Below are positions 1 to 64,000 of a stretch of 64,000 nucleotides of DNA, one piece after another. This DNA comes from Staphylococcus phage AH12. Each line of letters begins with the position of its first letter. Positions within the stretch are counted from its first letter, which is position 1. The stretch lies in sequence record OR455461.1. One strand, written 5' to 3'. A model generated the notes under the pieces. That model ran no database searches and had not been told where the DNA came from. It was given only the letters and a program-made list of their open reading frames with translations. Both the position numbers and the translations under genes were made by a program.

Positions 1-412
1 ATTTAATCATATTTACATAATAAGTTTTTCCATCAATATTAAATTCAAGAGTATTATATACTTCCTTATTAGCATACATAGATATTTCAGACATTTGCTC
101 TTCAGAGAATAATGAATCATCAGAACTATAAGCCCATTCCAATAATATTTCACGTTTAACTGCTTCTAAAGAACCAATTTGTCTTTTTTGTTTTGCTAAC
201 CAATCTTCATCTTTACCTAATTCTTTATATGAATATTCTATATACATGAATTCATTATTTGAATTATCTTCCATGTATTTTTCTAATTTAGAAATTCCTT
301 CTTCTTCACCATTAATGAAATAATCATATATTTTTTCATTCCATTGAGCTGCTTCATTCATTTGTTGAAAGAAAAATTGCCCATTGTCTTCATCAAGAGT
401 ACTCAAATTTAT
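1..412 (-). CDS. terL: Large terminase subunit, exon 3 (partial; continues past the window start)
   Basis: Minus-strand frame is open from about 412 to position 1 (TLDEDNGQFFFQQMNEAAQW...). It follows intron core A and continues the T4 gp17-like alignment after the TTTP motif (T4: TTTPNGLNHFYDIW). Confidence 0.5.
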   Translation of the reverse strand, partial: MNLSTLDEDNGQFFFQQMNEAAQWNEKIYDYFINGEEEGISKLEKYMEDNSNNEFMYIEYSYKELGKDEDWLAKQKRQIGSLEAVKREILLEWAYSSDDSLFSEEQMSEISMYANKEVYNTLEFNIDGKTYYVNMIK

Positions 413-570
413 TTATTCTTTATAATTATATAAAGTTTAGACTATATCACAATAATTATAATAATTATTATCCATTATTTAGTCGTTGAACATCATTTAG
501 ATGATGCTGATTAATTTTATAATATTTCAGCAATTAAATAGAAAAGCCCAGTTAATTTTAGGCGTAGTTG
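405..570 (-). ncRNA. Group I intron core A (ORF-less) in terL; boundaries approximate
   Basis: Reverse complement carries P4/P6-like TTAATTGCTGAAAT...AATCAGCATC (502-536), R-like GTTCAACGACTAAAT (477-491) and S-like GATATAGTCT (439-448). Same family as the six other copies in the window. Confidence 0.6.
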
Positions 571-718
571 TAATTAGAAGTCCATAAGGAGTTCCGTTTC
601 TTTTAGCAATTGCAGAAGCTGTGGAGTTAGCTGGACGCATGGCCTCAAACATTGTTTGATTATGTTTAATAAATGCCCACTCATCTAGCCAGAATAATGG
701 CACAGTACCACCTCTCAT
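555..718 (-). CDS. terL: Large terminase subunit, exon 2 (Walker B and TTTP coupling motif); ends approximate
   Basis: ORF 527..718 encodes LFWLDEWAFIK...GLLITTTPK. This matches the T4 gp17 Walker B and C-motif region (MIYIDECAFIP...IIITTTPNG). It lies between intron cores B and A. The in-frame tail INWAFLFNC* probably runs into intron sequence. Confidence 0.55.
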
Positions 719-925
719 TTTTCGTTAACTATATGAATTTCATATAGATCAGACTATATCTTAACAATTTCAATGATATTAATATTTAGTCGTTGAACTA
801 CTATTTTAAGTAGATGCTGATTTATTTAATGATTTTCTCAGCAATTAATTAATTTTATAGCGAGCTAAGGTTATAAATTAATTTTTAAAAATAATTTCCA
901 TATATGCCATGGAATGATTTAACCC
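715..925 (-). ncRNA. Group I intron core B (ORF-less) in terL; boundaries approximate
   Basis: Reverse complement carries TTAATTGCTGAGAAAATCATTAAATAAATCAGCATC (813-848), GTTCAACGACTAAATAT (784-798) and GATATAGTCT (751-760). The upstream exon stops right after KAG*, and the next exon starts at MRGGTVPLFW. Confidence 0.6.
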
Positions 926-1569
926 GCTTTATTTGCTTGCTCTTTATTGTTTGGAGGACTGACTGTCTTAATAGTGTTATTATTGGATGCTAATCTAAAT
1001 TCATTTTCAGCATCTTTATCATTCTTATCACCAAAATTTGCCATCACATAATCCGGTAAACATTTTTCTTTAAATAAGTTCTTAAGACGTTTTAAATTCT
1101 CCACTGTATCAGCATAAGCTTTATGTGTAAATAACATTGTATAGTTATTACCTACTAATAACATAATCCATGAATAATAACATACTGCAGAATATGTTTT
1201 ATAGTGCTGACGAGGTAACATTATTGCAGTATCTAAGTTATGCAACATACAGAATGTCATAGCCAAGTTACCTCTATGAAGTTCATACATTACTTTTCCA
1301 CCTGGAACAGGAACTCTAATAACTTCTCTTAAATAAAACCATATATTAAGTTTAGCTTCCCTAATAACACGAGTTTTCATTTCATTATCTAAATCTTCAT
1401 CCCAAGGATCAACACCAATTAATTTCTTATCATATAGAGTTAATGGTAAACCATAATTTTGTATATTATTGTCTTTAAGTTCTTTAGCAACTTTTAAAAA
1501 GCTTATATTATTAGTCTTATAATCGTAATAAACTTTTTTCTTTAATTTTGTTATAGCCATAATCTTCAT
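919..1569 (-). CDS. terL: Large terminase subunit, exon 1 (ATPase Walker A); 3' end approximate
   Basis: 216-aa ORF contains LPRQHYKT, which resembles the terminase Walker A motif (T4 gp17 SRQLGKT). It is followed by an intron core, then exon 2 with the Walker B motif. Confidence 0.6.
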   Translation of the reverse strand: MKIMAITKLKKKVYYDYKTNNISFLKVAKELKDNNIQNYGLPLTLYDKKLIGVDPWDEDLDNEMKTRVIREAKLNIWFYLREVIRVPVPGGKVMYELHRGNLAMTFCMLHNLDTAIMLPRQHYKTYSAVCYYSWIMLLVGNNYTMLFTHKAYADTVENLKRLKNLFKEKCLPDYVMANFGDKNDKDAENEFRLASNNNTIKTVSPPNNKEQANKAG

Positions 1570-1583
1570 TCACTTCTTTCTTA

Positions 1584-2753
1584 CTATCTTGTCTTAGTAT
1601 TAATTCTATTAGAATATTTTATTATTCTTTGAATTTCATCTAATTGTTTCTTGAGTTCTTTTTTAACTTCATTAGAATTATTATTGTTACTAATTTCAAA
1701 TTTTAATGTATTAATAACTGCATCAATTGAATCTGTTGGATAATCTTTATAACTTTTAATAAAACCACTCATAGGGTATAAAAGTCCTCTCATAGCTTTA
1801 GCTATTAAATTATTAGATCTTTTTTCAGATTTCATTCTAAATGCTTTATACACTAAATCATAAAATTTAACCATTTCTACAGAATATCCATAAAGAGCAG
1901 GTAATTGGTTAGCAGATCTTTCTGAAAGATTATAATCCATAGTAGTTTTTCTATTGAAACTTGCACTTGTTAGTAACATTCCTGTTCCCATAAATGAACC
2001 CATTGATAAGCTAGCACCTATAAACACAGCAGTTAAACACATTACTAATGTTGACATTGCAAGAATCATAGGAGCTGCTAATACTCTATTTCTTCTATTG
2101 TCAGTTTCTATTTCTTTAGTGTACTTAAACTGTACTGGTTTATTATCTCTATATTTGAGTTCGAATGTAGGAGTTTTGCCACCAGAGAGTACATTAATTT
2201 CTACAGGGAAAAATAAATTATGTCCTATTTCATGTAATAATAAAAAAGTATACATTCTACCATTAAGAGTAGTAAATTCTTTTTGACCTGATGCTTTCTT
2301 TTCGATAAAATATCTCAATGAAGATAATTCAATATTTACTTCAATTTCTCTAGGTTTAGAATAGTAAACACCATTCTTTTCTTCAATAACAATTTTAGTG
2401 ATTCCATCTGTAATATTTCTAATATCTTCAGGTTTAATTAATGTGTGTGCTACTGAACCTACTTTAAATTTATCTTTTCCACGTTTATCAGCTTCAATAA
2501 ATTTTAATTTCATATTAGTGTTAAATAATTTCTTAGTAATATCTGATATTCTTTTTGCAATATCATTATATTCATTCTTATCAATTACATCAAAATCAGA
2601 TTTTTCGAAGTTATATTTACTAATTAATGAATCAAATTCTTCATCTATTTCTCTAAGTAATGAAGTATTTTTACCAAAGTTAAAAGCATCTTCATTTAAA
2701 TTCATTACTTCTTTTATTTTTTTCATTTGCATTTCTTCTTGTAAAGATACCAT
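1584..2753 (-). CDS. Putative Zn-metallopeptidase (HExxH) with a C-terminal hydrophobic segment
   Basis: 389-aa ORF with FLLLHEIGHNLF (an HExxH motif) and a hydrophobic stretch VLAAPMILAMSTLVMCLTAVFIGASL. Lies between the capsid gene and terL. Confidence 0.45.
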   Translation of the reverse strand: MVSLQEEMQMKKIKEVMNLNEDAFNFGKNTSLLREIDEEFDSLISKYNFEKSDFDVIDKNEYNDIAKRISDITKKLFNTNMKLKFIEADKRGKDKFKVGSVAHTLIKPEDIRNITDGITKIVIEEKNGVYYSKPREIEVNIELSSLRYFIEKKASGQKEFTTLNGRMYTFLLLHEIGHNLFFPVEINVLSGGKTPTFELKYRDNKPVQFKYTKEIETDNRRNRVLAAPMILAMSTLVMCLTAVFIGASLSMGSFMGTGMLLTSASFNRKTTMDYNLSERSANQLPALYGYSVEMVKFYDLVYKAFRMKSEKRSNNLIAKAMRGLLYPMSGFIKSYKDYPTDSIDAVINTLKFEISNNNNSNEVKKELKKQLDEIQRIIKYSNRINTKTR

Positions 2754-2761
2754 ATAATTTT

Positions 2762-2809
2762 CCTTTCTTTTTATAAAATAAACCCATACACCTCAGAGAG
2801 ATGTATGGG
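2762..2809 (-). terminator. Rho-independent terminator after the major capsid gene
   Basis: Hairpin CCCATACACCTCAGAGAGATGTATGGG (2783-2809), followed on the minus strand by TTTATTTTATAAAAAG. Confidence 0.5.
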
Positions 2810-2837
2810 TATATAAATAACAAAAGTAAAGTTACTC

Positions 2838-4433
2838 TTAACGAGCGTATACTGAACCGTTGTTGTTTTTGATTGTAATACGTCCAATGATCGGAACGAA
2901 TGATTCAACTGTATATCTACGAGTCATCATCATGTTAGGAACATTAGGGTTACGAGTATTCAAGTATCCTCCACCATTTACAACATTGAATGTGTAAGGG
3001 TAGAACATGAATGTTTTATAGTTGTCTTGTTGAGGAATTGCAATAATAGTCAATTCACCTTGACGAACTAAGTCAGAACCGATAATACGGTAGTTAGCTG
3101 TACCAGAAGCAGCACCTAATGAATAGTTAATTTTAATTCCATTAGAGTAAGAATCTTCAGTACCACCATTAAATGTCCAAGAAACGTTAGGGATTAAACG
3201 AACGTCAACTGGGTTACCTACGATAACGAATTGTACATCGTAAAGTTTGTAATCATTTTTCATTGATTGAGTAGTATGGTCAATTACTTCACGTAGACCT
3301 TCTAACCAATCTTTAGGGTGAGCACTGTAATCACTATGTGGATAAACATCGAAGCTGAAGTGATATTTAGCGTCAGTTTCTCTGTATTCGTGATCTAAGA
3401 ATTCAATGATATCTAAGTCAACTTTTTGACTAGATAATTGAGACATTGTTTCAGATAAACGAGCAACTCCATCGATATCATAAGTAGCTTTCATATCTTG
3501 AATTACTTCAAGAGGTACTGTAGCCTCGATGTGTTGAGCTGTATCGATAGTGATATCTTTACGATCTAAACCAAGCTCGATGTTAGTAGCTGAAGTATGT
3601 TGTTCAGAAGCTACATAACCTTTAATTTTAATTGCTTCTAATTTACCAGAAGTTGAAGCTAAAGCTAAAGTACCGTTAGAAACGTCAACTTTACCTAATA
3701 CTGTATCAACAGCAACTTCACCGTCACCATTTGTAGGGTATTTAACTTCTGCCATTAGAGAGTCATTTTCCATTTTAATAACTTGAGAACCTAATTCAAC
3801 AAATCCTTTTTCATTTGTACGAACATCAAAAGAATCGCTCCATTTAGCTTCTACAACTTTGAATTTACGGTCAACACGATCAATGCCTTTACGAACTTCT
3901 TTACCTTCTTTTAAGCCATCGAATAAATCGTAAGCTTCAACTTTACCACCAGAAATTGCAACTTCTTCTTTAAGAGGAACTAATCCTACTAAAGTTTCAG
4001 GTGTGTTATTAATTGATTCAGGTAATGCATGTTTGTTTCCATCAGCATCTACAACGTAAGGTGTTAAGATTGGCACTGTGAATTGTGGTTTATTAGCAAC
4101 TTGAGTTGGTAAAGCTTCAGTTAAAGCTAAACGAGCCCAAAGTTTAACTAAGATAGGCATAGATAATGAAGCATAAGGTTGGATAGGCCCCATTGAAGAC
4201 TCTAATAAGATTTCTTCACGAGTGTTATCTAACATACTTTCTAAAGAAAGTTGCTCCTCTTCATCAAAACCTTCTAATAATTGATCTTTATAACTTTCAA
4301 ATACTACGTCATCAGTAGCAATTGAAGCGAAATCATTACCAACTGTACTTAATTTATATTGTTCGTTGATATTTTGTTCGATATCCTCTAAGAGTTTAGA
4401 GAATTCATCTTTAATTCTATTTGCACTCAACAT
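2838..4433 (-). CDS. Major capsid protein, T4 gp23-like
   Basis: 531 aa. The C-terminal region YRIIGSDLVRQGELTIIAIPQQDNYKTFMFYPYTFNV matches T4 gp23 YRVYIDQYAKQDYFTVGYKGPNEMDAGIYYAPYVALT. NPNVPNMMMTRRYTV matches NFQPVMGFKTRYGI. Size is similar to gp23, a terminator follows, and an acidic scaffold-like gene lies upstream. Confidence 0.6.
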   Translation of the reverse strand: MLSANRIKDEFSKLLEDIEQNINEQYKLSTVGNDFASIATDDVVFESYKDQLLEGFDEEEQLSLESMLDNTREEILLESSMGPIQPYASLSMPILVKLWARLALTEALPTQVANKPQFTVPILTPYVVDADGNKHALPESINNTPETLVGLVPLKEEVAISGGKVEAYDLFDGLKEGKEVRKGIDRVDRKFKVVEAKWSDSFDVRTNEKGFVELGSQVIKMENDSLMAEVKYPTNGDGEVAVDTVLGKVDVSNGTLALASTSGKLEAIKIKGYVASEQHTSATNIELGLDRKDITIDTAQHIEATVPLEVIQDMKATYDIDGVARLSETMSQLSSQKVDLDIIEFLDHEYRETDAKYHFSFDVYPHSDYSAHPKDWLEGLREVIDHTTQSMKNDYKLYDVQFVIVGNPVDVRLIPNVSWTFNGGTEDSYSNGIKINYSLGAASGTANYRIIGSDLVRQGELTIIAIPQQDNYKTFMFYPYTFNVVNGGGYLNTRNPNVPNMMMTRRYTVESFVPIIGRITIKNNNGSVYAR

Positions 4434-4617
4434 AATTTTTTCTGCTCCTTTTCAAATATATTAGCGTGTAGTTTTATATTATTAATTTTATTATATAAAT
4501 TTGTTAAGAAATAAAATAACCATTATATTCAAGGGTATTTTTACTTTCATATGTTATTGTTATTAAATTTAAAAAGAATAATAAAACTATTATTAAAAGT
4601 AATTAAAATCATTTATT

Positions 4618-5283
4618 TTACTTTTTACTACGCTTTTTTGTACTTTCTAATTTATTGTATTCTTTTAAATAATTGTCAAATATTTCTTTGTAAGTAGTTT
4701 CAAATTTTTTATATAACTTCTCAGATTTATCTACATCGACAATATTTATAAATTTATTGTTAAATAAATTTATATTATCTTTAAGTTGATCCAGAGATTT
4801 TGTAGTTAATTCAGTTATATCAAACATATCTTTTCTCTCTGAATCTGAAAAATTTTCCATATTTCTGTCATTGATAATGTAGTTAAATTTGTCCATTACA
4901 TCTTTTAATTCAATTAATTTATTAAATATTTGTAATTTTAAAAACTTATCTGAATTACTTTCTTTGGGTTCTTCTGGTGTTTCTTCTGGATTATCTGTAT
5001 CAGTTTCTTCAGATTCAGGTTGTTCAAGATCATTATCTAATCCATCTTCAGTTTCTTCTTGATCTTCCGTAGAATCGTCATTAGAATCATCATTAGAATT
5101 ATCTTCTTCAGTTTCTTCATTATTCTCTTCTTCTGATGAAGTTGATTCAGTATCATCTAATGAATTCTGATCTTGATCATTTTCATCATCTTCAGCTTCA
5201 TTAAGAATATTTTGTTTCATTAATTTATTTATTGATTCAGTGAGTAAATCTCTATTAATATCCATAGTCATTACCACTGTCAT
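4618..5283 (-). CDS. Highly acidic helical protein, candidate scaffold (T4 gp22-like role)
   Basis: 221 aa with a long D/E/S/N-rich acidic tract and coiled-coil-like termini. Sits immediately upstream of the gp23-like gene. The true start may be an internal Met (MTMDIN...). Confidence 0.4.
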   Translation of the reverse strand: MTVVMTMDINRDLLTESINKLMKQNILNEAEDDENDQDQNSLDDTESTSSEEENNEETEEDNSNDDSNDDSTEDQEETEDGLDNDLEQPESEETDTDNPEETPEEPKESNSDKFLKLQIFNKLIELKDVMDKFNYIINDRNMENFSDSERKDMFDITELTTKSLDQLKDNINLFNNKFINIVDVDKSEKLYKKFETTYKEIFDNYLKEYNKLESTKKRSKK

Positions 5284-6289
5284 TTACATCTCCACGAGAG
5301 ATAGCATTTTTAGTTTTATCTATAGTTTTCTTTTGGAAATTTGCTTTTTTCAATTGACCTTCTAAATCTGATTTTAATATTCTTAATTCTTTTCTTTTAT
5401 TTTCATCATCAACTGTTTCTAATTTATCTTCTAATGATTGAATTCTTTCTTCTAGTACAATAATTAATCTATTAAGTTCACTATTTTTAGTACTATTATA
5501 CACAATAGCAACTAATAATCCTAATAATGCAGTTTTAGCTTTACCGATAACGCCAGAACTTACTTTTAATCCAATACAGAAGATTATTGCTGTTAAGATA
5601 GCTCTTACAAAACGAATTCTATTCGCTTTAGCTAATTGTTTATCATCCATATTTTTAGTTGAAGCAGTAGCTTTTTTAACAGAACCGATTAATTTATTTA
5701 AATTCTTTTCAGCAACTTTAGGTTCTTTAGATCGTTCAAAAGATGTATCAATATCATTAAGATAATCCTCATCATCATCTTCATAAGCTTCATTTAAATA
5801 ATTCATACTACCTTCCATTAAGAAATTAATAATTGCTTTTTTCTCTAAATTAGAATTAGAAGGTGTTTCAGCTAAAGCTACAGTTAATTGTTTAAAATTA
5901 AATTCTGCACTTTTATTTGAACTAAAGTCTTCTTTATATAAACTATCTATATAACCATTATTAGGAATACGATTATTAATATAAAGTGTATTATATCTAT
6001 CTTTAAGAGTTTCTATCTTATGAAGAACCATATTTATTGCCATTTCAGATTGTTCATTTTCAATTTCGTATCTTTCTAATGAATCTTTAATACCTACTAA
6101 ATATTTTACAATTTTTCTAATTTGATCATTTGTAAAACTATCAGTATTAGCATACTTCTCAATATCAACTAGATAATCATAAGCTTCATTAGGAAAAGAA
6201 TTTTCATCCGTTTGTTCTTTAATATTAAGTAATGTATCTTTTACTTCTTCAAAACTTTTCAAAGATTTTCCTCCTATCATATATTTCAT
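5255..6289 (-). CDS. Hypothetical protein, coiled-coil with one hydrophobic segment
   Basis: 344-aa ORF with an RBS-like AGGAGGAAA upstream. Hydrophobic stretch ILTAIIFCIGLKV...LLGLLVAIVY. Confidence 0.45.
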   Translation of the reverse strand: MKYMIGGKSLKSFEEVKDTLLNIKEQTDENSFPNEAYDYLVDIEKYANTDSFTNDQIRKIVKYLVGIKDSLERYEIENEQSEMAINMVLHKIETLKDRYNTLYINNRIPNNGYIDSLYKEDFSSNKSAEFNFKQLTVALAETPSNSNLEKKAIINFLMEGSMNYLNEAYEDDDEDYLNDIDTSFERSKEPKVAEKNLNKLIGSVKKATASTKNMDDKQLAKANRIRFVRAILTAIIFCIGLKVSSGVIGKAKTALLGLLVAIVYNSTKNSELNRLIIVLEERIQSLEDKLETVDDENKRKELRILKSDLEGQLKKANFQKKTIDKTKNAISRGDVNDSGNDYGY

Positions 6290-6376
6290 TAATCTAATAA
6301 AAGATTGTTAAATTCAGAAGAATAACATAGAAATATTCTTAATTTACAATCAAAATTTGAAAGGAAGTATAAATAA

Positions 6377-6600
6377 ATGTCTAAAGATATTAAAGCTTAC
6401 ATTATTAATGAATCTAATACAACTTCTCAACCAGAAGTAGTTCAAGATAATAATAAATCAGTTAGATTCATTGCTGAGTTACAAGAAGCTGATAGACAAA
6501 ACCGTAATGGTCGTGTTTATCGTAAAGATGTTATCCAAAGTGGTTTAGATAGTCCAGTAGTACAAGAAAAATTAGCAAGAAGAACTTTTTATGGTGAGTT
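6377..6600 (+). CDS. Prohead core protease (T4 gp21-like), exon 1
   Basis: VRFIAELQEADRQNRNGRVYRKDVIQ...TFYGE aligns with T4 gp21 GIFLQAEVVNRNKRLYPKRILEK...ALGELNHP. The ORF stops right at the intron. Confidence 0.6.
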
Positions 6601-6756
6601 TTAGGTTAAAATGGCTCACGTTAAATTATATTAATTGCTGAAATCTTATTTAAAGTAATCAGCATCAACTTAATACAAGTTGTTCAACGACTAAATATAT
6701 AACCTAGATGATATAGTCTAATCTTTATTAAAATAATAAAGAATAATAATTTGCAG
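6600..6756 (+). ncRNA. Group I intron core C (protease intron 1, ORF-less); boundaries approximate
   Basis: TTAATTGCTGAAATCTTATTTAAAGTAATCAGCATC (6631-6666), a variable hairpin AACTTAATACAAGTT, GTTCAACGACTAAATAT (6682-6697) and GATATAGTCT (6709-6719). Interrupts the protease at the catalytic His codon (exon 2 resumes at GHP). Confidence 0.6.
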
Positions 6757-7013
6757 GTCATCCTTTAAGTGATGAACCTAAACGTCAAATGTATATTGAT
6801 CAACGTAATATTTCTCATATTATCACTAGAACTTGGTGGAATGGTAATAAATTAATGGGAGAAGTAGAAACAGCTCAAACATCAGCTGGTAAGGATATGA
6901 AAGGTTTAATTGGACAAAAATCTGATGTATCTTTCTCAATGCGTGGTTTTAGTAAAATAGAAAGAAAACCTAATGGTGAAGTAGAAGTTACTAAACCTTT
7001 AAGATTAATCTGT
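6757..7013 (+). CDS. Prohead core protease, exon 2
   Basis: Frame is open from 6750 (..GHPLSDEPKRQMYIDQRNISHIITRTWWNGNKLMGEVE...SFSMRGFS). Matches gp21 NHPP...MWWKGNDVYGRARV...GVSSRGLGS, including the catalytic His and Ser regions. Confidence 0.6.
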
Positions 7014-7200
7014 TAAATTATAGCAGCTTTATATAGTGATATATAATGAAAAAGAATATTAATTGCTAAGAAGTTTAATTAAGCCAATTAGCATCAACTT
7101 AATACAAGTTGTTCAACGACTAAATATATTCGCTCTTACTAAGAGTATGATATAGTCTCGTCTATATGGAAACCATATAGCTAAGATGTACGTATGACTG
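7014..7200 (+). ncRNA. Group I intron core D (protease intron 2); boundaries approximate
   Basis: TTAATTGCTAAGAAGTTTAATTAAGCCAATTAGCATC (7059-7095), GTTCAACGACTAAATAT (7111-7127), GATATAGTCT (7149-7158) and a P9-like CTATATGGAAACCATATAG. Confidence 0.55.
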
Positions 7201-7360
7201 GGTAAAAAATTATTGCTTAGTATAAATAATATTAATTGCTGGAAATCTTTATTAAGATAATCAGCATCGGATTAAATTCCGTTCAACGACTAAATATATT
7301 ACCTAATATAAATTAGGAAGATATAGTCTCGTCTATATGAAAATCATATAGTTAAGATAA
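7200..7360 (+). ncRNA. Group I intron core E (protease intron 3); boundaries approximate
   Basis: TTAATTGCTGGAAATCTTTATTAAGATAATCAGCATC (7233-7269), a variable hairpin GGATTAAATTCC, GTTCAACGACTAAATAT (7281-7297) and GATATAGTCT (7320-7329). A micro-exon between cores D and E is possible. Confidence 0.55.
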
Positions 7361-7711
7361 CGTGTAATTCCATCACATCAAGATTCTTATATCCAAAATA
7401 TAATTTCAGAGAATCATAATAATTACAATACTAGTGATTTACAAATGGTTAATGAATCAATTGATATGTTTTCTAACGGTAAAGTTACAGAATTTTCTCC
7501 TAGAGAAGTTTTAACTTATATTAAAGAAAATTCAGATAATATCAAATATATCGCTGAAGATATGGGATTTGATAAAGCTGATGAATCTAATATCATTTAT
7601 GATAAAGGATCTCAAATAGCTTCAATTAAAGAAAGTAATAAAACTATTAAAGTTTTCTTAGAAGAATCTGTTCTTAATGGACTTGATGATTTCTATAGAA
7701 ACTTTAAATAA
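7361..7711 (+). CDS. Prohead core protease, terminal exon
   Basis: Frame is open from 7361 (RVIPSHQDSYIQNII...MVNESIDMF...FYRNFK*). It directly follows intron core E, so the annotated Met at 7445 is probably internal. Confidence 0.5.
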   Translation, partial: RVIPSHQDSYIQNIISENHNNYNTSDLQMVNESIDMFSNGKVTEFSPREVLTYIKENSDNIKYIAEDMGFDKADESNIIYDKGSQIASIKESNKTIKVFLEESVLNGLDDFYRNFK

Positions 7712-7734
7712 TATGTATGGAAGTGATATAGTTT

Positions 7735-8448
7735 ATGATAACTAATACAGAAGTACTTAATTATATAGAACGTGATACAGGATTTCTCTTTAATGAGTTA
7801 GAACTAAATCCTGATGAGATTATTAAAACAGTAGAAAGATTTACAATTCCTACTTTTAGTAAATTCCATCCTAAACAAGAAAGAATAGTAGTTAAACCTG
7901 AAGATAAAGTAGAAGGAACTCAGAATGTTTATTATATTGATTCACCAAACCCGATAGTTAATATTAATAGAGTGATTGGTGCTAATAACAATATTTCTAA
8001 TTTAACTGGTTATGCTGGGAGTATGAGTCCTTATGCAGGTTTTATGATGGGTTCACCTATTGACTCTCAAATGATGGCAGATTTAATGGCAATCAATTTA
8101 AATCCATCTACATTTAGATATCTTCATCCTAATAAAATAGAGATAATGAATGGATCTGTTATGAGTACAACTAATCTATTAATAATTGCAAATACTTATC
8201 ATGATAAACATTTTGGTTCAATACCAAATAATATGCATGATTACTTTTTAGAATTAGCTTCATATGATGTTCAAATGTCATTATACTCTATGAGAGGTAG
8301 ATTTCAAAATTTACAAACTACTTTTGGTGAATTGAATCTAAATATGGATGATTTAAGAGATGCTAGAGAAAAAAGAAGAGAATTAGTTGAAAAAATGGAA
8401 AATAACTCTATTTATAATTCCAATAGAAAAAAATTATTTTTCGGATAA
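7735..8448 (+). CDS. Hypothetical protein, possibly a head-assembly protein
   Basis: 237-aa ORF directly downstream of the protease gene and followed by a terminator. Confidence 0.45.
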   Translation: MITNTEVLNYIERDTGFLFNELELNPDEIIKTVERFTIPTFSKFHPKQERIVVKPEDKVEGTQNVYYIDSPNPIVNINRVIGANNNISNLTGYAGSMSPYAGFMMGSPIDSQMMADLMAINLNPSTFRYLHPNKIEIMNGSVMSTTNLLIIANTYHDKHFGSIPNNMHDYFLELASYDVQMSLYSMRGRFQNLQTTFGELNLNMDDLRDAREKRRELVEKMENNSIYNSNRKKLFFG

Positions 8449-8452
8449 TAAA

Positions 8453-8492
8453 ATCCCAATACCTATTAATTTAGGTATTGGGATATATTTTT
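8453..8492 (+). terminator. Rho-independent terminator
   Basis: Hairpin ATCCCAATACCTATTAATTTAGGTATTGGGAT followed by ATATTTTTA. Confidence 0.55.
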
Positions 8493-8646
8493 AGGATAAG
8501 GGAGTAATGGATATGGATAAAATTAAAGAACTTTGTATAAGTAATTTCATTATAACTATACGCTAATTTATTACTTAAAAAGGAATAAATTATAGAAAAA
8601 TAAATTTCTATAAAAATTTGTTACAATACTAATTTATATCATAAAT

Positions 8647-9231
8647 TTATTTCATTACATTATACGTGTTAAATTGATTTTTTAATCTTTGCTTATCAAA
8701 TTTAATCATTGATTTAGTTTCAAAACGATTTGTATTAAGTTTATCAATATAATCATCTGAATATATTTCATCTATTAATTTTATTTCATGAAAACTAAGT
8801 CTATGTCTTTTAGCTAAAGGAATTAATAATTTATCAGATAAATGTTTAAACATTCTAGTGTCAGGATTATATAAGCTAAAATCATCAGATATAGCTATTA
8901 GAATACTATTTCTATATTTTTGAGGTATGATACCCTTATCTGCTAATTCTTGTAAATAATAACTAGGTTTATAATCTGATAATCCTTCTATAACTACATA
9001 ATCCTTATCTATCAATTCAACAAAATAATGCATAGGTAAAGCTCTAATATTAGCATGTCTAATTAAATAATTCTGAACTTTACCCCAAGAATATTTATAA
9101 GATCCCTTTAATAGATTTCTATCATCAAACTTATTTTCTTTAAGTATTAAATTATTCATATGAGTAATAACTACATGAGTTTGAAATGTATTACTTCTTC
9201 TACGTCTATCTTGTTTTATATCATAATACAA
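8647..9231 (-). CDS. Hypothetical protein
   Basis: 194-aa ORF. Confidence 0.45.
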   Translation of the reverse strand: MYYDIKQDRRRRSNTFQTHVVITHMNNLILKENKFDDRNLLKGSYKYSWGKVQNYLIRHANIRALPMHYFVELIDKDYVVIEGLSDYKPSYYLQELADKGIIPQKYRNSILIAISDDFSLYNPDTRMFKHLSDKLLIPLAKRHRLSFHEIKLIDEIYSDDYIDKLNTNRFETKSMIKFDKQRLKNQFNTYNVMK

Positions 9232-9255
9232 TATTTATTTCACTTCTTTCTAAAA

Positions 9256-9924
9256 TTAGCAATAACTAATTGAATTATATTTTTCTATTAATTTGTTAAA
9301 TGTAATCGGACCAACGTCTCCATCTTGTTTAAGATTATTATCACTCTGAAACTGTAATAAAGAACTTAACATAGTTCTATCAAATACATAGTTTTTACTA
9401 TCGTATTTATTAGCAGAATACCCCAAACCTGTCAGTGCGATACCAACTGTATTAACATCATTACCTTTCATATTATCTTCCCTATACATTAATAATCTGT
9501 AATAGCTTCCTTTAAGATTTCTATTATTTGAAATAGATGGTTCTTCAGGTTTATATTTTCTAGGTAAATGCATATCATAGTAATAAGGAAATTTAGGATT
9601 ACCATTATGGAATTTAAGTATAACTTTATCATAAAGGTTAGGTTTTCTTAAAGGTTTATCTAAATCATTATTCATTAATGGTTGACAAATTAAATAATTA
9701 CCTATGTCTACTTGACTTCTTACATCTAGATCTTCTATATTTATTATATTATTAATATTTAGGTTTCTTTTGATATTTCTTGGGGAATCCTGCAATTCAG
9801 TCATAATAAGTTCATACACAAATAGCTTTACTTCATATGTTTCATCGAAATCTGTATTATCTATAACTACAGCTTCAAAGTCTCGACCAAAATCAAATTC
9901 TTTAAACGATTCTTTATATTGCAT
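9256..9924 (-). CDS. Protein with a C-terminal peptidoglycan-binding domain (candidate lysin or virion-associated wall hydrolase)
   Basis: The C-terminus LQFQSDNNLKQDGDVGPITFNKL fits the PG_binding_1 consensus (DG.fG..T..al..fQ). Confidence 0.5.
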   Translation of the reverse strand: MQYKESFKEFDFGRDFEAVVIDNTDFDETYEVKLFVYELIMTELQDSPRNIKRNLNINNIINIEDLDVRSQVDIGNYLICQPLMNNDLDKPLRKPNLYDKVILKFHNGNPKFPYYYDMHLPRKYKPEEPSISNNRNLKGSYYRLLMYREDNMKGNDVNTVGIALTGLGYSANKYDSKNYVFDRTMLSSLLQFQSDNNLKQDGDVGPITFNKLIEKYNSISYC

Positions 9925-9973
9925 GTGTTTTATGAGCTCCTTTCTATTTAAAATGCATTGAGGGGGAAATGTC

Positions 9974-10198
9974 TTGTTACAGTTAGTCTTGCTATGCCTC
10001 TTTATTTATTTTTTGATTTTTAGTTTTCCACTGATTTTAAGTTATTTTAGAATTACTAAACAGTTGAATTCTTTAAAAGAAAAAATAACAAAAATAGAAA
10101 AGGAAACGAATAATCAAAGAAATTTAATTTTCAGATTATCTAAGTTTAATGAAGCTCTTTTAGAAGAAATAAAAGAACAAGAAAAAGATAAGCAATAA
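9974..10198 (+). CDS. Small membrane protein with a coiled-coil tail (holin or spanin-like candidate); TTG start
   Basis: 74 aa with an N-terminal TM segment LVLLCLFIYFLIFSFPLILSYF, then a charged helical tail. RBS AGGGGGAAA 5-13 nt upstream of the TTG. Divergent from the PG-binding protein gene. Confidence 0.35.
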   Translation: MLQLVLLCLFIYFLIFSFPLILSYFRITKQLNSLKEKITKIEKETNNQRNLIFRLSKFNEALLEEIKEQEKDKQ

Positions 10199-10232
10199 AA
10201 ATCCACAACGATAATAAAATATCGTTGTGGGA
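10188..10232 (-). terminator. Rho-independent terminator (minus strand)
   Basis: Hairpin CCACAACGATAATAAAATATCGTTGTGG. On the minus strand it is followed by TTTTTATTGC. Confidence 0.5.
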
Positions 10233-10241
10233 ATTATTGCA

Positions 10242-11078
10242 CTAAATATAAATAATATATTCTATATCTAAACCATCAGATAGATTCTTTAATGAACGAC
10301 TATCAAATGTTAAACGTGTAGCTAATTCAGTTCCATCAAATTTATTAGTATCTTCATTATATTTAGCTAACCAAAGACCTAACTCATTAATAATACTTCC
10401 TCTACATTCATCTGGTTCTACAGACATTTTTAAAGAAAATGCAACTGAACCGTCTTCATTATCAATAATAAATCCTTTTGATTCACCTAACGGTTTATCT
10501 TTTGTAGCATTAGTAAATCTTTTACCATAAAAACTAGTAGTTCCATCTTGTTTATCTTCTGATAAATAATATTTTTTCTTTTGTTGTTCTGATAGTTCTT
10601 CTACCATACTAGGATTATTTGCAGTTAAATCAGAATTTTCTTTATCTGGATTTTCTACTACAAAAGGAACAGGACGATTTAATTTTTGATCAGAGAATTT
10701 TACAGTGTATGGAGTAAATGCAGAGTTATTTACATCAGCTCCACCTGAACCTACTGAAAATAAGCATATTGTTCTTCCTTCAGTTTCATCACCATTATAA
10801 TTAGACGGTATACCTTGACCGAATAGTTTTTCTAAAATCCAAACTCTAGTTCTCATTAAAACTAAATTTTCTTCTTGATGAATTAATTCACCTGTTTTAG
10901 GATTTGTAAATCTAACAATACCCTTAATATAATTATTTAAATTTTCTTTAAAACCAGATTTTACATCTATAGAATTTGAATCTCTTGTTTCAACTCTAGA
11001 ACTTATATCATCTATTTGATTTTGTTCCATAGCTCCATTTTCAACCAATTTACGTGAAAAACGTTCAAAATTGAACAT
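10242..11078 (-). CDS. Hypothetical protein
   Basis: 278-aa ORF whose start overlaps the stop of the upstream 854-aa gene, suggesting translational coupling. Confidence 0.5.
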   Translation of the reverse strand: MFNFERFSRKLVENGAMEQNQIDDISSRVETRDSNSIDVKSGFKENLNNYIKGIVRFTNPKTGELIHQEENLVLMRTRVWILEKLFGQGIPSNYNGDETEGRTICLFSVGSGGADVNNSAFTPYTVKFSDQKLNRPVPFVVENPDKENSDLTANNPSMVEELSEQQKKKYYLSEDKQDGTTSFYGKRFTNATKDKPLGESKGFIIDNEDGSVAFSLKMSVEPDECRGSIINELGLWLAKYNEDTNKFDGTELATRLTFDSRSLKNLSDGLDIEYIIYI

Positions 11079-13642
11079 TAGTTTTCCTCCCTTTTGATTA
11101 TTGAAATGTTAACTTTATCTTCCATTTCAATATTTTCTTTTCTGATGATCTTATCAGTTATATTTTTATTATCTAATGTATTAATCTTATCTACATATTT
11201 TGTAGTTCCAGTATATTTAATATTTCCTTCATCAATTAAATGGATACTATTTTCAAATTTATCATCTAATTTAAATAATAGACTTGTATAAATTAAATCA
11301 GTTGTATATGATTTGAATAGAGTTATCAATATAGTAATATAATCTCTAATAAAATTAACAATACCTACAAAATTACTATTTGTGAAATACTGTTCTTTAA
11401 GATTAAGATGATTATCAATACTGCTTACTAATTCGAATATTCTCTCTCTAAAAATATTTTCTCTATCAAAAATATCTTCATCATATATTTCACTTTCAAC
11501 GACTGTATAATAATACAAATCAGGTTCTTTAAATTTAAGATAATCTGAATAAGTTTTAAAACCTTTAAAAATATCGTTACTAGAATTAGTAATAAATAGC
11601 TGTTTATGAAGATTATTAAATTTTTTTCGTAAATGAGGATCATTTGAATTATATATTAACTCTTCTAATTCTTTACGAAATTCTTCATTATACTTATAAA
11701 TTTCAATAATATCATAAATGTTAATAAGATCTTTATCTGAATCACTGTAAGATAATATATCACTGATGTAAGAATTTAAAGCTGGATATCTAGTTATTTG
11801 CTTTTTAGGAGTGTATAATTTATTTTTAATTGAATAATCTATTGATCTTCTTATAGATGTTACTAGCTTATCTATATTTTCTTCATTTTTATTTTGTTTA
11901 TAATCTTGATAAGATTTACTTAAAAAATTAACATTCATAACTTTAACAAATTCATCAATATCTTTATCAATAGAATTATCTTCTATCATAATCAAATATA
12001 CATCTTCTTTATTTATACGACCATCACGAATCATTACATTTAAAAATTTTTTGTAAATTTCCATAAAGTTCTTATAGTAAGATATATTTTTGAAATCAAA
12101 TTCTCTTTCATGTTTAGATATTTGTGTCCATAAATATCTCATACCATCTATAATTAAATCATTTTCAATATAGTATTCTAATTGTGTAGAACCATTTATA
12201 CCAGTCATTATTTCTGAAATAAATTTAAATTGTCTCTGAGCTAAATCAGACATTTCATATTCTCTAACAATATCTTCATAGCTTAGTGTATTTCTATTTT
12301 TAAATTTCTTAATATTAAGGAAATTTAGTTCTCTAGCAAAATCAGTATAATCCGATTTATCAAATTGTCTAGAATAAATATAGTTACGAATATCATCTAC
12401 AGTTTCTTTAATATCTGAATTAAAATTATAACCATAAATATTCATATTCTTATCATTCTTGATTCTATCATTCCATTTAATATAATTTATGACAAGTGTA
12501 TTAAGTGTAACAATTCCGTCAAAAACATTAAACTTTCTAGAACTGATTCTTGAGTTAGTCATATTAAAACTATCATCTTCAATAATGTCTTCATCTTCCT
12601 TCATTAAGTTAATTAAACTGTATAAGAATGATAAAGATTTACTATTATTAATTATGTCTATAACTGCGTCTGTAGAGATATATTTAGTTTGTATTACATT
12701 AAATGCTTTATCCATAACCTCTTCTTTAGTGTTTCTCCAATATGGATCAAGATCAATGATTTCATTATAACCGTATTGATTATCATTATATACATCAAGG
12801 TTATCATTTACATTTGTTTTATAAAATTTTAGATCATCTTCATGTTTAGCCAAGTAATATTTATTAATATCTATTGAGTTAATGGAGAATATATCTTCTA
12901 TAATTGGAAATATCTCATTTGTACCTTTATTACGGATTAAATCATTTATGCGTTTGTATGTTCTTCTTTGATATTCTAAAGGGAAATCGTCAAAGTAATC
13001 AAGTCCATTAGAAATAAAAGCATTCTTTAAATCTCTTTTAGTATATCTATCAACATCAAATACTCTATACATTGTTTTATTTATATATCTATGTATAGTT
13101 GCGTTAATTAAATACATATAATACATTTCTCTATAATAGACTTGATTATTAAAAGCTCTAGTGTGTGTTACCTTTTTAAAATAATTAAGAGCTTCAGAAT
13201 AACTTTCTAATAATAAAGATTCTTCTTTTTTATCTAATGTATGGTTACTTATTTTAATGATATCAAAATCATTTGATGTACGTGATATATATGGATCAAT
13301 ATCATACATATTTTGTAATTTCCCATAGTATGGATTACGTTCTTTATAATTTCTTAAAATACTATCTTTATCAAATACTGAATAGTAATCATCTAACGTA
13401 TTTTCTTTAGCTCTAATATATAAATCTGACTCCATCATAGAATCATTAGATTCTAATCTATCTGCAAATTCTTGATCCTTTATTATTAAACCTTGACAGA
13501 ATTTAACTATATCGTCTAAATTTTCTATATCTTCTTCAGTAAAGGCTTTATAAAAATAAAGAGGATTGTATTTTCTTAAATCATCTTTACTGAAGTTCTT
13601 ATAATCAGTGAATTCTATGGCCATTGAAATCCTCTCTTTCAT
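11078..13642 (-). CDS. Large hypothetical protein (854 aa), possibly a virion or portal-sized structural protein
   Basis: Long uninterrupted ORF. No motif could be assigned by eye. Confidence 0.5.
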   Translation of the reverse strand: MKERISMAIEFTDYKNFSKDDLRKYNPLYFYKAFTEEDIENLDDIVKFCQGLIIKDQEFADRLESNDSMMESDLYIRAKENTLDDYYSVFDKDSILRNYKERNPYYGKLQNMYDIDPYISRTSNDFDIIKISNHTLDKKEESLLLESYSEALNYFKKVTHTRAFNNQVYYREMYYMYLINATIHRYINKTMYRVFDVDRYTKRDLKNAFISNGLDYFDDFPLEYQRRTYKRINDLIRNKGTNEIFPIIEDIFSINSIDINKYYLAKHEDDLKFYKTNVNDNLDVYNDNQYGYNEIIDLDPYWRNTKEEVMDKAFNVIQTKYISTDAVIDIINNSKSLSFLYSLINLMKEDEDIIEDDSFNMTNSRISSRKFNVFDGIVTLNTLVINYIKWNDRIKNDKNMNIYGYNFNSDIKETVDDIRNYIYSRQFDKSDYTDFARELNFLNIKKFKNRNTLSYEDIVREYEMSDLAQRQFKFISEIMTGINGSTQLEYYIENDLIIDGMRYLWTQISKHEREFDFKNISYYKNFMEIYKKFLNVMIRDGRINKEDVYLIMIEDNSIDKDIDEFVKVMNVNFLSKSYQDYKQNKNEENIDKLVTSIRRSIDYSIKNKLYTPKKQITRYPALNSYISDILSYSDSDKDLINIYDIIEIYKYNEEFRKELEELIYNSNDPHLRKKFNNLHKQLFITNSSNDIFKGFKTYSDYLKFKEPDLYYYTVVESEIYDEDIFDRENIFRERIFELVSSIDNHLNLKEQYFTNSNFVGIVNFIRDYITILITLFKSYTTDLIYTSLLFKLDDKFENSIHLIDEGNIKYTGTTKYVDKINTLDNKNITDKIIRKENIEMEDKVNISIIKREEN

Positions 13643-14133
13643 TTATTTTTCTTAATATTTAGTTGTTACTTGAGAATTTATATTTTTATCAAATAAAAAT
13701 AATATATTATTATATTTCTATCAAAATATAATAATATATTTATTATGATTTTTAATTTTTTATATTAAAATTGGTATTAATAAATATATTAAATTGAAAA
13801 TCATAATGAAATTCATACAAATAAAATTAACTTAATAATATATTAATGAAGATTATTAAAACTAAAGAAATAAAATATTTATACAAATTTTTTTTGAAAA
13901 CCTCCAGAATATATTATTATATTTTAATATAAAATTATATAAATAATAAATAAATATTTTTTAGGGGAATAATTTTTAAGATTTTCTTTAATTTTAATTA
14001 ATATTATAAAAAATAATAGTAATTAAAAATATTATTAAAAATTAAGTAATATATTAAATTTAATAAAAGAAAATTTCAAAGAAAAAGTAATAATGAATTT
14101 GATATTAATTAATAAAAAGGAATTGAATAAAAA
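13643..14133. promoter_or_regulatory. About 490-bp extremely AT-rich (almost G/C-free) divergent intergenic region
   Basis: Lies between the start of the 854-aa minus-strand gene and the start of the plus-strand gene at 14134. Long A/T runs and no ORFs. Candidate divergent promoter cluster or DNA-unwinding element. Confidence 0.4.
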
Positions 14134-14769
14134 ATGGATAATAAAAATATTGATATAAAATTCAATAACTTAAATAATAAAAAAGTAAAGTTAAATAAAA
14201 ATAATAAGATCAATAATGTATTAATAAAAAAAGATTCTAATAATAATACAATATTAGTAAATAAACAAAGTAAGTTTCAAATATCAAGTTTATATTTTGA
14301 AATAGAATCAGAAAATAGTTTAAAGAAATTTATTAAGAATGTAGAAGGATTAGTAAGAAGATCAAATGAATATAAAAAATATTTATCAATATTAAAAGAA
14401 GAATACAATTTGAAAAATGATATAATAATGTCAAATATTACAGAAGATATGGCAACTACAGAATATCATCACTTTCCTTTTACTCTTTATGAAATTGTTG
14501 AAATTGTTACAAATAAAGCTATTATGGAAGATGAACAGTTTACATCAATAGATATAGCTGAAAGAGTTTTAAAATTACATTTTGAGAATAAAGTAGGATT
14601 AGTATTATTAACAAAAACAAATCATCAATTAGCTCATGCAGGTAAAATAATAATTCCATTATCCTCTATATTTGGTAAAGTAAATGAATTTGTAAGTTAT
14701 TATAAAGACTATATACTTGATCATCAAATAGAACAATACAATGAACTTATAGAAGCTTCAGATATATAA
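14134..14769 (+). CDS. Hypothetical protein with weak HNH-like His/Asn motifs and an N/K-rich low-complexity N-terminus
   Basis: 211 aa with TEYHHFPF ... TNHQLAHAGK. Only weakly suggestive of an HNH nuclease. Confidence 0.35.
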   Translation: MDNKNIDIKFNNLNNKKVKLNKNNKINNVLIKKDSNNNTILVNKQSKFQISSLYFEIESENSLKKFIKNVEGLVRRSNEYKKYLSILKEEYNLKNDIIMSNITEDMATTEYHHFPFTLYEIVEIVTNKAIMEDEQFTSIDIAERVLKLHFENKVGLVLLTKTNHQLAHAGKIIIPLSSIFGKVNEFVSYYKDYILDHQIEQYNELIEASDI

Positions 14770-14852
14770 ATTTTTAATATTTATTTTAAATATATATTAT
14801 ATAAATGTAAATCATTAAAGATTTATATAATATATAAAAATTAGGAGATGAA

Positions 14853-15644
14853 ATGGATATGACAGAAGAAGCTTTAATTAAGGCTATATATTTATTTAAG
14901 GAAGATAAGAACGATATTGAAATTGATATAGCTAAGAATATTATGGATGAACTTAAAGAAGAGGATAATCGAAAAGAATTTGATGATTTAGAAAGAAGAA
15001 TAATCAATATTGAAGATACAAAAACATTTAGAGATTTTTATAGCTTTAAAATGATTAGAAGAAAATCAGATTTTATTAAAGGAATTGCTTTTGATAATTT
15101 TAATGATTTCTTTTTAGATAGTTTAGAACTTAATAAAGATTATAACTTTGCTAAAAATATATTTGAGTTTTTAACAATCTTAAGAAAACAAGATAAATCA
15201 GAAATGTTTCCAGATGGAAAAGAAAATATTGAAGATAGATTAATTGCATTAATGTCTAGTTATATTACAGAAGAATATAATAAGAAATATAATTTAAATT
15301 ATTATAATATATATAATATTATGGTAGCTACTTATATCGATATGTATATTTTCTTCTATAAAGAAGAATTGATGAACGGTAACAATATTTTAGAATTAAA
15401 AGAAGAATCTAATGAAATTAAATTATTCTCTGAAAGTTATATTAATGATTTCTTAAATGAATCTATAAAAGCTACAGAAATATTTGATGAAATTAATAGT
15501 AATATATTAAAGAATTTTCCACCACAAGTTAAACCTGACATTAATAGTTTACTACATGAAATTAAGAAACAGGCAAATAAAATTGCTAGTGAAAATAATG
15601 TAGATATGTCACTAGTAAATACTCTAATTGAATATAAACAATAA
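14853..15644 (+). CDS. Hypothetical protein
   Basis: 263-aa ORF with RBS AGGAGATGAAATGG upstream, followed by a terminator. Confidence 0.5.
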   Translation: MDMTEEALIKAIYLFKEDKNDIEIDIAKNIMDELKEEDNRKEFDDLERRIINIEDTKTFRDFYSFKMIRRKSDFIKGIAFDNFNDFFLDSLELNKDYNFAKNIFEFLTILRKQDKSEMFPDGKENIEDRLIALMSSYITEEYNKKYNLNYYNIYNIMVATYIDMYIFFYKEELMNGNNILELKEESNEIKLFSESYINDFLNESIKATEIFDEINSNILKNFPPQVKPDINSLLHEIKKQANKIASENNVDMSLVNTLIEYKQ

Positions 15645-15656
15645 TTAATAAAATTG

Positions 15657-15702
15657 AGGTAATGATCATTAATTTGATCATTACCTCTAATATTTTTTTT
15701 TC
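15657..15702 (+). terminator. Rho-independent terminator; member of the GAGGTAATGA hairpin family
   Basis: GAGGTAATGATCATTAATTTGATCATTACCTC followed by TAATATTTTTTTTTC. Confidence 0.6.
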
Positions 15703-16964
15703 TAAAAGATATCCATTTTATGAATATCTTTTTTTCTTCCTTGATTAATTAATTCATTAATCATATTAATCTTTCTCATATCTGCATATAATACAAGTGT
15801 ATGAACTACATTAGATTGTGGTTCTTTAACAATCAATTCGAAATTATCATAGTCAATATAAAATTCACTTTTATCCATAGATTTATTATTTCTAAATAAT
15901 TTGAATTCAATGATTTTTTCTATATTTCCTCCAAGTTTATTAATTTCTTTAATAGATTTTATTATGTTTTTATCCATTATAGACTCTATTGGAGTACTAT
16001 CAAATTTAACATTCATTTCAGTATTGAAATTTCTTTCAAGTAATAATTTCATTCCTCTATCATTCTCTTTAGGAATCATATCTTGTAATATTGCAATATC
16101 AAATTGTAATATATCTTCTCCAGGGTTTTCTATCTCTCTTTGAATATTAAAGTCTTCTTCAATTTCCAATATATAACTACCAGGTACCCATAATTCAGCA
16201 GATATTGCATATTTGACTGCACTTTGTTTATTTATTAAATTACTTATTTCATTTTCATAATTAACTAAATCTGGATAATTTAAAAGTATATTAGTTGTAA
16301 AATCATAAGTATATTTTTCTTTACCATTGGCTAGATTTTTTTTGTTAGTTATTGGACCTAATCCATTAGACATCATATAATCATTTAACTTAAGTCTATC
16401 ATCATTATTATTAATATCTAAATTTAATTTCTTACATATATTTACAATAAATATTTCTGGTAATTGTGTTGGTATTCTTATTTCATTTGCAAAATTATAA
16501 CCACCAGATTCAAAAGTTTGATTAATATGATTAAGGGTATTCCAAGCACCCATTTGTGTTTGTAATAATATACCATAATTAAATACTATTTTATATCTTT
16601 GAGGTACCATGAATATTCTTATACCTCTTGTATCATCTTCAAATATCATTCTATAATTTCTTTTTAAATTCTTCATTACAAATCTATCTGTTTTATGCCA
16701 CATTGGTAAACTAGACATAAAACCATCACCCAATTCAAATTGTGTAGTCATAGCTAAATGGGGATATCCCTTTTTTAGATTCTTCATATCTTTTAAAGAA
16801 TTTGAATTCAAAGCTGTACTTACATAAGTTGAAGCAAAAAAATTGCTAGGGAACATTGATTTAAAATAATTCCACATAAATGACTGTACACCACTTATAA
16901 CACTTGATAATGAAGGCGATGCAGTACACATTGAATAATTACTATTTTCTCCTAATTGAGGCAT
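15702..16964 (-). CDS. Hypothetical protein (420 aa)
   Basis: Long ORF ending just after the terminator hairpin. Confidence 0.5.
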   Translation of the reverse strand: MPQLGENSNYSMCTASPSLSSVISGVQSFMWNYFKSMFPSNFFASTYVSTALNSNSLKDMKNLKKGYPHLAMTTQFELGDGFMSSLPMWHKTDRFVMKNLKRNYRMIFEDDTRGIRIFMVPQRYKIVFNYGILLQTQMGAWNTLNHINQTFESGGYNFANEIRIPTQLPEIFIVNICKKLNLDINNNDDRLKLNDYMMSNGLGPITNKKNLANGKEKYTYDFTTNILLNYPDLVNYENEISNLINKQSAVKYAISAELWVPGSYILEIEEDFNIQREIENPGEDILQFDIAILQDMIPKENDRGMKLLLERNFNTEMNVKFDSTPIESIMDKNIIKSIKEINKLGGNIEKIIEFKLFRNNKSMDKSEFYIDYDNFELIVKEPQSNVVHTLVLYADMRKINMINELINQGRKKDIHKMDIF

Positions 16965-17076
16965 ATATTTACCTACTTTCTATTATCATTATAATAATAA
17001 AAATGTTGAGTAATTTTTTAAAGTCCATTATTAACTTTTATTATATATTATTAAAAATAAAGGAGAAATTTAAAAT

Positions 17077-17494
17077 GACTGAAACAATTGAAAGAGTAAA
17101 AATTAAAAATAAAGATCTTAATAAGGTATATGAAATTCTTTTCAATATCCCATTAAATGGTAATAAATCTAGACATCGTACTAAATTTATTAATAATATT
17201 AAAGAAGCTCATGAAGAGTTTGCTAAAGATAGAGAAGAAATGATAAATGAATTTTCTAAAAAAGATAATGAAGGAAATTTAATTCAAGATCCTAATGATC
17301 CTAATAGTATTATTCTTAATACTCAAGAATTCCCAAACGCTAAAGAAGATATACTCGCTATTGATGTTGAATATGCGTATATTCCTGTAAAAGATAGAGA
17401 AATATTATTAAATATTATCGATGGAATGGAAACTCAATTATCAGGAGAAACTGCAATTATTATTGATAGTGTAGCAGAGCAGTTAGAAGATTAA
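17077..17494 (+). CDS. Hypothetical protein (the annotated 16904 start is probably too far upstream)
   Basis: ATG at 17077 is preceded by AAAGGAGAAATT. It is the internal Met of the 196-aa ORF. Confidence 0.45.
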
Positions 17495-17538
17495 TAAAAC
17501 ACATTAATATCAATAAGACGGAAGGATGGTGAAAAAAT

Positions 17539-20500
17539 TTGATTAGTATTCTTAATACTGATAGAAATAGAATTGAAAATAAAATAATATCAGACACTTT
17601 TGAAAATGTATTATCTTATGAAAAATTAGTGTATGATTTTAAAAATAAAACTGAAGTAATTAACTTAACTTTTAAAAATAAAAATTATATTCCATTAAAT
17701 TCATATATAACTGTATTAGATGAAAGTAAAAATGAATCAGAATTTGTATGTATTAAAGAAAATGATAAAGATTCAATTTTAATTCCTGCTTATACTAAAG
17801 ATTTGAATAATAAATTTACTTCTTCAACTCAAGAATTAAAAGGTTCATTGAAATCAATTATACAAACTTTACTACTTAACACAGGGTATAAAGTTGAATT
17901 TAATGATTTAGTTCAAGATGAAGAAATAATTGTTAAAGAAAGCAAAAAAACTATATATGAGAAATTATTAGATATTTTATTTGAAAAAGATTTATCTATT
18001 AGACATAAATATGATTTAGATAAAAATGAAAGAACTTTAATAATTAATAAAGGTAAAGATTTAAGAAAATCTAATCCTAAAGAAATTAATGGTAGAATTC
18101 CTGGATTTGAATTTAATATCGATAAGTCTAATATTAAAACTGCTTTAATTGTCTATGATAAAACGAGCAAAGAATCAATCACAGTTAGAGATTCTATTAA
18201 TCAAAAACGTTTCATTAAAAATAATGAATATATCTTTGATACTATTGAAGTAGAAAATAAATCTAAAGAAGAAATGGAAGATATTGCTAATTTAAAACTT
18301 AAAGAGAGTTCTTTAAATTCTATTGAGTTAAAATTAACTGGTTTAGTTTTAAGACAATGGACAAATTGTCATTATAATAAATTTATTTCTAGTCAAATTT
18401 TCATCGATTATAAAATAGTTTCTCCTGAACTTATTTCAGGATTTCAAATAAATAAATTAGAGAGAAGTTTATTTGATTATAATATAGAAAGATTTAATTT
18501 TTTTGCTAGTTATAAGTCTTCTAATGAAGTTAATTCACCTGAACTTATATCTAATTATCTTAATGAAGGTAATACAAATATTATAATTGACGAAAATTCT
18601 TATTCAGATAGTAACGATATGAAATTATTAGAAAATTTAATTAATAAGAAAATGGAATCTATTAAAGAATATATAGATAATATTACTAATAATTCAAATA
18701 GTGAAGGTTCAATAGGATTAGGTAATTTAAAATCTAATAAAGAACTCAATTTCGATGCCATTATTTCTGATTATAATATAATTAAATCTCAAAAAGATAC
18801 TGTTAATAATCAATTAAAATCAATATTTGATTCATCTTATCTTAAAGAAGATTCAATTAAAATTCAGGTTAGAGATAAAATTAAAGAAATTGATAATGGT
18901 TTTGAGAACCTTAAGTCTAGTGTGAATACTCTTAATAGAGCTGATCAAGATGAAGAGTTAATGAAAAACATTAATAAAGATTTTATAAGCTTTTATAATA
19001 TCATAAAATCTACTAAAAATATTATCGAAATTTCTAATGAAGCAATTAATTTAGAAATGAATAAACTTCAAAATGAATATTCTCATGGTATTAAAGATAC
19101 TGTATTTAATGAAATTGCTAGAGTTTTAGGTTTAAGTTACGATAGTAAAACTCAAGTTCTTAAAGGTAATATTAATTTAATGTCAGATATAAATGATATT
19201 AGAAATTCAATGGACTTAATGAGAGATAAAGTAAGTAGAATTGAAAATGATCTAAGTGATTCAGGAGTTGTTTTAAGAGGTCAATTAGATAATCTTAAAG
19301 AAAATATAGCTAATGTATTAGGTTTACCTTTAAATTCTGAATCTGGTATGATTGATGGGTCTATTGACAATCAAGATTTAATAGATAAAATTAAACAACA
19401 AATTTCTGATGTAAAAGATAATATTGAAACTTCTAAAAATAATTTAATTGAAGTTAAAAAAGATTTAGAAACTCAACAAGATGAATTACAACAAAAATCA
19501 TTAGATATAGATTCTGTAATGGCAGAAGCTAACTTAGTTAGAGAAGAATTAACTCAAGAATTGGAAACTTCTCAAAAAGAATTTGATTACTATATGGATT
19601 CTCGTGGAGACAATTTAATATTCAATGGTAATGCGGATCAAGGTGATGAATCTAATTTCCCTGGTATGTATTATGATCGTAGTGATGCATTCCAGTCAGC
19701 CGCTTCTTTTAGAATGGATGGATTTAATACAACTACTCAAACAGAACGATTAATTCCAGTTAATCCAGAAAAAACTTATAAGCTTTCAATGTTCTTAAAG
19801 AATAATAATTCATTACCTTCTTCAATAGGTCATTTAAGTTATGATAAAGATGGACAATTAATTGAATCTCAACATGTAATGGGTTCTGAAAAACCAGTTA
19901 TAACTTTAGCACAAGAATTAAGACAAGGAGATAAAGTTATATATTTCAATAGTCTAGATGGTCTTGATGATACTTATAGATTCCAATCAGCATCTTTAGA
20001 TGAAGAAGATGACACACCTAATTATGATTATGATAGAGACGGTTCTGTAGAGATAACTCAAAATGATGATATGTTGTCTATAGACGATCCAAATGCTGTT
20101 CCAGATCCTGAAGAAGAAAATATTTTATATGCTGAAGATACATCTGTAGTTTCTCCGGAAGATGCTACCGACCCTGAAGATATAGATATCCCTATGAGCG
20201 AATCTGATACCCCTACAGAAACAAACTCAGAAGTTGTTGACGAAGATGAAGCAATTAAAAATATGTCAAATAATTATAACATATCTAACGCAGGGATAGT
20301 TAATAGAAATATTAATCCTAATTTAATTGATTATAATGATAATCATTCATTAGTTATTTGGGATTTTAGAAGTAATGACGGTTATAGATATGGAGAATCT
20401 ACTTATTCTAGAAACGTATTTATGAATGCTTGGGATTATGGAGCTATTGATAGAGAAAATAACTGTATTTATCTTAATAGACCTTTTGATTTAATTAACT

Positions 20501-23500
20501 ATGATTCTGAAGATGGAGCATTTCCTGCTGGTACTAAAGTATCTGGTACATTTACTGATGATAATGTACAATGGTCTTTAATTAAAGACGAAGATGTTCC
20601 TAATGAAGATAAAGATGATGATCCAGAAGAATTTAATGGTTGGTACCATAGACAAGCATTAATAACTAAAGAAAATATTAGAGGTACTAATGGATTCTTA
20701 TACGGTACATTCTATACTACGTTATTCTTTAAAGTAAACCAATCTGAAGATTCTGATATAGTTGAATTTGAAGATGGATCTGATGAACCTAAATTCTGGA
20801 TAACTAATTTAGAAATGTATGATGTTACTGGATTAGAATCTGTTAGAAAAACTGTAATAGATACTAATGAATTAGTAGCTACTATGATGACTAAAAAAGA
20901 AATGGATGATTACCGTAAGCAAGTTATAGAAGGTTTCTCTGAAGTTAGTCAAACAGTAGATATGATTCGTCAAGAAGTAACTAAAAAGATTAATGATCTT
21001 GATGATAAAGTTATTAATGAAGTTACTTCTCGCATAGAAACTATAGCAGGACAAATAGACTTAGTTTCTGAAGCTCAAAGGGTAGATAAAGAAGAAGTAG
21101 ATAAACAACTAGGTGAACTTAAAATAGAAACTGATAAGATTTCATCTATAGTTCAAAGAGTAACTTCCACTGAAAGTAGTTTTAGTGATTTATCAACTAA
21201 AGTTGATCAACTTAATGATAGTTATTCAATCACCGCTGAGAAAGTTACCAAACAAGGTGAAAATATAACAGATCTTACAGGTCAATTAACAGTAGCTAAT
21301 GATGCTATTTCACAAGAAGTCCAAGATAGAAAATCTGCAATTAATGATACTACTGAAACTTTAACTGGTAAAATAACAACCACTGCAGATTCTATTAGAC
21401 AAGAAGTATCTAAAGATTATGCAACTAAAAGTAGTGTTAATGAAACAGTTTCATCTTTAAACACTTCAATAACTGCAGAAATTGGTAGAATTGATCAACG
21501 TGTTACTTCTGAAACTAGTACTGAATCTATTTCTGGTAAAGTTAAAATTGGTGCCAAAAATATGATTGCTGGAACAGAAAAATTTGATTTACCTTTCTTA
21601 GCTAGTATTACTAAAAAAGATAATAATGGTATTACTTATGCTAATACCAAAACAAATTTAGCTGAAGTTTCCCAAATAGTTGCAGTTAAACCTAATACAA
21701 ATTATGTATTGAGTTATGATGCTTATTCAGCAGCTGCATCTCCAGTAATTAAAACACCTATTACGAAAGCTTCAACATTAACTACTGAAGTTTCTCCTAA
21801 AGACTATTTAATTACTTTAACTGAAAGTGCTAAAACATTAACTACTACACCTACTAGATATGAATTGAAATTTAACTCTAAAACTAATAATTTCCTTAAA
21901 ATTCAGTTCACTGCGGATAATACAACCAAGGATACTTATGTAGGTCATATTCAATTAGAAGAAGGTAATGTAGCATCTACATGGGATATTTCTCCAGAAG
22001 ATTATAAGAGTAGATTTGCTAAGAATGAAACTCGTATAACTCAAACTGAGAAGGATATTACACTTAATGCTTCTTCTATTACACAATTAGATACTAAAAC
22101 TACTAACCAATATAGTGAATTAAAAGTAGAAACTGATAAGATCACTTCCATTGTTAGTAAGCAAGACGAAATGGATGGTAAAATTGCATCTAATACTTCT
22201 AGCATTCAACAGTTACCAGGTCAAATAACATCACAAGTTTCTGCTGTTGAAAGTAGAGTTAATGAGAATATTAATAATATACAAGTCGGTGCTAGAAATT
22301 TATTAGAGGATAGTAGGTCTTATAATAAAGGAATTAATGATAATTCGAATAACACTTACACGCAATTATGGTATATCAATATCAATTCAATTAAAGATAA
22401 AGTCTCTCTAGATGATAATCTTACGATTTCATTTGATTTACAGATGCAAAAAGGACTATATTTTAGTATATATGATACTCAAAAACATGGAACGATTCAA
22501 TTTGGTAAAGTCACTAAAACTAATTTAGGAACTAATAAATTTAGATATTCTGCAACTATGAAATTAACTTCCGCTACTAAAAATAGTGATGATTGGTATA
22601 TTTATGCATATAATAATAATGCTACTGATGATAAATTTACTATTGAAAATATTAAGATAGAAAAAGGTAATAAAGCTACTGACTGGTCTCCAGCTCCTGA
22701 AGATATTAATTCACAAATCAATAATATACAAGTAGGGTCTAGAAATTTATTAAAAGATTCTAAAATAAATAAAACTACTAGTATTTATGAAATTAATGAT
22801 TTCTATCTAACAGAAAATATAGAAGAAGGAACCGAAGTCACATTCACTATGAAAGCTGATTTAGGTTCAGATAGAAAATACTTTTCTTTGTATAATTCCG
22901 GTGGTTTGGTTATGCAACAAGTTAATTTATATCCTTCTGATAAAAATAGTAGAGGTATATTCTCTAGAACATTTAAATGGAAAAAAACGAGAGATGGTGG
23001 GACTGTTGCATCCAATACTTTCTTAAGAGTATATCATATGGAAAAAACAAATACGAGTAATTCTACTATTTATTGGGCTAAACTTGAATATGGAAATAAA
23101 TCCACTGACTGGACTCCAGCACCAGAAGATATTGATAATAAAATAGATAATAGTGTAACTTCATTAACTACTTCTATCAATCAATTACCAGATCAAATAT
23201 TATTAGAAGCTAAGAAAACCACTATAACTGAAATTGGTAAAATTGAGGTTGGTGGTAGAAATTTATTAAATGATAGTAAACCATCTTCAAGTTCTTATTG
23301 GAGATTTACTGAATCTAGTAAAAGTAGTGATAATATTAATCATACTCAAATTAATGGTGAGTTACCTATTGTAAATAAACAGAATTCATGGAAACAGTGG
23401 CAAATATATAGTAATGATAAATTTAGTGATAAATATGTAGATAATTTGAATAAATTAGATGCCGGTTCCTTATATACACTATCAGTAGATATTAAAAAAA

Positions 23501-26169
23501 TAGACATTAATTCTACAGGTAATGCCCAAATAATGATTAGATTTGACTCTCCATCAGGAGCAACTAATAAACTTAGTAGAGATATAGATATAGAAAGTGA
23601 ATTAACTAGTAGCTGGAAGAGATTTTCCATAACTGATACAATAACATCTGAAGATTTAGCATCAAATACACTTGTAAGAATTATATTATCATATGCAGGT
23701 GGTAGTAAAACTAATAATGGTTCTATTTCTTTTAAAAATGTTAAATTAGAAAAAGGTAATAAAGCTACTGACTGGACACCGTCTACAGAAGATATAGAGA
23801 CTTCCATATCAACTGTATCATCTAAAATAGATCAACGAGCTGATTCAATTGAATTAAGCGTAAATAAAATTAATGATACGCTTAATGCAGACAATATATT
23901 AATAAATTCAGACTTGAGTAATGGATGGGAAGGCTGGACTCAAAGTGATACAGCTACTTCTAAAAGCTTAAATTACGTTGAAGAAGTGTCTAATGCATAT
24001 TGGATCTTTACTAATTCTGGAACTGAAGTTGCTGTTACTAATAAAGATCTTAAAGATCAAGATTATTTATCCTTAACTTCAAAATCAGAAGGTTGGAAAC
24101 AATGGCAAGTATCAGACATAGATTATAAAGATGGTAATGGTAGTCCTAAGATGTCTAAAATAACTGCTGGAACATATACAATGAGTATGCAAGTTAGAAA
24201 AGATGCTGGAAGTACTGGTATACTTAAACCTTTTATCAGAATTAATAAAGGATCTTCAACTACTGATCCATTAGTTTATGAAATGGATGTAGATAGTACT
24301 TTAGATACTGAATGGAAATGGATTACTGCTAAAGCTACAATAACTGCAGCTCAATTAACTGATAAAACACAAATTCGTTTTATTATAGTATATCAAGGTT
24401 CAGGAACAGGAACCGTTTATGCTAGAAATATTCGTCTAGATAAAGCGGACAATCCACAACCACCTAGATTTAGTATCCCTGAAGACAATGACTTCTCTAT
24501 AAATACAGATGGTAATATGGCAATTTCACCTAGATATAGAGACGATTTTATATCTAGAGGAGTTTATAAACGTACAGTAATTAATCTATCAAAACCTTTT
24601 GTAAAAGGTAAAACTTATAAATTTGCTTTTGATTATAGTATATTAACAGGAAGTAATTCTGCTAGTAAAATATCAATATTTCCTTATAGATATCCTTGGG
24701 GTGGAAATTTCCCAAATGAAGCTAGCTCTGCTAATAGAGTTGATTATTCTGTTAATATTAATTCTAGAAATATTATTGAATTTACTGTTAATGAAGAAGG
24801 ATGTAATCAATTATTATTATATGGTGCACCTGCTGGAAGCTCAGATAACTCAGGAATTAATGCATTATTCGAAAATATTAAACTGGTTGAAAAAGTTGAT
24901 GGAAATGAAGATATGACATTTAATCCAAGTGCTGTTAAAAGTGTTTTTAGATATAAGCATAATAACTTCGGCTCAAGTTGGCCTTCCATAATATCTAACT
25001 ATATATCTATTGGTAGAGGTAGTGACTTTAGTGTAGGTGATGAAATTACAATGTCAGCTTATATTTATGTACCTTCAAGTGCTAAATATAAAATGAAAGG
25101 TTCAATATATTTTGAAACTGCCACATATGAAAATGTAAATCAAAATGGAAATCCTATGTTTGGTAGGTATTCTTCTACTCAAAATCCTATACAATATGAT
25201 ACTTGGGTAAGATACAGTTTTACTGCAAAAATTCCTAGAACATCATCCAATGGTATTACTAACTATGTAAGAGTTCTATTAAGATATAATAATGGAACTG
25301 TGAGTAATGATGTTGATGATGATAATGTGTTTTATTATGCTTTACCTAAATTGGAGAAAGGTAATAAAACAGTAACACAATGGACTCCATCTACTTTAGA
25401 TAGATTTAGTACAGAATCAATGTCAAGTAAAATTGCAATGAATAGTGAAGCAATTAAAATGATTTCTAGAAATATTGATTTAAATACAGATAAAGTTAGA
25501 ATTTATAATGATAAAGGTAACTTAAGTTTCACTAATGATGTTCTGAGAATATCTAAAACTGCGTTAGATGCAGATAATTATGTAGAGATAAATTCAGCTG
25601 GATTAAACATTAGAAAAAATGGCGTAGACACTATGGTCGATGGAATGTTTAAAGGTGAGACTAACGTTCAAGCTACATTTCCTTCAGTAAGAAGTGCAAA
25701 CCCTCCAGGTTCAGGTTCATATGACGGTCTTTACCATATAGCAGAAGATCATGTTACTGGTGCATATTATATAGATGCAGCAATGTATAAATATAGTGCC
25801 GATAAAAAATATCTAGTTGAGAATGGTGGATCTCAGAATGCATTAGCTGGAACATATTCTTACTTTCATGATAAGAGATATTTAGTTGTAAGTTTAAGTT
25901 ATACTACTACTAAAAATGCAAACTTACACGTAACTGTTGCTGCAGGTGTTGGTTGGAAAACAGATTCAAAAACTGATCTACACTTTGATAAAAAATATAC
26001 AACTTCAAGCAATGGAGTCATTGTTGAATATATAGATATAGGAAAACCTACAAATATGTATAGAACACTAGTTATTGAATTAGGTGTAACAGGGACTACT
26101 ACTAAGGGTGAAGGCGGTTTCGTTCAATTTAAGAGACTTGCACTTAGCAATTTCAATTCAATATCATAA
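17539..26169 (+). CDS. Giant fibre or virion structural protein (2876 aa); TTG start
   Basis: The N-terminal half is coiled-coil rich. The C-terminal half has at least 6 repeated about 150-aa modules, each starting with (I/V)QVG.RNLL.DS and ending with LE+GNKATDW.P.PEDI (for example 21960, 22660, 23085, 23745, 25355). RBS GGAAGGA upstream of the TTG. Confidence 0.7.
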   Translation: MISILNTDRNRIENKIISDTFENVLSYEKLVYDFKNKTEVINLTFKNKNYIPLNSYITVLDESKNESEFVCIKENDKDSILIPAYTKDLNNKFTSSTQELKGSLKSIIQTLLLNTGYKVEFNDLVQDEEIIVKESKKTIYEKLLDILFEKDLSIRHKYDLDKNERTLIINKGKDLRKSNPKEINGRIPGFEFNIDKSNIKTALIVYDKTSKESITVRDSINQKRFIKNNEYIFDTIEVENKSKEEMEDIANLKLKESSLNSIELKLTGLVLRQWTNCHYNKFISSQIFIDYKIVSPELISGFQINKLERSLFDYNIERFNFFASYKSSNEVNSPELISNYLNEGNTNIIIDENSYSDSNDMKLLENLINKKMESIKEYIDNITNNSNSEGSIGLGNLKSNKELNFDAIISDYNIIKSQKDTVNNQLKSIFDSSYLKEDSIKIQVRDKIKEIDNGFENLKSSVNTLNRADQDEELMKNINKDFISFYNIIKSTKNIIEISNEAINLEMNKLQNEYSHGIKDTVFNEIARVLGLSYDSKTQVLKGNINLMSDINDIRNSMDLMRDKVSRIENDLSDSGVVLRGQLDNLKENIANVLGLPLNSESGMIDGSIDNQDLIDKIKQQISDVKDNIETSKNNLIEVKKDLETQQDELQQKSLDIDSVMAEANLVREELTQELETSQKEFDYYMDSRGDNLIFNGNADQGDESNFPGMYYDRSDAFQSAASFRMDGFNTTTQTERLIPVNPEKTYKLSMFLKNNNSLPSSIGHLSYDKDGQLIESQHVMGSEKPVITLAQELRQGDKVIYFNSLDGLDDTYRFQSASLDEEDDTPNYDYDRDGSVEITQNDDMLSIDDPNAVPDPEEENILYAEDTSVVSPEDATDPEDIDIPMSESDTPTETNSEVVDEDEAIKNMSNNYNISNAGIVNRNINPNLIDYNDNHSLVIWDFRSNDGYRYGESTYSRNVFMNAWDYGAIDRENNCIYLNRPFDLINYDSEDGAFPAGTKVSGTFTDDNVQWSLIKDEDVPNEDKDDDPEEFNGWYHRQALITKENIRGTNGFLYGTFYTTLFFKVNQSEDSDIVEFEDGSDEPKFWITNLEMYDVTGLESVRKTVIDTNELVATMMTKKEMDDYRKQVIEGFSEVSQTVDMIRQEVTKKINDLDDKVINEVTSRIETIAGQIDLVSEAQRVDKEEVDKQLGELKIETDKISSIVQRVTSTESSFSDLSTKVDQLNDSYSITAEKVTKQGENITDLTGQLTVANDAISQEVQDRKSAINDTTETLTGKITTTADSIRQEVSKDYATKSSVNETVSSLNTSITAEIGRIDQRVTSETSTESISGKVKIGAKNMIAGTEKFDLPFLASITKKDNNGITYANTKTNLAEVSQIVAVKPNTNYVLSYDAYSAAASPVIKTPITKASTLTTEVSPKDYLITLTESAKTLTTTPTRYELKFNSKTNNFLKIQFTADNTTKDTYVGHIQLEEGNVASTWDISPEDYKSRFAKNETRITQTEKDITLNASSITQLDTKTTNQYSELKVETDKITSIVSKQDEMDGKIASNTSSIQQLPGQITSQVSAVESRVNENINNIQVGARNLLEDSRSYNKGINDNSNNTYTQLWYININSIKDKVSLDDNLTISFDLQMQKGLYFSIYDTQKHGTIQFGKVTKTNLGTNKFRYSATMKLTSATKNSDDWYIYAYNNNATDDKFTIENIKIEKGNKATDWSPAPEDINSQINNIQVGSRNLLKDSKINKTTSIYEINDFYLTENIEEGTEVTFTMKADLGSDRKYFSLYNSGGLVMQQVNLYPSDKNSRGIFSRTFKWKKTRDGGTVASNTFLRVYHMEKTNTSNSTIYWAKLEYGNKSTDWTPAPEDIDNKIDNSVTSLTTSINQLPDQILLEAKKTTITEIGKIEVGGRNLLNDSKPSSSSYWRFTESSKSSDNINHTQINGELPIVNKQNSWKQWQIYSNDKFSDKYVDNLNKLDAGSLYTLSVDIKKIDINSTGNAQIMIRFDSPSGATNKLSRDIDIESELTSSWKRFSITDTITSEDLASNTLVRIILSYAGGSKTNNGSISFKNVKLEKGNKATDWTPSTEDIETSISTVSSKIDQRADSIELSVNKINDTLNADNILINSDLSNGWEGWTQSDTATSKSLNYVEEVSNAYWIFTNSGTEVAVTNKDLKDQDYLSLTSKSEGWKQWQVSDIDYKDGNGSPKMSKITAGTYTMSMQVRKDAGSTGILKPFIRINKGSSTTDPLVYEMDVDSTLDTEWKWITAKATITAAQLTDKTQIRFIIVYQGSGTGTVYARNIRLDKADNPQPPRFSIPEDNDFSINTDGNMAISPRYRDDFISRGVYKRTVINLSKPFVKGKTYKFAFDYSILTGSNSASKISIFPYRYPWGGNFPNEASSANRVDYSVNINSRNIIEFTVNEEGCNQLLLYGAPAGSSDNSGINALFENIKLVEKVDGNEDMTFNPSAVKSVFRYKHNNFGSSWPSIISNYISIGRGSDFSVGDEITMSAYIYVPSSAKYKMKGSIYFETATYENVNQNGNPMFGRYSSTQNPIQYDTWVRYSFTAKIPRTSSNGITNYVRVLLRYNNGTVSNDVDDDNVFYYALPKLEKGNKTVTQWTPSTLDRFSTESMSSKIAMNSEAIKMISRNIDLNTDKVRIYNDKGNLSFTNDVLRISKTALDADNYVEINSAGLNIRKNGVDTMVDGMFKGETNVQATFPSVRSANPPGSGSYDGLYHIAEDHVTGAYYIDAAMYKYSADKKYLVENGGSQNALAGTYSYFHDKRYLVVSLSYTTTKNANLHVTVAAGVGWKTDSKTDLHFDKKYTTSSNGVIVEYIDIGKPTNMYRTLVIELGVTGTTTKGEGGFVQFKRLALSNFNSIS

Positions 26170-26219
26170 AAATATTTAAACATTCTCTTATAATATAAAA
26201 TGAAGGAGAATGTTTAAAT

Positions 26220-26582
26220 ATGATAAAATCAAATGGTGTTGTTCCTGTTTTTGATACAAAATATGATACGACTGGAAATTTAATTTCAGGAAGATTGTCT
26301 CTTGTTATTGATACCGATCAAATAAAGTCGAATGGTGAATTTAATGAATATAAAGCAGGTCAAGTATTTTCTTCTGGTCCTTCTATAGTATTTATCATAG
26401 ATATGAATACTTATAATCAAGTTGAAAAATTAAAAATTGCTTTTATAGATGGATTACCTAATCTGCTTGTAAAAGATGGAGAAGAATTTGAAGAAATTGA
26501 AGATCAAGAAACTCCTGAAGAAAAAGAAATTCGTGAACTTCAAGAGAAATTAGCTGCATTAATGGCTAGTAGAAGTAAATAG
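26220..26582 (+). CDS. Hypothetical protein, possibly a fibre assembly or chaperone protein
   Basis: 120 aa, directly downstream of the giant fibre gene, with RBS AGGAGAATG. Confidence 0.45.
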   Translation: MIKSNGVVPVFDTKYDTTGNLISGRLSLVIDTDQIKSNGEFNEYKAGQVFSSGPSIVFIIDMNTYNQVEKLKIAFIDGLPNLLVKDGEEFEEIEDQETPEEKEIRELQEKLAALMASRSK

Positions 26583-26597
26583 GAGGAATTTTAGATT

Positions 26598-27035
26598 ATG
26601 GAAATTAATAAAAAATCTTTTATAGTAACATTTCATGCATCTTTAGTTGCTAAAGGTGTATTGGAATTAGAAGAAGTATCTGTAAATAACAATTTACAAG
26701 GATTGGTTGAAGAAGTTTTAAATGAAGTTGGTTTTGGAGAAAAAGAAAATAATGATGGTGTGGATACATCTTCATTCCAATCTACAGATACAGTATTACC
26801 AAAATCTCTACCTAAATCTTTACCAGATTATGAATATTCAGATGCGGAACCAGTTCCTTCAAAACCTGAAAATACACCTGTTGAAGCTGAGATCGATCCG
26901 ATTGATGAAGAACATCGTGTAGAAGGTTTTAATGAAGATTCAGAAGTTCAAGGTATTGGTAGAGCTACTGAAGTTGAACCTCAAGAAGATTCTGAAAATG
27001 AAAATTCTGCTCGTGGAGGAATTTTACCTCAATAA
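26598..27035 (+). CDS. Acidic hypothetical protein
   Basis: 145 aa, D/E-rich in the C-terminal half, with RBS AGGAGGAATT. Confidence 0.45.
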   Translation: MEINKKSFIVTFHASLVAKGVLELEEVSVNNNLQGLVEEVLNEVGFGEKENNDGVDTSSFQSTDTVLPKSLPKSLPDYEYSDAEPVPSKPENTPVEAEIDPIDEEHRVEGFNEDSEVQGIGRATEVEPQEDSENENSARGGILPQ

Positions 27036-27190
27036 TAGAGTTCATTAAGTTAATAAAAATAGAACAAAAATATATGAAAGTTACTTACATAGTATTTAGC
27101 TTTCATACTAACTTTTTCTTTGTTCTTTTCTGAGTTGACTCTATAAAGCTTTATTCTTTTTCTATTAATTTTTGGCAAAGTCTTCAAAAT

Positions 27191-27230
27191 GTCCTAACAA
27201 TCTCAATGATTGTTAGGACTATTTATTTGT
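27191..27230 (+). terminator. Rho-independent terminator
   Basis: GTCCTAACAATCTCAATGATTGTTAGGAC followed by TATTTATTTG. Confidence 0.5.
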
Positions 27231-27326
27231 AAGTTGATCAAATCTATCATAACTCTTGTTCATTCTATTGGAACAATGATTTATAAATAAATTAATTAAA
27301 TAGAAGAAAGGAAGGTAATTTATAAA

Positions 27327-27833
27327 ATGGAAAATAGTAAAGATAAAAATATTGTAGAAGATGAAAATGAAATTGACATTAATAATGATACTAATGAAAA
27401 TCTAATTGTAAAGATATACTACTATATTAAGCAATTTAAATTTTATTTAACCCCAATTTTCCTTTCTGTTTACGCAATAATTTACGGTATTCAATTTGTT
27501 TTTAGAACTAGAGAAGCGTATAGGACATCTGAATTATATATTGCGTTATCAAAATTTATGGATTTGCAAATATACGGTGTATTTTTATTAGTCTCGGGTT
27601 TTTGTATAGGTATTTCAATATTTTTAAATAAATATATAGGAAGACCTTTTTTAATTGTCGGTTCATTTATATCTTTTGTATTATTCTTCATATACGCTGT
27701 TATATCTTTAGATAGTGCAGGTATGCAATCTACTATGATTATTCGAATTGTATTTTCTTTTGTTAACTTATTCTTAGCAGTATTTACATTTTTAGAAATG
27801 AAAGTTGAGAATATTATAGATGAACGAAAATAA
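27327..27833 (+). CDS. Polytopic membrane protein (about 4 TM)
   Basis: 168 aa with four hydrophobic segments. RBS GAAAGGAAGG. Confidence 0.5.
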   Translation: MENSKDKNIVEDENEIDINNDTNENLIVKIYYYIKQFKFYLTPIFLSVYAIIYGIQFVFRTREAYRTSELYIALSKFMDLQIYGVFLLVSGFCIGISIFLNKYIGRPFLIVGSFISFVLFFIYAVISLDSAGMQSTMIIRIVFSFVNLFLAVFTFLEMKVENIIDERK

Positions 27834-28368
27834 ACATTTTCAAAATAACAAAAATATAACAGAATTAGACTTATATAAAGTTAATAATTCGTTAAAAGAG
27901 GAAATAGAAGAAAAATTCGATAAAAAGATTGAAGATATAAAAACAGACAATGTTAAAACTAATAGTACTTTAGTGAGAGTTGAAGTACTATTAGAGAATA
28001 TGGGAAAAAATACAGAAGAAATTAGAAAAGAAATGAAAGAAGATCGTGCAGTCAGAAAACTAGAAGAAGAAGACAGAATTAGAAGACATAATGATTTAGA
28101 AAAACAAATAATGTCTGTTAAAGATGAATTGAATGATAATGTAGAGACTGTAGAGAGAAAGCTTAGTGATGAAATTAAAGGAGTTAAATTAGGATTAGAT
28201 ACAAAACTTAATATTGATGATTTTGAGACTAAATTTGATAATATAGAAAAAGCTGAAAATGATAGTAACAAAGAGTCTAAAGCTTTTAGACGTAATGCTG
28301 CTTTAACTTTACTAACGGTATTACTATCACCTTCAGTTGTTTTATATTTAGTTCAAAAATTTTGGTAA
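27820..28368 (+). CDS. Coiled-coil protein with a C-terminal TM anchor
   Basis: 182 aa with a charged heptad-like body and the C-terminus AALTLLTVLLSPSVVLYLVQKFW. Confidence 0.5.
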   Translation: MNENKHFQNNKNITELDLYKVNNSLKEEIEEKFDKKIEDIKTDNVKTNSTLVRVEVLLENMGKNTEEIRKEMKEDRAVRKLEEEDRIRRHNDLEKQIMSVKDELNDNVETVERKLSDEIKGVKLGLDTKLNIDDFETKFDNIEKAENDSNKESKAFRRNAALTLLTVLLSPSVVLYLVQKFW

Positions 28369-28396
28369 CGATAACATAGAAAGTAGGAAAATTTTA

Positions 28397-28921
28397 ATGG
28401 CAAAGAATTTAAAAGTAGGTAAAGATAAATATATTAATGTATTAGTTAGATTTAAAAATAAAGCATGGACGGCTGCTTTATTAGTTCAATTAGTCAACGT
28501 AGTTATTTTCTTAATTCGTGCTTTTGGTGGAGAAGTTACTGGTGACACTGAAACTAATGTTTTAAGTATTGTTCAAGTTTTAGCAGGTGTTATATCTAGT
28601 TTAATTGGTCGTTTTATAGACAGTACTACTGAAGGATTAGCTGACTCTGAACGTAACCTAGTTAAAAGTAGACCTACTGTAAATAATGAAAAATCTCTTC
28701 AAGCAGTGGACTATGACGGTACAGTTCTTCCTCCAGTAAAGCCTTTTTTGGAGCAAGAGAACAGCCAAGAAACTACAAACTTACAAAACAATCAAAATTC
28801 AAATGAAAGTAATTTTGGCGGTGGATCAGTAGGTAGTGAAACTATTGATAATGAAGTTAATATAGATTCTAATTACAATCCAGAAATATTTGGTGGAGGA
28901 TCTTCTTCTGAAGATAATTAA
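28397..28921 (+). CDS. Membrane-anchored protein with a G/S-rich C-terminus
   Basis: 174 aa with TM segment AALLVQLVNVVIFLI and two GGGS tails (FGGGSVGSE, FGGGSSSED). Confidence 0.5.
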   Translation: MAKNLKVGKDKYINVLVRFKNKAWTAALLVQLVNVVIFLIRAFGGEVTGDTETNVLSIVQVLAGVISSLIGRFIDSTTEGLADSERNLVKSRPTVNNEKSLQAVDYDGTVLPPVKPFLEQENSQETTNLQNNQNSNESNFGGGSVGSETIDNEVNIDSNYNPEIFGGGSSSEDN

Positions 28922-28943
28922 AATTAATAATAAACATAATTTA

Positions 28944-28981
28944 CGGTAACACTCTTAGTTGAGTGTTACCGTTATTTTATA
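28944..28981 (+). terminator. Rho-independent terminator
   Basis: CGGTAACACTCTTAGTTGAGTGTTACCG followed by TTATTTTAT. Confidence 0.55.
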
Positions 28982-29049
28982 AAAATTTTTAATACATATA
29001 TAACGTTAATATTATAAATTAATGTGTTACTTAGAAAGGGAGTTTAGGG

Positions 29050-29679
29050 GTGGCAAAAAAGAAAAAAGAAGTTCCTAAGAAGATACTAGATAAAATTGAA
29101 GAAGCTAAAAAATGTAATATAGATATGAATAAAAAAGAAAATTCTATTATAATAAATATTGAAGACCATGAAGTTTATCAATATTTAAGACACCGTAGAA
29201 ATGGTTATAGAATGTATGATCCTCTACATGCTTATAAAAAAGTATTAGAAGATATGTTTAAAAATTTATTAATAATAAATGATGATGTAAATGAATTAAT
29301 TAAAGAAAATTTCAATAATGCAATAGATATAACTTTAATAGTAGAATGTAATCCAGTTAACAATACAGATTCTATTAAAAAAATATTATATAAATTATTA
29401 GGTAAAGTTTTTAGAGTTAAAACACCTGATACAGATAATTTTCAAAAAACTATATTCGATATTATGAATGATATATTTTGGAAAGATGATGCACAAATTG
29501 TTAAAATTAATGCAGAGAAAAAATACTCATATGATTTTAAAGATAAGACTTACATAAAACTAACTTATCATGAAGATCATAAAGATTATGAAAAAGGTTC
29601 ATTAACTAAAGAAGAAAAAGAGCAATATAAAGAATTAATCGAAAAAATTAAAATGTATAAAGAAAGAGGTATTTTATAA
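29050..29679 (+). CDS. Hypothetical protein
   Basis: 209-aa ORF with RBS AGGGAGTTTAGGGGTG. Confidence 0.5.
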   Translation: MAKKKKEVPKKILDKIEEAKKCNIDMNKKENSIIINIEDHEVYQYLRHRRNGYRMYDPLHAYKKVLEDMFKNLLIINDDVNELIKENFNNAIDITLIVECNPVNNTDSIKKILYKLLGKVFRVKTPDTDNFQKTIFDIMNDIFWKDDAQIVKINAEKKYSYDFKDKTYIKLTYHEDHKDYEKGSLTKEEKEQYKELIEKIKMYKERGIL

Positions 29680-29680
29680 A

Positions 29681-30196
29681 ATGGCTGAAATGAAAAATAG
29701 TAGAGATGTATTAATCGGAGAAGAAAAAGATATTAGAGATTTACAATTATTAATGAGAATTAGAAATAATATTATGAATTATGTAGATGTAGAAAATACA
29801 ATTGATATTATTCGAAATGTAATTAATGATTCTGAAAACTTTAGCTTTAGATCTAAACAGGCAGAAAAATTTATTGATGTTAAAAAACCTGTATTTGTTA
29901 TTAAATTAGATGATAGTGAATTATCTGCTAAGAACAAACAAAGCTTTGAAGGTAGTGAAAGTGATTATCAAAGTTATATAGATAATTATGAAAAAGATGT
30001 AGCTGATAAACTTGATAGAGAAGTTTTAAAATATATAGGTAAAGCTATTTTTGATTCTATTAAAGATGATAGTGAATTGGATAGATTATTAAAAGATAAT
30101 GAGCTAGAAATGAAAGATTTAATGATTACAAATATTTATGTGTATAAATTATCAGATCCTTATACTAATGCAATCAATCTTTCATTATTTATTTAA
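29681..30196 (+). CDS. Hypothetical protein
   Basis: 171-aa ORF, translationally coupled to the upstream gene. Confidence 0.5.
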   Translation: MAEMKNSRDVLIGEEKDIRDLQLLMRIRNNIMNYVDVENTIDIIRNVINDSENFSFRSKQAEKFIDVKKPVFVIKLDDSELSAKNKQSFEGSESDYQSYIDNYEKDVADKLDREVLKYIGKAIFDSIKDDSELDRLLKDNELEMKDLMITNIYVYKLSDPYTNAINLSLFI

Positions 30197-30275
30197 TACA
30201 TGAATACTATTAAAACTAGTAAAACATTCTCTTATAATAATAAAAATAAGAGCGAAAGTTTGGTGAATATTCATA

Positions 30276-33272
30276 ATGGAAGATAAAGATAAAAATCTCT
30301 TACAAATAAGTGAAGAGATGAACTCTATTAAGTCTAAAATAAATTCTTTAGTTCAAGATCAAGATAGTATTAAGAATTTATCAGAAGATAATAAGAATAA
30401 GATTAATGTACTCAATGAAAATTTGGATAATATTGATAAAGAAAATGATAACTTAATAGAAAAATTAAGAAATTTAGATGGTAGTCATGATATTGATTTA
30501 GATCTTTCTAATTATGTTACACTCGATACACTTAAAACAGAATTAAGAAAATATCAAAAATTAAGTATTGATTATATTGATAGATTAGCTGAAGGTGGTT
30601 GGGATTCTGATATTAAAGGTAATTTGGAAAACCTTAATGGCAGAGTCTCAGCTAATGAAGAATCAATTTCTTCAACTATGTCTAAAGTTAATAAGTATGA
30701 ATCATATATACAATATTTAAGCACTAAAGTTGAACAAACAGCTGAGTCTATTAAGAGTATTGCTACTGATTACACACTTAATGAAATCAATCAAAGTATT
30801 ACTAAATTAGAATCATTTAGAGAACAAACAGCTAGAGTTTTACAAGATACAGTTACTAGAGCTGACATAGACACTATGAATAATAAAGTAACTGAATTTG
30901 AAAGTCAAGTATCTCAGTTTGCAGATTTAATAGAACAAACTGTTTCTAAATCAGAAATTGATGGAATCACTATTGGTGGTAAAAACTTACTAGAGAATTC
31001 ATTAGCTATTAAAGGTAATTGGTTATTATATCCTGAAAGTTTATCTTCAACTAATGAAAATGCTTTAACGTTTGGTCAAGATAATAACGGTAAGAGTTAT
31101 TTTACTATTAATACAGATGGAATAGAAGGAGAAGTTGGAGCTATAAGCTATAATTCTTTCTCTTTAAAATATAATGAGACTTATACTATTTCATTTGATT
31201 TTAGATCAGATACATTTAATAGACTTGATCATTGTTACTTCATTGATCCTTCAGGTAATTATACTACACCTATTGCTGAAAAATATTTAGATATTGATGA
31301 AGAATGGCATAGATACTCATTTGTATATAAACAAACTTTAACTGGAAGAAATAGTACAAAATTATTAATTGGTGTAGATACTGATTTAAACCAATTAAAT
31401 GGTACATTTGATATATCTAGTGTTAAAGTTGAAAGAGGTAGTGTATCATCTGACTGGACTCCTGCACCAGAAGACTTTGATAATATGTTAGAGAATTATA
31501 ATAAAGATATCAATAGTAAAATAATTAATATTGAAGAGAATGCCATTGGATTAGGAGATACTGTTACTGAAGCTTTTAAAGATGGTATTATATCTAATGC
31601 AGAAAAAATAGCTATTGAAAAGCAAAAGAATATTATTGATAAAGATAAAAAAGAAATAGATCAAATATTTAATTCATTATATGCAAATAAAATGATGACA
31701 AATAGTGTTAAAACTGAATTGAAAAATAATTACGATTTATTCAATGAAAAATATAATATACTATTACAAGATATAACTAATACAATTTCAGATGGAATAG
31801 CTACTAAAGAAGAAGTAGCTCAATTTAATACAAATTTCTTAAGATATAATGAATCTCAATCAAATATTAAAGCATCCATTCAAAAGGCAGTAGATAATAT
31901 TTCTAATGGCTATGCAGTTGATGAAGCTAGTAAAATCACTGTAGGTGGAATGAACTTAGTAAGTTATGCAAATATTTTAGCTATAGGATCTGCAACTTTA
32001 AATAAGACTACTTATAAAGAGAACGGTGAAATGAATATAGCTTTAACTGCTAACGGACAAGGTATTAAATTTAAATTAGATAAAGTGAGAAATAGACGTG
32101 AACATGTATTAGGTTTTAATTTAGAAAAGAAAACTGGTACACTGGCAAATGTTGATATTAATATTCCTAATGCTTCTGTAACTTCTTGTTCTGTTAATGG
32201 TAATAAAATTGGAAGTGATTCTAGAAGTATTACATTTAACGATACATCATCATTGACATTTATTGAAGTTGTATTTATACCTAATGACAGTTTTACAACT
32301 AGTTCTCTTATAGAAATGGTTATTAATCGTAATGGTTCATTCCCATTATCTGTAGATATAGAAGGATTAAAAGTAGAAGAAGGTAATAAAGCTACTGCTT
32401 GGCAACCTTCAATAAATGATAGTAATGCTAGAATAACTAATATGGAAAGTAGAATTAGTCAAACTGAATCTAAAATAGACTTATCTGTAACAAAAGAGAC
32501 ATATAATGCAGATAAATCTAAAATGGAAAAAATGGGTTCTGCATTATCTATATTAGCAAATGGTATTTCTATGTCATCTAGTTCAAATGATAAACTATCT
32601 ACTTTTGATATTGATCCTAATAGTATTGCTCTTAAATCTAATATGGTTAATATTAATGATGGAGACGTTATTATTCAAAATGGTAGAGCTACTATTAAAG
32701 AAGCTTCTATTACTAATTTGATGTCTAAAAATATAGTTGTTCAAACTATGTTAGATGCAATGGGACAAGTTAAAGGCGGTATGACAATAAAACGTCCAGA
32801 TGGAGGTTATATTATATACAATGGTATGCCTCAGTTTGCTACAGCTTATGTACGTTCAGAACCAGGTGTACAAGATTTAATGTCTAATGGTACTCCTAGA
32901 TTTAAAAATGTTGGTAACGCATTTATGTTTAGTGACAAAACTACAGGAAGTTATTTCAGACGTGCAATGACTCTATACGGTCAACATGAAACTAGATGGT
33001 TGCATATAGGTATTTGGTATGCTACTCCACAATGTGGAATAGATATTAAGGTGGATTCATTTAATGAACAAAATGGAGTTATCTTTGATAAAACTATCTC
33101 TATAGCTAAAGATACTTCAACTAGTGTAACTAAAACTAAATTTAAAGAAATAAGAGTAGATATGGGAACTCCTCAACAATCTATAGCATCCATTGCTATT
33201 AGAGCTAGAGTAAAACCTGGTCAAAAAGGTAATGCTTGGTTCTTAAACTCTTATATTTATGGTAGAAATTAA
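30276..33272 (+). CDS. Fibre or receptor-binding-like structural protein (998 aa), paralogous in architecture to the giant protein
   Basis: N-terminal coiled coil, then modules beginning (I/T)(I/V)GG.NL and ending VERGSVSSDWTPAPEDF and VEEGNKATAWQPSINDS. Confidence 0.65.
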   Translation: MEDKDKNLLQISEEMNSIKSKINSLVQDQDSIKNLSEDNKNKINVLNENLDNIDKENDNLIEKLRNLDGSHDIDLDLSNYVTLDTLKTELRKYQKLSIDYIDRLAEGGWDSDIKGNLENLNGRVSANEESISSTMSKVNKYESYIQYLSTKVEQTAESIKSIATDYTLNEINQSITKLESFREQTARVLQDTVTRADIDTMNNKVTEFESQVSQFADLIEQTVSKSEIDGITIGGKNLLENSLAIKGNWLLYPESLSSTNENALTFGQDNNGKSYFTINTDGIEGEVGAISYNSFSLKYNETYTISFDFRSDTFNRLDHCYFIDPSGNYTTPIAEKYLDIDEEWHRYSFVYKQTLTGRNSTKLLIGVDTDLNQLNGTFDISSVKVERGSVSSDWTPAPEDFDNMLENYNKDINSKIINIEENAIGLGDTVTEAFKDGIISNAEKIAIEKQKNIIDKDKKEIDQIFNSLYANKMMTNSVKTELKNNYDLFNEKYNILLQDITNTISDGIATKEEVAQFNTNFLRYNESQSNIKASIQKAVDNISNGYAVDEASKITVGGMNLVSYANILAIGSATLNKTTYKENGEMNIALTANGQGIKFKLDKVRNRREHVLGFNLEKKTGTLANVDINIPNASVTSCSVNGNKIGSDSRSITFNDTSSLTFIEVVFIPNDSFTTSSLIEMVINRNGSFPLSVDIEGLKVEEGNKATAWQPSINDSNARITNMESRISQTESKIDLSVTKETYNADKSKMEKMGSALSILANGISMSSSSNDKLSTFDIDPNSIALKSNMVNINDGDVIIQNGRATIKEASITNLMSKNIVVQTMLDAMGQVKGGMTIKRPDGGYIIYNGMPQFATAYVRSEPGVQDLMSNGTPRFKNVGNAFMFSDKTTGSYFRRAMTLYGQHETRWLHIGIWYATPQCGIDIKVDSFNEQNGVIFDKTISIAKDTSTSVTKTKFKEIRVDMGTPQQSIASIAIRARVKPGQKGNAWFLNSYIYGRN

Positions 33273-33293
33273 TATATGAAAGGATGAAGAACT

Positions 33294-33728
33294 TTGTCAG
33301 AAGAAAATAAAGAAGAAGTTATGTTAGATTTAGCAGTAACAGTTGATAAAGAAGGAAATATTATTGACTATGAAACTCTTCAATATGAAGATGAACCTAC
33401 AACTTTACATTTAAAAACAAAAATACCTTTTAAATATAAAGATCAAATAGATAAATTTTATGTAGTTATGGAAGGATTTAAACCTGTAACTAAATTAAAA
33501 GAAAATGAAGAAATTGATGAAAATAGATTAATGTCAGAATCTGATATTGAAGATCATCAAAGACGTAAAATAGATCGTATTAAGAATATGAATCTTATGA
33601 GTGAAGAGTTATCTAAAGGTGTAGATACAAACTTTAAAGGAACTTATGGCGGAGATGATTTTCAGTCATTAGGTAGCAAAACAAACCCTTTAGATGGTAT
33701 TGATGCTTTTGGTAATCGTATATATTAA
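33294..33728 (+). CDS. Hypothetical protein
   Basis: 144-aa ORF following the fibre gene. Confidence 0.5.
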   Translation: MSEENKEEVMLDLAVTVDKEGNIIDYETLQYEDEPTTLHLKTKIPFKYKDQIDKFYVVMEGFKPVTKLKENEEIDENRLMSESDIEDHQRRKIDRIKNMNLMSEELSKGVDTNFKGTYGGDDFQSLGSKTNPLDGIDAFGNRIY

Positions 33729-33790
33729 AAAAAAAATAATAAAATTCCCCTAACCTAAATTAATAGGTTAGGGGATATATTTTTAAATTT
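33726..33790. terminator. Bidirectional rho-independent terminator
   Basis: CCCCTAACCTAAATTAATAGGTTAGGGG is flanked by an A-run on the left and a T-run on the right. It sits between the convergent genes ending at 33728 (+) and 33794 (-). Confidence 0.6.
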
Positions 33791-33793
33791 TAA

Positions 33794-34420
33794 TTAACCG
33801 AAAATACGATCTAATGATTCTTCTAATGATTCGTTTGTGCTTTCTTCATCTTCTGAATCTTCTTCTTCGTCTTCATCTTCTTTAGTAATTTTATCTACAT
33901 CTTCTTCAGGTTTTTCTTTAGAATCTAGAGATTTTTCTGAATTCATTTTGTTAGCTTTAGTTGTCTGCTTATCCACATCCATCTCAGGCTTTTCATTTTC
34001 TTCGAATAGACGTTCTAATTCTTCTTCTAATGAATCTTCATCATCTTCAGAATCTTCATCTTCGTCTTCATCTTCATCTTCTTCTTCAGAATCATCTTCG
34101 TCAGACTCTTCAACTGAATCTTCATCTTCTTCAGAATCATCTTCGTCAGACTCTTCAACTGAATCGTCTTCATCTTCATCTTCTTCAGAATCTTCTTCAT
34201 CTGCCGATTCAATGAGGTTTTCAAATTGTTCTTCTACTGAAGTTTCCTCTGAATCTTCATCATCTTTTTTATCAGATTTTGTTTCAGAATCTTCTTTAGA
34301 TTCACTTTCATCTTCATCTGCTGATTCAATGATACTTTCGAATTGTTCTTCAAGAGCTTCTTCCTGAGCTTGCTCGAAAAGTTGTTCTAACTCTTCTTGA
34401 ATTGCATTTTGTTTTTCCAT
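33794..34420 (-). CDS. Extremely acidic repeat protein (candidate DNA-mimic or chaperone)
   Basis: 208 aa, more than 50% D/E/S, with internal 15-aa repeats SVEESDEDDSEEDED and a repeated EEQFE(N/S)(L/I)IESADE block. Confidence 0.5.
   Translation of the reverse strand: MEKQNAIQEELEQLFEQAQEEALEEQFESIIESADEDESESKEDSETKSDKKDDEDSEETSVEEQFENLIESADEEDSEEDEDEDDSVEESDEDDSEEDEDSVEESDEDDSEEEDEDEDEDEDSEDDEDSLEEELERLFEENEKPEMDVDKQTTKANKMNSEKSLDSKEKPEEDVDKITKEDEDEEEDSEDEESTNESLEESLDRIFG
34085..34168. repeat. Perfect tandem direct repeat, two copies of 45 bp, inside the acidic protein gene
   Basis: TTCAGAATCATCTTCGTCAGACTCTTCAACTGAATC occurs at 34085 and again at 34130. Confidence 0.6.
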
Positions 34421-34610
34421 AATAAGTAATTCTCCTTTTTCAAAATATTTATATAATGATATAAAAATTATGTTTTGTTATTTTTCTAAATACGTGTACA
34501 GATTAATAAAAAATTGTTCATATTAATCTAAAAAATACAATTTCTGATAAAAAAAAAATAAATCACATATCTTAAAATTAATTAAGATATGTGATTGTTA
34601 TTAATAAATA

Positions 34611-35309
34611 TTAAATAAATGCATTTTTAATTTTTGCTTTTCTTTCTATATCTTTGAATTCATCTTCTTCTATAAAATCAAAATTATAATTAGACATTAA
34701 TGCATAAGTTAATGTATTAAAAATAGGACTTTCCTTACAATATTTTTCTCCTAAATTACTTATCAAATATATTATAGAACAAGTGTCTTCATCATTATAA
34801 TTCTTTATATTAATTATTATTCTATCTCGTTTTCTATTTTTAGGTTTACTTAATGTAAATATATAGGTATACTTATCCCTTAAATATTTTATTTCTTTAT
34901 GAATATTTTTTATTAATAATTCAGCTTGTTCTTTTTGTTCTTTATTACTAATCATGAATTCAAAGCTCATATTTAATAATGCTCTTTCATCATTAGGATT
35001 ATAAGGTCTATTGTAATTACTTTTATATAACACTATATTTAAAAAATCTTCATTGTTATAATAATCCATATTATTATAATCATTTAAAGATTTCAGTATA
35101 TCAACTATAGTTTCTTTATTTATAAAAGTTTTTAAATAGTCTATATTCATATCACTTAATCTTACTGATTTATCAAAATTGTTAACCATGTTTGGTATTC
35201 TTAAATAAACTGGGTTATCTTTATATAAATCACATAATTGATTAAAACTTAAAGGAATTACTCTAGGACCTATTAGTTCTTTTTCTTTAATTATTCTAAT
35301 ATCAATCAC
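34611..35309 (-). CDS. Member of the paralogous 'KE.FK-tail' family (divergent)
   Basis: 232 aa. The C-terminus ...RKAKIKNAFI resembles the family tag. Confidence 0.4.
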   Translation of the reverse strand: MIDIRIIKEKELIGPRVIPLSFNQLCDLYKDNPVYLRIPNMVNNFDKSVRLSDMNIDYLKTFINKETIVDILKSLNDYNNMDYYNNEDFLNIVLYKSNYNRPYNPNDERALLNMSFEFMISNKEQKEQAELLIKNIHKEIKYLRDKYTYIFTLSKPKNRKRDRIIINIKNYNDEDTCSIIYLISNLGEKYCKESPIFNTLTYALMSNYNFDFIEEDEFKDIERKAKIKNAFI

Positions 35310-35322
35310 TTTCTTTCTATTA

Positions 35323-35985
35323 TTATATAAATAATTCTTTAGTTAATATTGAATTATATTCTTTTTTATCTATAATTTCTACAAAATTTCTATGATCCAA
35401 AAGAACTTTTATCTCATTATTGAATTTATTATAATCATCTGCATACACTGCAATATTATCCAAAATGAATTGAATGATCTTAATATAGTTTGAATAAAAT
35501 AAATTCTCTATAAATTCATCTATTTTATTTTTATCTATTAAAAATATTAATGTCAAATCTAGTACATACTCTCTATTGTAATGATCCAGAGAAACAGATT
35601 TTAAAAAATCTAGATCAATTTCATGTATACTATCTATAAATTCTTTTTGGTTTTCAATTAAATCTGTATAGCTTTTTAAACTGAAATACATATTCATTAT
35701 ATATCTATTTTTAGATGTTTTACTAATAAAGAATTCCAATTTACTATTAAAGAAATCCATATGAACTACTTTCATATTTTCTCTATTAAGAATTTCAAAT
35801 ATTTTATTAGCTATACATTTAGATGCTTTTTCCATATTATTAATTTCTTCATCAGAATTAATTAAATAAATTGATCTGTCTTTATTATCATTAAAGTCAT
35901 AGATCTTTTTATTACCGTTGGCACTTTTTTTATGATAAAATATATTTACATTTTCTTTGTTAAAACGATATAAGTAGTTAACCAT
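35323..35985 (-). CDS. Member of the paralogous family (divergent tail ...LTKELFI)
   Basis: 220-aa ORF. Confidence 0.4.
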   Translation of the reverse strand: MVNYLYRFNKENVNIFYHKKSANGNKKIYDFNDNKDRSIYLINSDEEINNMEKASKCIANKIFEILNRENMKVVHMDFFNSKLEFFISKTSKNRYIMNMYFSLKSYTDLIENQKEFIDSIHEIDLDFLKSVSLDHYNREYVLDLTLIFLIDKNKIDEFIENLFYSNYIKIIQFILDNIAVYADDYNKFNNEIKVLLDHRNFVEIIDKKEYNSILTKELFI

Positions 35986-36061
35986 AAAAGCATCTCATCC
36001 ATTTCTATATTATAATATAATAAAAAGTTACTATATTACTATGGATGAGATGTTATATAAT

Positions 36062-36904
36062 CTATTTAAAACTTTCTTTTACTGCTATCTTCTTATATTC
36101 ATCTTCTTGTACAAAAGTTATTTTTTCTTTATTTTTATTAATAATATCTTTATACGATATAGAATCTAAATTATCTAGTACTTCATCTTTAAAATATAAA
36201 GAATATAATTCGATACCTTTTTTATCTCTAAAGAAATTACAATTTAGTATTTGGTAATTATATTTTCTCATTAAAACTGATAAGAAATTATTTAATTCTT
36301 CTTTATTAGGAATTAAAAAGAATTTCATATTTTTCATTTCTTTATCATTTATACGATCTCTCCTAGATATATTGATATATGAAGTTATTGTTTTTGAAAT
36401 AACTTCATATAATTTATTTGGAGATGAATAATTATTAAAAAGATAAGGATTGATTTGCTTTCTATTTTTACCTTTTACATAATTATCTAATTTAAATTGA
36501 TACTCTTTAAATCTATTTAATATTTTTCTATTTACTTTATTAGATAAAATTAAATAATAACCTTCTTTAGTACCACGATTTTCTATATATAATATATCTA
36601 TTCTATTATCTATATCTTTTTTAACATGTCTAAATAATTTTTTATTAAATAATTGCATTACTTCATTTATATTAAAATAATTGTCACTATATCTTTCATC
36701 TTCAGGTGTAATATCATGTACAAATATTGTACCTACTTGTGGCATAAATTTTCCATCATTTTTATAATTTGAATTATAATTTACAACAGAATTGATAAAG
36801 AATTTATAAAAATTTTCATCTTCATTATTTTTATATAGCATATTGAATTTTATACTCTCATTATTCTTCTTAGTTAGTCTTTTATCTATTTTAATGATTT
36901 CCAT
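36062..36904 (-). CDS. Paralogous family protein with conserved C-terminal tag
   Basis: 280 aa. Starts MEIIKI and ends ...EDEYKKIAVKESFK. Confidence 0.5.
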   Translation of the reverse strand: MEIIKIDKRLTKKNNESIKFNMLYKNNEDENFYKFFINSVVNYNSNYKNDGKFMPQVGTIFVHDITPEDERYSDNYFNINEVMQLFNKKLFRHVKKDIDNRIDILYIENRGTKEGYYLILSNKVNRKILNRFKEYQFKLDNYVKGKNRKQINPYLFNNYSSPNKLYEVISKTITSYINISRRDRINDKEMKNMKFFLIPNKEELNNFLSVLMRKYNYQILNCNFFRDKKGIELYSLYFKDEVLDNLDSISYKDIINKNKEKITFVQEDEYKKIAVKESFK

Positions 36905-36922
36905 AATATCAATTTCCTCTCC

Positions 36923-37462
36923 TTATTTAAATGTCTCTTTTACTATAAATTTCTTGTATTCTTCTTTAGACATATCATCTATATATCCTTTATATTCATA
37001 TAAATTATAATCAGAACTATAGAAAATAACGTCTTCTTCTTCTCCATCATGTTCTGGAAGAAAATCAAAATTGTATGAAAAAACTATATACATATCTTCT
37101 TTAATATTACGTATATAACTATTAAAAATAAATTTATTCATATTTTTACTTTTTAAGAAACTAATATTTTTAGTATATTCTTCTCCATTTTCATGAACGT
37201 GAATTATATTATTTAAATGATTATCTTCAACCCATTCAGGGCTATTCTCAAATGATATGTGTTTAACTACTTCATTATTCATATTTATCAATTTAAAATT
37301 AATCAATACGTTTCCTGGTGTAGTTTCTACATTATGTTTAAATCTATAAGACATATAAGTGTCGATGATTTCCTTATTTGAAATTTCTCCTTCATCTCTT
37401 ATTAAATGAAATATGTCAAAGTGACCGTCTTGTTCTATTCTAAATTTTTTAATGATTTCCAT
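36923..37462 (-). CDS. Paralogous family protein with conserved C-terminal tag
   Basis: 179 aa. Starts MEIIKK and ends ...KEEYKKFIVKETFK. Confidence 0.5.
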   Translation of the reverse strand: MEIIKKFRIEQDGHFDIFHLIRDEGEISNKEIIDTYMSYRFKHNVETTPGNVLINFKLINMNNEVVKHISFENSPEWVEDNHLNNIIHVHENGEEYTKNISFLKSKNMNKFIFNSYIRNIKEDMYIVFSYNFDFLPEHDGEEEDVIFYSSDYNLYEYKGYIDDMSKEEYKKFIVKETFK

Positions 37463-37463
37463 T

Positions 37464-38090
37464 TTATTTAAATCCCCTTTTTATTAATTCATTTTTATAT
37501 TCTTTTTCATTAATTTTATTTATTCTAGTATTTATAATATTCATAAAATTATATAACCTCATATTATTAACTTTATACATTCTTGCATTATTTCCATTAT
37601 CATACCCAATATTATTATTTATAGGTTCGATAATTTCTTTAGAGTTACAATGTGAAATTAATTCAAATACAATATTTCTATTTTCACTTATATCGATAAT
37701 TAATTCTAGGTTTGAAAATTCTAAATCTAAATTATTAATATCCTCTTTAATTAGATTAAATATATTTTTAGAATTTTCTATATCATGGGTCAACCTATAA
37801 TAATCTCCATATACGTCTTCTCTAAATAAACCTATATTACCTTTTGATATTATATGGTATTTAAATTCTATAATATTTCTTAAACTATTCAATTCAATAG
37901 TGATTGTGTTATATTTAATTATTTTTCTCATTCTATCAGTATAAAATTCATTGAAAAATTGTTCAAATAAAATAATATTTAATTCTTGAGAATCAATACT
38001 ATCTTTATTCTGTTTATATGGTAATTTTAGTGTATCAATATTTTTAAAATTTCTTAACAAACCTCTAAAATCCAACATGAAATAATTCAT
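37464..38090 (-). CDS. Paralogous family protein with conserved C-terminal tag
   Basis: 208 aa. Ends ...EKEYKNELIKRGFK. Confidence 0.5.
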   Translation of the reverse strand: MNYFMLDFRGLLRNFKNIDTLKLPYKQNKDSIDSQELNIILFEQFFNEFYTDRMRKIIKYNTITIELNSLRNIIEFKYHIISKGNIGLFREDVYGDYYRLTHDIENSKNIFNLIKEDINNLDLEFSNLELIIDISENRNIVFELISHCNSKEIIEPINNNIGYDNGNNARMYKVNNMRLYNFMNIINTRINKINEKEYKNELIKRGFK

Positions 38091-38141
38091 CTATCATTTT
38101 CATCTCCTTCAAATAAAAAAATTAATTATAATAGAGATGAT

Positions 38142-38172
38142 ACTTTAATTAAAGTATCATCTCATATTTTAT
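38142..38172 (-). terminator. Hairpin with a T-run (minus strand)
   Basis: GAGATGATACTTTAATTAAAGTATCATCTC. On the minus strand it is followed by TATTATAATTAATTTTTTTA. Confidence 0.45.
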
Positions 38173-38486
38173 TAAATTACATTTTTATAGATAGTTTCAG
38201 GTACAAATTCTTCATCATAATCATGAATAGTTAATAATACACCTTCATGAGAATATTCTAAAGTATACATGTCATTTTCATCATTAACATTAACTACTGA
38301 ATAAGAGAAAATACTTGAATCTTGGTCTAATCCTAATTCTTCAATTAAACCTGATTCAGTTCCATAACCTTCATCTACACCTATTTCATTACTTTCTAGT
38401 ACTTCATACTCTCCGTCTACTTCGCCTCTAAGTTGTAAATCTCTTAATACTTCTTCGTTTAATTTTGTCATAATAAATTCCTCCAT
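38172..38486 (-). CDS. Small acidic protein
   Basis: 104 aa, E/D-rich, with RBS AATGGAGGAATTT upstream. Preceded by the promoter-like motif and hairpin module. Confidence 0.5.
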   Translation of the reverse strand: MEEFIMTKLNEEVLRDLQLRGEVDGEYEVLESNEIGVDEGYGTESGLIEELGLDQDSSIFSYSVVNVNDENDMYTLEYSHEGVLLTIHDYDEEFVPETIYKNVI

Positions 38487-38497
38487 TAATTTTATTA

Positions 38498-38544
38498 GAA
38501 AGATATATGATAATATCTTTCTTCATTATTATAATATATACTTA
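38498..38544 (-). promoter_or_regulatory. Promoter-like motif TAAGTATATATTATAATAATGAAG plus hairpin GAAAGATATTATCATATATCTTTC (read on the minus strand)
   Basis: The same module recurs at 48128-48176 and 48823-48870, and promoter-motif variants recur at six further sites. Confidence 0.45.
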
Positions 38545-38548
38545 ATCT

Positions 38549-38854
38549 TTATTTCGTTTCAAACTTTTCAATGCCTTTTTCTTCAATAACTACATCTGCA
38601 TTTAATACTTGTAAACGTTTACCATCTACATTAATAACAATGTAACTACCGCCTGCTTCATCACTATATTTAGTTCTGATTTTCTTTCCTTCATATTGAT
38701 GTAATACTTTACCATCTTTACTATATATAGTTACTTTTCTTTCTAGACCTGATGTATCTGATTTATGATCTTTAGTAGCATCATCAAACCATGTACAACC
38801 TGCTAACACTGTTGTTAATAATAAAACTCCAAATAACATTAAAATCTTTTTCAT
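38549..38854 (-). CDS. Putative lipoprotein
   Basis: MKKILMLFGVLLLTTVLAGCTWF has a signal peptide with the lipobox LAGC. Confidence 0.55.
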   Translation of the reverse strand: MKKILMLFGVLLLTTVLAGCTWFDDATKDHKSDTSGLERKVTIYSKDGKVLHQYEGKKIRTKYSDEAGGSYIVINVDGKRLQVLNADVVIEEKGIEKFETK

Positions 38855-38871
38855 AATTTATTTTCTCCATT

Positions 38872-39357
38872 CTATTCTAGATAATATATTCCTTCACTAA
38901 TATCAATTCCATGCTTTTTTAAATCAGAAGATTTGACTAAATTATTTTTACATACTAATTGTCCATCAAATCTATTTGTAATAATTCCTTTATTATTTAC
39001 TTTTTTAGCAATTGCATGATCTGAAATTCTAATGAATTTAAAATTATTATTTTTTACATATATTGATATAGACCTTTTATTACCGGAAAAATTAGTTATA
39101 TAACCACTTCTAACTAATTCATTTGTTAAACTTCCTTTTACATTACCTAATTCTAAAATACTTTCATTTGTTTTAGAATTAATAAATTTCTTCTTAATAT
39201 CTTCCCCTAACATCACATGGTCATTAATCTCTTTTACTATAGGCATCGTATTAAAGTTGTTCTTCTGTGAGTAGTCTAGAAGAAAGAATAATAAATCTTC
39301 AATTCCTTCTTCTGTGACTGGAAAGACCTCCTTATTTTTATTCTCTAAATACTTCAT
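38872..39357 (-). CDS. Hypothetical protein
   Basis: 161-aa ORF. Confidence 0.45.
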   Translation of the reverse strand: MKYLENKNKEVFPVTEEGIEDLLFFLLDYSQKNNFNTMPIVKEINDHVMLGEDIKKKFINSKTNESILELGNVKGSLTNELVRSGYITNFSGNKRSISIYVKNNNFKFIRISDHAIAKKVNNKGIITNRFDGQLVCKNNLVKSSDLKKHGIDISEGIYYLE

Positions 39358-39384
39358 CCGTTTAATCTCCTTTAATTATATTAT

Positions 39385-39717
39385 TTATACAAAACTATTT
39401 AATTCTTTCATATGATAACTTCCTAACTCTAATTTAAGATGGAAATTCTCTATCATTTTATAATTTAAACCATGTTCTTCTAATAATTCTACATTGATAG
39501 TTTCTTCATCAATTTCTAATATTTCTTTTAATGTAAATATATCTGAAGATACTACTGTTAGAGAATCTGCTAAATTATCAAGATCTTTTTCTCTAGAATC
39601 ATCTATATTATAGACGAAACTTTCTTCCATTAAATGCTTGCAATTAGATATAACAATTAAGTCTCCTACAATTTTATCATAAATTCTATCTATAACTTTT
39701 TTACTATCTTTTAACAT
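39385..39717 (-). CDS. Hypothetical protein
   Basis: 110-aa ORF. Confidence 0.45.
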   Translation of the reverse strand: MLKDSKKVIDRIYDKIVGDLIVISNCKHLMEESFVYNIDDSREKDLDNLADSLTVVSSDIFTLKEILEIDEETINVELLEEHGLNYKMIENFHLKLELGSYHMKELNSFV

Positions 39718-39788
39718 TATCCATTCACTCCTATTATTTTAATTGATATGAAGTTTATCAACTTCATTTATATAATATATACTTATAA

Positions 39789-40259
39789 TTAATTTAAATA
39801 GATATTTTTATTGTAACTATCCTTACCTAATTTATTACTTATATTAATATCAAATATTAAATCTCCAGTTACAGATTTATCTTTACTATTAATACTTTTT
39901 ACTAACATCATTGTAATTGAATTATTGTAAGTTAAAGTTTCTATAGTTGTATATATTTTAATATCTTTACTTATATCATCTTTTTTAATATTCCTTACTA
40001 ATTTTAAATCTCCATTGTCTATTAAAGTACCCACTTCTGTATCTAATAGTTCAATAATGCAATCAATAAAATCTTCTGCTTTATGAAACAGATTGTGTTT
40101 TTCATTAAGAATATAAGTTCTATTTGGTTTAACTTCAGTTTCTTTATTAATTGTATTTAATGATTTGTATATGAAATTATTAATATAATTTTGTGTAACT
40201 TCAACTGGTAATTTTAAATTATTATTTATTAATTTGTCTATATTCTTTTTATTCTTCAT
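39789..40259 (-). CDS. Hypothetical protein
   Basis: 156-aa ORF. Confidence 0.45.
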   Translation of the reverse strand: MKNKKNIDKLINNNLKLPVEVTQNYINNFIYKSLNTINKETEVKPNRTYILNEKHNLFHKAEDFIDCIIELLDTEVGTLIDNGDLKLVRNIKKDDISKDIKIYTTIETLTYNNSITMMLVKSINSKDKSVTGDLIFDINISNKLGKDSYNKNIYLN

Positions 40260-40711
40260 TATACAAAATTATCCTTTACTAAATTATTTTTATACTCTTT
40301 CTCTGTTATATCTTTTAAATTAAAATCCATTGAATTATGATATTCTTCATTGAGATTATTTTTAATAATTAATAGTACTTTGTCTATTATTTTTATTAAT
40401 CCTTCTTCATCTTCTGGAATAAGTATCGTATCATCATAATATTGTTCATATTCAAATTCATTTTTTAATTTACTTATAATTAAATTATTATCATCTTTAA
40501 CTATTAAACCATCATCTTCTTCACCATAAAAGAAAAATATAGTATTTTCAGATAAATTTTCGATACCAAAAGATATTTCACTGGATAGTTTTAATCCAAA
40601 ACTATTCACCTTAAATATTTCACTTTTTATTAATTCATCAAAGACTATTTCTTTACTTTTACCTTGAAAATAACATTCTTTTCCTCTTAAAATTGTTTTA
40701 AAGTATTCCAT
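40259..40711 (-). CDS. Paralogous family protein with conserved C-terminal tag
   Basis: 150 aa. Ends ...EKEYKNNLVKDNFV. Confidence 0.45.
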   Translation of the reverse strand: MEYFKTILRGKECYFQGKSKEIVFDELIKSEIFKVNSFGLKLSSEISFGIENLSENTIFFFYGEEDDGLIVKDDNNLIISKLKNEFEYEQYYDDTILIPEDEEGLIKIIDKVLLIIKNNLNEEYHNSMDFNLKDITEKEYKNNLVKDNFV

Positions 40712-40723
40712 ATTGAGATCTCC

Positions 40724-41188
40724 TTAAATTTCATTAATAATATTAGCTAAATATTCATTGTGATTTAATTCTATACGTCTAGATTCATCTACATTATTTT
40801 CTATATCATCTATAAAGCTATCGAAAAGATTATCAAGTAATTCAATAAATTTCTCATCAGAACCTCTTTCTTTATATCTATTTAGATAAATTTCTTTGTC
40901 AGATCGTTTAGGATAAACCACTACAAATTCTAAACCACTATCATTTAATCCTTGAATAACTTCTTTATGAGTAGATACAAAGATATAATCCATTACATTC
41001 TTAAAGTATAAGTCTCTAATGTAAGTTAAATAATTCTTTGGAAATCTAGGATCTCTAACTTTTTCTCCATCTTTTACTAACCATGAGAAGCTAGTTGAAT
41101 CTGAATCGGATGTTCTTAAGAATGTGATATTATTTTTAATATAAGATTTACCTGTACCTGGAAATGCTGCGATTATTTTAGTATTCAT
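40724..41188 (-). CDS. P-loop NTPase or nucleotide kinase-like protein
   Basis: An N-terminal Walker A motif IIAAFPGTGKSY in a 154-aa protein. Confidence 0.45.
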   Translation of the reverse strand: MNTKIIAAFPGTGKSYIKNNITFLRTSDSDSTSFSWLVKDGEKVRDPRFPKNYLTYIRDLYFKNVMDYIFVSTHKEVIQGLNDSGLEFVVVYPKRSDKEIYLNRYKERGSDEKFIELLDNLFDSFIDDIENNVDESRRIELNHNEYLANIINEI

Positions 41189-41799
41189 TTTTTAATTTCT
41201 CCTTTAATATTTAAGTTAAAGTAATCCTGAAATTCTTTTATATTATTATCAATTTCTTTATATTCTCTTGATTCTAATTTACTACTTTCATATTTGAGAA
41301 ATTCTCCATAAGTAAGTAATCTATTAGTATCAATACTGTTCTTCCAATGTTTTCTTTTCTTTCTTTCTTCAAGTTTTACTATTTTAGTAGCATCTATAAA
41401 TGATTCTCCTAGTAAAATTCCTGTTAAGTTTTTTATATTATAATACTCTATATACCAGTTTTTTTCATTTTTAAAATTATTAAAAGCTTCTTTAAAAATC
41501 TCATTATTCCCATTTAATTCAATATACCATAGAGAATAATATTTACCCTTAATTTTATATGATTGATTTAAAGCTCTATATTCTTTCATAATATTATTAT
41601 TAAAGAATATTATAGAGATAATTATCATTGGTATAAATATTAATAAAGATAATAATGCTAATTTAGTATTAATTGACGATATAAAAATAAATAATGTTAT
41701 CAGTACTGAAAATAAAATTGCATTAAATAAAAAAGGAAATATTGTTGAATTTCCATTTTTATAGATGCACCAATCAAATAGGTTTATTTTATTTTTCAT
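41185..41799 (-). CDS. Membrane protein, tandem paralogue 3 of 3
   Basis: 204 aa. NLFDWCIYKNG, then TM segments, then conserved ALNQSYKIKGKYYSLWYI and NRLLTYGEFLKYE. Confidence 0.5.
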   Translation of the reverse strand: MKNKINLFDWCIYKNGNSTIFPFLFNAILFSVLITLFIFISSINTKLALLSLLIFIPMIIISIIFFNNNIMKEYRALNQSYKIKGKYYSLWYIELNGNNEIFKEAFNNFKNEKNWYIEYYNIKNLTGILLGESFIDATKIVKLEERKKRKHWKNSIDTNRLLTYGEFLKYESSKLESREYKEIDNNIKEFQDYFNLNIKGEIKK

Positions 41800-41806
41800 T
41801 TTATTA

Positions 41807-42424
41807 TCATTCCCCTTTAGTGTTTAAATTATAGTAATCTTGAAATTCTTTTATTTCTCGTTCCATATCATTTAATTTTTCAATTTTAAGTTTATTCTTT
41901 TTATATTTAAGGAATTCTCTATAAGTGAGTAATCTATTAGTATCAATATTGTTCTTCCAATGTTCTCTATTTTCTCTGACTGCATATTCCACTATTTTAG
42001 TATCTTTTATAAAGAATCCTTCTAGTAAAATTCCTGATAAGTTTTTTATATTATGATCCTCTATATACCAGTTTTTTTCATTTTTAAAATTATTAAAAGC
42101 TTCTTTAAATAACTCATTATTTTCATTTAAACTAATATACCATAGAGAATAATATTTACCTTTGATTTTATATGATTGATTTAAAGCTGTATATTCTTCC
42201 GAATTTTCATCATTTATACACTTAATCATTTTACGTGATATTATAAATATTATTAAAGATATTAAAGGTGAAAATAGAATTACACTTATATTAAAACTAA
42301 ATATAGAAATTATAGGTATAACTATTGCTAAAGATGTTAATAAAATATCTAAGTATTCGACTATTTTGAAAATCTCATTTCTTGTATATAAATTCCAATC
42401 AAATCTATTTACTGTATTTTTCAT
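41807..42424 (-). CDS. Membrane protein, tandem paralogue 2 of 3
   Basis: 205 aa. NRFDWNLY...ALNQSYKIKGKYYSLWYI...NRLLTYREFLKYKKNKL. Confidence 0.5.
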   Translation of the reverse strand: MKNTVNRFDWNLYTRNEIFKIVEYLDILLTSLAIVIPIISIFSFNISVILFSPLISLIIFIISRKMIKCINDENSEEYTALNQSYKIKGKYYSLWYISLNENNELFKEAFNNFKNEKNWYIEDHNIKNLSGILLEGFFIKDTKIVEYAVRENREHWKNNIDTNRLLTYREFLKYKKNKLKIEKLNDMEREIKEFQDYYNLNTKGE

Positions 42425-42974
42425 TTAGTGTATCACCTCTTATTTTTAAATTAAGATGTTCTTTAAATTCTTTTATATACTTATCCAACTTAATATTTTC
42501 TTCTAATTTTAACATATTCTTTCTATATTTAATAAATTCTCTATAAGTTAGTAATCTATTTTTACCTGTATTATTTTTCCAGTTATATCTATCCAATTCC
42601 CTTAAATTAAATTTACTAATATTGAAAATAATTTTATTCAATTCGTGAAGTTCTTTTTCAGTTTCAATAACTCCTGTCATGTTAAAAAACCATCTAGAGT
42701 AATAATTTCCTTTTATTTCATAAGAAAAATTTATAAATTTGTATTCTGACATAATCTCATCATTAAAATATTTCAAGTATATAAATGTAGAAATTATTAA
42801 TATAGGGATAAAAATTGATAAAGATAATAAAAATAGATTGATACTATATAGTAAAGATAAAAAGGATATTAAAATTGACAAAATAAATATTGATGTGAAA
42901 CATCTGAAGGGGATTATTGCATCTTTACCTTTTCTATAAATATGCCAATCAAATAGATTCACTGTTTTTCTCAT
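42405..42974 (-). CDS. Membrane protein, tandem paralogue 1 of 3 (start at the internal Met)
   Basis: MRKTVNLFDWHIYRKG, then TM segments, then NRLLTYREFIKYRKNML. The longer 42405..43019 ORF overlaps the upstream gene. Confidence 0.45.
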   Translation of the reverse strand: MRKTVNLFDWHIYRKGKDAIIPFRCFTSIFILSILISFLSLLYSINLFLLSLSIFIPILIISTFIYLKYFNDEIMSEYKFINFSYEIKGNYYSRWFFNMTGVIETEKELHELNKIIFNISKFNLRELDRYNWKNNTGKNRLLTYREFIKYRKNMLKLEENIKLDKYIKEFKEHLNLKIRGDTLNEKYSK

Positions 42975-42981
42975 TTTATTA

Positions 42982-43176
42982 TCACTCACCTTTCTTTTTT
43001 CTATAAAATGTTCTTCCATGCATTGTTTCGTAGTATTTAATAATATTAGTAATGCATCCCCTACTCACATTAAATCTTTTTGCAAATTGATCTAATGTTT
43101 TCCAATTATTATGAACTATATATTGCATTATTTCTTTTCTTTCTTTAGGTGTGAATTTATAATTTCTTCCAGACAT
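42982..43176 (-). CDS. Small HTH DNA-binding protein
   Basis: 64 aa. TLDQFAKRFNVSRGCITNIIKY is helix-turn-helix-like. Confidence 0.4.
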   Translation of the reverse strand: MSGRNYKFTPKERKEIMQYIVHNNWKTLDQFAKRFNVSRGCITNIIKYYETMHGRTFYRKKKGE

Positions 43177-43191
43177 AATTAAACTTCTCCT

Positions 43192-43698
43192 TTAATAAGC
43201 AATATATAATTTCTTAGCCTGTTTATTACTGATATTGTATTTATCTTTGAGTCTATTAACTTCATCCATTAATAAATTAATCGTATCCATATCAAGATCA
43301 TGGCCCTTCTTATTTACTTTCTTAAAATATTCAAATTCAATAACAGATTTAATAATTTCACAAGCTCTTTCATCATCAGCTTTCTTAATCATGAAAGTCT
43401 CTAACATATCTTGAATGTCTTCATTAAGCGTATACTTGATTTCTTTTTCATTATTAACTTTAAAAATTAATTTTATTTTCAATGAAGGATCATAGAATTT
43501 TTCTATTTCTTTAAATTCAGCTGTATTATTTTCAAACTCCCATCCAGATAATAGATTATCTTTTAAAAATCTTAAATTGATTACTAGATCTTGATTTAAC
43601 ACTTTTAACATCGCCTCTTCCATATATTTTGTTTTCATTAATTCGTTATTAATAATATCTTGGTTAATTTCAATATCTTTATTTTTTAACATATCCAT
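43192..43698 (-). CDS. Hypothetical protein
   Basis: 168-aa ORF. Confidence 0.45.
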   Translation of the reverse strand: MDMLKNKDIEINQDIINNELMKTKYMEEAMLKVLNQDLVINLRFLKDNLLSGWEFENNTAEFKEIEKFYDPSLKIKLIFKVNNEKEIKYTLNEDIQDMLETFMIKKADDERACEIIKSVIEFEYFKKVNKKGHDLDMDTINLLMDEVNRLKDKYNISNKQAKKLYIAY

Positions 43699-43764
43699 TT
43701 CAACTCCTGATTAAGTAATTAAATAATCCCAATGAGAATAATACATCTCATTGGGATATTATAT

Positions 43765-44295
43765 TTATAATTTTTTATATTCCTTAAATAATTCATCTAA
43801 TTCATTATCTTTATATTCACTTACTCTTTCTTTTAAGTTCTTTTCTTTATTTAATTTCTCCATTCTTATTTTCATTAATTTTTCTAATTTTTCTTTTTTG
43901 TTATCTTTAGAAATATATTCAACATGTGTTGTTAATTCATTATCAAAGAATGTTATAATATTTTTATATTCAAAAGATTCACCTTCTTGATTAATTCTTT
44001 GATCTAAATCGTCTACAGAGTTTACATATTCTGATTGTATAAATTCTTCTTCATCCATAATTTTTAATACTTTAACAGCTTTAACTGAACTTGCAAATTT
44101 TTCTAAATCTTCTTTATAAACTCCCTCACCATTTAAATTAACTTCACTTAAATTTAAATTAGAAACCAATGCATATTTATGGAAATAAGAATTTTCTTTT
44201 TCTAATAAATATTCTGGTATTTTATAAATATACTCTCTTCCTTTAAACTCTTTTTGACTTTGAAATTGTACTACTCCATAATAGTTATTTTCCAT
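43765..44295 (-). CDS. Hypothetical protein
   Basis: 176-aa ORF with a charged, coiled-coil-like C-terminus. Confidence 0.45.
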   Translation of the reverse strand: MENNYYGVVQFQSQKEFKGREYIYKIPEYLLEKENSYFHKYALVSNLNLSEVNLNGEGVYKEDLEKFASSVKAVKVLKIMDEEEFIQSEYVNSVDDLDQRINQEGESFEYKNIITFFDNELTTHVEYISKDNKKEKLEKLMKIRMEKLNKEKNLKERVSEYKDNELDELFKEYKKL

Positions 44296-44361
44296 GATAA
44301 AAACTCCTTTAATTTTTTTTGAGTAATATCAATTAATATTACTCATTTTTATAATATATAT

Positions 44362-45033
44362 TTAAATTTGAGATAATAGAAAGTATATAGTTAATAATCC
44401 CATTATAATATGAAAATAGAATAATTTTTTATTTATTCTTTCTTCATATACTTTAAATATTATGCTATCTAAATACTTTTCTAAGTCCTTATTATCTTTA
44501 AAATTTTCTATAAGTTCTTCAAATTTAATTATATTTCCATCTTTATCTTTCATTTCTAAATTACTAAATACATATTTCTTATTTTCAAAACTTAAATTTC
44601 CATCACTTTCTTTTATTAATTCATATTGAAATAATGTATGTCTTATCATAGGTATTAGACTCATTATAATTATAATGAATATACCCATATAAGTAATATC
44701 AGTTATCTCATAGTTTGCATTCACTATATATAAAGAGTAAAATATTATTGTATAAATAATTACATCATACCCTTTCAAAATTTTTCTTATAATTATATTT
44801 ATTATAAGTATTATAAAGAAATAATATACGATATATGATTCAACTACTTCATGGTTAAATACAAGTGAAACTATTGGAAATACTAAGCATGATAATGTTA
44901 ATACAGTTGGTAAAAACTTCTTATCTAATTTTTCTTTATATGCTGCTATAAGAATTTTAAATAAAGAAAAATAAGTAATGTATACCATTATTACAGTTAA
45001 AATTGTTACTATGATTTCTTCCACTTTATACAC
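44362..45033 (-). CDS. Polytopic membrane protein
   Basis: 223 aa with about 5-6 hydrophobic segments. Confidence 0.5.
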   Translation of the reverse strand: MYKVEEIIVTILTVIMVYITYFSLFKILIAAYKEKLDKKFLPTVLTLSCLVFPIVSLVFNHEVVESYIVYYFFIILIINIIIRKILKGYDVIIYTIIFYSLYIVNANYEITDITYMGIFIIIIMSLIPMIRHTLFQYELIKESDGNLSFENKKYVFSNLEMKDKDGNIIKFEELIENFKDNKDLEKYLDSIIFKVYEERINKKLFYFHIIMGLLTIYFLLSQI

Positions 45034-45099
45034 TTCTTTCTTGTAAAAAAATAATTAATGAAGATCATGGATCTATGAAAAGATCCATGATCAAATAAT

Positions 45100-45342
45100 T
45101 TAAATGCCTTTTGTTATATTGAGAAATAAGTCTAGATCATCATTGTATTCATCTATAATAACTACTTTGGTTAATTCACTATGATGATTTTTATACACTT
45201 CAATTTCATCAAATTCATTTAATTTAATAAATTTAGGACCTGATGGTACATGTATAATGAAACTATCATATACGCTAGTTAAACCTAAATTTGAAATAAA
45301 TCTATTAAATACTTCTTCTTTTCTAGTTAATGTTTTAATCAT
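45100..45342 (-). CDS. Small hypothetical protein
   Basis: 80-aa ORF. Confidence 0.4.
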   Translation of the reverse strand: MIKTLTRKEEVFNRFISNLGLTSVYDSFIIHVPSGPKFIKLNEFDEIEVYKNHHSELTKVVIIDEYNDDLDLFLNITKGI

Positions 45343-45366
45343 TTTTTTTCTCCTTTATAATTTATA

Positions 45367-45798
45367 TTATTCTTCTTCAAATAATTCTGGGTCTGTTTCT
45401 GGAGTGATTTCTCTTGAAGTGCTTCCTGGTTCACCTGGTGATTTAACTTCACCTTCTGCTGCTAACTCTTCTTCACGACCATTAGCTGAATATACTGGCT
45501 CTTCTGTTGTTTCATTTTGTTGAACTTCATTACTAGTGTCTACATTGTTATTTTCTTCTACATTGTTATTTGTAGTTTGTTGATTATTTTCATTTGTAAC
45601 TTGTTGTTGAGATTCTGTATTTTGCTGTTGTTCTTTTTCTTTCTTATTCTCTTTTTCCTTTTTAACTTCTTTTTGTTCAGTTTGTAATTTTTGTTTTTCT
45701 AATTGTAAATCCTTATAACTTGTATATGCGAATAAAGCTACTACGAATAATGCTGCTACTAATACAATTGCACCTAAACTTATTAATAATTTTTTCAT
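45367..45798 (-). CDS. N-terminally anchored or secreted low-complexity protein, tandem paralogue
   Basis: MKKLLISLGAIVLVAALFVVALFAYTSYKDL, then a Q/N/E/T-rich low-complexity body. Confidence 0.5.
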   Translation of the reverse strand: MKKLLISLGAIVLVAALFVVALFAYTSYKDLQLEKQKLQTEQKEVKKEKENKKEKEQQQNTESQQQVTNENNQQTTNNNVEENNNVDTSNEVQQNETTEEPVYSANGREEELAAEGEVKSPGEPGSTSREITPETDPELFEEE

Positions 45799-45825
45799 AA
45801 TAATTTCCTCTTTTCTAATTTATTT

Positions 45826-46299
45826 TTAGTTTGCCCATTCTTTAATGATGTCTGGGTTATTGTTTACTTCTTCTCTGATACTATCTACATATTCATTACC
45901 ACGTTGTGCTTCTACTTTCCCTTCAGTAATAGCTCTGTCGTTTTCATCCATGTAAGTCATATAGTATTCCATTAATTCTTCATCACTCATAGTACCAATA
46001 TCTGTATTAACTTCATTACTAGTGTCTACATTATTATTTTCTTCTTGACTTGGAGTTTCTTCTTGACTTGGAGTTTCTTCTTGAGCTACTTGTTCTTGAT
46101 CGTTATTTGTTTGTGTGTTACTTACTGTTTCTTGATTTTTACTTTCTTCAGAATCTTTTTGATTATTTTCTTGAGATACTTTATTTTGCTCTTCTTGAGT
46201 TTCATTTAGATCTTTATATACTGAATAACCAAATAATACTGTTGCTCCCAATACTGCTAATAATACTAATACACCTAATACACCTAATAATTTTTTCAT
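45826..46299 (-). CDS. N-terminally anchored or secreted low-complexity protein, tandem paralogue
   Basis: MKKLLGVLGVLVLLAVLGATVLFGYSVYKDL, then a Q/E/S/N-rich body. Confidence 0.5.
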   Translation of the reverse strand: MKKLLGVLGVLVLLAVLGATVLFGYSVYKDLNETQEEQNKVSQENNQKDSEESKNQETVSNTQTNNDQEQVAQEETPSQEETPSQEENNNVDTSNEVNTDIGTMSDEELMEYYMTYMDENDRAITEGKVEAQRGNEYVDSIREEVNNNPDIIKEWAN

Positions 46300-46337
46300 A
46301 ATAATTTTCCTCTTTTCATTTTATTTATTTTATTTAA

Positions 46338-46946
46338 TTAAATACCTTCGCCTGGTTCTGGAATTTCTCCTCTTGATGCTTTTTCATACATCTCTTTTTG
46401 CTTTTCATATTCTTCATCCATGTCTTCTTCTTCATCACCACTATGTTTTTCTTCTTCGCTTAATTCATATTTTTTATGGTTTTCAGGGTTTGCCATCTCA
46501 GGTGAAATTGGTTGGAACTTACCTTCTTCAGTTAATCTATTTAACTCTGGAGTCATTTCATCTGTTGTAGCAATTCCATCTCCATTTTTATCAGCCTTAC
46601 GAATTGCTTCACTTACGATTTCAACGTCATCTTCTTTTGGTTGATCAACGTTATCACTGTTATCTACTTCTTGAGTATCTTCAACGCTAATATTATCCTC
46701 TGTTGAATCTGAACTTTGTTCTGTTTCTAAAGATTGATTCTCTTCGTTGTTTACTTCATTGTTTACTTCGTTGTTTACTTCCTTTTTATTTTTATTAGGT
46801 TTTTCTTTAACTTCTTGTTTTTGTTCTGTTTTTAATTCTTTATCGTTACTTTTTATATTCTTATATTGACTGTATCCAAATAAAACTGTTACACCTAATA
46901 CTGCTAATAATACTATTACACCTAATACACCTAATAATTTTTTCAT
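46338..46946 (-). CDS. N-terminally anchored or secreted low-complexity protein, tandem paralogue
   Basis: MKKLLGVLGVIVLLAVLGVTVLFGYSQYKNI, with (VNNE)n repeats and an acidic C-terminus. Confidence 0.5.
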   Translation of the reverse strand: MKKLLGVLGVIVLLAVLGVTVLFGYSQYKNIKSNDKELKTEQKQEVKEKPNKNKKEVNNEVNNEVNNEENQSLETEQSSDSTEDNISVEDTQEVDNSDNVDQPKEDDVEIVSEAIRKADKNGDGIATTDEMTPELNRLTEEGKFQPISPEMANPENHKKYELSEEEKHSGDEEEDMDEEYEKQKEMYEKASRGEIPEPGEGI

Positions 46947-47158
46947 AATAATTCCACCTTTACCTTTTAATTTTTAATATGTAGAGTGGATCATAGAAAT
47001 AATCTACTCTTTTAAATCTATTTATCTTCATTGTTATTATTGAAGACTTCTTTCATAAATTTGAAACAACCTGTTGCTTTCATGAATACAAGTAACACGA
47101 TGATTGTAATAAAGTTTGCGATTAACATATCCGATACACCTCCTTATAGTTTAATTGA

Positions 47159-47356
47159 TTATTTCCAAAAATTTCCTTTTCTAATTTCTCCTACTGTATA
47201 ATTAATTAATAATGATATTGCTGCTAGTACTAATCCAAGTGCTAAAGATTTTCCTTCTACGTATCCAATCATTTCTCCTATGATAAAACCAAGTATAAGA
47301 GTAAACCAAAATAATATCCATGGCTTTAGTTTCAATAATCTTTTTTCTTCATTCAT
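47159..47356 (-). CDS. Small membrane protein
   Basis: 65 aa with two hydrophobic segments. Confidence 0.4.
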   Translation of the reverse strand: MNEEKRLLKLKPWILFWFTLILGFIIGEMIGYVEGKSLALGLVLAAISLLINYTVGEIRKGNFWK

Positions 47357-47592
47357 TATCTAAACACATCTCCTTTATCATTATTCACTCTAATATAATA
47401 CACTTTATTACTTTCTTGGATTTTAGATTTTCTTTCATCTCCAATTACATAATTAATTGCTATAGTAATTAATGGTGTTAACATAGAAATTGTAGCTCCT
47501 ACAAAGAAATCATTTGACATTAAACCAATAGTTGAACCTAATATCATACCTACAACTAACGCCCATTCAGTTTTTAATCTTAAAATTTTCAT
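47356..47592 (-). CDS. Small membrane protein
   Basis: 78 aa with two hydrophobic segments. Overlapping stop and start with the downstream gene. Confidence 0.4.
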   Translation of the reverse strand: MKILRLKTEWALVVGMILGSTIGLMSNDFFVGATISMLTPLITIAINYVIGDERKSKIQESNKVYYIRVNNDKGDVFR

Positions 47593-47613
47593 AATAATTT
47601 TCCTCCATTTATA

Positions 47614-47937
47614 TTATTGAATTACTAATTCTTCTTCTTTCCATAGATTATGCTCTTCTTTACCTTGGAAAGATTGATGTAATCTTCCAGCTTTAGAATA
47701 ATCACTTTTACTTTTATACTCTTTAATTTTATTCTTTTTGACATTTCTCAGATATCTTTCTGATCTAATGTCAAATCTTAATTTGTCTATTTGTTTCATT
47801 AAATTTAATTTCTTTTCAAAATCTTTATTTGAAATTGTTTTGCCATTAGACCTGATTTCTTTGTCTCGTATCACTTGTAATTCTTTTTTTAGTTGTTTAA
47901 TTTTTTCTTCTCTCACCATTTTAATTACACCCCCCAT
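47614..47937 (-). CDS. Small basic protein, paralogue of 48214..48522
   Basis: Shares DYSKAGRLHQSFQGKEEH with DEFSKAGRLHRKYQKQEKH, plus a coiled-coil N-terminus. Confidence 0.45.
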   Translation of the reverse strand: MGGVIKMVREEKIKQLKKELQVIRDKEIRSNGKTISNKDFEKKLNLMKQIDKLRFDIRSERYLRNVKKNKIKEYKSKSDYSKAGRLHQSFQGKEEHNLWKEEELVIQ

Positions 47938-48213
47938 TTTCTTAATCCGAAAGCTGTAGTATCAAAGCTCTCAATCATTGAATCTATTTCTCTATAAGCC
48001 TGTTCTGATGGATATCTTACTTCATCATAGTAATTGATTAAATCCTCTTCGTTAATTTTAGTTTCCTTTTCAAATTCAATTCCATTTAATAATTCTAACA
48101 TAATAATTTCTCCTTTTAATTTTATTAGAAAGAGATTATGATAATCTCTTTCTTCATTATTATAATATATACTTATTTTAATATACGTTACGCTTTTTCA
48201 AATTCAATTGATT

Positions 48214-48522
48214 CTATGAATTATTGAATATTCTGTGTTTCTCTTGTTTCTGATATTTTCTATGAAGTCTACCTGCTTTAGAAAATTCATCTGAACCTTT
48301 GTAGATATTATCTTCATAATTTTGATCTTTAACTTTCGCTATATGTTTTTCTCTATCGAAGATGTTTTGTTCCTGTTCTACTAGTTCATTAATTTCTTTA
48401 ATTAGTCTTTCTTTTTCTTTGTAAAGTCTTTCTGTTATAGTGCTTGTTCTACTTACTCCCATATCAGAATATATGTTTTTTAATTCTTTTCTTAATTCTG
48501 CTAATTTAGTTTTGTTATTCAT
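48214..48522 (-). CDS. Small basic protein, paralogue of 47614..47937
   Basis: 102 aa containing the SKAGRLH motif. Confidence 0.45.
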   Translation of the reverse strand: MNNKTKLAELRKELKNIYSDMGVSRTSTITERLYKEKERLIKEINELVEQEQNIFDREKHIAKVKDQNYEDNIYKGSDEFSKAGRLHRKYQKQEKHRIFNNS

Positions 48523-48881
48523 TGATTTTAGCTCCTTTTTATTGTTGGATCATAGAAAATTATAGACTTAATGAACTTGATACATTATATTCATTAAGTC
48601 TTTAAAACAATTATCCTCTTTCCTCCTCTATCCTAAATTAGAAAACGGATGTCCAAACTTTATTTCTGAAGCTCTTTTAAGAACTTGTTTTTCCATTTCC
48701 TTTTCCATGATTAATTCGTCAATTTTATTGTTTAATATACCTAATACAATCCCTACTCCAAATCCTACTAATGTTTTTAATACTAATTTTTTCATAATAA
48801 TTTCTCCTTTAATTTTTATTAGAAAGATATTAATATTCTATCTTTCTTCATTATTATAATATATACTTATTTTAGTATACA

Positions 48882-49514
48882 TTACGCTTTTTCTAATATA
48901 CCTAAATCATATAAATGGTTAACCATAATATAGAATTCATCTTTATCTATATTTTCATTATTTGGTATCATTTCAAATAAATCATATTTATTTATATTAA
49001 TAATATCTACATTATCCTTATTTTTATCTAAAATACTCTCTATACGAATTGTATTGTGTAATAGATTATTTAGTTCAGGTAGATAAAAATAGATATTTTG
49101 ATACTTACAATTATCTGAATTTAACTCTATAATTAATCCATCTAGTTTGTCTTTAATGTATTTGATAACTCTATCAAATGTGCTACCGTTTGTTAATTTA
49201 AAACCAGTAGATCTGATTACTTCTTTAGTATCAAAAATATTAGATTTAACAATATCATTTAACATCATTAAATCTTCTTTCAATAATTTGATATTTAAAT
49301 TAGATTCATTAAAGTTGTTAGATTTTAATGCTTGATATCTAGATTTTTCTAAATAGTAAATAATGAAATTGTAATAATCTTTTAACGGTTTATAAGATAT
49401 ATATTCTTCATTAATAATATCCATATACTCATTTATTAGTTTTGTATAACTATCATTCGTTTTTATTTCTTTAATATTTGTTACTAGTTCATTGACTTTA
49501 ATCATACATACCAC
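48882..49514 (-). CDS. Hypothetical protein
   Basis: 210-aa ORF preceded by the TTCTATGATCCAAC motif. Confidence 0.45.
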   Translation of the reverse strand: MVCMIKVNELVTNIKEIKTNDSYTKLINEYMDIINEEYISYKPLKDYYNFIIYYLEKSRYQALKSNNFNESNLNIKLLKEDLMMLNDIVKSNIFDTKEVIRSTGFKLTNGSTFDRVIKYIKDKLDGLIIELNSDNCKYQNIYFYLPELNNLLHNTIRIESILDKNKDNVDIININKYDLFEMIPNNENIDKDEFYIMVNHLYDLGILEKA

Positions 49515-49545
49515 ACCTTTATTTTTATTGTTGGATCATAGAAAA

Positions 49546-49788
49546 TTACATACCTAGAAAACTAGATATAACATTTACTCGCATTTCAACTATTGATTTT
49601 ACTGTTGATGATAACATAACAAGTGATATCGCTAATATAAGTTTTGTCCTTAAGCTTAATTTTCTTTTAAATATATAATTCTCTAAATAAGTAGATAAGT
49701 ATTTAGAAATTTCAAAAGATCCAAAAGCTATCGCTATTGGTATTAGCGTGTAATATAACAAAGCGATTATTATATCTAATATAAACAT
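49546..49788 (-). CDS. Small membrane protein
   Basis: 80 aa with two hydrophobic segments. The promoter-like motif lies upstream. Confidence 0.4.
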   Translation of the reverse strand: MFILDIIIALLYYTLIPIAIAFGSFEISKYLSTYLENYIFKRKLSLRTKLILAISLVMLSSTVKSIVEMRVNVISSFLGM

Positions 49789-49871
49789 TGATTCATCTCC
49801 TTTTTATTTATTTAAAATATATTATTATATATCTTCATTATTATAATATATATTTAAATTAATGATAATTA

Positions 49872-49920
49872 CGAAAAAAAAAATATTAGAGGTAACGATC
49901 ATTAATTTGATCGTTACCTC
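49872..49920 (-). terminator. Rho-independent terminator; member of the GAGGTAATGA hairpin family
   Basis: GAGGTAACGATCATTAATTTGATCGTTACCTC. On the minus strand it is followed by TAATATTTTTTTTTTCG. Confidence 0.55.
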
Positions 49921-50639
49921 AATTTTATTAATTCTTTTATTACTGTATAAATATTAATATTGAAACCTTTAAATATAATTACAATCATATTCCATATTAA
50001 TAATAATATTTGAACTGATATAATTATATATTTTTCATTGATATTGTTATTAATATTGTAATGTGATAATTCAAAATTTATTGTATTCATATTTAAAATT
50101 AATATTGAAAATATTAATGGAAATAAAGAAAAGAATGAGGCAAAAGTAACTCTCATACTTTTATCTTTATAAATTCCATAATCTGAAGAATAATGTAATA
50201 CCGTTATTATAAGCAGTATCATTATAAAAAACATAAATACTGAATTTAATATAGAAGAATCTGATATTAATAAACCAAATAAAAATATATTAGCAACAAT
50301 AAATATTCTTAAAATACTTTTCATTTTAATAAAGCCAACAAATACTAAACCTAATATTGTATCAATAAGTATTGCACTTAATATTACGATTAAAATACTC
50401 CAATCCCATATTAAATTTCCATATGAAGATATATCATCAATTATAATTTGTAAAAATATTATTAATAATAAACTTAAATAAACTGTAAAAGAAACTGGAG
50501 TAATGTCATATATACTACTCTTTTTATCTTTTATACTCTTATAGGTATAAAAATAAAATGTAATATATACTGATATTAATAAGAAAGGTATATTCAATAT
50601 CAATGATATAAAATTTAATTTATTTATTAAATCCATCAT
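49914..50639 (-). CDS. Polytopic membrane protein (about 7 TM)
   Basis: 241 aa, very hydrophobic. Confidence 0.5.
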   Translation of the reverse strand: MMDLINKLNFISLILNIPFLLISVYITFYFYTYKSIKDKKSSIYDITPVSFTVYLSLLLIIFLQIIIDDISSYGNLIWDWSILIVILSAILIDTILGLVFVGFIKMKSILRIFIVANIFLFGLLISDSSILNSVFMFFIMILLIITVLHYSSDYGIYKDKSMRVTFASFFSLFPLIFSILILNMNTINFELSHYNINNNINEKYIIISVQILLLIWNMIVIIFKGFNINIYTVIKELIKLR

Positions 50640-50658
50640 AATTTAAAACACATTCTTT

Positions 50659-51276
50659 CTATTCTGATTTACTAAATTCATTAATAAAATTATATTCTTG
50701 ATCAATATCTTTAAAGTATTCATCTATAATTTTACTCTGTTTAGATAGTATATTAATCTCTGTTACACTTGGTTTAAGATTAAGAACTTTCTGATTCACT
50801 GTCTCTGATTTAAAAACATCATTTAAACGTTTATTCATAAGAGTAGTATCTATTTTAGAAATATATTCATTTAATTCAATTGTATCAATATCAACAGGTA
50901 TAATAAAGTATAGGTTGGTCTTAATTATTTCATTATCTTCTGTTTTATTTCCTGTATAAATAATATTAACTTTATCAACTGATTTTAATTCAGAATTCAT
51001 AATATTATCAATAATTTTAGCATTTGAATTTTTAAAGTCTTTATCAATATTATCTAAATAATTGTAAAACTCATCAAATCTAACGATATGACCTGTATGG
51101 AAATCAAATCTCATTTTAAACTGATTTTTTCCTTTTTTATTGAATTTAACAACTTCATTAATGTCTTTTATATCATGTGTGTAATCTGGTTTAACTTTTT
51201 TATTAAATTCAAAATTAGACAATAATAAATAATTATTATTGTCTTTATCTTGAAATATTAGAAATTTATTTTTCAT
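50659..51276 (-). CDS. Hypothetical protein
   Basis: 205-aa ORF. Confidence 0.45.
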   Translation of the reverse strand: MKNKFLIFQDKDNNNYLLLSNFEFNKKVKPDYTHDIKDINEVVKFNKKGKNQFKMRFDFHTGHIVRFDEFYNYLDNIDKDFKNSNAKIIDNIMNSELKSVDKVNIIYTGNKTEDNEIIKTNLYFIIPVDIDTIELNEYISKIDTTLMNKRLNDVFKSETVNQKVLNLKPSVTEINILSKQSKIIDEYFKDIDQEYNFINEFSKSE

Positions 51277-51290
51277 AATTCATTTCATCC

Positions 51291-51818
51291 TTATCTGTTT
51301 TTAATTTTGTCAAATCCGTCCATTAATTTAAGTAATTTATATGATATTAATGTTATTGATAAATTATTATAAGTTGATACATAAAGTTCTTTAAGTTCTT
51401 TATTATTAAATTCATCTTCATTAAGTTTATTAATAATTTCATCTAAAGATGTTTCTAATATTAATACTGATTTATAATCATCTTTATTAATATTTGTCTT
51501 AATATCATTTGATGTTTTTAATATAGTACTAATATTCTCTTTATCAGTTCCATTAACTTCATTATTTTTAAATATATCAATTATATTATCTTCAATATTC
51601 TTTAATTCTTTTAGTGAATTGTTAATATTGATACTTATATACATTTTATTATTTTCTAAATCTCTCTTATTACTGATATTCTCTAATATACCTTTTAAGA
51701 TATTCTTATTAGGAAATTCTTCCAATTTACTACTTGTTTGAAAATCCGTTAATTCTTTAAATATTTCTTCAAATGTAAAAACTTCTTGTTTATTTGACAT
51801 ATCCATTTCACTCTCCAT
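51291..51818 (-). CDS. Hypothetical protein
   Basis: 175-aa ORF preceded by the promoter-like motif and a GGTAATGAGC hairpin. Confidence 0.45.
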   Translation of the reverse strand: MESEMDMSNKQEVFTFEEIFKELTDFQTSSKLEEFPNKNILKGILENISNKRDLENNKMYISININNSLKELKNIEDNIIDIFKNNEVNGTDKENISTILKTSNDIKTNINKDDYKSVLILETSLDEIINKLNEDEFNNKELKELYVSTYNNLSITLISYKLLKLMDGFDKIKNR

Positions 51819-51890
51819 TTTAATAATTTAATATAGGTAATGAGCGTTATAATATTTGCTCATTACCTATTTATAATATATACTTATTTC

Positions 51891-52952
51891 TTATTTAATA
51901 CTACTGAATAATATTGGATCTGATATTTTAATTCTGTCTTTAGGTACTCCAAAATCTTTTTCTTCTTCATGTAAATTGTAATAAATATTAGCATCATTAA
52001 GTTTAACTGCAATTGAATTACCTAACATTCTATAACTTTTATAATCTGATAATTTAACATCCTTATCAGAATAAATATTTATATTCATATTAAGTAAACC
52101 TAATTTACTTAAATAATCAAATACAAATTTATATCCTTTTCCATTATTAGCTATAAATAAATCATTATCATTTATCTCCCTATTATGAATATGATTAAAT
52201 ACAGATATAATGTCAAAGAAACCTTCTGCTATGTGAACATTATAAACATTTTGGTCTAATACCAAATTATTTGTGATTGAATAAAATCTATTACTTTCTT
52301 CTGCTAAATTTTTAAATATCTTTTGTTTAAAGTGTTTTTTACCAGTAACTTCATTAAACATCTTTCTACAATTTATAGTGTTTCTATCATTTAACATATA
52401 ACTAAAATAATTTTGATTTAATGTATTTATTTGAAGCTTATTATCCATATCAAAATTATTCTTTCTATAGAAATCATTTATATTTAATATTAGTTTATAT
52501 AAACTAATATCTGCTTTACTAATAGTAATTCCTAATCTTTCATTGATATAATTAATTTTTCCTATTTCTAATTCATTGTATTGATCTGGATAGTAATCTA
52601 ATATTTTAGTATTTCTATCTATAAAACTTTTACCGTATTTTCTATTTAAGTTAGATAAGTAATTATTATATTCACTATTAATATAACTACCAATATCTGC
52701 TTGATTAGAGTTTAACATTTCTAGTACTTTACTATTCATAACTCCTGAAGCATTACATCTTTGACAGAAATATTTGAATGGTGTATTATTTTGAATATAC
52801 ATATGTGTTGATTTATTAGATTTTTTAGAATCACCACAAAATGGACATCTAACCATTGTTTCATCTTGAGAAGAAGTTAATCTACATGGATTAACATTCT
52901 GTTTTAGATGATGATATAAAGTTAAATCGTATTTACTCATGTAGATTAACAC
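51891..52952 (-). CDS. DNA primase-like protein (zinc ribbon plus TOPRIM)
   Basis: RCPFCGDSKKS...YFCQRCNASG is a C-x2-C...C-x2-C zinc ribbon. It is followed by AEGFFDIIS (an EGxxD-like TOPRIM motif) and acidic SDKDV. Confidence 0.45.
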   Translation of the reverse strand: MLIYMSKYDLTLYHHLKQNVNPCRLTSSQDETMVRCPFCGDSKKSNKSTHMYIQNNTPFKYFCQRCNASGVMNSKVLEMLNSNQADIGSYINSEYNNYLSNLNRKYGKSFIDRNTKILDYYPDQYNELEIGKINYINERLGITISKADISLYKLILNINDFYRKNNFDMDNKLQINTLNQNYFSYMLNDRNTINCRKMFNEVTGKKHFKQKIFKNLAEESNRFYSITNNLVLDQNVYNVHIAEGFFDIISVFNHIHNREINDNDLFIANNGKGYKFVFDYLSKLGLLNMNINIYSDKDVKLSDYKSYRMLGNSIAVKLNDANIYYNLHEEEKDFGVPKDRIKISDPILFSSIK

Positions 52953-52966
52953 TTCTTTCTTTTATA

Positions 52967-53611
52967 TTATAATAAACTAATAATTTTTCGAACGATTTTA
53001 TCAAAGATAGATTCTTGTTTTCCTGCTTTTTTAATATCTACATTATCACGATATTCTTTACCTGTTTCAGGATCTTTTTGAACATTTTGCATTTTATCTT
53101 TAATATTTTTAGCTTTTTCTTCTGTTTTATTTTTAAGACCTTCTGCTGCTTCTTTTGTTTTCTCTACTGTAGGTGATTCAACTACAGTTTCCACAGCTAA
53201 TTCTACTTTACTTGGTTTAACATCATCTCCACGTAAAATTTTCTTATATTCGTTAAATGTAGGATAACCTTCTTTAGCAAATCTATAATCTTCAGTTAAA
53301 TGTCCAAAATATTCAGCTCTACGAATATGAGTAATAGTGTGAGTTTTTCTTTCAGTTCCATATTTTTCTTTGAATTCTTTTAAGATGTAAGTATTACCAT
53401 GTCCTTTATCGATTAAACCAGCAATGAAGTGAACTTGCTCTTTAGTTAATTTTGGTGTACCTTTAGTAGTTGTTTGTTTTTTAGTCATTTTTGAATCATC
53501 CTTTTTATTATTTTTTGACAAATCTATAATTTTTTCGTTATTTGAGTTTTCTAATTTAATTTCTTTTTCTAACTTTTTTCTTTGTCGTTTATTCATGTCG
53601 CATTTCTCCAT
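52967..53611 (-). CDS. Hypothetical basic protein
   Basis: 214 aa with K-rich termini. Confidence 0.4.
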   Translation of the reverse strand: MEKCDMNKRQRKKLEKEIKLENSNNEKIIDLSKNNKKDDSKMTKKQTTTKGTPKLTKEQVHFIAGLIDKGHGNTYILKEFKEKYGTERKTHTITHIRRAEYFGHLTEDYRFAKEGYPTFNEYKKILRGDDVKPSKVELAVETVVESPTVEKTKEAAEGLKNKTEEKAKNIKDKMQNVQKDPETGKEYRDNVDIKKAGKQESIFDKIVRKIISLL

Positions 53612-54187
53612 TCAATTTAATAGTCTATCAATAAAAATATTATTGTTAAATGTATAAGCACCAGTATTATCTAATTTTTTATAATTAAAATTACTTCTAA
53701 TATATTTTCTAATTCTACTTTTAATGACATTTTCTAAGAAATTAGTTGTATTATATATTTCTGAAATTAATTCGTTTCTCCACTTATTAATTCCATCGGT
53801 TATATCATAAGTGCCAGTTATTCCTAATGATTCATTTTCATATTTATGTCCTAAATTTCCTCTATTAACGCTATATAAAGTATTTAAAACCATATTAAGT
53901 CTTTCAGCAAAAGTGTTACATAAAAATCTAGATATTTCATAATGTGTTGTAGTTAAAGTTACACTTACAACTTTATTAATATCATTGTTAACAATCTTTT
54001 TAATATGTTTTTTAGAATTATCTTTAAAACTGTTAGATTCTTTTATAATATCATTAATAATATCTTGATTAATATAATCCTGATCAATCTTAAGTAATTC
54101 TTTATAAATTTCTTCATAAAATATATCTAACGATTTTTCAGCCATATCGATTAAATTCTTTTCATTATTCTTTTTATATTTTATCAA
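53612..54187 (-). CDS. Hypothetical protein
   Basis: 191-aa ORF. Confidence 0.4.
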   Translation of the reverse strand: MIKYKKNNEKNLIDMAEKSLDIFYEEIYKELLKIDQDYINQDIINDIIKESNSFKDNSKKHIKKIVNNDINKVVSVTLTTTHYEISRFLCNTFAERLNMVLNTLYSVNRGNLGHKYENESLGITGTYDITDGINKWRNELISEIYNTTNFLENVIKSRIRKYIRSNFNYKKLDNTGAYTFNNNIFIDRLLN

Positions 54188-54254
54188 TTCTATAAACCCT
54201 CCATATTTATAAAGTATAATAAGAATGGATAATCATAAAGATTATCCATTAAAA

Positions 54255-54455
54255 TTACTTATTCACTTTGATTGCATAATCATAAAGTATCAAAGCAGTA
54301 TTAAAAGCTATATTATCTAATTTATTAATTCCCCTTTTAATTCTACCAATTTTAGCTCTACTTATTCCAGTACATTTTTCAATTTCATAATTACTAATCT
54401 CTTTATTATTTAATAGTTTTTCTATCTCATATTTAACTTCTTCAGCTTTATTCAC
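54255..54455 (-). CDS. Small XRE-like HTH protein (GTG start); overlaps the end of the beta-prime exon 2 in another frame
   Basis: ISNYEIEKCTGISRAKIGRIKRG is a classic HTH_3-like helix-turn-helix. Confidence 0.4.
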   Translation of the reverse strand: MNKAEEVKYEIEKLLNNKEISNYEIEKCTGISRAKIGRIKRGINKLDNIAFNTALILYDYAIKVNK

Positions 54456-54657
54456 TAGCTTTAATACCTACATTTTTTGATTTAGGGTTATTTAGTAAAT
54501 AAACAGCTATTTGTGAGTCTTTATTAAGCGAGTAAGTTCTATTAAATAATCCATCATTATATGAAATTAATTGATTTACTGGATCTTGGACTTTTAACTG
54601 TTCGTATTGTTCTTCTGAAAATAGTGCTATGATGTTTAAAGTGTCACCATCATACGT
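54448..54657 (-). CDS. RNA polymerase beta-prime N-terminal fragment, exon 2 (catalytic DxDGD motif)
   Basis: Minus-strand frame (N)YDGDTLNIIALFSEEQYEQLKVQDPVNQLISYNDG...VGIKASE* matches E. coli [39 protein letters not shown]. Downstream of two intron cores. Confidence 0.6.
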   Translation of the reverse strand, partial: TYDGDTLNIIALFSEEQYEQLKVQDPVNQLISYNDGLFNRTYSLNKDSQIAVYLLNNPKSKNVGIKASE

Positions 54658-54830
54658 TTATCTTAATCTATATAAATATTATCATATAGACGAGACTATA
54701 TCATTACCATTTAAGGTAGAATATATTTAGTCGTTGAACAAATTATATTAATTTGATGCTGATTAATTTAATAATCTTCTCAGCAATTAATATTCTTTTC
54801 TATAAATCTCTCAATTTAAAGCGACTATTA
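54658..54830 (-). ncRNA. Group I intron core F (second of two in the beta-prime gene); boundaries approximate
   Basis: Reverse complement carries TTAATTGCTGAGAAGATTATTAAATTAATCAGCATC (54754-54790), GTTCAACGACTAAATAT (54725-54739) and GATATAGTCT (54693-54702), plus a P9-like CGTCTATATGATAATATTTATATAG. Confidence 0.55.
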
Positions 54831-54998
54831 TTTAATCGGCCATTTGTATTAACTTCATAGAGATTTTTCTATAAAGATTAGACTATATCAAACTCATATT
54901 AGTGAGTGAATTTATTTAGTCGTTGAACAATCATCTTGATTGATGCTGATTAATTTAATAATCTTCTCAGCAATTAAAATTCTTTTGACATTATATTA
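54830..54998 (-). ncRNA. Group I intron core G (first of two in the beta-prime gene); boundaries approximate
   Basis: Its P4-P6 segment is identical to that of core F (54942-54977). GTTCAACGACTAAAT (54914-54928) and GATATAGTCT (54880-54889). Confidence 0.55.
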
Positions 54999-56120
54999 CT
55001 ATAATGAAAGGCTACCTTTATAACCCATACCAGCAAGTATATTATTACTAATACCTACTACTGATGATTCTATATCTTGAATTATATCTTTAATTTTCAA
55101 TATTTGAACAGAGCTTTCACTAATTGAGGGATTTCTATTTAAAATAACTCTCATTCCATTTTCAGTTTTATCAACTAGTTCTCTCATATATTTATATACT
55201 TTAGGATTAAATGTATCTAATGCTCTGTCTAATATTTCTTCACCTTTAGCTAAAGGAATATTTTCTGTTACATACATTAAATTTGCTAAGATAGGTTTAT
55301 ATACTTCTAAGAAGATAGTGTAATTTAATCTGATTTCATTTAATTTAAGGTCAGGTGCTGGAACAATTACTGAACGTGCAGAGAAACCAACACGACTACC
55401 CATTAGTAATTTACGAATAGTTCCACCTTTACCTTTAATATTCTCATTAATTACACGATCACTAATATTAATACTATCATTCTGAATTTTACTTAATAGA
55501 TTTAATTTTTGTAACTCCACTGAATCATCTGTATAATGTCTATCAAGTTCTTTAATACTATTACTATGTGCAATTAATAAATTATAATCTTTATTAATTT
55601 CAGAATGTCTAAAAGTTTTAGTAGCTTTGTTAACTGTAGCAGGTCTTAATTTAGGACTAAATACAGTTACATAATTTTGGAATAGTAAATCAGATAAATA
55701 CCATTGTACTACTCTATTGTAATCTTTAGTTTTACGTTTATCACGTTTAACTTCTTCTTTAAGAATTTTTAAGAAATTCTTTCTAAATTCAATTAAACCA
55801 ATATAAGAGTTATGATCATCTTCAGGTTCAATTACATTACCATTCTCATCAATAGGTTTTTCAGAACTAATAATTTCTTGGAATCTTTTATTACCAATTA
55901 ATTTTTTAACACGTTCATATCCTAATGGATTTAATATATAATTATTACCTAAATCTACAATAGCTTCATTAGTAATATTATCTGCTTCTGAATCAGGACC
56001 GAAGATTTTTTCACTGAAAATACCATCTTCAGTGAAATCTCCTTTTTTATCTATTGATTCATGATTAGTTACAACTGGAACATTTTCTAAATCCTTTTTC
56101 TTGAGTAAAAATCTAACCAT
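54999..56120 (-). CDS. RNA polymerase beta-prime N-terminal fragment, exon 1
   Basis: [10 protein letters not shown] matches E. coli [23 protein letters not shown] matches [46 protein letters not shown] matches [37 protein letters not shown] matches PVLLNRAPT. Confidence 0.75.
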   Translation of the reverse strand: [373 protein letters not shown]

Positions 56121-56123
56121 AAC

Positions 56124-57746
56124 TTAATCTTCTCCCTCTTCTACAATTTCTTTAATGTCCATAACAACTTCTTGATCATCATTTTCTTTCTCTAATTTAT
56201 CAATATTTTCAATATCTTCAATTTCTTTGATATTAGGTTTATTTTCAAAATAGAATGAACCATTTTCACCAGGATCTTTAACTTCACAGAAAGGTGTTAA
56301 AGTACGAGTAATACCTGGATTATTTGATGAAGTAGCAATCAAATCAATTCTACCGAAATAAGTGTTATTGATATTGATTGTTCTAATAGATGGTTTACTA
56401 GTGTCTACAGCTGATTGTGGACCTGCTTTAGTCATTTTAAGAATTCTAGTAAATAAGTCAATTGTATTAACTGCATTAGAATAACGTATACCGTCAGAAG
56501 TTCCAATAGTCTTCAATAGATAATCTCTAGGTACTCCTGAGAATAATCCTTTAAGATTTTTAATTGTACGTTTTTTATCTGAGAAGTTAATCATACGATA
56601 TGAAGTATCAGAGTTTTTTCTATTCAGTGGATAAGTTAAATATTCTAATACTCTTAAACGTTTATTAGCTAAATCTGTATTATCTAATAAGTTAAGATTA
56701 TCAAAGTTCTTAAACATGTATTTAACCACATGATAAGTTGATTCTTTATCTTCTGATTCTAATCGTGATATAGCTTGAGTACGACTATCTAATATACGAT
56801 CAAATGAAAGTATCATTGAATTCGCTTTATCTATTTTAGTGTCAATATTAGTTGAACCACTGAAGATAGAACCTAAAGCTTTTAACCAGAATTCTCTATC
56901 GTATATTTTATCTAATCCCGCTCTCATTCCTTTGAATAAATCTTTAATACAAAGGATCATAGAATTTCTATAACGATCATCAACGTCTAACCATTCTTTT
57001 TCAACTTTTAAAGAAAGTTTATTATTAATTTTAAAGTAATAGTAATTATCTTCTTTTTCATCATTAATATCTATTACTTTACAATGGTCTTTAATTTCTA
57101 AGAATTCAAATGTTTCATCAAATCCCATTTTTGCAACAAAGAACATAAATGCTGGAACACTCTTATTTTTATTGAACACTTCTAGATATAGAGTTCTTCC
57201 TCTTTGGACATTATTCATCTTATTATCGTCATCCATAATAGTATCTTTTTTAGAACCATTGACTGATAGTGGTTGCAATAAGTTTTTCATTACTACAGTA
57301 CTAGCTTTTGGTTTATAAAATTCAGCATCTGCTAATTGTAGAATTGGGAAAAATTTGTTATTATTAATATAGTAGTATTGACCTTCAATAAGTTCAGGGA
57401 AATCTAATTTGTGTGTATATTCTTCTTTATTACCTTCTGAATCTTCAAATTCTACTGTAATTTGAACTTCTAGTAATTTAGATTCCTCAACATTAATTTT
57501 TCTGTAATCTTTAGATTTAAGTTGTTTATCTGTCATTTGATTAAATTCATAAACCTGACTTGGTGAAACGACTTTACAATCTAAGAATTTAATTCCTTTA
57601 ATAAATTCTACTGATCTATAAATGTCTGAAATGATTTTTTCTAAACTTTCATTTTGTCTGAAATAGATTACGTCTTCGTTAAATGGTTCTTTTTTGCTAA
57701 TGTCTTCGTTGATGTTCTTTGTAACTTTACTTAAGTATTTACTCAA
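56124..57746 (-). CDS. RNA polymerase beta-subunit N-terminal fragment (split beta)
   Basis: [25 protein letters not shown] matches beta [47 protein letters not shown] matches [24 protein letters not shown]. 540 aa, about half the size of a full beta, and immediately upstream of the beta-prime N-terminal gene. Confidence 0.6.
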   Translation of the reverse strand: [540 protein letters not shown]

Positions 57747-57907
57747 TTATCCGACACTCTCCCTCTTGGTAATAAAAACTTTATAAGATATGAGTTATTT
57801 CTGGTTTTTATTTTTTTACAAAATGAAAACTCATAACAATATTATATCATAAAACTTAGAAAAATGCTAGGAAAATAATACTATTTTTCTAAAAATTTTA
57901 AAAATAA

Positions 57908-58240
57908 ATGAAAGAAAGGAATCTAAAAATGAATAGACAAATTCAAGATCAAAAACATTTCTTCCGTGAATGGTCTAAACGAACTGGTTTATCTCAAAGA
58001 GAATTAGTCGATGCTTATTCAGAAATGATCGATATTTTAGTTGAATCAGCTAATGATTCAGATCAAACTAAAACTATTATTCCTGAAATTGGTGTTTTAG
58101 AAGTTAAACCTGAAGATATGCGTAAACGTAGAAATCCAAGAACTAATCAAATTGTAGTTACTGAACCTACACGTAAAGCACACATTCGTTTATATCCTAG
58201 ACTTAAAAATAGATTTAAACCTGAAGAACTAGAAAAATAA
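57908..58240 (+). CDS. HU/IHF-family DNA-binding protein
   Basis: GVLEVKPEDMRKRRNPRTNQIVVTEPTRKAHIRLYPRLK matches the HU consensus [32 protein letters not shown]. Confidence 0.65.
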   Translation: MKERNLKMNRQIQDQKHFFREWSKRTGLSQRELVDAYSEMIDILVESANDSDQTKTIIPEIGVLEVKPEDMRKRRNPRTNQIVVTEPTRKAHIRLYPRLKNRFKPEELEK

Positions 58241-58290
58241 AAATAATTCAAAAGCCATAATATACTTATTTGTATATTATGGCAATTTTA

Positions 58291-58569
58291 TTATTCATTT
58301 TCATTAATGTCTTCTTTAGTTTCTTTTCTTTTAATAGTTAAATTAAGTACTTTTCTGAAAAATTTAATTTTAAGATTTAATAAGAAATTACTATCTGATT
58401 TAATCTTAACATCAAACTTCTGCTCTTTATCTTCTTCAGTTTCAGGTAAAGTAACAAATTCAAAGTCTACTCTTTCTAAGTCTTCTCTAGATAATAATTC
58501 TTTCTTTTGACTTTCATTAAGTTTTAACCCTAATCTTTTTTCTAATTTCTTTTGATTTCTTTTATTCAT
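58291..58569 (-). CDS. Small K/E-rich protein
   Basis: 92-aa ORF. Confidence 0.4.
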   Translation of the reverse strand: MNKRNQKKLEKRLGLKLNESQKKELLSREDLERVDFEFVTLPETEEDKEQKFDVKIKSDSNFLLNLKIKFFRKVLNLTIKRKETKEDINENE

Positions 58570-58598
58570 ATTAATAAGTCATCTCCATATTATAATTA

Positions 58599-58982
58599 TT
58601 AATCTTTATAGTCTGGTTTAGCTGGAATCCACATCTTAGGATTATAATTAATTTCATATTGATATTTGCTAACATTCTTAGTTGTAACGTCTTCAACAGT
58701 ATATGAAACATTATCAGATAGACCAATGATGTGTTTTTGATATTTACCATTTTCATTTTCTACAACTATTTCCAACTGATTATCATCTTTATCTGCTTTG
58801 ATAGACATACGTCCAGACATCTGAAAAATAATATCATTCTTAATAGCATTTATAACAGTTACTTTTCTAACTACATTAAAATTATCTGACTCTTCAGACA
58901 TATTCTGACTAACCTTATCTGCTTGAGAACACCCTGTTAATAATAAAACGAATAATAATGGTAGTACTAAAAATTTCTTCAT
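58599..58982 (-). CDS. Putative lipoprotein
   Basis: MKKFLVLPLLFVLLLTGCSQ has a signal peptide with the lipobox LTGC. Confidence 0.55.
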   Translation of the reverse strand: MKKFLVLPLLFVLLLTGCSQADKVSQNMSEESDNFNVVRKVTVINAIKNDIIFQMSGRMSIKADKDDNQLEIVVENENGKYQKHIIGLSDNVSYTVEDVTTKNVSKYQYEINYNPKMWIPAKPDYKD

Positions 58983-59016
58983 GATTGTTTTCTCCTTTGA
59001 TTGTCTTAATATATTA

Positions 59017-59070
59017 GAGGTAATGACAAATTGTATGTCATTACCTCATTTTTATAATATATATTTAAAT
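59017..59070 (-). promoter_or_regulatory. Promoter-like motif TTTAAATATATATTATAAA plus a GAGGTAATGACA...TGTCATTACCTC hairpin upstream of the lipoprotein gene
   Basis: Same motif-hairpin-RBS architecture as at 51833-51890. Confidence 0.4.
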
Positions 59071-59286
59071 AATATCTTCCTCATAATTAGGAATAATTAA
59101 TTCTTGTTCTAATAAATTATCTAACTTACTTTTTTCTAATACAAATCCATTACCATCTTTATCTGAATATAAAAGTAATTCAGATTCACCATCAATAAAG
59201 TTTTTTAAACCTCTACGGTGTAAAAAGAATTTTCTTTCGTTCTTCTTATATTCAAATGAGAATGGTATTTTTCCTTCTTCCATCAT
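59065..59286 (-). CDS. Small hypothetical protein
   Basis: 73-aa ORF. Confidence 0.4.
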   Translation of the reverse strand: MMEEGKIPFSFEYKKNERKFFLHRRGLKNFIDGESELLLYSDKDGNGFVLEKSKLDNLLEQELIIPNYEEDII

Positions 59287-59576
59287 GCTACAACATCTCC
59301 ATCTTTAGTTTCAACATTCTTTGAATTTAATTCAATACTAAAATTCTTAATATGATTCAAGTGATTTAATTTTAATTTACTTCTAAAACTTTCCTTATCA
59401 ATACTTTCGATATTATAAGTATTCAATATCATTTGCATTGTAGTAAAGTTTTCTGAATCATATATTTCTAATAACGTAATCTCCAATTTATTAATAGCTT
59501 CTTCAAACGTATCAAACGTAAATGATTCAACTATTCTTCTATTGAATTTTAATTTAAATCCATATACTCTTTTCAT
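59283..59576 (-). CDS. Hypothetical protein
   Basis: 97-aa ORF overlapping the downstream start by 4 nt. Confidence 0.4.
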   Translation of the reverse strand: MKRVYGFKLKFNRRIVESFTFDTFEEAINKLEITLLEIYDSENFTTMQMILNTYNIESIDKESFRSKLKLNHLNHIKNFSIELNSKNVETKDGDVVA

Positions 59577-59596
59577 TTAAATTCTCTCCTTTCTAT

Positions 59597-60247
59597 TTAA
59601 CTAAATAAAGAATTTATAAATATAGATCTATATTCTTTAATTGTAATTTCTTTATTATAATTGAAGAATATATTTTTAGACTGCTTTAAAGTTAAAAAGA
59701 ATTCAGCTAATGTTAATGCTTTAAGATATTGCTTTTCATTGTCTCTATTTTGTTTAAATAAATTAATGAATATATCTTCAATTCCTATTTCTTTAAAATT
59801 GTCTATATAGAATTCTTCTTTAATATCCTTCTCTACATATGGTACTTTAGTTATTGTAAAATATGAATTATTAGTTTTAACTAAATTATTTGAATCTAAT
59901 AAATCATCTATTTCTGGTTCAGTAAGACTATTAATTTCTTTAAAATCTCTGAAATTATTTACTTTTTTAATATTCTCTTTTATTAAATTTAATGTCTGAT
60001 GATTTACTATTTTACTATAAAAATTCATAGTAGTTCTTTCATTTGAGAATATATTTTCCTCCAATATTAAAGAATAACTAGCATTATTAATCATTAAAGC
60101 ATTACTATTTTCTGTAATATCCAATTGCTTTTCAATTTGTTCCATTATATCTTTATCGTAATCTATAAGTAGAACAATTGTGTTTAAATTCTTTTTATAC
60201 GTATTCCTAGATCTTTTTTGAAAATTAATTAAGTACATTATAACCAA
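59597..60247 (-). CDS. Hypothetical protein
   Basis: 216-aa ORF. Confidence 0.45.
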   Translation of the reverse strand: MVIMYLINFQKRSRNTYKKNLNTIVLLIDYDKDIMEQIEKQLDITENSNALMINNASYSLILEENIFSNERTTMNFYSKIVNHQTLNLIKENIKKVNNFRDFKEINSLTEPEIDDLLDSNNLVKTNNSYFTITKVPYVEKDIKEEFYIDNFKEIGIEDIFINLFKQNRDNEKQYLKALTLAEFFLTLKQSKNIFFNYNKEITIKEYRSIFINSLFS

Positions 60248-60310
60248 CTATATCACCACACTTATATATTAATGAATTTATAATAATTACACGTTAGTTT
60301 CATTCATTAA

Positions 60311-60715
60311 TTATTTAAATGAATTCGTTATAATTAAATTTTTAAATTGCTTTTCAGTTAATATATCTTTTAAATATCGATGGATAGTTTCTTTAAAATC
60401 ATATATTATATAATTATCATTTTCTTTTATTAAAGCACATAAATTATCACTACCATTATTATATTTCTTCAATATTTTATTTATAGTATAGTAGTCAATC
60501 TTATTATTTTCAAATATTATTGATGATAAAGCTGGTTTAATAATCACTTCATAAAAATTACTAAATGATTTTGTATAAGATTCTACATCATCTTTATCAT
60601 CAATGTGACTGAAAAATATTTGTCTTATTACAGGATAAGTATATGATCTCAATACATTATACTTAATTATTTGACTTGACAATTCATCATAATCAAATTT
60701 ATTTAATTTTTTCAT
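60311..60715 (-). CDS. Paralogous family protein (tail ...KNLIITNSFK)
   Basis: 134 aa. The C-terminus resembles the family tag. Confidence 0.45.
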   Translation of the reverse strand: MKKLNKFDYDELSSQIIKYNVLRSYTYPVIRQIFFSHIDDKDDVESYTKSFSNFYEVIIKPALSSIIFENNKIDYYTINKILKKYNNGSDNLCALIKENDNYIIYDFKETIHRYLKDILTEKQFKNLIITNSFK

Positions 60716-60811
60716 TATCTAACACCTCCTCATATAATAAATATATTTAAGACAACGTATATATTTAGTATACATTTTCTCATTTTAATAATATATATTT
60801 AAATCATATTT

Positions 60812-61213
60812 TTATTTAAATGTATTTTTTATTTTATTATTCATATATTCTTTTCTTGTGACTTCAGTATAATAATTTTCATCAGATATATCAAAATCCA
60901 TTTCAGATACAGTTCTAATAAATATATGATGTATATCATCTAAATCTTTCTTTTTACTTCTTTTTATTTTTACTTCAAGTCCTTGATAACTATTATATTT
61001 TATCTTAATATTTAATAATACAGCTAAACCCTTTCTTATTTTACCTATAGAAATAGTATTATAAAAATCAAAATGAGTTAGTATATCCATTATAGATAAA
61101 TTTTCATCTTCACTAAAATAAATATTATATCTATTAAAATCTGATAAGTTTACACGTTCTTCTATATTAAGATTTTTTACTATCCCTATAGGTGTTAATT
61201 TATAATATTTCAT
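60812..61213 (-). CDS. Paralogous family protein with conserved N- and C-terminal tags
   Basis: Starts MKYYKLTPIGIVKNL and ends ...RKEYMNNKIKNTFK. Confidence 0.5.
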   Translation of the reverse strand: MKYYKLTPIGIVKNLNIEERVNLSDFNRYNIYFSEDENLSIMDILTHFDFYNTISIGKIRKGLAVLLNIKIKYNSYQGLEVKIKRSKKKDLDDIHHIFIRTVSEMDFDISDENYYTEVTRKEYMNNKIKNTFK

Positions 61214-61226
61214 ATCAATTCCTTAT

Positions 61227-61658
61227 TTATATTATTGATTTATAGAAATCTAAATCTTCAGATAATAAATTTTTTATTGCTTTTGTTACATACGTTTGTT
61301 TATCGTATATTTTATACTCACCATCAATTTTAACTAAAGCAAATAAATCACTAGCAAAATCTGGTTCTAGTAAGATGGAAACCATCTTTTTGTTTAAAAC
61401 ACTTTCTTCATAATGATCTTCGAAGATAATGTCCGATATTGAAGGTAGTATAATTTCTTCATAATAATCTTTTATGTCATCCATTTCATTATAAGCTTCT
61501 TCTGTTCCAATATCATAATCGTCACTAAAAAATAATTCTCTTAGAACTAAATAACTATTTGACTTTAATTCTTTAGGAACACTCACCATATTTTCTTGTG
61601 TAATTTTTATTGAATCTTTTAGACTGTCTGAATCAAATAAATTGAAAAACTCATCCAT
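61227..61658 (-). CDS. Acidic hypothetical protein
   Basis: 143-aa ORF. Confidence 0.45.
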   Translation of the reverse strand: MDEFFNLFDSDSLKDSIKITQENMVSVPKELKSNSYLVLRELFFSDDYDIGTEEAYNEMDDIKDYYEEIILPSISDIIFEDHYEESVLNKKMVSILLEPDFASDLFALVKIDGEYKIYDKQTYVTKAIKNLLSEDLDFYKSII

Positions 61659-61675
61659 TTTATATCTACTCCTTT

Positions 61676-62149
61676 TTATTTAAAATTTTCTTTAATTTTA
61701 TTATTTCTATATTCTTTTTCAGTTATTTTTATATAATCTTCATTAATTATTAATCCCATTTTATTAATACCTTCTGCATTGAATGTGAATTTATCGTTAT
61801 ACCCATGATTTCTTATATTATCATATATTTCATTCAAAGTTTCTTCACCAGTTAAATGCATACTATCTTCCCATATTTCATAACCTTTAAGATCAATCCA
61901 GTAATTCACGTACGTGTTTTCTTCTTCATCTCTTAAAAAATTAGTTTCTATTTTTATAGGAAAATCTTTAATTAAATCAATTAATATAATTTCTTCATCT
62001 TCTTTTACATATAAAGATTCTAATAATTCAATATCTTTACCGTCTTTTTTCTTAATATACCAATTTCTTTCCATTAATTGAGAATAAATATCAGGATTAA
62101 TAAATAAAATTTTAGATATTCCACTTTGAGTTATTTTGTAATAATTCAT
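61676..62149 (-). CDS. Paralogous family protein with conserved N- and C-terminal tags
   Basis: Starts MNYYKITQSGISKIL and ends ...EKEYRNNKIKENFK. Confidence 0.5.
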   Translation of the reverse strand: MNYYKITQSGISKILFINPDIYSQLMERNWYIKKKDGKDIELLESLYVKEDEEIILIDLIKDFPIKIETNFLRDEEENTYVNYWIDLKGYEIWEDSMHLTGEETLNEIYDNIRNHGYNDKFTFNAEGINKMGLIINEDYIKITEKEYRNNKIKENFK

Positions 62150-62171
62150 GCTATATATATATACTCCTTTT

Positions 62172-62669
62172 TTATTTAAAAGTTTCTTTAACTTTATTCT
62201 CTTTATATTCAGTTTCAGATATTTCTATATATTGGATATTCTCTTTTAAATCATAAATTTCTTTATCTCTGCTAAAAATAAAATCTTTATTAAAAACTAA
62301 ATCTTCTGCATATTCATGAACCTCCTCAAGCGTATGGTTTTTAAAATTATCTAAAATAATACCTACACTATTCGTCAAATATCCGCCTTTCATTTCTAAA
62401 TGAGCATCCATAGTTAAGGGTCTATTTGAATTTGTAAAGACGGTGAAATTAAGCTTTAAGCTATCTTGATCTTTAATCAAGTAACGTGTTTTAATGACTT
62501 CATTTTCTTCAAAACAAAAATTTTGTTTAAGATTATCATAACCACCACCATAAGTTTCTAAAATTTGAACTACACCATCATTTATTAATTTATAATATTT
62601 CATTTTATAATATCTCTCCTTTTTATTTATATAAAAAATATAGATAACGGTCTTAAAGACCGTTATCAT
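62172..62669 (-). CDS. Paralogous family protein with conserved N- and C-terminal tags
   Basis: Internal Met MKYYKLINDGVVQIL. Ends ...ETEYKENKVKETFK. Confidence 0.5.
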   Translation of the reverse strand: MITVFKTVIYIFYINKKERYYKMKYYKLINDGVVQILETYGGGYDNLKQNFCFEENEVIKTRYLIKDQDSLKLNFTVFTNSNRPLTMDAHLEMKGGYLTNSVGIILDNFKNHTLEEVHEYAEDLVFNKDFIFSRDKEIYDLKENIQYIEISETEYKENKVKETFK

Positions 62670-62671
62670 AA

Positions 62672-64000
62672 TTATAAATCTCTTTTAGCTTCTTCAATGT
62701 TAATGATTCTAATACCTTTTTCCTTAGCTTTCTTAATTTTAGATGAACCTGAGTTTGGATCTGGAGTAACTAATAAGTCAGTTTTACCTGAAACTGATGA
62801 AGTTACTTTATGACCTTTAAGTTCTAATTGTTCTTTAAATTCAGCATCTCTAAATCCACTAAATACAATATTCATTGGCTCCACTGAATCATCTTTATTA
62901 GCTTCCATTTCTTTCTTAAGTGATTTAATATTTAATTCATTGAATAAGAATTCAATTAAATCTTTATTCTGTTTATATCCATTAATAATAATCTCAGCAG
63001 TAATATTGGCAATTCCTTTAATATCACTTAGATCTTTAATTGATAGAGTTGAATAATCAACTTCCTGTGGATCATAGACTTTTGTAACTAATTTAAATGT
63101 AGTTCTACCTACGCCATTTAATCCTAATGAACCTAATACATCATAATCATAATATTCTTTATTCTTATGAATCGTATTAATAATATTCTGAGCTGACTTC
63201 TCTTTAAAAGTATCAACTTCCATAATATCATCTTTATCAATTTCATATAGACTTTGAATACCATTAGGTAATTTATTACCTTTATATAATTTATCAATAG
63301 TAGAGTATTCAATACCTTTAATATCCATCTTAGATACATAGTTATTAATAATTCCTTGAACTCTACATTCACAATCATTATTGATACAAGATACAAATGT
63401 TTCATTTTCATTAATTTCAAGTTCTTCCCCACAATACTTACAAGTCTTAATGAACTCTATAGGTTCTCCTGTAACAGTATTTGTTGGAGATGGAGTTAAA
63501 TAACTTAACACATCATTACGATACTCTATAATAACTTCTTGACCTTTAACTAATTGAAGTTCTTTAAATCGTTTATAGTTAGCAATAGAAACTCTTTCAC
63601 ATTTAGCTCCATTAAAGTAAACAGGTTCAAATCTAACTACAGGTGTATATCTTCCTGTACCGTTTTCTGACACATCAAACTCAATATCAATTACATTAGT
63701 CTTTTTAGTCATATAAGGGAATTTTAAAGCTACATCAAACTTATTACGGTCATTTAATCTACCTAAACGATTTCTATCGTCTTCATCAAGAGCTTCAATA
63801 ACTAATCCATCAATCATGTATTCATAATCTTCTCTTTCATTAGCTATTTGATGATATAATTCATTAAAATCTTTATAATCGTGTTCATCTTCCATAACAA
63901 AATTATACTGTGGATCAAGTTGATCAAATACTTTGCTATGTGATGTAATTGCATGAATAAGATTCAATTCTTCTTGTCGAGTTAATTCTTTATTACTGAT
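62672..64000 (-). CDS. ligA: NAD-dependent DNA ligase (LigA-like), C-terminal two-thirds; the N-terminal adenylation domain lies beyond the window end
   Basis: The frame is open to position 64000. It shows OB-fold-like RNKFDVALKFP, a Cys4 zinc finger (CKYCGEEL...CINNDCEC), HhH-like GIANITAEII and a C-terminal BRCT-like GKTDLLVTPDPNSGSSKIKKAKEKGIRII. Confidence 0.7.
   Translation of the reverse strand: MSNKELTRQEELNLIHAITSHSKVFDQLDPQYNFVMEDEHDYKDFNELYHQIANEREDYEYMIDGLVIEALDEDDRNRLGRLNDRNKFDVALKFPYMTKKTNVIDIEFDVSENGTGRYTPVVRFEPVYFNGAKCERVSIANYKRFKELQLVKGQEVIIEYRNDVLSYLTPSPTNTVTGEPIEFIKTCKYCGEELEINENETFVSCINNDCECRVQGIINNYVSKMDIKGIEYSTIDKLYKGNKLPNGIQSLYEIDKDDIMEVDTFKEKSAQNIINTIHKNKEYYDYDVLGSLGLNGVGRTTFKLVTKVYDPQEVDYSTLSIKDLSDIKGIANITAEIIINGYKQNKDLIEFLFNELNIKSLKKEMEANKDDSVEPMNIVFSGFRDAEFKEQLELKGHKVTSSVSGKTDLLVTPDPNSGSSKIKKAKEKGIRIINIEEAKRDL

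Follow-up and report, generated by a model that had tools for sequence, protein, structure and literature searches.

Intron-split large terminase (terL) genes are already known for the clade of Staphylococcus jumbo phages considered here and for other jumbo phages, and the concept is not new. In the MarsHill-like phages, which are AR9/PBS1-like jumbo phages of Staphylococcus, Korn et al. (bioRxiv 10.1101/2020.12.14.422802) reported introns that disrupt terL as well as the genes for the prohead protease and for subunits of the RNA polymerase, and the mature TerL could not be rebuilt because no intact homologue was at hand. The Jug jumbo phages carry ~18.5 group I introns per genome with a mean length of ~206 nt, and their terL is found in two to three pieces, the splicing of which was confirmed by metatranscriptome reads (Sci Adv 2026, PMC12880540). 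In Bastillevirinae, terL contains up to three group I introns with a small internal exon, and both exon skipping and in vivo splicing have been described (NAR 2025, PMC11878797). Terminases are recognised intron targets, and in T4-like phages trans-acting endonucleases can mobilise ORF-less introns by collaborative homing (review PMC3984707).

The locus analysed here lies at the beginning of a 64,000-nt stretch of Staphylococcus phage AH12 (record OR455461.1), the whole of which is referred to as the window and has a GC content of 19-31%. The phage is AR9-like, and megablast with positions 1..3000 matched Staphylococcus jumbo phages only. The top match was vB_StaM_PB50 (94.9% identity, 81% of the query), with Machias, LY01, S6, DC4, MarsHill, PALS_2, Madawaska and SA1 as further relatives. 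In these relatives terL is neighboured by the genes for a major head precursor and a hypothetical protein, and in the GenBank records it is divided into two CDSs, each labelled 'terminase large subunit', which in many cases flank a 'homing endonuclease'.

Compared with the systems above, the locus shares both clade and gene with the terL of the MarsHill-like phages, for which the accessible text of Korn et al. describes protein alignment as the sole means of detection and gives neither the type nor the structure of the introns. Like the present phage, the Jug phages combine many short group I introns with a split terL, whereas their predicted hosts are Bacteroides or Phocaeicola rather than Staphylococcus (PMC12880540). 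The introns of Bastillevirinae are far longer, with an average of 802 nt (PMC11878797), than those found here, which are 156-206 nt and ORF-less. As in the collaborative homing of T4-like phages (PMC3984707), introns without an ORF are found in conserved genes such as terminases alongside copies that encode an endonuclease and alongside free-standing endonucleases; no endonuclease specific to the two terL sites was identified in the window.

Exons of the split terminase gene

The gene was divided into three exons and two intervening stretches, as follows.

1569..922, minus strand: terL exon 1, 216 codons, from the ORF list and the S6 terL alignment
921..716, minus strand: predicted group I intron 1, 206 nt, 21.8% GC, at the TerL site between G214 and R215, with the omega-G at 716
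715..560, minus strand: terL exon 2, 52 codons, RGGTVPLFWLDEWAF...LLITTTP, from the S6 alignment
559..404, minus strand: predicted group I intron 2, 156 nt, 18.6% GC, at the TerL site between P266 and S267, with the omega-G at 404
403..1, minus strand: terL exon 3, STLDEDNGQFFF..., AGU ACU ..., from the S6 alignment

Exon 1 has two start candidates, ATG 1569 and ATG 1560, and ends with ...AAAGCGGGU (GCG GGU). The TAA that closes its ORF (919..1569) lies at 921-919 and corresponds to bases 1-3 of intron 1. Exon 2 runs from AGA GGU to ACG CCU, its motifs being contained in ORF 718..527, and exon 3 is cut off by the edge of the window around residue 402 of the expected ~678.

The junctions were placed by aligning the region, both as nucleotides and as protein, with the intact terL of S6. 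A tblastn search with the provisional joined protein found TerL (~677 aa) to be uninterrupted across both sites in S6, SA1 and DC4. The predicted spliced junctions are ...AAAGCGGGT joined to AGAGGTGGT... and ...ACTACGCCT joined to AGTACTCTT..., with the predicted junction peptides ...ANKAG-RGGTVPL... and ...LLITTTP-STLDEDN.... The joined product of 402 residues aligns with residues 5-400 of S6 TerL without a gap, 329 of 395 positions being identical (83%). The intron ends G729 and G418, at which the Rfam alignments stop, were also considered and rejected, as in-frame stops remain with them; G716 and G404 are preferred on the S6 alignment.

The first-pass annotation had placed Walker A in exon 1 and Walker B with a TTTP motif in exon 2, and these motifs are indeed found there: LPRQHYKT is present in ORF 919..1569 on the minus strand, and LFWLDEWAF and LLITTTP, the latter with the TTT coupling motif, in exon 2. 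The joined TerL matches PHROG 2 with E = 1.4e-28 over residues 13-369, and PHROG 32359, which like PHROG 2 is annotated 'terminase large subunit', with E = 6e-55. Judged by these sequence matches, the split gene is a large terminase. It had further been claimed that exon 3 continues a gp17-like alignment. The continuation of TerL into exon 3 holds; since the spliced TerL retrieved no family from Pfam and no terminase from the PDB by sequence search, 'gp17-like' is to be read as a statement on motif order and PHROG membership only.

Group I features of the intervening stretches

The assignment of the two stretches to group I introns could be expected to yield a match to RF00028, and the outcome of cmsearch was mixed. 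At the gathering threshold, no group I match was obtained in the whole window, though seven members of the intron family lie there. Sub-threshold matches were obtained in E-value mode on 1..1700, namely 658-418 for intron 2 (27.0 bits, E = 2e-4) and 926-729 for intron 1 (16.5 bits, E = 0.29), against a gathering cutoff of 50. The same mode returned nothing at E <= 1 when applied to the whole window, because the filters discarded weak matches. Rfam matches to freshwater-2, snoRNA, SmY and TeloSII were set aside as chance (E 3.7-6.5, within coding sequence), and the group II intron models gave no Rfam match at the gathering threshold or in E-value mode. In the RF00028 alignments, the R, S, P4, P7 and P9 elements fit well, while the P1/P2 region is forced into exon 2 and the P8 region of ~60 positions is almost wholly deleted in both. 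The Tetrahymena-type R (GUUCAACGACUAAAU) and S (AAGAUAUAGUCU) elements follow the RF00028 consensus nearly base for base.

Because the Rfam evidence is weak when taken alone, the defining group I features were examined directly. The elements of the two introns were located as follows.

865-859, minus strand: intron 1 guide (IGS) GCUCGCU, forming P1 with the exon end AGCGGGU at 928-922, 7/7 pairs
853-848 with 783-778, minus strand: intron 1 P3
843-838 with 820-815, minus strand: intron 1 P4
813-798, minus strand: intron 1 P6
797-784, minus strand: intron 1 R, 5' strand of P7
777-761, minus strand: intron 1 P8, weak, with one internal U-U mismatch
760-751, minus strand: intron 1 S, 3' strand of P7
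747-729, minus strand: intron 1 P9
728-716, minus strand: intron 1 tail and omega-G
549-546, minus strand: intron 2 guide (IGS) GGGC, forming P1 with the exon GCCU at 563-560, 4/4 pairs, with U560.G549
542-537 with 476-471, minus strand: intron 2 P3
532-527 with 510-505, minus strand: intron 2 P4
503-491, minus strand: intron 2 P6
490-477, minus strand: intron 2 R
470-450, minus strand: intron 2 P8, 9 bp
448-439, minus strand: intron 2 S (GATATAGTCT)
435-418, minus strand: intron 2 P9
417-404, minus strand: intron 2 tail and omega-G

The splice-site wobble of intron 1 is U922.G865, and its P1 loop comprises 56 nt (921-866), a position that is occupied by the endonuclease gene in a sister intron. 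P9.0 is paired at 2/2 bases in both introns, and the P10 of intron 1 has 5 bp, that of intron 2 has 3 bp. The strings quoted earlier for the P, Q, R and S elements were all located on the minus strand of both stretches. In intron 1 they read TTAATTGCTGAGAA (849-836), AATCAGCATC, GTTCAACGACTAAAT (798-784) and AAGATATAGTCT (762-751), and those of intron 2 are equal to them, the sole difference being the start GTGATATAGTCT. The two introns are direct repeats of each other. With up to two mismatches allowed, the window has 9 occurrences of TTCAACGACTAAAT, where 1.43 would be expected, and none of 100 shuffles reaches 9. The proposed absence of an intron-encoded endonuclease was likewise borne out, no ORF of at least 30 aa being found within either intron.

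An independent covariance model, which was built from 15 introns of the relatives with the two terL introns left out, assigns 105.2 bits to intron 1 (E = 2e-17) and 72.5 bits to intron 2 (E = 3e-11). The model yields exactly seven significant matches in the window, the next best having E = 0.26. A U at the end of the 5' exon and a G at the end of the intron are shared by both terL introns and the five other family members of the window. The guide at the intron 1 site matches its exon: where the Ala codon ends in G (the window), A (MarsHill and LY01) or C (Madawaska), the guide carries C, U or G, respectively. The P9.0 pairing, between the two bases before the terminal G and J7/9, is 2/2 in 10 of the 13 introns tabulated and 1/2 in the other 3.

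Pairing within the core was counted in an anchor-based manner, with positions set by invariant motifs, on 25 core copies from the window and the loci of eight relatives, of which 19 are distinct. P3 is fully paired in 17/19 distinct introns despite 9 different sequences, with a mean of 5.9 of 6 pairs within an intron versus 2.9 between introns. In P4, a single exchange of G-C for A-U is seen among the 19. From fixed ends, P6 forms 3-7 bp in all 19 with 14 sequences (mean 4.9 bp versus 0.7 when shuffled). The hairpin scores exceed those of shuffles for both P8 (11.8 versus 7.5) and P9 (17.0 versus 10.1). P8 begins directly 3' of P3' in 14/15 distinct sequences, and P9 usually starts 3 nt past S (12/18; range 0-4).

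In the alignment of 64 distinct family members, standard pairs make up 93.6% of the cells, versus 62.3% in column shuffles and 32-50% in slid controls, and two-sided changes are seen in 27 of 31 pairs; this model-guided alignment was fitted to the model and is biased towards the structure, a bias from which the anchor-based counts are free. The P7 sequence, A-C(bulge)-GACUA / UAGUCU, with a candidate guanosine-binding G-C pair beside the bulged nucleotide, agrees with the RF00028 consensus and is invariant among the introns, and it is therefore uninformative for covariation. Single-sequence MFE folds give P1, P4, P6, P7, P8 and P9 (z = -3.1 and -2.6). A consensus fold by MAFFT and RNAalifold recovered only P4, P5, P7 and P8, since the variable hairpins were misaligned and P3/P7 form a pseudoknot, and it was replaced by the anchor counts and the covariance-model alignment.

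Both terL introns are without P2, and P5 is nearly gone, with 2-3 A-U pairs remaining. No GNRA-type loop was seen by eye in either of them, which renders autonomous activity in vitro uncertain. On their predicted sequence and structure features, the classification of both stretches as group I introns is supported.

Splicing model and its alternatives

We conclude, with a probability of about 0.88, that the terL pre-mRNA contains two ORF-less group I introns that are probably removed at the RNA level, by a chemistry predicted from the features described above. The central proposal of the first-pass annotation, that terL is split by two such introns, agrees with the absence of gaps when the joined exons are aligned with S6, the U...G ends, the P1 pairing and the covarying core. 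Self-splicing, on which terL expression was further proposed to depend, is a prediction from these features. terL would be transcribed as one pre-mRNA, and both introns would have to go before translation. In P1, the upstream exon end would pair with the internal guide, with a U.G wobble at the cleavage site, and a stripped-down core would fold from P3-P4-P5-P6 and P7-P8-P9 with a P3/P7 pseudoknot and no P2. A free guanosine bound in P7 would presumably cut the 5' splice site. The terminal G may then be swapped in, aided by the two-base P9.0 and by P10, so that the exons would be ligated.

The introns might instead need a protein cofactor of the phage or the host, maturase-like or a chaperone, rather than act as autonomous ribozymes. 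Almost no peripheral stabilising elements are present, and splicing may therefore be protein-assisted; the missing P2, the P5 of 2-3 bp, the weak P8 of intron 1 and the intron GC content of 19-22% point in the same direction. However, the catalytic core is complete and is conserved along with the guide pairing and P9.0, and the AT-rich group I introns of T4 and Twort self-splice in vitro. Some introns of Bastillevirinae are spliced in vivo and not in vitro (PMC11878797), as would be expected of introns that rely on such a cofactor. On balance, we regard an obligatory cofactor as rather unlikely.

A loss of splicing altogether, by which the stretches would be decayed intron relics and terL a pseudogene, or the phage defective, is very improbable. 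All three exons are open and retain 83% identity to S6 with no indel, the core motifs are exact, P1 is compensated to its own exon sequence, and plaque-forming isolates carry equivalent terL introns, although both introns do fall below the Rfam cutoff, and intron 1 has a weak P5 and a weak P8. Still harder to credit is that no RNA splicing takes place, either because the polypeptides of the three ORFs assemble, or because the gaps are crossed by an intein or by translational bypass. The two separate terminase CDSs in the GenBank records of the relatives could be cited for it, and so could the ATG at 718-716, just before exon 2; this ATG, however, consists of the last three intron bases, and no ribosome-binding site was seen upstream of it. 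In addition, exon 2 has only 52 codons and contains Walker B by itself, and the 5' end of exon 3 is without a start codon. An intein is excluded by the stops met on reading through the introns in frame, at once in intron 1 (TAA) and after 8 codons in intron 2. Nor are the gaps, at 156-206 nt and with a ribozyme fold that covaries, bypass elements.

The preferred reading, removal of two group I introns from the pre-mRNA, bears on how such genes are annotated. Gene callers fragment terL into two or three pieces, both here and in the relatives, and an Rfam scan at default threshold reports no intron, so that a routine scan would look negative. Phage phylogeny and the prediction of packaging type routinely use TerL as a marker, and the exact junctions predicted here allow the full TerL to be reconstructed, beyond the original description of the clade.

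Sister introns and the spread of the family

terL is an intron hot spot in this clade. The insertion sites, numbered on S6 TerL, are as follows.

after S210: site A0, in PB50 and Machias
between G214 and R215: site A1, in this window, MarsHill, LY01 and Madawaska
inside codon 219: site A2, in MarsHill, LY01, Madawaska, PB50 and Machias
near R241/P242: site B, in PB50, Machias, LY01 and MarsHill
between P266 and S267: site C, in this window, LY01, Machias and PALS_2
after residue 540: site D, in LY01, outside this window

In the window A1 and C are the occupied sites, both with ORF-less introns, and this combination of occupied sites was found in no relative in the database. MarsHill, LY01 and Madawaska, which have introns in the same positions, are phage isolates. 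In the site B intron of PB50 and Machias, G rather than U apparently precedes the 5' splice site.

Intron 1 has 75% identity with the A1 intron of Madawaska, which is 1253 nt long and contains a homing endonuclease ORF of 1023 nt in its P1 loop. Intron 2 has 74.5% identity over its full length with the site C intron of LY01 (161 nt). Site C is occupied by ORF-containing introns of ~1.5 kb in PALS_2 (1511 nt) and Machias, and the group I intron of PALS_2 resembles intron 2 at the 5' end and the guide. Next to the 206 nt of intron 1, the ORF-less copies measure 127-161 nt and the ORF-bearing ones 1210-1511 nt; the ORF-less family as a whole covers 127-206 nt. Since sister introns at the same sites carry endonuclease ORFs, the terL introns are best read, from these sequence comparisons, as reduced, non-autonomous derivatives of mobile introns.

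Including both terL introns, seven copies of the family lie within the 64-kb window. BLAST searches with either intron gave matches in five Staphylococcus jumbo phages only, at 9-32 places per genome, and no match in S6, DC4, SA1 or PALS_2. The result for DC4 agrees with the DC4 paper, in which Rfam found no introns in that genome. The exact Q..R pattern is present in 87 stretches of metagenomic phage contigs in IMG/VR, mostly of 200-400 kb, and the covariance model finds 279 matches across 707 kb of those stretches, where dense tandem arrays are frequent.

A further reading, which we put forward tentatively and consider doubtful when all of its parts are taken jointly, is that the terL introns are part of a family of minimal group I ribozymes of 127-206 nt, MITE-like and non-autonomous, with dozens of copies per genome. 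Its members would be characterised by an absent P2 and a vestigial P5, with P8 vestigial or P9 missing in some copies. They would insert where essential genes encode their catalytic motifs, in jumbo phages whose hosts are unrelated, and the exons left over would be as short as 6 nt. Their spread may have relied on endonucleases that sister introns provide in trans, or on reverse splicing into new sites, with the guide then tracking the site.

The miniature size of the introns and the proliferation of the family are the most interesting aspects of the locus. Should self-splicing of the copies require no helper, they would rank with the smallest complete group I ribozymes found in nature; a literature search on the smallest group I intron, and on micro-exons between phage group I introns, found nothing usable. 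Natural group I cores of 127-206 nt with abundant covariation are a source of compact ribozymes for engineering. The essential genes for the terminase, the prohead protease and the RNA polymerase would each need several excisions at the RNA level, and some of the exons in between are only 6 and 11 nt. The latter length applies to the micro-exon of the prohead protease, for which a 15-nt version was rejected as it contains a stop; the 11 nt are set by P9.0 and confirmed by alignment to homologues.

Family introns and micro-exons in the protease and RNA polymerase genes

The terL-intron family is represented three times in the prohead scaffold/protease gene of the window and twice, in tandem, in the gene for the non-virion RNA polymerase beta-prime subunit:

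6377-7711 (+), prohead scaffold/protease gene
6600-6753 (+), first protease intron, 154 nt
7014-7192 (+), second protease intron, 179 nt
7193-7203 (+), protease micro-exon, 11 nt, TATGACTGGGT
7204-7362 (+), third protease intron, 159 nt
54655-55022 (-), beta-prime intron region
55022-54841 (-), first beta-prime intron, 182 nt
54840-54835 (-), beta-prime micro-exon, 6 nt, GCCGAT
54834-54655 (-), second beta-prime intron, 180 nt

The second and third protease introns are in tandem, with the 11-nt exon TATGACTGGGT between them. The spliced protease CDS of 843 nt is exactly as long as the intact DC4 gene, and the alignments with S6, SA1, PALS_2, DC4 and MarsHill are gapless across the micro-exon. 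The Machias protease record is composed of only three joined pieces, and the 11-nt exon may have been left out of it. As for S6, homology to the spliced window protein begins only at residue 74, immediately after a separate upstream ORF, and therefore a large insertion may be present in this phage at the first protease intron site. This protease locus is L096 1-720; the terL gene of S6 is intact.

In the beta-prime gene, the GCCGAT micro-exon codes for the residues 'AD' in the catalytic motif ADYDGD. When this exon is included, 76 residues (228 nt) align gaplessly with six uninterrupted homologues at 92-93% identity. A P2 hairpin is apparently present in both beta-prime introns; the terL introns do not have P2.

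Tandem introns and exon sequence in terL

Tandem mini-introns were also found in the terL genes of relatives, including MarsHill (L003 6081-6378), LY01 (L006 2974-3270) and PB50 (L001 6186-7577). The exon between them is 14 nt long in MarsHill, LY01 and Madawaska, and 29 nt in PB50 and Machias. At site A1 (G214|R215 in S6 TerL), the intron of MarsHill and LY01 is only 127 nt long and is devoid of P9.

The 5' exon end of the intron at site B (near R241/P242) was set by the reading frame:

L001 7641-7816, terL site-B intron of PB50
L002 8520-8695, terL site-B intron of Machias

In both phages the frame demands a 5' exon ending in ...AUGAG, so that G appears to precede the splice site in place of the near-universal U. 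Moving the cut behind the next U breaks the frame.

Upstream of ~962 (-), the window is ~94% identical to Machias. The exon sequence beside intron 1 (962-922 and 715-690, -) diverges from all relatives, with NNKEQ replacing TNAES and RGGTVPLFW replacing RGSTVPMVW, and the divergent stretch takes in the target of the adjoining site-A2 intron (inside codon 219). The divergence could stem from co-conversion, or an endonuclease target may have been lost.

Possible exchange between copies and multiplication of the family

According to the intron alignment, one helix can differ entirely between close relatives at the same site, yet match an intron elsewhere, as seen when Madawaska (L007 3841-3999) is compared with MarsHill (L003 6222-6378). 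P6 of the Madawaska A2 intron is that of the protease introns, and P6 of its A1 intron is that of the MarsHill A2 intron. Such a helix, different at the same site but common to an intron of another site, suggests that segments have been exchanged between intron copies.

The family is strongly multiplied in metagenomic huge phages:

L055 10865-12250 (-), seven covariance model matches in IMGVR_UViG_3300008672_000001 (400 kb)

These matches lie inside 1.4 kb, spaced 23-67 nt apart, and their host gene reads as RNA polymerase beta-prime (FDGDTVSIR in the exon text).

Follow-up and report, generated by a model that had tools for sequence, protein, structure and literature searches.

Landthaler and Shub reportedly described in 1999 three ORF-less group I introns within one gene, orf142, of Staphylococcus phage Twort. 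Intron-disrupted genes were also found in the phages MarsHill, Madawaska, Machias and AR9 (Korn et al., bioRxiv 10.1101/2020.12.14.422802). The Jug phages contain ORF-less introns of ~200 nt, with a mean of 18.5 per genome, which interrupt terL, polymerase and nrd genes; metatranscriptomes confirmed that such small introns are spliced in these phages (PMC12880540). IStrons are composed of a group I ribozyme fused to an IS200/IS605 TnpB element (PMC4227781, PMC10690162), and independent self-splicing tandem introns with exons of 1-18 nt between them were revealed in fungal mitochondria (PMC12308204).

The DNA stretch analysed here (the window, 64 kb) belongs to a jumbo phage of Staphylococcus that falls in the MarsHill clade (AR9/PBS1-like) and has ~97% identity to phage Machias. 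It contained exactly seven ORF-less group I introns of one family. The large terminase gene and the gene for the non-virion RNA polymerase beta' subunit are interrupted by two of them each, and the prohead protease gene by three; with lengths of 154-206 nt, all seven are too short for gene content. Judged from their sequences, they are very probably bona fide group I introns, whose removal would restore the three genes and which would have entered at the DNA level through the nucleases of sibling introns. Genes split by introns are already known from this clade, and other huge phages are known to contain swarms of small group I introns; the unusual details here include the coding pieces of only 6 and 11 nt between neighbouring introns.

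A covariance model built from the seven introns (R1 model) found exactly those seven in the 64 kb with 72.6-150.4 bits, the runner-up having 22 bits, and the core R element GTTCAACGACTAAAT occurred exactly seven times in the window. Both counts bore out a preliminary description, in which one ORF-less family of seven copies had been recognized, and no further copy was detected in the 64-kb window with the R1 model. The span of 400-54998 given there was nearly right: the introns extend from 404 to 55022, which adds 24 nt at the 5' side of the last intron. A tRNA/tmRNA scan of the window revealed none. An extra intron suspected at the right end of the window inside NAD ligase was rejected, as the ORF merely runs off the window. 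The three interrupted genes are arranged as follows, with scores from the R1 model:

2-403, minus strand: exon 3 of the terminase large subunit gene (TerL), running off the window
404..559, minus strand: TerL_i2, ORF-less group I intron of 156 nt without P2 (72.6 bits)
560..715, minus strand: TerL exon 2, 156 nt, between both introns, aligning to UFV_DC4 TerL nt 643-797
716..921, minus strand: TerL_i1, ORF-less group I intron of 206 nt (123.4 bits)
922..1569, minus strand: TerL exon 1
6377..6599, plus strand: exon 1 of the prohead scaffold/protease gene
6600..6753, plus strand: Prot_i1, ORF-less group I intron of 154 nt without P2 (110.3 bits)
6754..7013, plus strand: protease exon 2
7014..7192, plus strand: Prot_i2, ORF-less group I intron of 179 nt with P2 (150.4 bits)
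7193..7203, plus strand: 11-nt micro-exon TATGACTGGGT, encoding Y-D-W and part of V
7204..7362, plus strand: Prot_i3, ORF-less group I intron of 159 nt without P2 (135 bits)
7363..7711, plus strand: protease exon 4
54448..54654, minus strand: beta' exon 3, which begins TATGATGGTGAC (YDGD)
54655..54834, minus strand: RpoC_i2, ORF-less group I intron of 180 nt with P2 (122.4 bits)
54835..54840, minus strand: 6-nt micro-exon GCCGAT (Ala-Asp), the counterpart of UFV_DC4 beta' nt 1099-1104, GCTGAC
54841..55022, minus strand: RpoC_i1, ORF-less group I intron of 182 nt with P2 (124.1 bits)
55023..56120, minus strand: beta' exon 1

The splice sites were fixed by DNA comparison with the intron-free alleles of the relative UFV_DC4. 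The 5' exon ended in U (T in DNA) and the intron in G (omega G) in 7/7 cases, and the terminal G was also found in 18/18 determinable sibling introns of Machias. P1 guide pairing of 4-7 bp, with U.G at the 5' splice site, was present in all seven introns; P1 started at intron nt 7-15, or at nt 57 in TerL_i1, which has a long P1 loop extension. The spliced ORFs formed single gapless blocks against the intron-free orthologues, and all three genes were restored. The lariat-capping ribozyme GIR1 has no pairing between P1 and a 5' exon and lies within a larger twin-ribozyme intron, upstream of the endonuclease ORF. A GIR1-like reading was ruled out here by P1, the omega G and the coding exons on both sides of each element; for small phage elements, the name "group I-like ribozymes" was suggested by the authors of PMC12880540.

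In the terminase gene, TerL_i1 was inserted after TerL nt 642, between GCGGGT and AGAGGT, with a P1 of 7 bp (AGCGGGU/GCUCGCU), and TerL_i2 after nt 797, between ACGCCT and AGTACT (P1 GCCU/GGGC). The spliced partial TerL gave one gapless block with 82.5% identity to UFV_DC4 TerL. Despite ~95-97% genome identity, these positions differ from those of Machias and PB50, in which introns were found at 627, 656 and 722, and in Machias only also at 797, where a 1524-nt ORF-containing group I intron occupies the TerL_i2 site. The Machias junction at ~nt 722 was left out, because it was irreconcilable with both the U rule and the reading frame. TerL exon 2 had 70-82% identity to Machias and PB50 while the adjoining exons had 89-97%, and this drop between the two introns suggests a conversion tract.

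In the protease gene, the P1 of Prot_i1 was GUGAGU/GCUCAC, and between P3' and J8/7 this intron contained only CCTAGAT, which is practically no P8. The P1 of Prot_i3 (ACUGGGU/GCUUAGU) lies wholly inside the 11-nt micro-exon, which is required to restore LICYDWVVIPSH; the exons sum to 843 nt, the length of the intron-free gene, and the spliced protease of 280 aa aligned without gaps to that of UFV_DC4 with 92.9% identity. The Machias protease introns were 100% identical to those in the window (whole gene ~100%), and the Machias annotation contains 3 exons only, the 11-nt micro-exon having been missed. Prot_i1 was 94% identical in LY01, and over the protease gene the window and LY01 had 83-95% identity in introns and 91-96% in exons; introns more conserved than exons, which would be a sign of recent transfer, were seen neither against LY01 nor against Machias.

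In the beta' gene, the P1 of RpoC_i1 was GGGU/GCCU and that of RpoC_i2 was CGAU/GUCG, inside the 6-nt micro-exon. The catalytic motif ADYDGD takes its first Asp from this micro-exon; after splicing the sequence is GMGADYDGDTLN, and the spliced beta' of 436 aa had 88.8% gapless identity to its orthologue, with ADYDGD restored. Because a micro-exon holds the whole P1 partner of the intron downstream of it, each intron could be removed independently. The listed ORF 54999..56120 reads from beta' exon 1 into RpoC_i1 and stops there. Such a truncated ORF is annotated as the beta' gene in the records of Machias and PB50, and the Machias version of 373 aa lacks both introns and the catalytic motif.

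A conserved core with a variable hairpin between Q and R and co-varying P9 hairpins had been noticed in the preliminary description; the former hairpin is P6. All the quoted strings were located, and ~0 occurrences of each were expected from dinucleotide shuffles:

6667 and 7096: AACTTAATACAAGTT
7268: CGGATTAAATTCCG
799-812, minus strand: TACTTAAAATAGTA
54928: CAATCATCTTGATTG
7162-7180 and 7333-7351: P9 hairpins, with a third variant at 729-747

P4, P6, P7 and P9 were recovered de novo from the seven introns by RNAalifold, with compensatory changes in 8/24 pairs. In a hand-curated structure including P3, P8 and the P7 pseudoknot, 95.2% of the cells of the seven introns were paired, compared with 78% after shuffling and 30-40% when the partners were slid by 1-3 columns; both sides had changed in 20/39 pairs, and compensatory changes were found in P3, P4, P6, P8 and P9. 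Among 48 distinct relatives 92.6% were paired against 34-47% when slid, with both-side changes in 31/34 pairs. RNAalifold and the slid-partner control thus confirmed the co-variation of P6 and P9, and the pairing is conserved in a way that simple DNA repeats are not. The near-identical core was indeed present in all seven introns, but it is partly the generic group I core, which was found in >120 viral contigs.

The complete group I core (P3-P4-P6-P7-P8-P9, P/Q/R/S and the P3/P7 pseudoknot) was found in the introns except for P8, which is absent from Prot_i1 and weak in TerL_i1, and these two may therefore need a protein or self-splice poorly. The three protease introns were compared with Rfam Intron_gpI (RF00028), and full-length matches were obtained in a 1.4-kb sub-search for Prot_i2 (45.5 bits, E value 4.8e-10), Prot_i3 (41.6 bits, 7.3e-9) and Prot_i1 (32.6 bits, 3.5e-6), all below the gathering score of 50 bits, which is a curation threshold and no biological feature. 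The whole-window Rfam scan gave 0 matches at the gathering score. By E-value it also gave 0, since the filters are too strict at that size, and matches appeared in the 1.4-kb sub-search only. The low scores are in keeping with introns that have lost P2, the P5 extension, P8 and P9.x and have a G+C content of 17-30%. Taken together, the Rfam matches, the exact splice sites against intron-free alleles and the covariation support the group I identity that had been proposed for these elements. Nothing usable on P8-less introns, or on which known group I intron is the smallest, was obtained from a search of the literature.

None of the seven introns encodes an endonuclease of its own, as a mobile (homing) intron does, and no ribozyme in the window is joined to tnpA/tnpB as in an IStron, an arrangement found only in three Machias siblings. 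Through tblastn with four endonucleases from relatives, no homing endonuclease gene was found in the 64 kb; among seven window ORFs searched against Pfam, most of them picked from parts differing from Machias, there was a DNA ligase and no nuclease, and the reverse transcriptase and TnpB of Machias had no tblastn match in the window. A free-standing endonuclease, suggested earlier as a possible mobiliser of the introns, was thus not revealed in the 64-kb window by tblastn or Pfam. However, genes for endonucleases or TnpB are present in sibling introns of Machias and PB50, and in relatives such ORFs either split members of the family or adjoin them, so that help in trans, as in the earlier proposal on spread, is reasonable and in part supported, although its source was not found in the window.

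The copy number was ~30 in Machias and 0 in UFV_DC4. The insertion-site consensus was GGRT directly before the insertion point, which is the complement of the guide sequence; over 29 sites, positions -4 to -1 had G in 16, G in 22, G in 20 or A in 8, and T in 28. Intron relatedness correlated weakly with target similarity (Mantel r = 0.15, p = 0.012), and the core and the 5' guide/P2 module seem to have been reshuffled against each other.

Sequence and comparison establish what the introns are and which genes they interrupt; the catalysis is predicted. In the transcript, the catalytic core (P3-P9) of each intron would fold, P1 would form between the internal guide sequence and the 4-7 bases at the end of the exon, with U.G where cleavage occurs, and the intron would be excised up to its terminal G by two guanosine-initiated transesterifications. 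Large terminase, prohead protease and beta' subunit would thereby regain their reading frames. The copies most likely entered as DNA, via double-strand-break repair or recombination in mixed infections, and would have been driven by nucleases of sibling introns of the same family (treble-clef/'homing endonuclease' ORFs, I-HmuI-like HNH, TnpB); afterwards the ORFs may have been lost, or ORF-less copies converted in trans. They would splice, and survive in essential genes, only where the 5' exon matches the guide (GGRT). In this genome they would now be mainly vertically inherited and phenotypically silent passengers, and they may also deprive the intron endonucleases of competitors of their recognition sites.

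It is credible, though rather unlikely, that such protection is the reason why the copies are kept: by occupying the endonuclease sites of competitors, they would make an essential gene uncleavable in co-infection. Endonuclease-containing introns of relatives lie only 5-15 nt from the sites in the window, with the PB50 endonuclease intron of beta' at ~nt 1112 (window 1098 and 1104), the MarsHill LAGLIDADG intron of the protease gene at nt 218 (window 223) and the endonuclease-containing intron of Machias and PB50 TerL at nt 656 (window 642). PMC11620839 reports an intron endonuclease that mediates competition between co-infecting jumbo phages. However, clustering at conserved catalytic motifs is likewise predicted by plain selfish homing.

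The same group I introns might have multiplied within the genome by reverse splicing, in which the excised intron RNA inserts into phage mRNAs at guide matches of 4-7 bases, a phage reverse transcriptase copies the product and recombination fixes the copy in the genome; we consider this improbable. Sites in unrelated genes do have identical guide-pairing bases, namely ACTGGGT in the protease and NrdE genes, GTTGGGT in the DNA polymerase exonuclease gene and virion RNA polymerase beta, TGAGAGT in TerL and virion RNA polymerase beta', and CCGAT at four sites, each ending at the splice site, where the likeness of the site pairs largely ends as well. Identical 5'-exon 7-mers numbered 4 against 1.08 expected (P = 0.027) and 5-mers 25 against 13.5 (P = 0.013), and the ~30 Machias copies are all in the sense strand of expressed genes. 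These statistics are modest, and the same P1 match is expected if insertions of any kind at the DNA level are filtered for splicing competence. In one sister pair it is the 3' exon that is common to both (GGT before the junction and ACTCAAG after it), and Prot_i2 and RpoC_i2 both have T followed by TATGAYTGG, a 3'-side sharing that resembles DNA-site recognition. The clade encodes an RVT_1 reverse transcriptase, but the intron-free UFV_DC4 has the same enzyme (53% identity), so the enzyme does not track intron load and was rejected as its marker. The pathway itself is without direct experimental support according to a review. It is doubtful, and in our judgement quite improbable, that a guide-steered burst of reverse splicing into GGRT sites with reverse transcription (~30 copies in Machias against 0 in UFV_DC4) makes this possibly the first such family in protein-coding genes, and its P8-less members of 142-154 nt in essential genes possibly the smallest natural self-splicing group I ribozymes.

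It is hardly credible that the elements are dispersed repeats of DNA that are never spliced, with the pieces of each gene translated separately, even if a natural split into several genes is known for RNA polymerase subunits of jumbo phages (10.1101/2020.12.14.422802) and GenBank records of relatives annotate the fragments as separate or truncated CDSs, since the micro-exons of 6 and 11 nt are untranslatable alone yet exactly what the conserved protein needs, downstream exons have no properly placed start codons, the U/G boundaries and P1 occur at every copy, covariation keeps the RNA pairing and not the DNA sequence, and the insertions split catalytic motifs such as ADYDGD.

As group I introns that most likely arrived as DNA, these elements leave current concepts unchanged, and their practical consequence is in annotation. 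Standard tools miss them (Rfam gathering score, whole-window scans), and the public records of the closest relatives are therefore faulty: beta' is truncated without its catalytic Asp motif, the protease lacks the 11-nt exon and the terminase is unreconstructed. The family is a compact natural series of minimal group I ribozymes of 142-212 nt, some without P2 or P8, which must work because they are located in essential genes. One chassis occurs on its own, together with any of three kinds of nuclease gene, and together with TnpB. Sister phages ranging from 0 to ~30 copies are a convenient system for the spread of ORF-less introns, and the same series suits asking whether introns shield genes from competitors' endonucleases.

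Compared with known systems, the family is, on sequence similarity, related to the Twort orf142 type and possibly IA2-like; orf142-type introns of Twortvirinae are classed as IA2 in one paper, and the link of the window introns to IA2 is indirect, through similarity to these. In both cases a single essential gene of a Staphylococcus myovirus holds several ORF-less group I introns that are related and lie in tandem; the R and S elements and the P7-P9 sequence are common (41 nt at 88-90% by blastn), and all three tandem introns of the Twortvirinae phage V1SA20 were matched by the family model with 35-43 bits. However, the Twort-type introns are ~225-290 nt long with 73-90 bits in Rfam, above the threshold, while those in the window are 154-206 nt with 33-45 bits, below it; the exons between the V1SA20 introns have ~70-76 nt against 6 and 11 nt, and the host phages are Herelleviridae and an AR9-like jumbo phage, respectively. 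The phages of Korn et al. belong to the same clade and also have interrupted RNA polymerase subunit, prohead protease and large terminase genes, but there the exons were derived from protein alignments, the RNAs were undescribed and TerL was unreconstructed (10.1101/2020.12.14.422802). The IStron resemblance lies in Machias, where the same ribozyme family is directly 5' of TnpB genes at three loci, whereas the seven window copies are without TnpB or any ORF. Tandem introns of fungal mitochondria are organellar and mostly ORF-containing, unlike the far smaller modules of this bacterial virus. Swarms of small group I introns are shared with huge gut phages (Jug phages) and with crAss-like phages, and up to 9 similar elements in ~14 kb were found by the family model in huge-phage contigs of IMG/VR; the Jug phages have other hosts and another lineage, and "group I-like ribozymes" were suggested there, whereas the window elements have the full P1/omega-G anatomy and exact exon restoration.

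The window contains seven ORF-less group I introns, lying in the genes for the large terminase (TerL), the prohead protease (Prot) and the non-virion RNA polymerase beta' subunit (RpoC), and these are a further example of an already known type. The preliminary description had claimed one family of seven copies with a conserved core and co-varying hairpins. All strings quoted in it were found where implied, shuffles expecting essentially zero, and its hairpin between the core elements Q and R is P6; the observation is real and its interpretation correct. There are exactly seven instances of the R element GTTCAACGACTAAAT in the window. With R1, a covariance model made from the seven cores, the copies scored 72.6-150.4 bits and nothing else in the 64 kb exceeded 22 bits, so seven is the complete count for the window. 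In a 1.4-kb sub-search, Intron_gpI of Rfam gave full-length alignments to all three copies in the protease gene (E = 4.8e-10 to 3.5e-6), but their scores of 45.5, 41.6 and 32.6 bits are below the gathering score of 50. Rfam searches over the whole window gave no matches, and routine annotation would therefore miss the introns.

The TerL, protease and beta' alleles of the intron-free relative UFV_DC4 are all uninterrupted, and intron boundaries were set by DNA comparison with them.

Introns and micro-exons of the window (coordinates, intron strand, feature, length)
921..716, minus strand, first TerL intron (TerL_i1), 206 nt
559..404, minus strand, second TerL intron (TerL_i2), 156 nt
6600..6753, plus strand, first protease intron (Prot_i1), 154 nt
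7014..7192, plus strand, second protease intron (Prot_i2), 179 nt
7193-7203, protease micro-exon TATGACTGGGT, 11 nt
7204..7362, plus strand, third protease intron (Prot_i3), 159 nt
55022..54841, minus strand, first beta' intron (RpoC_i1), 182 nt
54840-54835, beta' micro-exon GCCGAT, coding for the Ala-Asp that opens the catalytic ADYDGD motif, 6 nt
54834..54655, minus strand, second beta' intron (RpoC_i2), 180 nt

In all seven, the 5' exon ends with T and the intron with G, and the last 4-7 exon bases pair with a guide sequence starting with G. Translations of the joined exons are collinear, with no gaps, with their UFV_DC4 counterparts, at 92.9% identity for the protease (280 aa), 88.8% for beta' (436 aa) and 82.5% for the visible part of TerL. 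Micro-exons part two intron pairs, and in both the partner of the downstream intron's P1 (the 5'-exon/guide pairing) is contained wholly in the micro-exon, which leaves each intron able to act on its own. Exon skipping is reportedly a risk in tandem arrangements of this kind, according to work on the orf142 introns of phage Twort; its outcome in this phage would be the loss of two catalytic residues or a frameshift.

Helices P4, P6, P7 and P9 were recovered by RNAalifold from a plain MAFFT alignment, and P3, P8 and P2 were added by eye. P3 (6 bp) differs in almost all copies, P2 was seen in three copies only, and P7 is invariant across the window set, as expected of the guanosine-binding helix. 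Aligned to R1, the seven copies had 95.2% paired cells, against 78% when shuffled and 30-40% when partners were slid, with both sides changed at 20 of 39 pairs. For 83 hits (48 distinct) from the window, its close intron-bearing relative Machias and IMG/VR huge phages, the values were 92.6%, 60% and 34-47%, with both sides changed at 31 of 34 pairs. Fitting these alignments to the model works in favour of the structure, but agreement comes from the slid controls and, independently, from RNAalifold. ORF-less members of the family (elements recognised by R1) measure 142-212 nt. P8 is absent in three of them, among them Prot_i1, which is kept in phage LY01 at 94% identity; a literature search gave nothing usable on P8-less natural group I introns. 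Grouped with Prot_i1 (window 6600-6753) are the Machias 115342-115495 region and the 243445-243591 region. The interest lies in this extreme ribozyme reduction and in micro-exons of 6 and 11 nt within catalytic motifs, together with the 0 versus ~30 copies in sister phages and the annotation errors caused by the introns.

The window (G+C 19-31%) matches Staphylococcus jumbo phages of the AR9/PBS1-like MarsHill clade. Machias (~97%) and vB_StaM_PB50 (~95%) are closest, and UFV_DC4, S6, PALS_2, MarsHill, Madawaska, SA1 and LY01 show 79-86% identity in the three regions compared. Introns in the RNA polymerase, protease and TerL genes of MarsHill, Madawaska and Machias were earlier inferred from protein alignments, and the RNAs were left undescribed there (bioRxiv 10.1101/2020.12.14.422802). 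We searched the whole Machias genome, assembled from pieces, with R1 and obtained 31 hits, corresponding to ~30 family members in 13 genes, namely those for RNA polymerase subunits, the two DNA polymerases, NrdE, GyrB, TerL, the protease and two virion proteins; UFV_DC4 has no family members in ~245 kb. With blastn, LY01 had 31 places, PB50 16, Madawaska 10 and MarsHill 8.

Machias often has introns in tandem, parted by short exons (16, 18 and 44 nt). Its protease record (L001 7381-8715) is annotated with three exons and misses the 11-nt micro-exon. Its beta' CDS (L005 1701-3372) ends at 2822, within the first intron, and thus is without the catalytic ADYDGD region; the PB50 record gives the beta' pieces as separate CDSs. 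A sibling intron at the DFDGD motif of virion RNA polymerase beta' (Machias 115342 region) apparently follows C, not U (GATGGC), and this C faces A in the guide (ACCATC), which would make a C.A pair replacing the usual U.G wobble. The Machias TerL intron at ~nt 722 cannot obey the U rule and keep the reading frame at once.

Several differences from Machias lie outside the introns. Window 22308-26580 and 41368-42915 have no megablast match there; one stretch lies in the 3' part of a 2876-aa tail-fibre-like ORF (17539..26169), and the other spans two ~205-aa ORFs, neither with a significant Pfam match. A 180-bp segment missing from Machias (54268-54447), directly after the beta' stop codon, encodes a small ~60-aa ORF (...EISNYEIEKCTGISRAKIGRIKRGINKL...), putatively helix-turn-helix-like by eye. 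Machias L134 8687-10167 is a ~1.5-kb insert with a fourth TnpB 'transposase' (CPT_Machias_283); the corresponding place in the window is taken by 375 bp of unrelated sequence (58631-59006). An apparent N-terminal truncation of the NAD-dependent DNA ligase gene (62672-64000, minus strand) was rejected, the right window edge cutting the gene.

By tblastn with four endonucleases of related phages and with the TnpB and reverse transcriptase of Machias, and by Pfam on seven ORFs, no homing endonuclease, TnpB or reverse transcriptase was recognisable in the window. In Machias and PB50 a 336-aa 'homing endonuclease' interrupts the core of a TerL intron, a beta' intron of PB50 keeps its core intact and has a 504-aa treble-clef zinc-finger protein encoded upstream of it, and a sibling intron in a DNA-polymerase gene carries an I-HmuI-like HNH gene. 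Three Machias family copies have a TnpB gene (Pfam OrfB_IS605 and a Cas12f1-like TNB domain) immediately downstream, an IStron-like layout with no instance in the window. All three are located within genes of the phage (one for a virion protein, gene 207/209, and gyrB in its 5' part), with 5' exons ending in GGAT or AGAT.

TnpB-linked family copies in Machias
L130 15771-15914, minus strand, intron copy; TnpB 14506-15699, minus strand
L132 42065-42213, intron copy; TnpB 42285-43487
L133 14438-14580, intron copy; TnpB 14650-15855

Insertion positions also shift. The TerL sites are nt 642 and 797 in the window and 627, 656 and ~722 in Machias/PB50; at nt 797 the Machias intron is 1524 nt long and contains an ORF, and its opening P1 sequence is almost that of the window's intron. 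The beta' sites are 1098 and 1104 in the window and Machias and ~1112 in PB50. In MarsHill, an unrelated LAGLIDADG intron interrupts the protease gene at a distance of 5 nt from the Prot_i1 site. TerL identity between the window and Machias/PB50 is 94-97% downstream of the introns (exon 3) and ~89% upstream (exon 1), with a low of 70-82% for the intervening 156-nt exon. This dip (window 1-961) and the changed intron positions suggest a recent replacement tract, as recombination or co-conversion would leave.

We favour entry of the introns at the DNA level, aided by nucleases of sibling introns and followed by ORF loss. On a minority reading, the introns spread by guide-directed reverse splicing. 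At 29 curated target sites (7 window, 22 Machias), bases -4 to -1 were G16, G22, G20/A8 and T28, giving a consensus GGRT before the splice site that is the complement of the guide sequence, with little base preference in the 3' exon. Several unrelated genes have the same 6-8-mer just before the splice site. Identical k-mers are in modest excess over column-shuffled expectation (k = 5, 25 vs 13.5, P = 0.013; k = 7, 4 vs 1.08, P = 0.027), and the correlation between core relatedness and the similarity of targets was only weak (r = 0.15, p = 0.012). The consensus and common k-mers fit reverse splicing, but they fit equally a filter by which only P1-forming insertions survive in essential genes. 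Considering also that the reverse transcriptase of the clade occurs in intron-free UFV_DC4 too, and that reverse-splicing mobility lacks direct experimental support according to a published review, DNA-level entry is preferred.

The closest characterised relatives of the window family are the Twort orf142-type introns, three in tandem and ORF-less; their V1SA20 homologues pass Rfam at 73-90 bits and reach 35-43 bits with R1. Jug huge phages have many ~200-nt group I introns with splicing confirmed by metatranscriptomes, and multiple introns are mentioned for crAss-like phages (PMC12880540). Many R1-similar elements were found in IMG/VR huge-phage contigs, and the R...S core alone in >120 viral contigs, giant-virus bins included. 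In IMG/VR contigs of huge phages (230-400 kb; loci L014, L046, L036, L065, L029), as many as 9 small introns resembling R1 lie within ~14 kb, so dense arrays of this type are widespread beyond Staphylococcus phages. In fungal mitochondria, mini-exons separate tandem self-splicing introns (PMC12308204).

Follow-up and report, generated by a model that had tools for sequence, protein, structure and literature searches.

Phage group I introns of subgroup IA2, of the T4 td and Twort orf142 type, carry the extra elements P7.1/P7.2 between P3' and P8. Lavysh and co-workers are said to have described intron-disrupted genes in phage AR9 in 2016. In the Staphylococcus phage Twort, the late gene orf142 is reported to be split by three group I introns, with an exon of 23 nt between introns 2 and 3 and exon skipping in vitro. 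Closely spaced introns are also found in fungal mitochondria, namely cob-201/219 (18 nt between two group IB modules) and the tandem twintron cox3-640, and organellar group II introns separated by 1 nt are likewise known. Degenerate putative introns of only 56-81 nt have been published. For the clade of Machias, Madawaska and MarsHill, an intron disruption of the prohead scaffold/protease gene has been reported (Korn et al., bioRxiv 2020 / J Virol 2021). In that work, exon number and position differ among the phages of the clade, and exon boundaries were predicted only through protein alignment to AR9.

The locus analyzed here lies in a window (the whole stretch of DNA under study, 64,000 nucleotides) from a giant Staphylococcus phage, or jumbo phage, with 97% identity to phage Machias. 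Positions 6377-7711 (+) are best read as one late structural gene, a prohead serine protease of the T4 gp21 type (Peptidase S77) with three miniature group I introns; we put the probability of this reading at about 85%. The predicted features are listed below.

6377..6599, + strand: exon 1, codons 1-74 and base 1 of Ser75, set by the ORF start and the sequence; 3' end ...GGTGAGT, its final U being the 5' splice site according to P1 pairing and the gap-free SA1 alignment
6600..6753, + strand: intron 1, group I, 154 nt, no ORF; Rfam 32.6 bits, own model 141 bits; internal guide sequence GCTCAC at 6614-6619; final base G6753
6754..7013, + strand: exon 2, 5' end CA GGT CAT CCT, encoding (S)GHP; 3' end ...ATCTGT
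6759-6761, + strand: His77 codon, in exon 2
6936-6938, + strand: Ser136 codon, in exon 2
7014..7192, + strand: intron 2, group I with a P2 hairpin, 179 nt, no ORF; Rfam 45.5 bits, own model 174.6 bits; guide GCAG at 7023-7026, P10 guide TTATA at 7018-7022; in-frame TAA at the 5' end; final base G7192
7193..7203, + strand: exon 3, a micro-exon of 11 nt, TATGACTGGGT; Tyr162, Asp163, Trp164 and two bases of Val165
7196-7198, + strand: Asp163 codon, in the micro-exon
7204..7362, + strand: intron 3, group I without P2, 159 nt, no ORF; Rfam 41.6 bits, own model 141.3 bits; guide GCTTAGT at 7215-7221, P10 guide AATTAT at 7208-7213; final base G7362
7363..7711, + strand: exon 4, 5' end T GTA ATT CCA TCA CAT, encoding (V)VIPSH; 3' end TAA stop
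Predicted segments of the spliced protein (prohead/virion peptides): FYGESGHPLSDEPK; PLRLICYDWVVIPSHQDSYIQ

Like Twort, the locus combines a Staphylococcus phage, a single small structural or late gene with several ORF-less group I introns, and a very short exon between two of these introns. In its P7'-P9 segment (GATATAGTCTCGTCTATATGGAAACCATATAG), intron 2 nearly matches an intron of the Twort-like phage CF5, whose locus contains four tandem Rfam-positive group I introns, so that the analogy to Twort orf142 drawn in the sequence-only reading is apt. The CF5 introns, however, measure about 225-280 nt, whereas those of the window span 154-179 nt and fall below the Rfam cut-off. Where IA2 introns have P7.1, P7.2 and P8, the region between P3' and J8/7 holds one short hairpin (introns 2 and 3) or none (intron 1). 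The middle exon differs as well, with 23 nt in Twort, 11 nt here, and 6 nt both in phage LY01 and in an RNA polymerase gene. The host gene is another one, here the prohead protease, and the window phage is an unrelated jumbo phage of the AR9/PBS1-like type. With the organellar tandems the locus shares two independent modules a few bases apart and a tiny exon that is easily missed or merged by annotation pipelines. Organellar tandem introns, in contrast, are large, often contain endonuclease genes, and are in some cases spliced as one unit, whereas the pair in the window consists of ORF-less mini-introns in a phage mRNA, its composite removal would break the frame, and its micro-exon encodes a conserved, probably catalytic residue.

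A close comparison is also available within the same gene. The intron at site 219 of MarsHill and S6, which interrupts the same GESGHP motif 4 nt before the intron 1 site, shares the core strands TTAATTGCTGG...AATCAGCATC...GTTCAACGAC...GATATGGTC with the introns of the window. It is 1168 nt long and contains a LAGLIDADG endonuclease ORF, while the window introns are ORF-less and thus have no mobility gene of their own. No sense ORF of ≥25 aa was found within a loop of the 154-179 nt introns, so that the intron-encoded homing endonuclease of a mobile group I intron is absent, and a simple motif scan of the window for GIY-YIG or LAGLIDADG ORFs gave a negative, if weak, result.

When the four exons are joined by group I rules, an in-frame ORF of 843 nt (280 aa) with 0 internal stops is obtained. 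No gaps are needed to align this conceptually spliced CDS to the vB_StaM_SA1 gene, which is uninterrupted and likewise 843 nt long; identity is 91% for nucleotides and about 94% for amino acids. Its protein matches Pfam Peptidase_S77 (PF03420) with 36.3 bits (gathering score 27 bits; E=5.3e-9, residues 37-179), a domain that is also carried by its database homologs, and PHROG 207 (head maturation protease) with E=2.7e-25. A profile of the protease family matches the T4 gp21 structure 5JBL with E=3e-9. The alignments show the motifs NRNgRvY, GEsGHP, WWnGN and FSMRG, and exon 4 contributes the C-terminal portion of the protease domain followed by a scaffold-like tail. The identification of a gp21-like prohead protease and the continuous gp21-like ORF expected after splicing, both put forward in the sequence-only reading, are hence borne out, including by the comparison with HMMs of the gp21 family.

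In the family alignment H77 and S136 are invariant. They align to H85 and S140 of T4 gp21, which are the two Ala positions of the 5JBL chain; the H85A/S140A variant of gp21 is a catalytically dead enzyme. D163 is nearly invariant and aligns to the Asp of the T4 motif 'GVDAV'. A His-Ser-Asp triad has been described for gp21 relatives, and from the alignment Asp163 is the probable catalytic residue beside His77 and Ser136. Six alleles of the gene, with 0-3 introns at five sites, each splice to 843 nt; the motifs FYGESGHP and LICYDWVVIPSH are identical in all six spliced alleles, and dN/dS values of 0.04-0.16 in the spliced frame indicate purifying selection.

That the three inserts are decayed, non-splicing remnants, leaving a pseudogene or only a 75-aa exon-1 peptide with the protease supplied otherwise, is scarcely credible: all three score under the gathering threshold of Rfam, P8 has been lost from intron 1, and the exons of PB50, LY01 and S6 are annotated as separate small ORFs, but compensatory changes preserve the pairing of the core helices, the exons downstream of the introns are under the purifying selection just described, the catalytic His, Ser and Asp are encoded in exons 2 and 3, the intron 1 version without P8 is kept in at least four phages, phages carrying these introns are viable isolates, and the ORFs inspected around the head module did not include another S77 protease.

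A covariance search was used to assign the inserts to a class. In a scan of a small region (1.5 kb), all three gave full-length matches (model positions 1-253) to Rfam Intron_gpI (RF00028), at 7004-7180 (45.5 bits, E=5e-10), 7194-7351 (41.6 bits, E=8e-9) and 6578-6739 (32.6 bits, E=4e-6). None of them reaches the RF00028 gathering score of 50 bits. Whole-window Rfam scans, at gathering scores or with E-values up to 0.01, returned no intron match because all three scores lie below 50, an effect of filter and threshold, while a purpose-built covariance model finds all three introns at 141-175 bits. Among 16 members of the intron family, 95.7% of cells are paired, compared with 27-44% in slid controls, and 17 of the 36 pairs change on both sides, which is reached by 0 of 500 shuffles. 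RNAalifold, applied to 10 sequences, recovers P4, P5, P6, P7 and P9 with 11 compensatory pairs. The 16 members have the core helices P3-P7 and P9, including the P3/P7 pseudoknot. Because the model was used to fit alignment A3 in P4-P9, this alignment is biased toward those helices, but P3, which is absent from the search model, still covaries in 5 of 6 pairs; P7 is invariant, and covariation therefore says nothing on this helix. The register first assigned to P3 (U48-A112) was discarded, since C-G/G-C covariation supports another one.

The splice junctions follow a common rule. P1 is formed by GUGAGU/GCUCAC in intron 1, CUGU/GCAG in intron 2 and ACUGGGU/GCUUAGU (7 bp) in intron 3, with a U.G pair at each 5' splice site. 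The same pair is present in 8 related introns, and the final base is G in 11 of 11 introns examined. P10 comprises 2, 5 and 6 bp in introns 1, 2 and 3, respectively. Introns 2 and 3 have a P8 of 5-6 bp. Intron 1 is without P2, and a 5-nt linker (CCTAG) takes the place of P8, which is retained in the PB50 allele of this intron. Three other junction assignments were rejected. The P1 proposed by cmscan for intron 1 (AACUU/GAGUU) fails because GUGAGU/GCUCAC is the only pairing whose U.G falls on a junction with a restored frame and agreement with SA1. A GenBank-style junction 1 (GAG|GCA, Ala75) would place G at -1 and U as the last intron base, and it is also contradicted by six close alleles, all of which have Ser75 when spliced by the rule. 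The alternative junction 3 (GTA|GTA) leaves the protein unchanged but breaks the U/G rule.

Intron 1 interrupts the codon of Ser75 (T|CA), at a distance of 5 nt before that of His77. The sequence-only reading had placed it at the catalytic histidine; it is indeed two codons upstream of His77, the counterpart of T4 His85, and exon 2 resumes with (S)GHP as described, but the codon that is split is that of Ser75 and the His codon is intact. Its claim of three minimal group I introns agrees with the Rfam matches, our own model, covariation and the junction rules, and its size estimate of 155-190 nt compares with 154, 179 and 159 nt found. The tandem cores, given there as 7014-7360 with at most a micro-exon between them, resolve into 7014-7192 and 7204-7362 with 11 nt (7193-7203) in between. 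These complete-core introns are small but not record-small in view of the degenerate putative introns of 56-81 nt.

Alongside the observed sequence, structure, covariation, exact restoration of the frame and purifying selection on the spliced frame, we infer from group I intron biochemistry that the protease transcript is spliced, that splicing is autocatalytic, and in what order it proceeds. Each intron would fold in the transcript into a P3-P9 core, and its internal guide sequence would pair with the final 4-7 exon bases to form the U.G wobble at the 5' splice site. An exogenous guanosine would attack this site, after which the freed 5' exon, aligned by P10, would attack past the terminal G of the intron. 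In-frame stops 0-8 codons into each intron, such as a TAG 2 codons beyond the 5' splice site of intron 1, would exclude ribosomes from the ribozyme cores. After three such reactions, 6377-6599, 6754-7013, 7193-7203 and 7363-7711 would make up an mRNA of 843 nt that encodes the protease of 280 aa.

Unaided self-splicing is not assured, since intron 1 lacks P8 and introns 1 and 3 lack P2, and a protein cofactor may be needed. The introns could thus be genuine and removed in vivo, yet depend on a phage or host protein, such as a maturase-like factor or an RNA chaperone, rather than being autocatalytic. We consider this unlikely, though it is the alternative to be taken most seriously. It would fit the loss of these helices, the length of 154-179 nt, about 75-120 nt under the Rfam-positive CF5 introns, the G+C content of 22-27% that would make for weak helices, and MFE z-scores of only -2.7, -2.2 and -4.0 for introns 1, 2 and 3. 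All strands of the catalytic core are kept, however, with J3/4, P4, J6/7, P7, J8/7 and the terminal G near-invariant across 16 copies, the MFE fold of intron 2 recovers P2, P4/P5, P6, P8 and P9, and no maturase candidate was identified. The sole difference between this alternative and the explanation that we prefer is the cofactor requirement.

The micro-exon is nearly all guide substrate. The P10 guide of intron 2 can pair with bases 1-5, and the guide of intron 3 can form P1 with bases 5-11, the last 7; with this dual use, introns 2 and 3 would have to be removed individually. The intron at site 483 provides covariation for the first pairing, as its P10 guide changes together with the micro-exon (UUAUA/UAUGA in the window, UUGUA/UACGA in LY01). 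In sequence, TATGACTGGGT matches TATGATTGGGT of SA1 in register, and the encoded YDWV motif is conserved across the protease family, distant homologs included. A nested twintron was considered and rejected, because the cores are placed next to each other and are separated by coding sequence.

Removal of introns 2 and 3 together with the 11 nt as one composite intron of 349 nt, leaving the micro-exon outside the mRNA, is very improbable. Such an event corresponds to the GenBank CDS of Machias, a 3-piece join for a 277-aa protein, and tandem group I modules spliced as a unit have been described from fungal mitochondria. The P10 guide of intron 2 can, moreover, pair with the start of exon 4 (UGUAAUU); as read from the sequence, this pairing of 7 bp is at least as long as the 5 bp with the micro-exon. 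Joining 7013 to 7363, however, would skip 11 coding nt and shift the frame (223+260+349 = 832 nt), and the boundaries annotated in Machias depart from the junction rule (U at -1, terminal G). Every intronless allele contains the omitted YDW(V), which is also conserved in distant homologs; D163 is nearly invariant and is aligned to a T4 Asp. In Madawaska, PB50 and MarsHill these YDW codons directly adjoin exon 2 or exon 4. A complete core, a guide sequence and a terminal G are also found in each half of the supposed composite. While individual removal of introns 2 and 3 is thus preferred, some skipping of the micro-exon may occur in the window transcript through the pairing of the intron 2 P10 guide with exon 4.

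Judged by their sequences, the protease introns belong to a multi-copy family of ORF-less miniature group I introns. Four further members were found in the window with our own model, and their junctions were checked against intronless homologs. A second tandem pair, with a micro-exon of 6 nt, lies in the catalytic motif of RNA polymerase beta'; the middle exon of LY01 is also 6 nt long. In the protease genes of relatives, five insertion sites are grouped in two hot spots beside catalytic residues. Members of the family range from 154 to 184 nt, some being without P2 and one lineage without P8. By BLAST, the family is detectable at roughly 10-34 places in each genome of some jumbo phages of Staphylococcus and at none in sister phages. 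Introns with the guide GUCG follow CGAU in the protease (YD|W), RNA polymerase beta' (AD|YDGD) and gyrase B (DAD|DDG); they are not mutual closest relatives and have a core identity of 66-75%.

The family looks mosaic, so that sequence identity alone gives no support to a simple single-lineage transposition. The most likely routes of spread, stated with less certainty, are recombination between co-infecting phages, possibly with homing endonucleases acting in trans, or reverse splicing into short targets complementary to the guide. A more far-reaching idea, which we regard as rather doubtful when its parts are taken jointly, is that the mini-introns form a non-autonomous, MITE-like ribozyme family that colonizes targets of 4-6 nt complementary to the guide through reverse splicing. 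The GUCG-guide lineage would then have inserted behind CGAU, at codons for a catalytic Asp, in three essential enzymes that are unrelated to each other, and repeated nearby insertions would create tandem ribozymes that share micro-exons of 6-11 nt with dual use in P10 and P1. If this were the case, ordered splicing would be forced and could serve to time late proteins or to control their quality, and a natural group I intron lacking P8 would be among the members of the family.

The whole family goes undetected in Rfam-based screens, and the intron load of jumbo phages is therefore underestimated. Natural cores of 154-184 nt could be useful minimal ribozymes if they are self-splicing, and tandem introns with a shared exon of 6-11 nt pose the problem of how the same bases act in P10 and P1 without exon skipping. 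Five sites in one 843-nt gene and the same short target in three enzymes constitute a natural data set with which the spread of introns by homing, by reverse splicing and by recombination could be told apart.

In the preprint text of Korn et al., the intron class, RNA structure and splice rules are not given. The predicted exact junctions, the five insertion sites in two hot spots, the putative multi-copy mini-intron family and the second tandem pair are new. The tRNA search of the window found no genes. The GenBank records of Machias, Madawaska and MarsHill contain joined CDS features for the protease gene. Machias, a propagated isolate, carries the same three introns as the window. In its CDS (LRLICR---VIPSH) introns 2 and 3 are merged and the micro-exon is dropped, and junction 1 is annotated one base off, with GEAGHP instead of GESGHP. 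The public Machias protease consequently lacks three residues, the probable catalytic Asp among them, and essential genes are thus mis-called. For RNA polymerase beta', the Machias annotation stops at the first intron of the gene. In some relatives, exon ORFs are labelled 'terminase' or 'homing endonuclease'.

The prohead protease gene of Staphylococcus phage AH12, a member of the T4 gp21 family, is split by three ORF-less group I introns. Evidence from sequence, structure and comparison lends good support to a mechanism of three separate group I splicings; these independent reactions would yield a 280-aa S77 protease that includes an 11-nt micro-exon. The observation of three minimal group I introns in the sequence-only reading is confirmed and its interpretation supported by full-length Intron_gpI matches (below the gathering score), a conserved core, and junctions with P1 and a terminal G. 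The split state of the gene is already published for the Machias/Madawaska/MarsHill clade. The variant is new in its miniature ORF-less tandem group I introns and in having micro-exons that are shorter than the one known from Twort.

The gene is located within the head-morphogenesis module of the window (G+C content 24.6%). Over positions 5000-9500, identity is 97.4% with Staphylococcus jumbo phage Machias and 82-84% with Madawaska, MarsHill, S6, PALS_2, DC4, LY01 and SA1. Without splicing, the frame from ATG 6377 falls into pieces of 75, 75 and 88+ aa. A 1.5-kb Rfam scan placed three full-length Intron_gpI matches between the ORF pieces (45.5, 41.6 and 32.6 bits; E=5e-10, 8e-9 and 4e-6). All three are under the Rfam gathering score of 50 for Intron_gpI, and whole-window Rfam scans therefore reported no Intron_gpI. 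The strands common to all three inserts in a direct-repeat analysis are TATTAATTGCT, AGCATC, GTTCAACGACTAAATATA and GATATAGTCT. Junctions were set by group I rules, which require the intron to end in G and the 5' splice site to follow a U that pairs with G in P1.

Exons and introns of the protease gene (junctions by group I rules) and neighbouring genes
2838-4433, minus strand: major head protein
6377-6599, plus strand: exon 1
6600-6753, plus strand: intron 1, 154 nt
6754-7013, plus strand: exon 2
7014-7192, plus strand: intron 2, 179 nt
7193-7203, plus strand: micro-exon (exon 3), 11 nt, TATGACTGGGT
7204-7362, plus strand: intron 3, 159 nt
7363-7711, plus strand: exon 4
7735-8448: virion structural protein

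The expected continuity of a gp21-like ORF after splicing was borne out: the joined CDS comprises 843 nt with its sole stop at the end, and aligns with the unbroken 843-nt protease gene of vB_StaM_SA1 at 91% nucleotide identity with zero gaps. Residues over all three junctions are the same in both (FYGESGHP and LRLICYDWVVIPSH). P1 pairings are GUGAGU/GCUCAC, CUGU/GCAG and ACUGGGU/GCUUAGU for introns 1, 2 and 3, P10 spans 2, 5 and 6 bp, and the last base is G in each case. An in-frame stop follows 0-8 codons past every 5' splice site. Between the tandem downstream cores a micro-exon at most had been proposed, and one of 11 nt is indeed found. Guide pairing takes up nearly all of it: bases 1-5 are the partner of the intron 2 P10 guide, and P1 of intron 3 takes in bases 5-11. 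Bases 1-7 of exon 4 (UGUAAUU, 7363-7369) can likewise pair with the P10 guide region of intron 2 (AAUUAUA, 7016-7022), and do so better than the micro-exon with its 5 bp. Skipping of the 11-nt exon, yielding a frameshifted truncated protein, is conceivable mechanistically.

The assignment as a gp21-like protease holds for the spliced 280-aa product, which matches Pfam Peptidase_S77 above cut-off and the PHROG head maturation protease; the family profile matches the T4 gp21 structure 5JBL (E=3e-9). His77 and Ser136 are invariant in the family and align with the two Ala substitutions of the 5JBL chain; T4 gp21 with H85A/S140A has been published as catalytically dead. The codon of Asp163 lies within the micro-exon. 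This residue is nearly invariant, and its T4 counterpart in the alignment is the Asp of GVDAV. Enzymes of the gp21 type are described as having a His-Ser-Asp triad, of which Asp163 is the probable third member. By these assignments, introns 2 and 3 flank the probable catalytic Asp and intron 1 precedes the catalytic His by two codons, so that its earlier placement at this histidine was near but not exact.

Ten introns of the protease gene from five phages share a strongly conserved core, and RNAalifold on their alignment recovers P4, P5, P6, P7 and P9 and identifies 11 compensatory pairs. The covariance model R1, made from these ten introns, scores the three protease introns at 141-175 bits and finds four further introns in the window. 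Among 16 family members, with P3 entered manually as a pseudoknot, standard pairs occupy 95.7% of cells versus 27-44% with partners slid, in an alignment that was fitted to the model over P4-P9 and is thus biased toward those helices. Here, 17 pairs vary on both sides (observed values attained in 0 of 500 shuffles), P7 is unvarying, and five of the six P3 pairs covary though P3 was left out of the search model. MFE folds of individual introns recover P4/P5, P6, P8 and P9 (z-scores -2.2 to -4.0). P2 is absent from introns 1 and 3. Intron 1 also lacks the P8 hairpin (6700-6725), with 5 nt (CCTAG) between P3' and J8/7 instead. Natural group I cores seldom lack P8. A MarsHill gyrB intron likewise has none (locus L008, about 1590), whereas in PB50 the allele of intron 1 keeps a 7-bp P8.

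Insertion sites in the spliced 843-nt CDS differ among relatives; the five sites form two clusters (219/223 and 483/489/494).

Introns in the protease genes of relatives
Machias: sites 223, 483 and 494, same as the window
Madawaska, PB50: sites 223 and 489 (TACGAT/TGGGTA)
LY01: sites 223, 483 and 489; micro-exon TACGAT, 6 nt
MarsHill, S6: a single intron of 1168 nt at site 219, carrying a LAGLIDADG gene
SA1, PALS_2, DC4: zero introns

All six reconstructed alleles splice to 843 nt, with dN/dS against the window of 0.04-0.16. Site 489 (TACGAT|TGGGTA), just 6 and 5 nt from sites 483 and 494 of the window, is occupied in LY01 (L007 3340-3710, tandem 483+489), Madawaska (L002 2345-2528) and PB50 (L006 3403-3582). 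The upstream intron's P10 guide can pair with all six bases of the LY01 micro-exon, and the downstream intron's guide with four of them. The site-483 P10 guide is UUAUA in the window versus UUGUA in LY01, which fits the synonymous TAT/TAC difference of the micro-exons. Ser75 is encoded by T|CA in all five alleles of this set that have an intron at 219 or 223 (window 6597-6599/6754-6755), and by AGT in intronless SA1 (L005 3926-3931), where the U required at the 5' splice site is therefore absent. The difference may stem from loss of the target site, or be a form of immunity against insertion.

According to Korn et al., the genes disrupted by introns in MarsHill, Madawaska and Machias include the prohead scaffold/protease, with varying exon numbers and boundaries predicted via protein alignment to AR9; the authors were unable to reconstruct the large terminase gene. 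The GenBank records of these three phages contain joined CDS features. The Machias protein (277 aa; LRLICR---VIPSH and GEAGHP) leaves out the micro-exon and shifts junction 1 by one base, and the Machias RNA polymerase beta' annotation stops at the first intron. In the PB50, LY01 and S6 records, protease exons are entered as separate ORFs, two of them mislabelled: in PB50, exon 1 is called 'terminase large subunit' and exon 2 'homing endonuclease' (L006 2750-2977 and 3172-3408). Those of S6 (L004) and LY01 (L007) are separate hypothetical proteins. By cluster membership, all of these ORFs are protease fragments.

Members of the same mini-intron family interrupt further genes of the window.

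Family members outside the protease gene
55022-54841, minus strand: upstream intron, 182 nt, non-virion RNA polymerase beta' gene
54840-54835, minus strand: micro-exon GCCGAT, 6 nt, between the tandem introns
54834-54655, minus strand: downstream intron, 180 nt, same gene
about 407-918, minus strand: two introns, large terminase gene

The spliced beta' reading ILAGMG/AD/YDGDTLNI is the same as in the unbroken PALS_2 gene. Its micro-exon encodes the Ala-Asp of the catalytic DxDGD-type motif, and four of its six bases (CGAU) double as P1 of the downstream intron. One terminase intron follows KEQANKAG (5' splice site past GCGGGT, guide GCTCGC) and the other follows LLITTTP (past ACGCCT, guide GGGC); the spliced peptide gives a single ungapped match to the SA1, DC4 and S6 terminases. 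By BLAST, the family occupies 34 places in LY01, about 28 in Machias, 20 in PB50, 12 in Madawaska and 10 in MarsHill, versus 0 in S6, PALS_2, DC4 and SA1. Sister phages differ sharply in this number, which suggests that the family has recently expanded or been lost.

Introns with the guide GUCG (UGUCGC) follow CGAT in three unrelated genes, namely at protease site 489 (L002 2345-2528), the second RNA polymerase site (window 54834-54655) and in MarsHill gyrB (L008 about 1472-1628). Each insertion site follows an Asp codon that belongs to a catalytic or conserved acidic motif (protease YD/WV, RNA polymerase AD/YDGD, gyrB DAD/DDG), and the last six bases of the gyrB 5' exon, GCCGAT, are those of the RNA polymerase micro-exon. 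The common guide and target suggest that these introns spread via guide-target pairing. Core identities give no single lineage of GUCG-guide introns, which are not mutual closest relatives over the core, and the family looks mosaic.

Tandem organellar introns with mini-exons are a known parallel. Among described systems, Twort orf142 comes closest: it has three group I introns, its middle exon is 23 nt long, and exon skipping occurs. Twort-like CF5 carries four consecutive Rfam-positive group I introns (L010 972-2104; 50-97 bits, roughly 35-60 nt apart) downstream of the tail sheath gene, presumably an orf142 homolog with one intron more than described for Twort. In one of them, the P7'-P9 segment is almost the same sequence as in intron 2 of the window.

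Follow-up and report, generated by a model that had tools for sequence, protein, structure and literature searches.

A conserved C-terminal strand-helix module on otherwise dissimilar proteins encoded in tandem arrays of AR9-like Staphylococcus jumbo phages

We analyzed a 64,000-nucleotide stretch of DNA (the window) from Staphylococcus phage AH12 (OR455461.1), an AR9-like (uracil-DNA type) jumbo phage that is ~95% identical to vB_StaM_PB50. The original prediction had described at least 10 proteins with conserved ends in two clusters. All seven tails that it quoted were found at the respective ORFs and the family was recovered, with the count for the window corrected to 11 minus-strand ORFs with the C-terminal pattern phi-x-E-[IV]-[ST]-E-K-E-[YI]-K-x-x-x-[IV]-K-x-x-F-K-COOH (Table 1). 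The two clusters are present, but as a description of the whole family they fall short, being only the local part of at least seven arrays.

Table 1. Tagged genes, a tagless paralogue, and early promoters in the window.
Position	Strand	Feature	Evidence or remark
34611..35309	-	232-aa member with divergent tag ..EFKDIERKAKIKNAFI (..KIKNAFI), helix one turn longer	Tail module at 34611-34673
35323..35985	-	220-aa member, tail ..IIDKKEYNSILTKELFI, N-terminus MVNYLYRF	Tail HMM, E 5.5e-7
36062..36904	-	280-aa member, tail ..FVQEDEYKKIAVKESFK, N-terminus MEIIK	C-terminal strict core; tail HMM
36923..37462	-	179-aa member, tail ..DMSKEEYKKFIVKETFK, N-terminus MEIIK	C-terminal strict core; tail HMM
37464..38090	-	208-aa member, tail ..KINEKEYKNELIKRGFK, N-terminus MNYFM	C-terminal strict core; tail HMM
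38531..38543	-	AR9-type early promoter AAGTATATATTAT, followed by leader hairpin	Matches the consensus of annotated AR9 early promoters exactly
40259..40711	-	150-aa member, tail ..KDITEKEYKNNLVKDNFV, N-terminus MEYFK	Tail HMM, E 2e-9
59597..60247	-	216-aa member, tail ..KEYRSIFINSLFS / ..EITIKEYRSIFINSLFS, just outside the range of the original prediction	Tail HMM, E 2e-7
60311..60715	-	134-aa member, tail ..DILTEKQFKNLIITNSFK, first gene after the early promoter at 60800	Tail HMM
60788..60800	-	AR9-type early promoter AAATATATATTAT, inside cluster 2	Leader hairpin, dG -9, z -2.4
60812..61213	-	133-aa MKYYK-subfamily member, tail ..EVTRKEYMNNKIKNTFK	hhalign to other MKYYK members
61227..61658	-	143-aa paralogue of 60311-60715, tag lost (..LSEDLDFYKSII)	blastp 7e-10, 35% over 131 aa
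61676..62149	-	157-aa MKYYK-subfamily member (MNYYK..), tail ..KITEKEYRNNKIKENFK, structure-modelled protein	
62172..62603	-	143-aa MKYYK-subfamily member, tail ..EISETEYKENKVKETFK	Homologues start at the internal MKYYK; longest ORF reaches 62669

The promoter at 38531..38543, whose leader hairpin has a dG of -10.3 (z -2.3), heads an operon that runs 38172-38486 > 37464 > 36923 > 36062 > 35323 > 34611, and the gene at 40259..40711 lies in an operon downstream of an early promoter at 44363. Orthologues of the divergent member at 34611..35309 keep the tag, with ends ..KIKNAFI in PB50 and ..KVKNTFI in S6 (pN/pS 0.35), and the S6 orthologues of 35323..35985 and 59597..60247 end in ..KEYKKIMTKEMFI and ..YYRSIFINSLFN, respectively. 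The protein of 36062..36904 had no match in Pfam or PHROG, and a search of 5.8e9 proteins gave only 3 close homologues of that of 40259..40711. The start chosen for 62172..62603 agrees with P0004 (143 aa), which begins MKYYKLINDG. The paralogue at 61227..61658 has no counterpart in PB50, and 60812..61213 has no nucleotide match there, indicating cassette replacement.

The tail is a genuine, previously undescribed module of ~20 residues, in which a short strand (phi-x-E-[IV]) and a [ST]-x-x-E helix N-cap are followed by a lysine-rich helix of 12 residues, hydrophobic at -11, -8/-7, and -6, and closed by the cap [N/G]-F-[K/R]-COOH. Within the 85 ORFs of the window, the strict core [IV][KR]xxF[KR] occurred 12 times in 18,940 positions and formed the last six residues of six proteins (expected 0.054; binomial p 7e-12), and all nine occurrences of the longer motif E[YF]x3-x-[IVAT][KTN]xxF in the six-frame translation lay one residue before a stop codon. 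In PB50 and S6, the strict core was C-terminal in 22 proteins each (expected 0.12-0.14) and the relaxed core in 39 of 300 and 45 of 286 ORFs (expected ~3). These genomes hold ~36-42 tagged genes each (12-15% of ORFs, ~1 in 8), arranged on a single strand in at least 7 tandem arrays.

Outside the tail, little is shared. Full-length hhalign comparisons were significant for 33 of 365 pairs, all 33 of which extended to the two C-termini (median, 19 aligned columns), and after removal of the tails only 5 of 861 pairs remained at E<1e-3, all inside one array. No body similarity was detectable between different subfamilies, where the similarity spans the last ~19 residues only; the protein of 36923..37462, for example, was linked to many other arrays solely through its last 19-51 residues. 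The middles, originally described as unrelated, are therefore so between subfamilies but not within the MKYYK subfamily (60812, 61676, 62172), whose members align end to end (hhalign probability 98%, 131 columns). The protein of 37464..38090 also matched ORF 61676 by blastp over the last ~70 aa (E 0.003). As for the recurring N-termini, MEIIK is common to two adjacent genes only, but across the genome a looser Y[YF] motif is more frequent in tagged proteins than in others (17/36 vs 13/198; p 1e-8 to 3e-10), and a strand or hairpin with Y[YF]K opens about half of the members. Both termini are kept in the mini-variants P0020 (37 aa) and P0019 (91 aa), from which the middle is deleted.

Tagged proteins are fast-evolving ORFans. 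No relatives outside the phage clade were found in Pfam, PHROG, PDB, or BFVD, and the tag was not found in the sampled AR9 and LPJP1 regions. Between genomes that are 90-95% identical, whole tagged genes were gained, lost, or replaced; the genes are under purifying selection (pN/pS 0.08-0.66), with a value of 0.32 for tagged vs 0.18 for untagged genes. Between orthologues, tails of tagged proteins were better conserved than their bodies (73% vs 57%), which was not so for untagged proteins (0.69 vs 0.71). The tag has lost its end in some orthologues (Madawaska_266, MarsHill_261), as in the window paralogue 61227-61658, so not every member requires it. An AR9-type promoter lay on the same strand within 5 kb upstream of 32 of 38 tagged genes and 123 of 262 untagged ones (p 9e-6), and judging from these motifs the tagged genes apparently belong to the early class.

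A recurrent tail of this kind could be an artefact of DNA or composition, reflecting an overlapping promoter, terminator, or RBS, a cassette-exchange recombination linker, or AT-rich codon bias. At 23% GC, the genome favours the residues K, N, E, F, and I; its genes are closely spaced, with the RBS immediately 3' of the stop codon, and cluster 2 exchanges whole-gene cassettes. However, information content at the -6 codon was 0.34 for the third position vs 1.04 for the first and 1.69 for the second, with V/I encoded by seven different codons, and nothing was conserved past the RBS in the DNA 3' of the stop. Given that third codon positions vary freely, conservation acts at the protein level, where tail substitutions are conservative (I/V, K/R, Y/F/I). 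A looser regex applied to all stop-to-stop tails of the window gave 12 matches, 10 of them candidate ORFs, whereas codon shuffles gave 1.4 on average and never more than 6, and across the proteome the hexapeptide is scarce away from C-termini (22 of 33 sites C-terminal). An artefact, contradicted by the codon diversity at -6 and the lack of conserved DNA after the stop, can practically be dismissed; the similarity is not compositional only, the outcome on which the original prediction would have foundered. It is also improbable, in our view, that the tail is a portable sorting or packaging signal directing unrelated proteins to the prohead, virion, or another phage-built site, perhaps with clipping by a prohead protease. 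In phage T4, the capsid targeting sequence is N-terminal, has ~10 residues, and is cut off after (L/I)-x-E by the prohead protease, and the proteins that carry it are virion components. These T4-type internal proteins are diverse, counter host defences, and have only the targeting sequence in common (PMC3012670), a precedent for fast-evolving accessory proteins that share just a short terminal sequence. A strictly C-terminal tail on ~12% of the proteome, on bodies without detectable similarity, would fit such a role, as would the array at 243-254 kb of PB50, which adjoins genes annotated as virion-associated and portal. On the other hand, the Staphylococcus phage module is C-terminal and about twenty residues long, and its genes lie downstream of early promoters. 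None of the 15 DC4 virion proteins identified by mass spectrometry, a shallow data set, was tagged (PMC10638138 Table 3). The (I/V)-K-E site proposed for clipping is not conserved: of 87 distinct tails, just 29 have E at -4 (against 23 with N, 16 with K, and 9 with D), so the L/I-x-E cleavage rule does not hold at that site. Moreover, tags follow arrays, resembling vertical descent more than tag transfer, and no untagged orthologue of any tagged protein, which would show tag gain, was found in the AR9 and LPJP1 regions sampled. Neither clipping nor virion packaging, both raised originally, is thus borne out.

We regard as very unlikely a putative C-terminal degron or timer, by which a host AAA+ protease (ClpXP or ClpCP) or a phage protease would clear early proteins later in infection. 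ClpX is known to read C-terminal motifs of the ssrA and MuA (RRKKAI) types, and the tail is basic-hydrophobic (pI 9.4), confined to predicted early genes, and placed at the very C-terminus, with its distance to the carboxylate fixed. However, it has no sequence match to known Clp degrons, and a structured 20-residue module far exceeds the length that a degron needs. We lean against a purely structural role, in which strand, capped helix, and N-terminal strand would nucleate the fold of a single small alpha/beta family, ancient and rapidly diverging, as a last remnant of ancestry with no common ligand. In its favour, the N-cap ([ST]xxE) and the C-cap ([N/G]-aromatic) are of generic helix-capping type, and a capping box with a Schellman-type ending could account for F(-2) and N/G(-3) via helix stability alone; a 'YLxxxG[FY]' pattern recurs in the LisH helix and RecX. 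The AF2 model of the 61676..62149 protein sets the C-terminal strand and helix within the domain with high confidence (pLDDT 93 for residues 141-150). Against this, confidence is low for the last 7 residues (pLDDT 57), a usable model came from one subfamily only (pLDDT 48 for the 40259..40711 protein), and the structural relatives found by Foldseek in BFVD were MKYYK members only, with no other tagged subfamily among them. Proteins that carry the same tail range from 68 to 632 aa, and some of them lack the N-terminal motif. Residues packed on divergent bodies should co-vary, but F(-2) is present in 85 of 87 distinct tails (98%) and V/I(-6) is 92% invariant. The spacing of F(-2) to the C-terminus is fixed even though stop-codon loss would typically add only 4 codons, so that short extensions would be easily generated.

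The module resembles several other known systems in part. Its I-x-x-Y-L-V-K-x-[G/N]-F spacing is that of the first LisH helix (GID8 'MNYLVTEGFK') and the RecX repeat, but the matches fell short of significance and of the Pfam cut-off (E about 1 and 0.028), and LisH requires a second helix where the phage protein ends instead; we read this as the same way of capping a helix rather than as homology. LPXTG and PEP-CTERM signals share the census signature of one strictly C-terminal motif on many otherwise unrelated proteins per genome. Such signals include a hydrophobic transmembrane segment and go together with a signal peptide at the N-terminus and a sorting enzyme dedicated to them, whereas the phage tail is strongly hydrophilic (mean hydrophobicity -0.25 to -0.73, muH 0.06-0.17) and, to our knowledge, has no sorting enzyme. 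The poxvirus ankyrin/PRANC and ASFV MGF families likewise form tandem arrays of lineage-specific, rapidly diverging paralogues that vary in copy number between close strains. In the poxvirus proteins, a conserved C-terminal module docks on one host hub and the variable body selects the target. The phage proteins have no sequence or fold relationship to these families, their module is a single short helix rather than an F-box-like domain, their partner is putative, and their host is bacterial.

Descent within one expanding family would be no less likely than a portable tag, given that tags are most alike inside the same tandem array, that the N-terminal motif co-occurs with the tag, and that the three tagged families searched (MKYYK, 632-aa, and 414-aa proteins) have no homologues beyond the clade; descent from a single ancestor can only be inferred because the bodies are unalignable. 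The original interpretation, of a docking signal shared by different payloads or a diversifying repertoire, is thus partly supported. Given the protein-level selection of tails, dissimilar bodies, purifying selection, and whole-gene turnover, it stays a live reading, with the idea of tags on unrelated payloads tempered. We put at about even the chances that both clusters belong to a larger early multigene superfamily, specific to the clade, in which a conserved terminal clasp or docking helix is borne by diversifying bodies. The superfamily would have grown by tandem duplication and divergence, and its N- and C-termini may meet, closing the fold. The near-invariant V/I(-6) and F(-2), flanking lysines, and fixed distance to the free C-terminus would provide a common handle for one putative shared partner, host or phage, while the variable bodies may engage different targets in host takeover or counter-defence.

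The proteins in question form a clade-specific family whose defining feature is a 20-residue strand-helix module (the tag, or tail), found strictly at the C-terminus. They often have an N-terminal aromatic strand as well, and their genes, which are likely early, are arranged in tandem arrays. Every tail quoted in the original prediction was found in the window sequence, and the ORFs concerned all lie on its minus strand. The strict core of the tag, [IV][KR]xxF[KR], occurs 12 times among the 18,940 positions of 85 window ORFs and forms the last six residues of six window proteins, against an expected 0.054 (p = 7e-12). The six-frame translation contains a longer version of the motif nine times, always ending one residue short of the stop, and a loose regular expression applied to all stop-to-stop tails in the window gave 12 matches, 10 of them the candidates, compared with a mean of 1.4 in codon shuffles, so the terminal similarity is not compositional only. 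Eleven window ORFs, named here by start coordinate, are tagged, and 61227–61658 is a paralogue of 60311 that has lost the tag (blastp, 7e-10).

The window has a GC content of 23% and is, over 7 kb, 95.6% and 94.9% identical to the Staphylococcus jumbo phages vB_StaM_PB50 (PB50) and Machias; it is ∼73% identical to S6, PALS_2, DC4, MarsHill, Madawaska, and LY01. These relatives belong to the AR9/PBS1-like jumbo phages, whose virion and non-virion RNA polymerases are both split multisubunit enzymes (annotation; bioRxiv 10.1101/2020.12.14.422802). A census of the complete PB50 and S6 genomes placed the strict core at the C-terminus of 22 ORFs in each (0.12–0.14 expected), and 22 of its 33 occurrences in the PB50 proteome are C-terminal. 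With a relaxed core, the genome-wide copy count amounted to 39 of 300 ORFs in PB50 and 45 of 286 in S6, compared with ∼3 expected. The tagged proteins span 68–632 aa and are annotated as hypothetical throughout; their genes share one strand and form at least seven tandem arrays in PB50 and S6. The two clusters originally described, 34611–38090 with 40259–40711 (cluster 1) and 60311–62669 (cluster 2), do exist but are not the whole family, corresponding to arrays 2 and 3 of the at least seven in PB50. We also observed F at position −2, counted back from the C-terminal residue, in 64 of 300 PB50 ORFs, including 26 outside the relaxed motif (∼13 expected). F(−2) is over-represented outside the recognized family in S6 too, and window examples are 39385–39717, 33794–34420, and 47356–47592. 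Given this excess, our count may fall short of the full extent of the family, or of its minimal determinant.

The 87 distinct tails have the consensus phi-phi-E-E-I-[T/D]-E-K-E-[Y/I]-K-[K/N]-[Y]-[L/K]-[V/I]-K-[E/N/K]-[N/G/T/S]-F-[K/R], with F(−2) in 85 and V/I(−6) in 80 of them, and all members carry the module at their very C-terminal end. We interpret [ST]xxE as an N-capping box of the helix and the [N/G]-aromatic pair as a Schellman-type C-cap. Conserved gene ends might also reflect a DNA-level cause, such as a promoter, terminator, or RBS over the gene ends, or recombination linkers. However, over the 12 terminal codons compared in 36 members from PB50, V/I(−6) is encoded by seven codons (GTA, GTT, GTC, GTG, ATT, ATA, and ATC), with 0.34 bits of information at the third codon position compared with 1.04 at the first and 1.69 at the second, and after the stop these members have no conserved DNA except a Shine-Dalgarno sequence. 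Since tail substitutions are also conservative in the protein (I/V, K/R, Y/I/F), conservation is at the protein level; the synonymous variation and unconserved flanks rule out the DNA-level causes listed, and such an artefact is hardly credible as the explanation of the conserved gene ends.

Without their last 22 residues, 83 tagged proteins fell into 43 BLAST clusters, mainly orthologue pairs. Profile-profile comparison of these bodies (42 clusters) gave E < 1e-3 for five of 861 pairs, all inside one array, and a slight enrichment at E < 0.05 (8.6% of tagged pairs versus 2.2% of tagged-versus-untagged controls). Full-length profiles were significant for 33 of 365 pairs, and all 33 alignments reached both C-termini, with a median of 19 columns; between arrays, alignment was confined to the last ∼19 residues. 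Paralogy is demonstrable inside arrays. The middles, originally called unrelated, are indeed unalignable between arrays in the all-versus-all profiles, but the MKYYK subfamily (60812, 61676, and 62172) aligns end to end, the only one to do so. Toward the other terminus, Y[YF] falls within the first 16 residues of 17 of 36 tagged and 13 of 198 untagged proteins in PB50 (p = 1e-8), and of 19 of 39 tagged and 10 of 186 untagged proteins in S6. Two proteins from public assemblies, P0019 (91 aa) and P0020 (37 aa, MNYYKLTQRGISLFEGTDYEEVSKKEYKENRVKENFK), keep both termini with the middle deleted; these mini MKYYK-family forms have the N-terminal motif placed next to the C-terminal module with almost nothing in between, and are either remnants left by deletion or the smallest functional units.

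Tagged orthologues of PB50 and S6 share 57% identity in the body and 73% in the last 16 residues, compared with 71% and 69%, respectively, for untagged proteins. Between the window and PB50, pN/pS was 0.08–0.66 for tagged genes (median 0.32) and 0.18 for untagged genes (p = 0.036). The tagged genes are genuine, purifying selection on them is somewhat relaxed, and gene-wide positive selection was not seen, pN/pS being below 1 in 10 of 10 pairs. Whole-gene indels distinguish the window from PB50, and the tag is truncated in some orthologues. The window and PB50 are collinear across cluster 1; within cluster 2, two genes at 60867–61670 have no nucleotide match in PB50, which has two additional MKYYK genes (98635–99087 and 99627–100076), with flanks 90–92% identical. 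The same window segment and PB50 97737–98140 appear as a whole-gene cassette replacement within this cluster.

An AF2 model from the MKYYK alignment (12 sequences; pLDDT 80.8, pTM 0.71) has a predicted alpha/beta fold with an N-terminal strand (residues 3–7), a C-terminal strand (139–142), and a C-terminal helix (144–156). Structure prediction of the conserved ends, as originally proposed, gave a confident C-terminal strand and helix (pLDDT 93 at residues 141–150) but a pLDDT of 57 for the last seven residues, and the model of ORF 40259 was too poor for use (pLDDT 48). Foldseek comparison of the MKYYK model with BFVD returned three matches, all MKYYK relatives, and did not find other tagged subfamilies. 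Treated as a helix, the tail has a muH of 0.06–0.17, compared with 0.57 for the FtsA targeting helix, and an <H> of −0.25 to −0.73. With so low a hydrophobic moment and a hydrophilic tail, it is no membrane anchor, and a membrane-targeting amphipathic C-terminal helix of the MinD/FtsA type is ruled out. By our calculation, the hydrophobic residues lie on two helix faces (−11, −8, and −7 versus −6 and −2).

In AR9, a relative beyond this clade, early promoters are annotated as A[AG][AG]TATATATTAT. This 13-mer has nine copies on the window minus strand, from 38.5 to 60.8 kb, and 33 in PB50, consistent with the 29 such promoters reported for MarsHill (bioRxiv 10.1101/2020.12.14.422802). Promoter 38543 heads cluster 1 and promoter 60800 lies inside cluster 2. 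In PB50, 32 of 38 tagged genes are at most 5 kb downstream of an own-strand early promoter, compared with 123 of 262 untagged genes (p = 9e-6). From this position downstream of AR9-type promoters, we infer that the tagged genes are expressed early. All of five promoters that were folded had a stable leader hairpin within ∼10 nt (dG −9 to −18.6 kcal/mol, z −2.3 to −6.6), so the tested early transcripts would start with a 5′ stem-loop. The genome also contains several near-identical copies of an ∼85-nt element, composed of a promoter, a hairpin, and an RBS, which lie upstream of various small genes.

Table. Coordinates of tagged ORFs and arrays, early promoters, repeated leader elements, and neighboring paralogues.
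Feature	Genome	Coordinates	Strand
Tagged ORFs (start coordinates)	Window	34611, 35323, 36062, 36923, 37464, 40259, 59597, 60311, 60812, 61676, 62172	
Tagged arrays	PB50	0.5–1.8, 70–76, 96–100, 105–109, 137–140, 243–254, 259–265 kb	One strand
Exact AR9-type early promoters, A[AG][AGT]TATATATTAT	Window	38543, 39784, 44363, 48174, 48868, 49855, 51885, 59066, 60800	Minus
Exact AR9-type early promoters, same motif	Window	14788, 17039	Plus
∼85-nt promoter-hairpin-RBS element	Window	38460–38545, 48106–48174, ∼48800–48868	
∼85-nt promoter-hairpin-RBS element	PB50	83532–83618, 84872–84958, 126211–126316	
Paralogues with MKK-hydrophobic N-termini	Window	45367–45798, 45826–46299, 46338–46946, 38549–38854, 58599–58982	Minus

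Several other minus-strand genes of the window were observed. Directly downstream of cluster 1, 33794–34420 encodes a 208-aa protein of mainly D, E, and S, which could be a DNA mimic or polyanion; its serine-rich antisense ORF is a low-complexity artefact. Three tandem paralogues (41185–41799, 41807–42424, and 42405–43019; blastp 1e-63 to 1e-25) each carry, near the N-terminus, a hydrophobic stretch that probably spans the membrane; they represent a second local gene expansion, unrelated to the tagged family. Among the paralogues with MKK-hydrophobic N-termini, two have lipobox-like LAGC or LTGC sequences, so these may be phage lipoproteins or membrane proteins of the early region. Two further paralogues of ∼105 aa (47614–47937 and 48214–48522; 32% identity, E = 2e-8) are each preceded by a separate copy of the repeated promoter-leader element.

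Protein searches found the family only in nine Staphylococcus jumbo phages, as was the case for the 632-aa and 414-aa tagged proteins, and searches of 5.8e9 proteins, of 1.84e9 representatives (with the MKYYK profile), and by tblastn found no matches outside the phage clade. None of 35 members scanned matched a Pfam-A or PHROGs v4 family above threshold. The 41-kb ligase region of SA1 has several tagged ORFs, and those of AR9 and LPJP1 have none. A degenerate DNA pattern for VKENFK-stop gave 15 chance matches and no tag-rich contig in IMG/VR, and no paper found in our literature search mentions the motif. Homology to LisH (Pfam PF08513; PDB profile search, E ∼1, not significant) and to RecX_HTH1 (the sole Pfam match, one tail, 14.8 bits versus a cut-off of 26) was rejected; these domains are complete two-helix (or three-helix) units, whereas the tagged proteins end after the first helix.

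The nearest known concepts are T4 internal proteins and the multigene families found in large DNA viruses of eukaryotes. The targeting sequence of the T4 proteins is N-terminal and adjoins an (L/I)-x-E site, whereas the module described here is C-terminal and has no conserved site at −4. A capsid-targeting sequence is the sole feature that T4 internal proteins share (PMC3012670). Given the wrong terminus, the lack of a conserved cleavage site, and genes that look early, the tagged family falls outside the T4 class. Similar to viral tandem multigene families, it consists of same-strand paralogue arrays, is lineage-specific, and changes in copy number between close relatives.

How the tail works can be read in several ways. 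The N- and C-termini may together close the fold, the invariant face formed by V(−6), F(−2), and lysines, whose distance from the carboxylate is fixed, may be a common handle for one partner, and the bodies may diversify while this handle stays common; we regard this combination as evenly poised between right and wrong. That the tail is conserved for purely structural reasons is possible, if doubtful. Distinctly unlikely, in our judgement, is a linear trans-acting address label, for which a single receptor would read the free C-terminus (V−6, F−2, and flanking lysines) of ∼40 early proteins and concentrate them at one place or machine of the infected cell; candidates for this receptor would be a hub protein of the host or a structure that the phage builds, for example, a replication or transcription factory.

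We consider a degron highly improbable, and to our knowledge the tail has no sequence resemblance to LAA-type or RRKKAI-type ClpX degrons. A packaging or sorting tag is improbable as well; virion mass spectrometry of DC4, the only virion proteome available and a shallow one (26 peptides), identified 15 proteins, none of them tagged (PMC10638138). Virion packaging found no support in the small basic DC4 virion proteins UFVDC4_00019 and UFVDC4_00153, as both map to untagged genes. Prohead-protease clipping at (I/V)-K-E, put forward in the original prediction, is ruled out because E(−4) is unconserved, being present in only 29 of 87 tails, a third. The upstream [IV]-[ST]-[ED] is conserved and doubles as the helix N-cap, and is therefore indistinguishable from a cleavage site.

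The same undescribed terminal module is carried by one-eighth of the ORFs in a 270-kb phage, and its recognition joins ∼40 ORFans per genome in a single class. Experiments on this class have one inexpensive handle, a peptide of 20 residues that could serve as bait, be attached to GFP, or have two of its residues mutated. An address label, if true, would be the first peptide targeting signal to be defined for the cytoplasmic proteins of a bacterium infected by a phage, and it would be directly transferable to reporters. Should the tail dock on a common partner, that partner would indicate the central early-takeover target of the uracil-DNA Staphylococcus jumbo phages, which are of therapeutic interest, and the tail would be a portable tag to deliver cargo to it. 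Should the tail be only structural, the family would still be a clear case, in a bacterial virus, of the accordion-like multigene families that large DNA viruses of eukaryotes are known to have.
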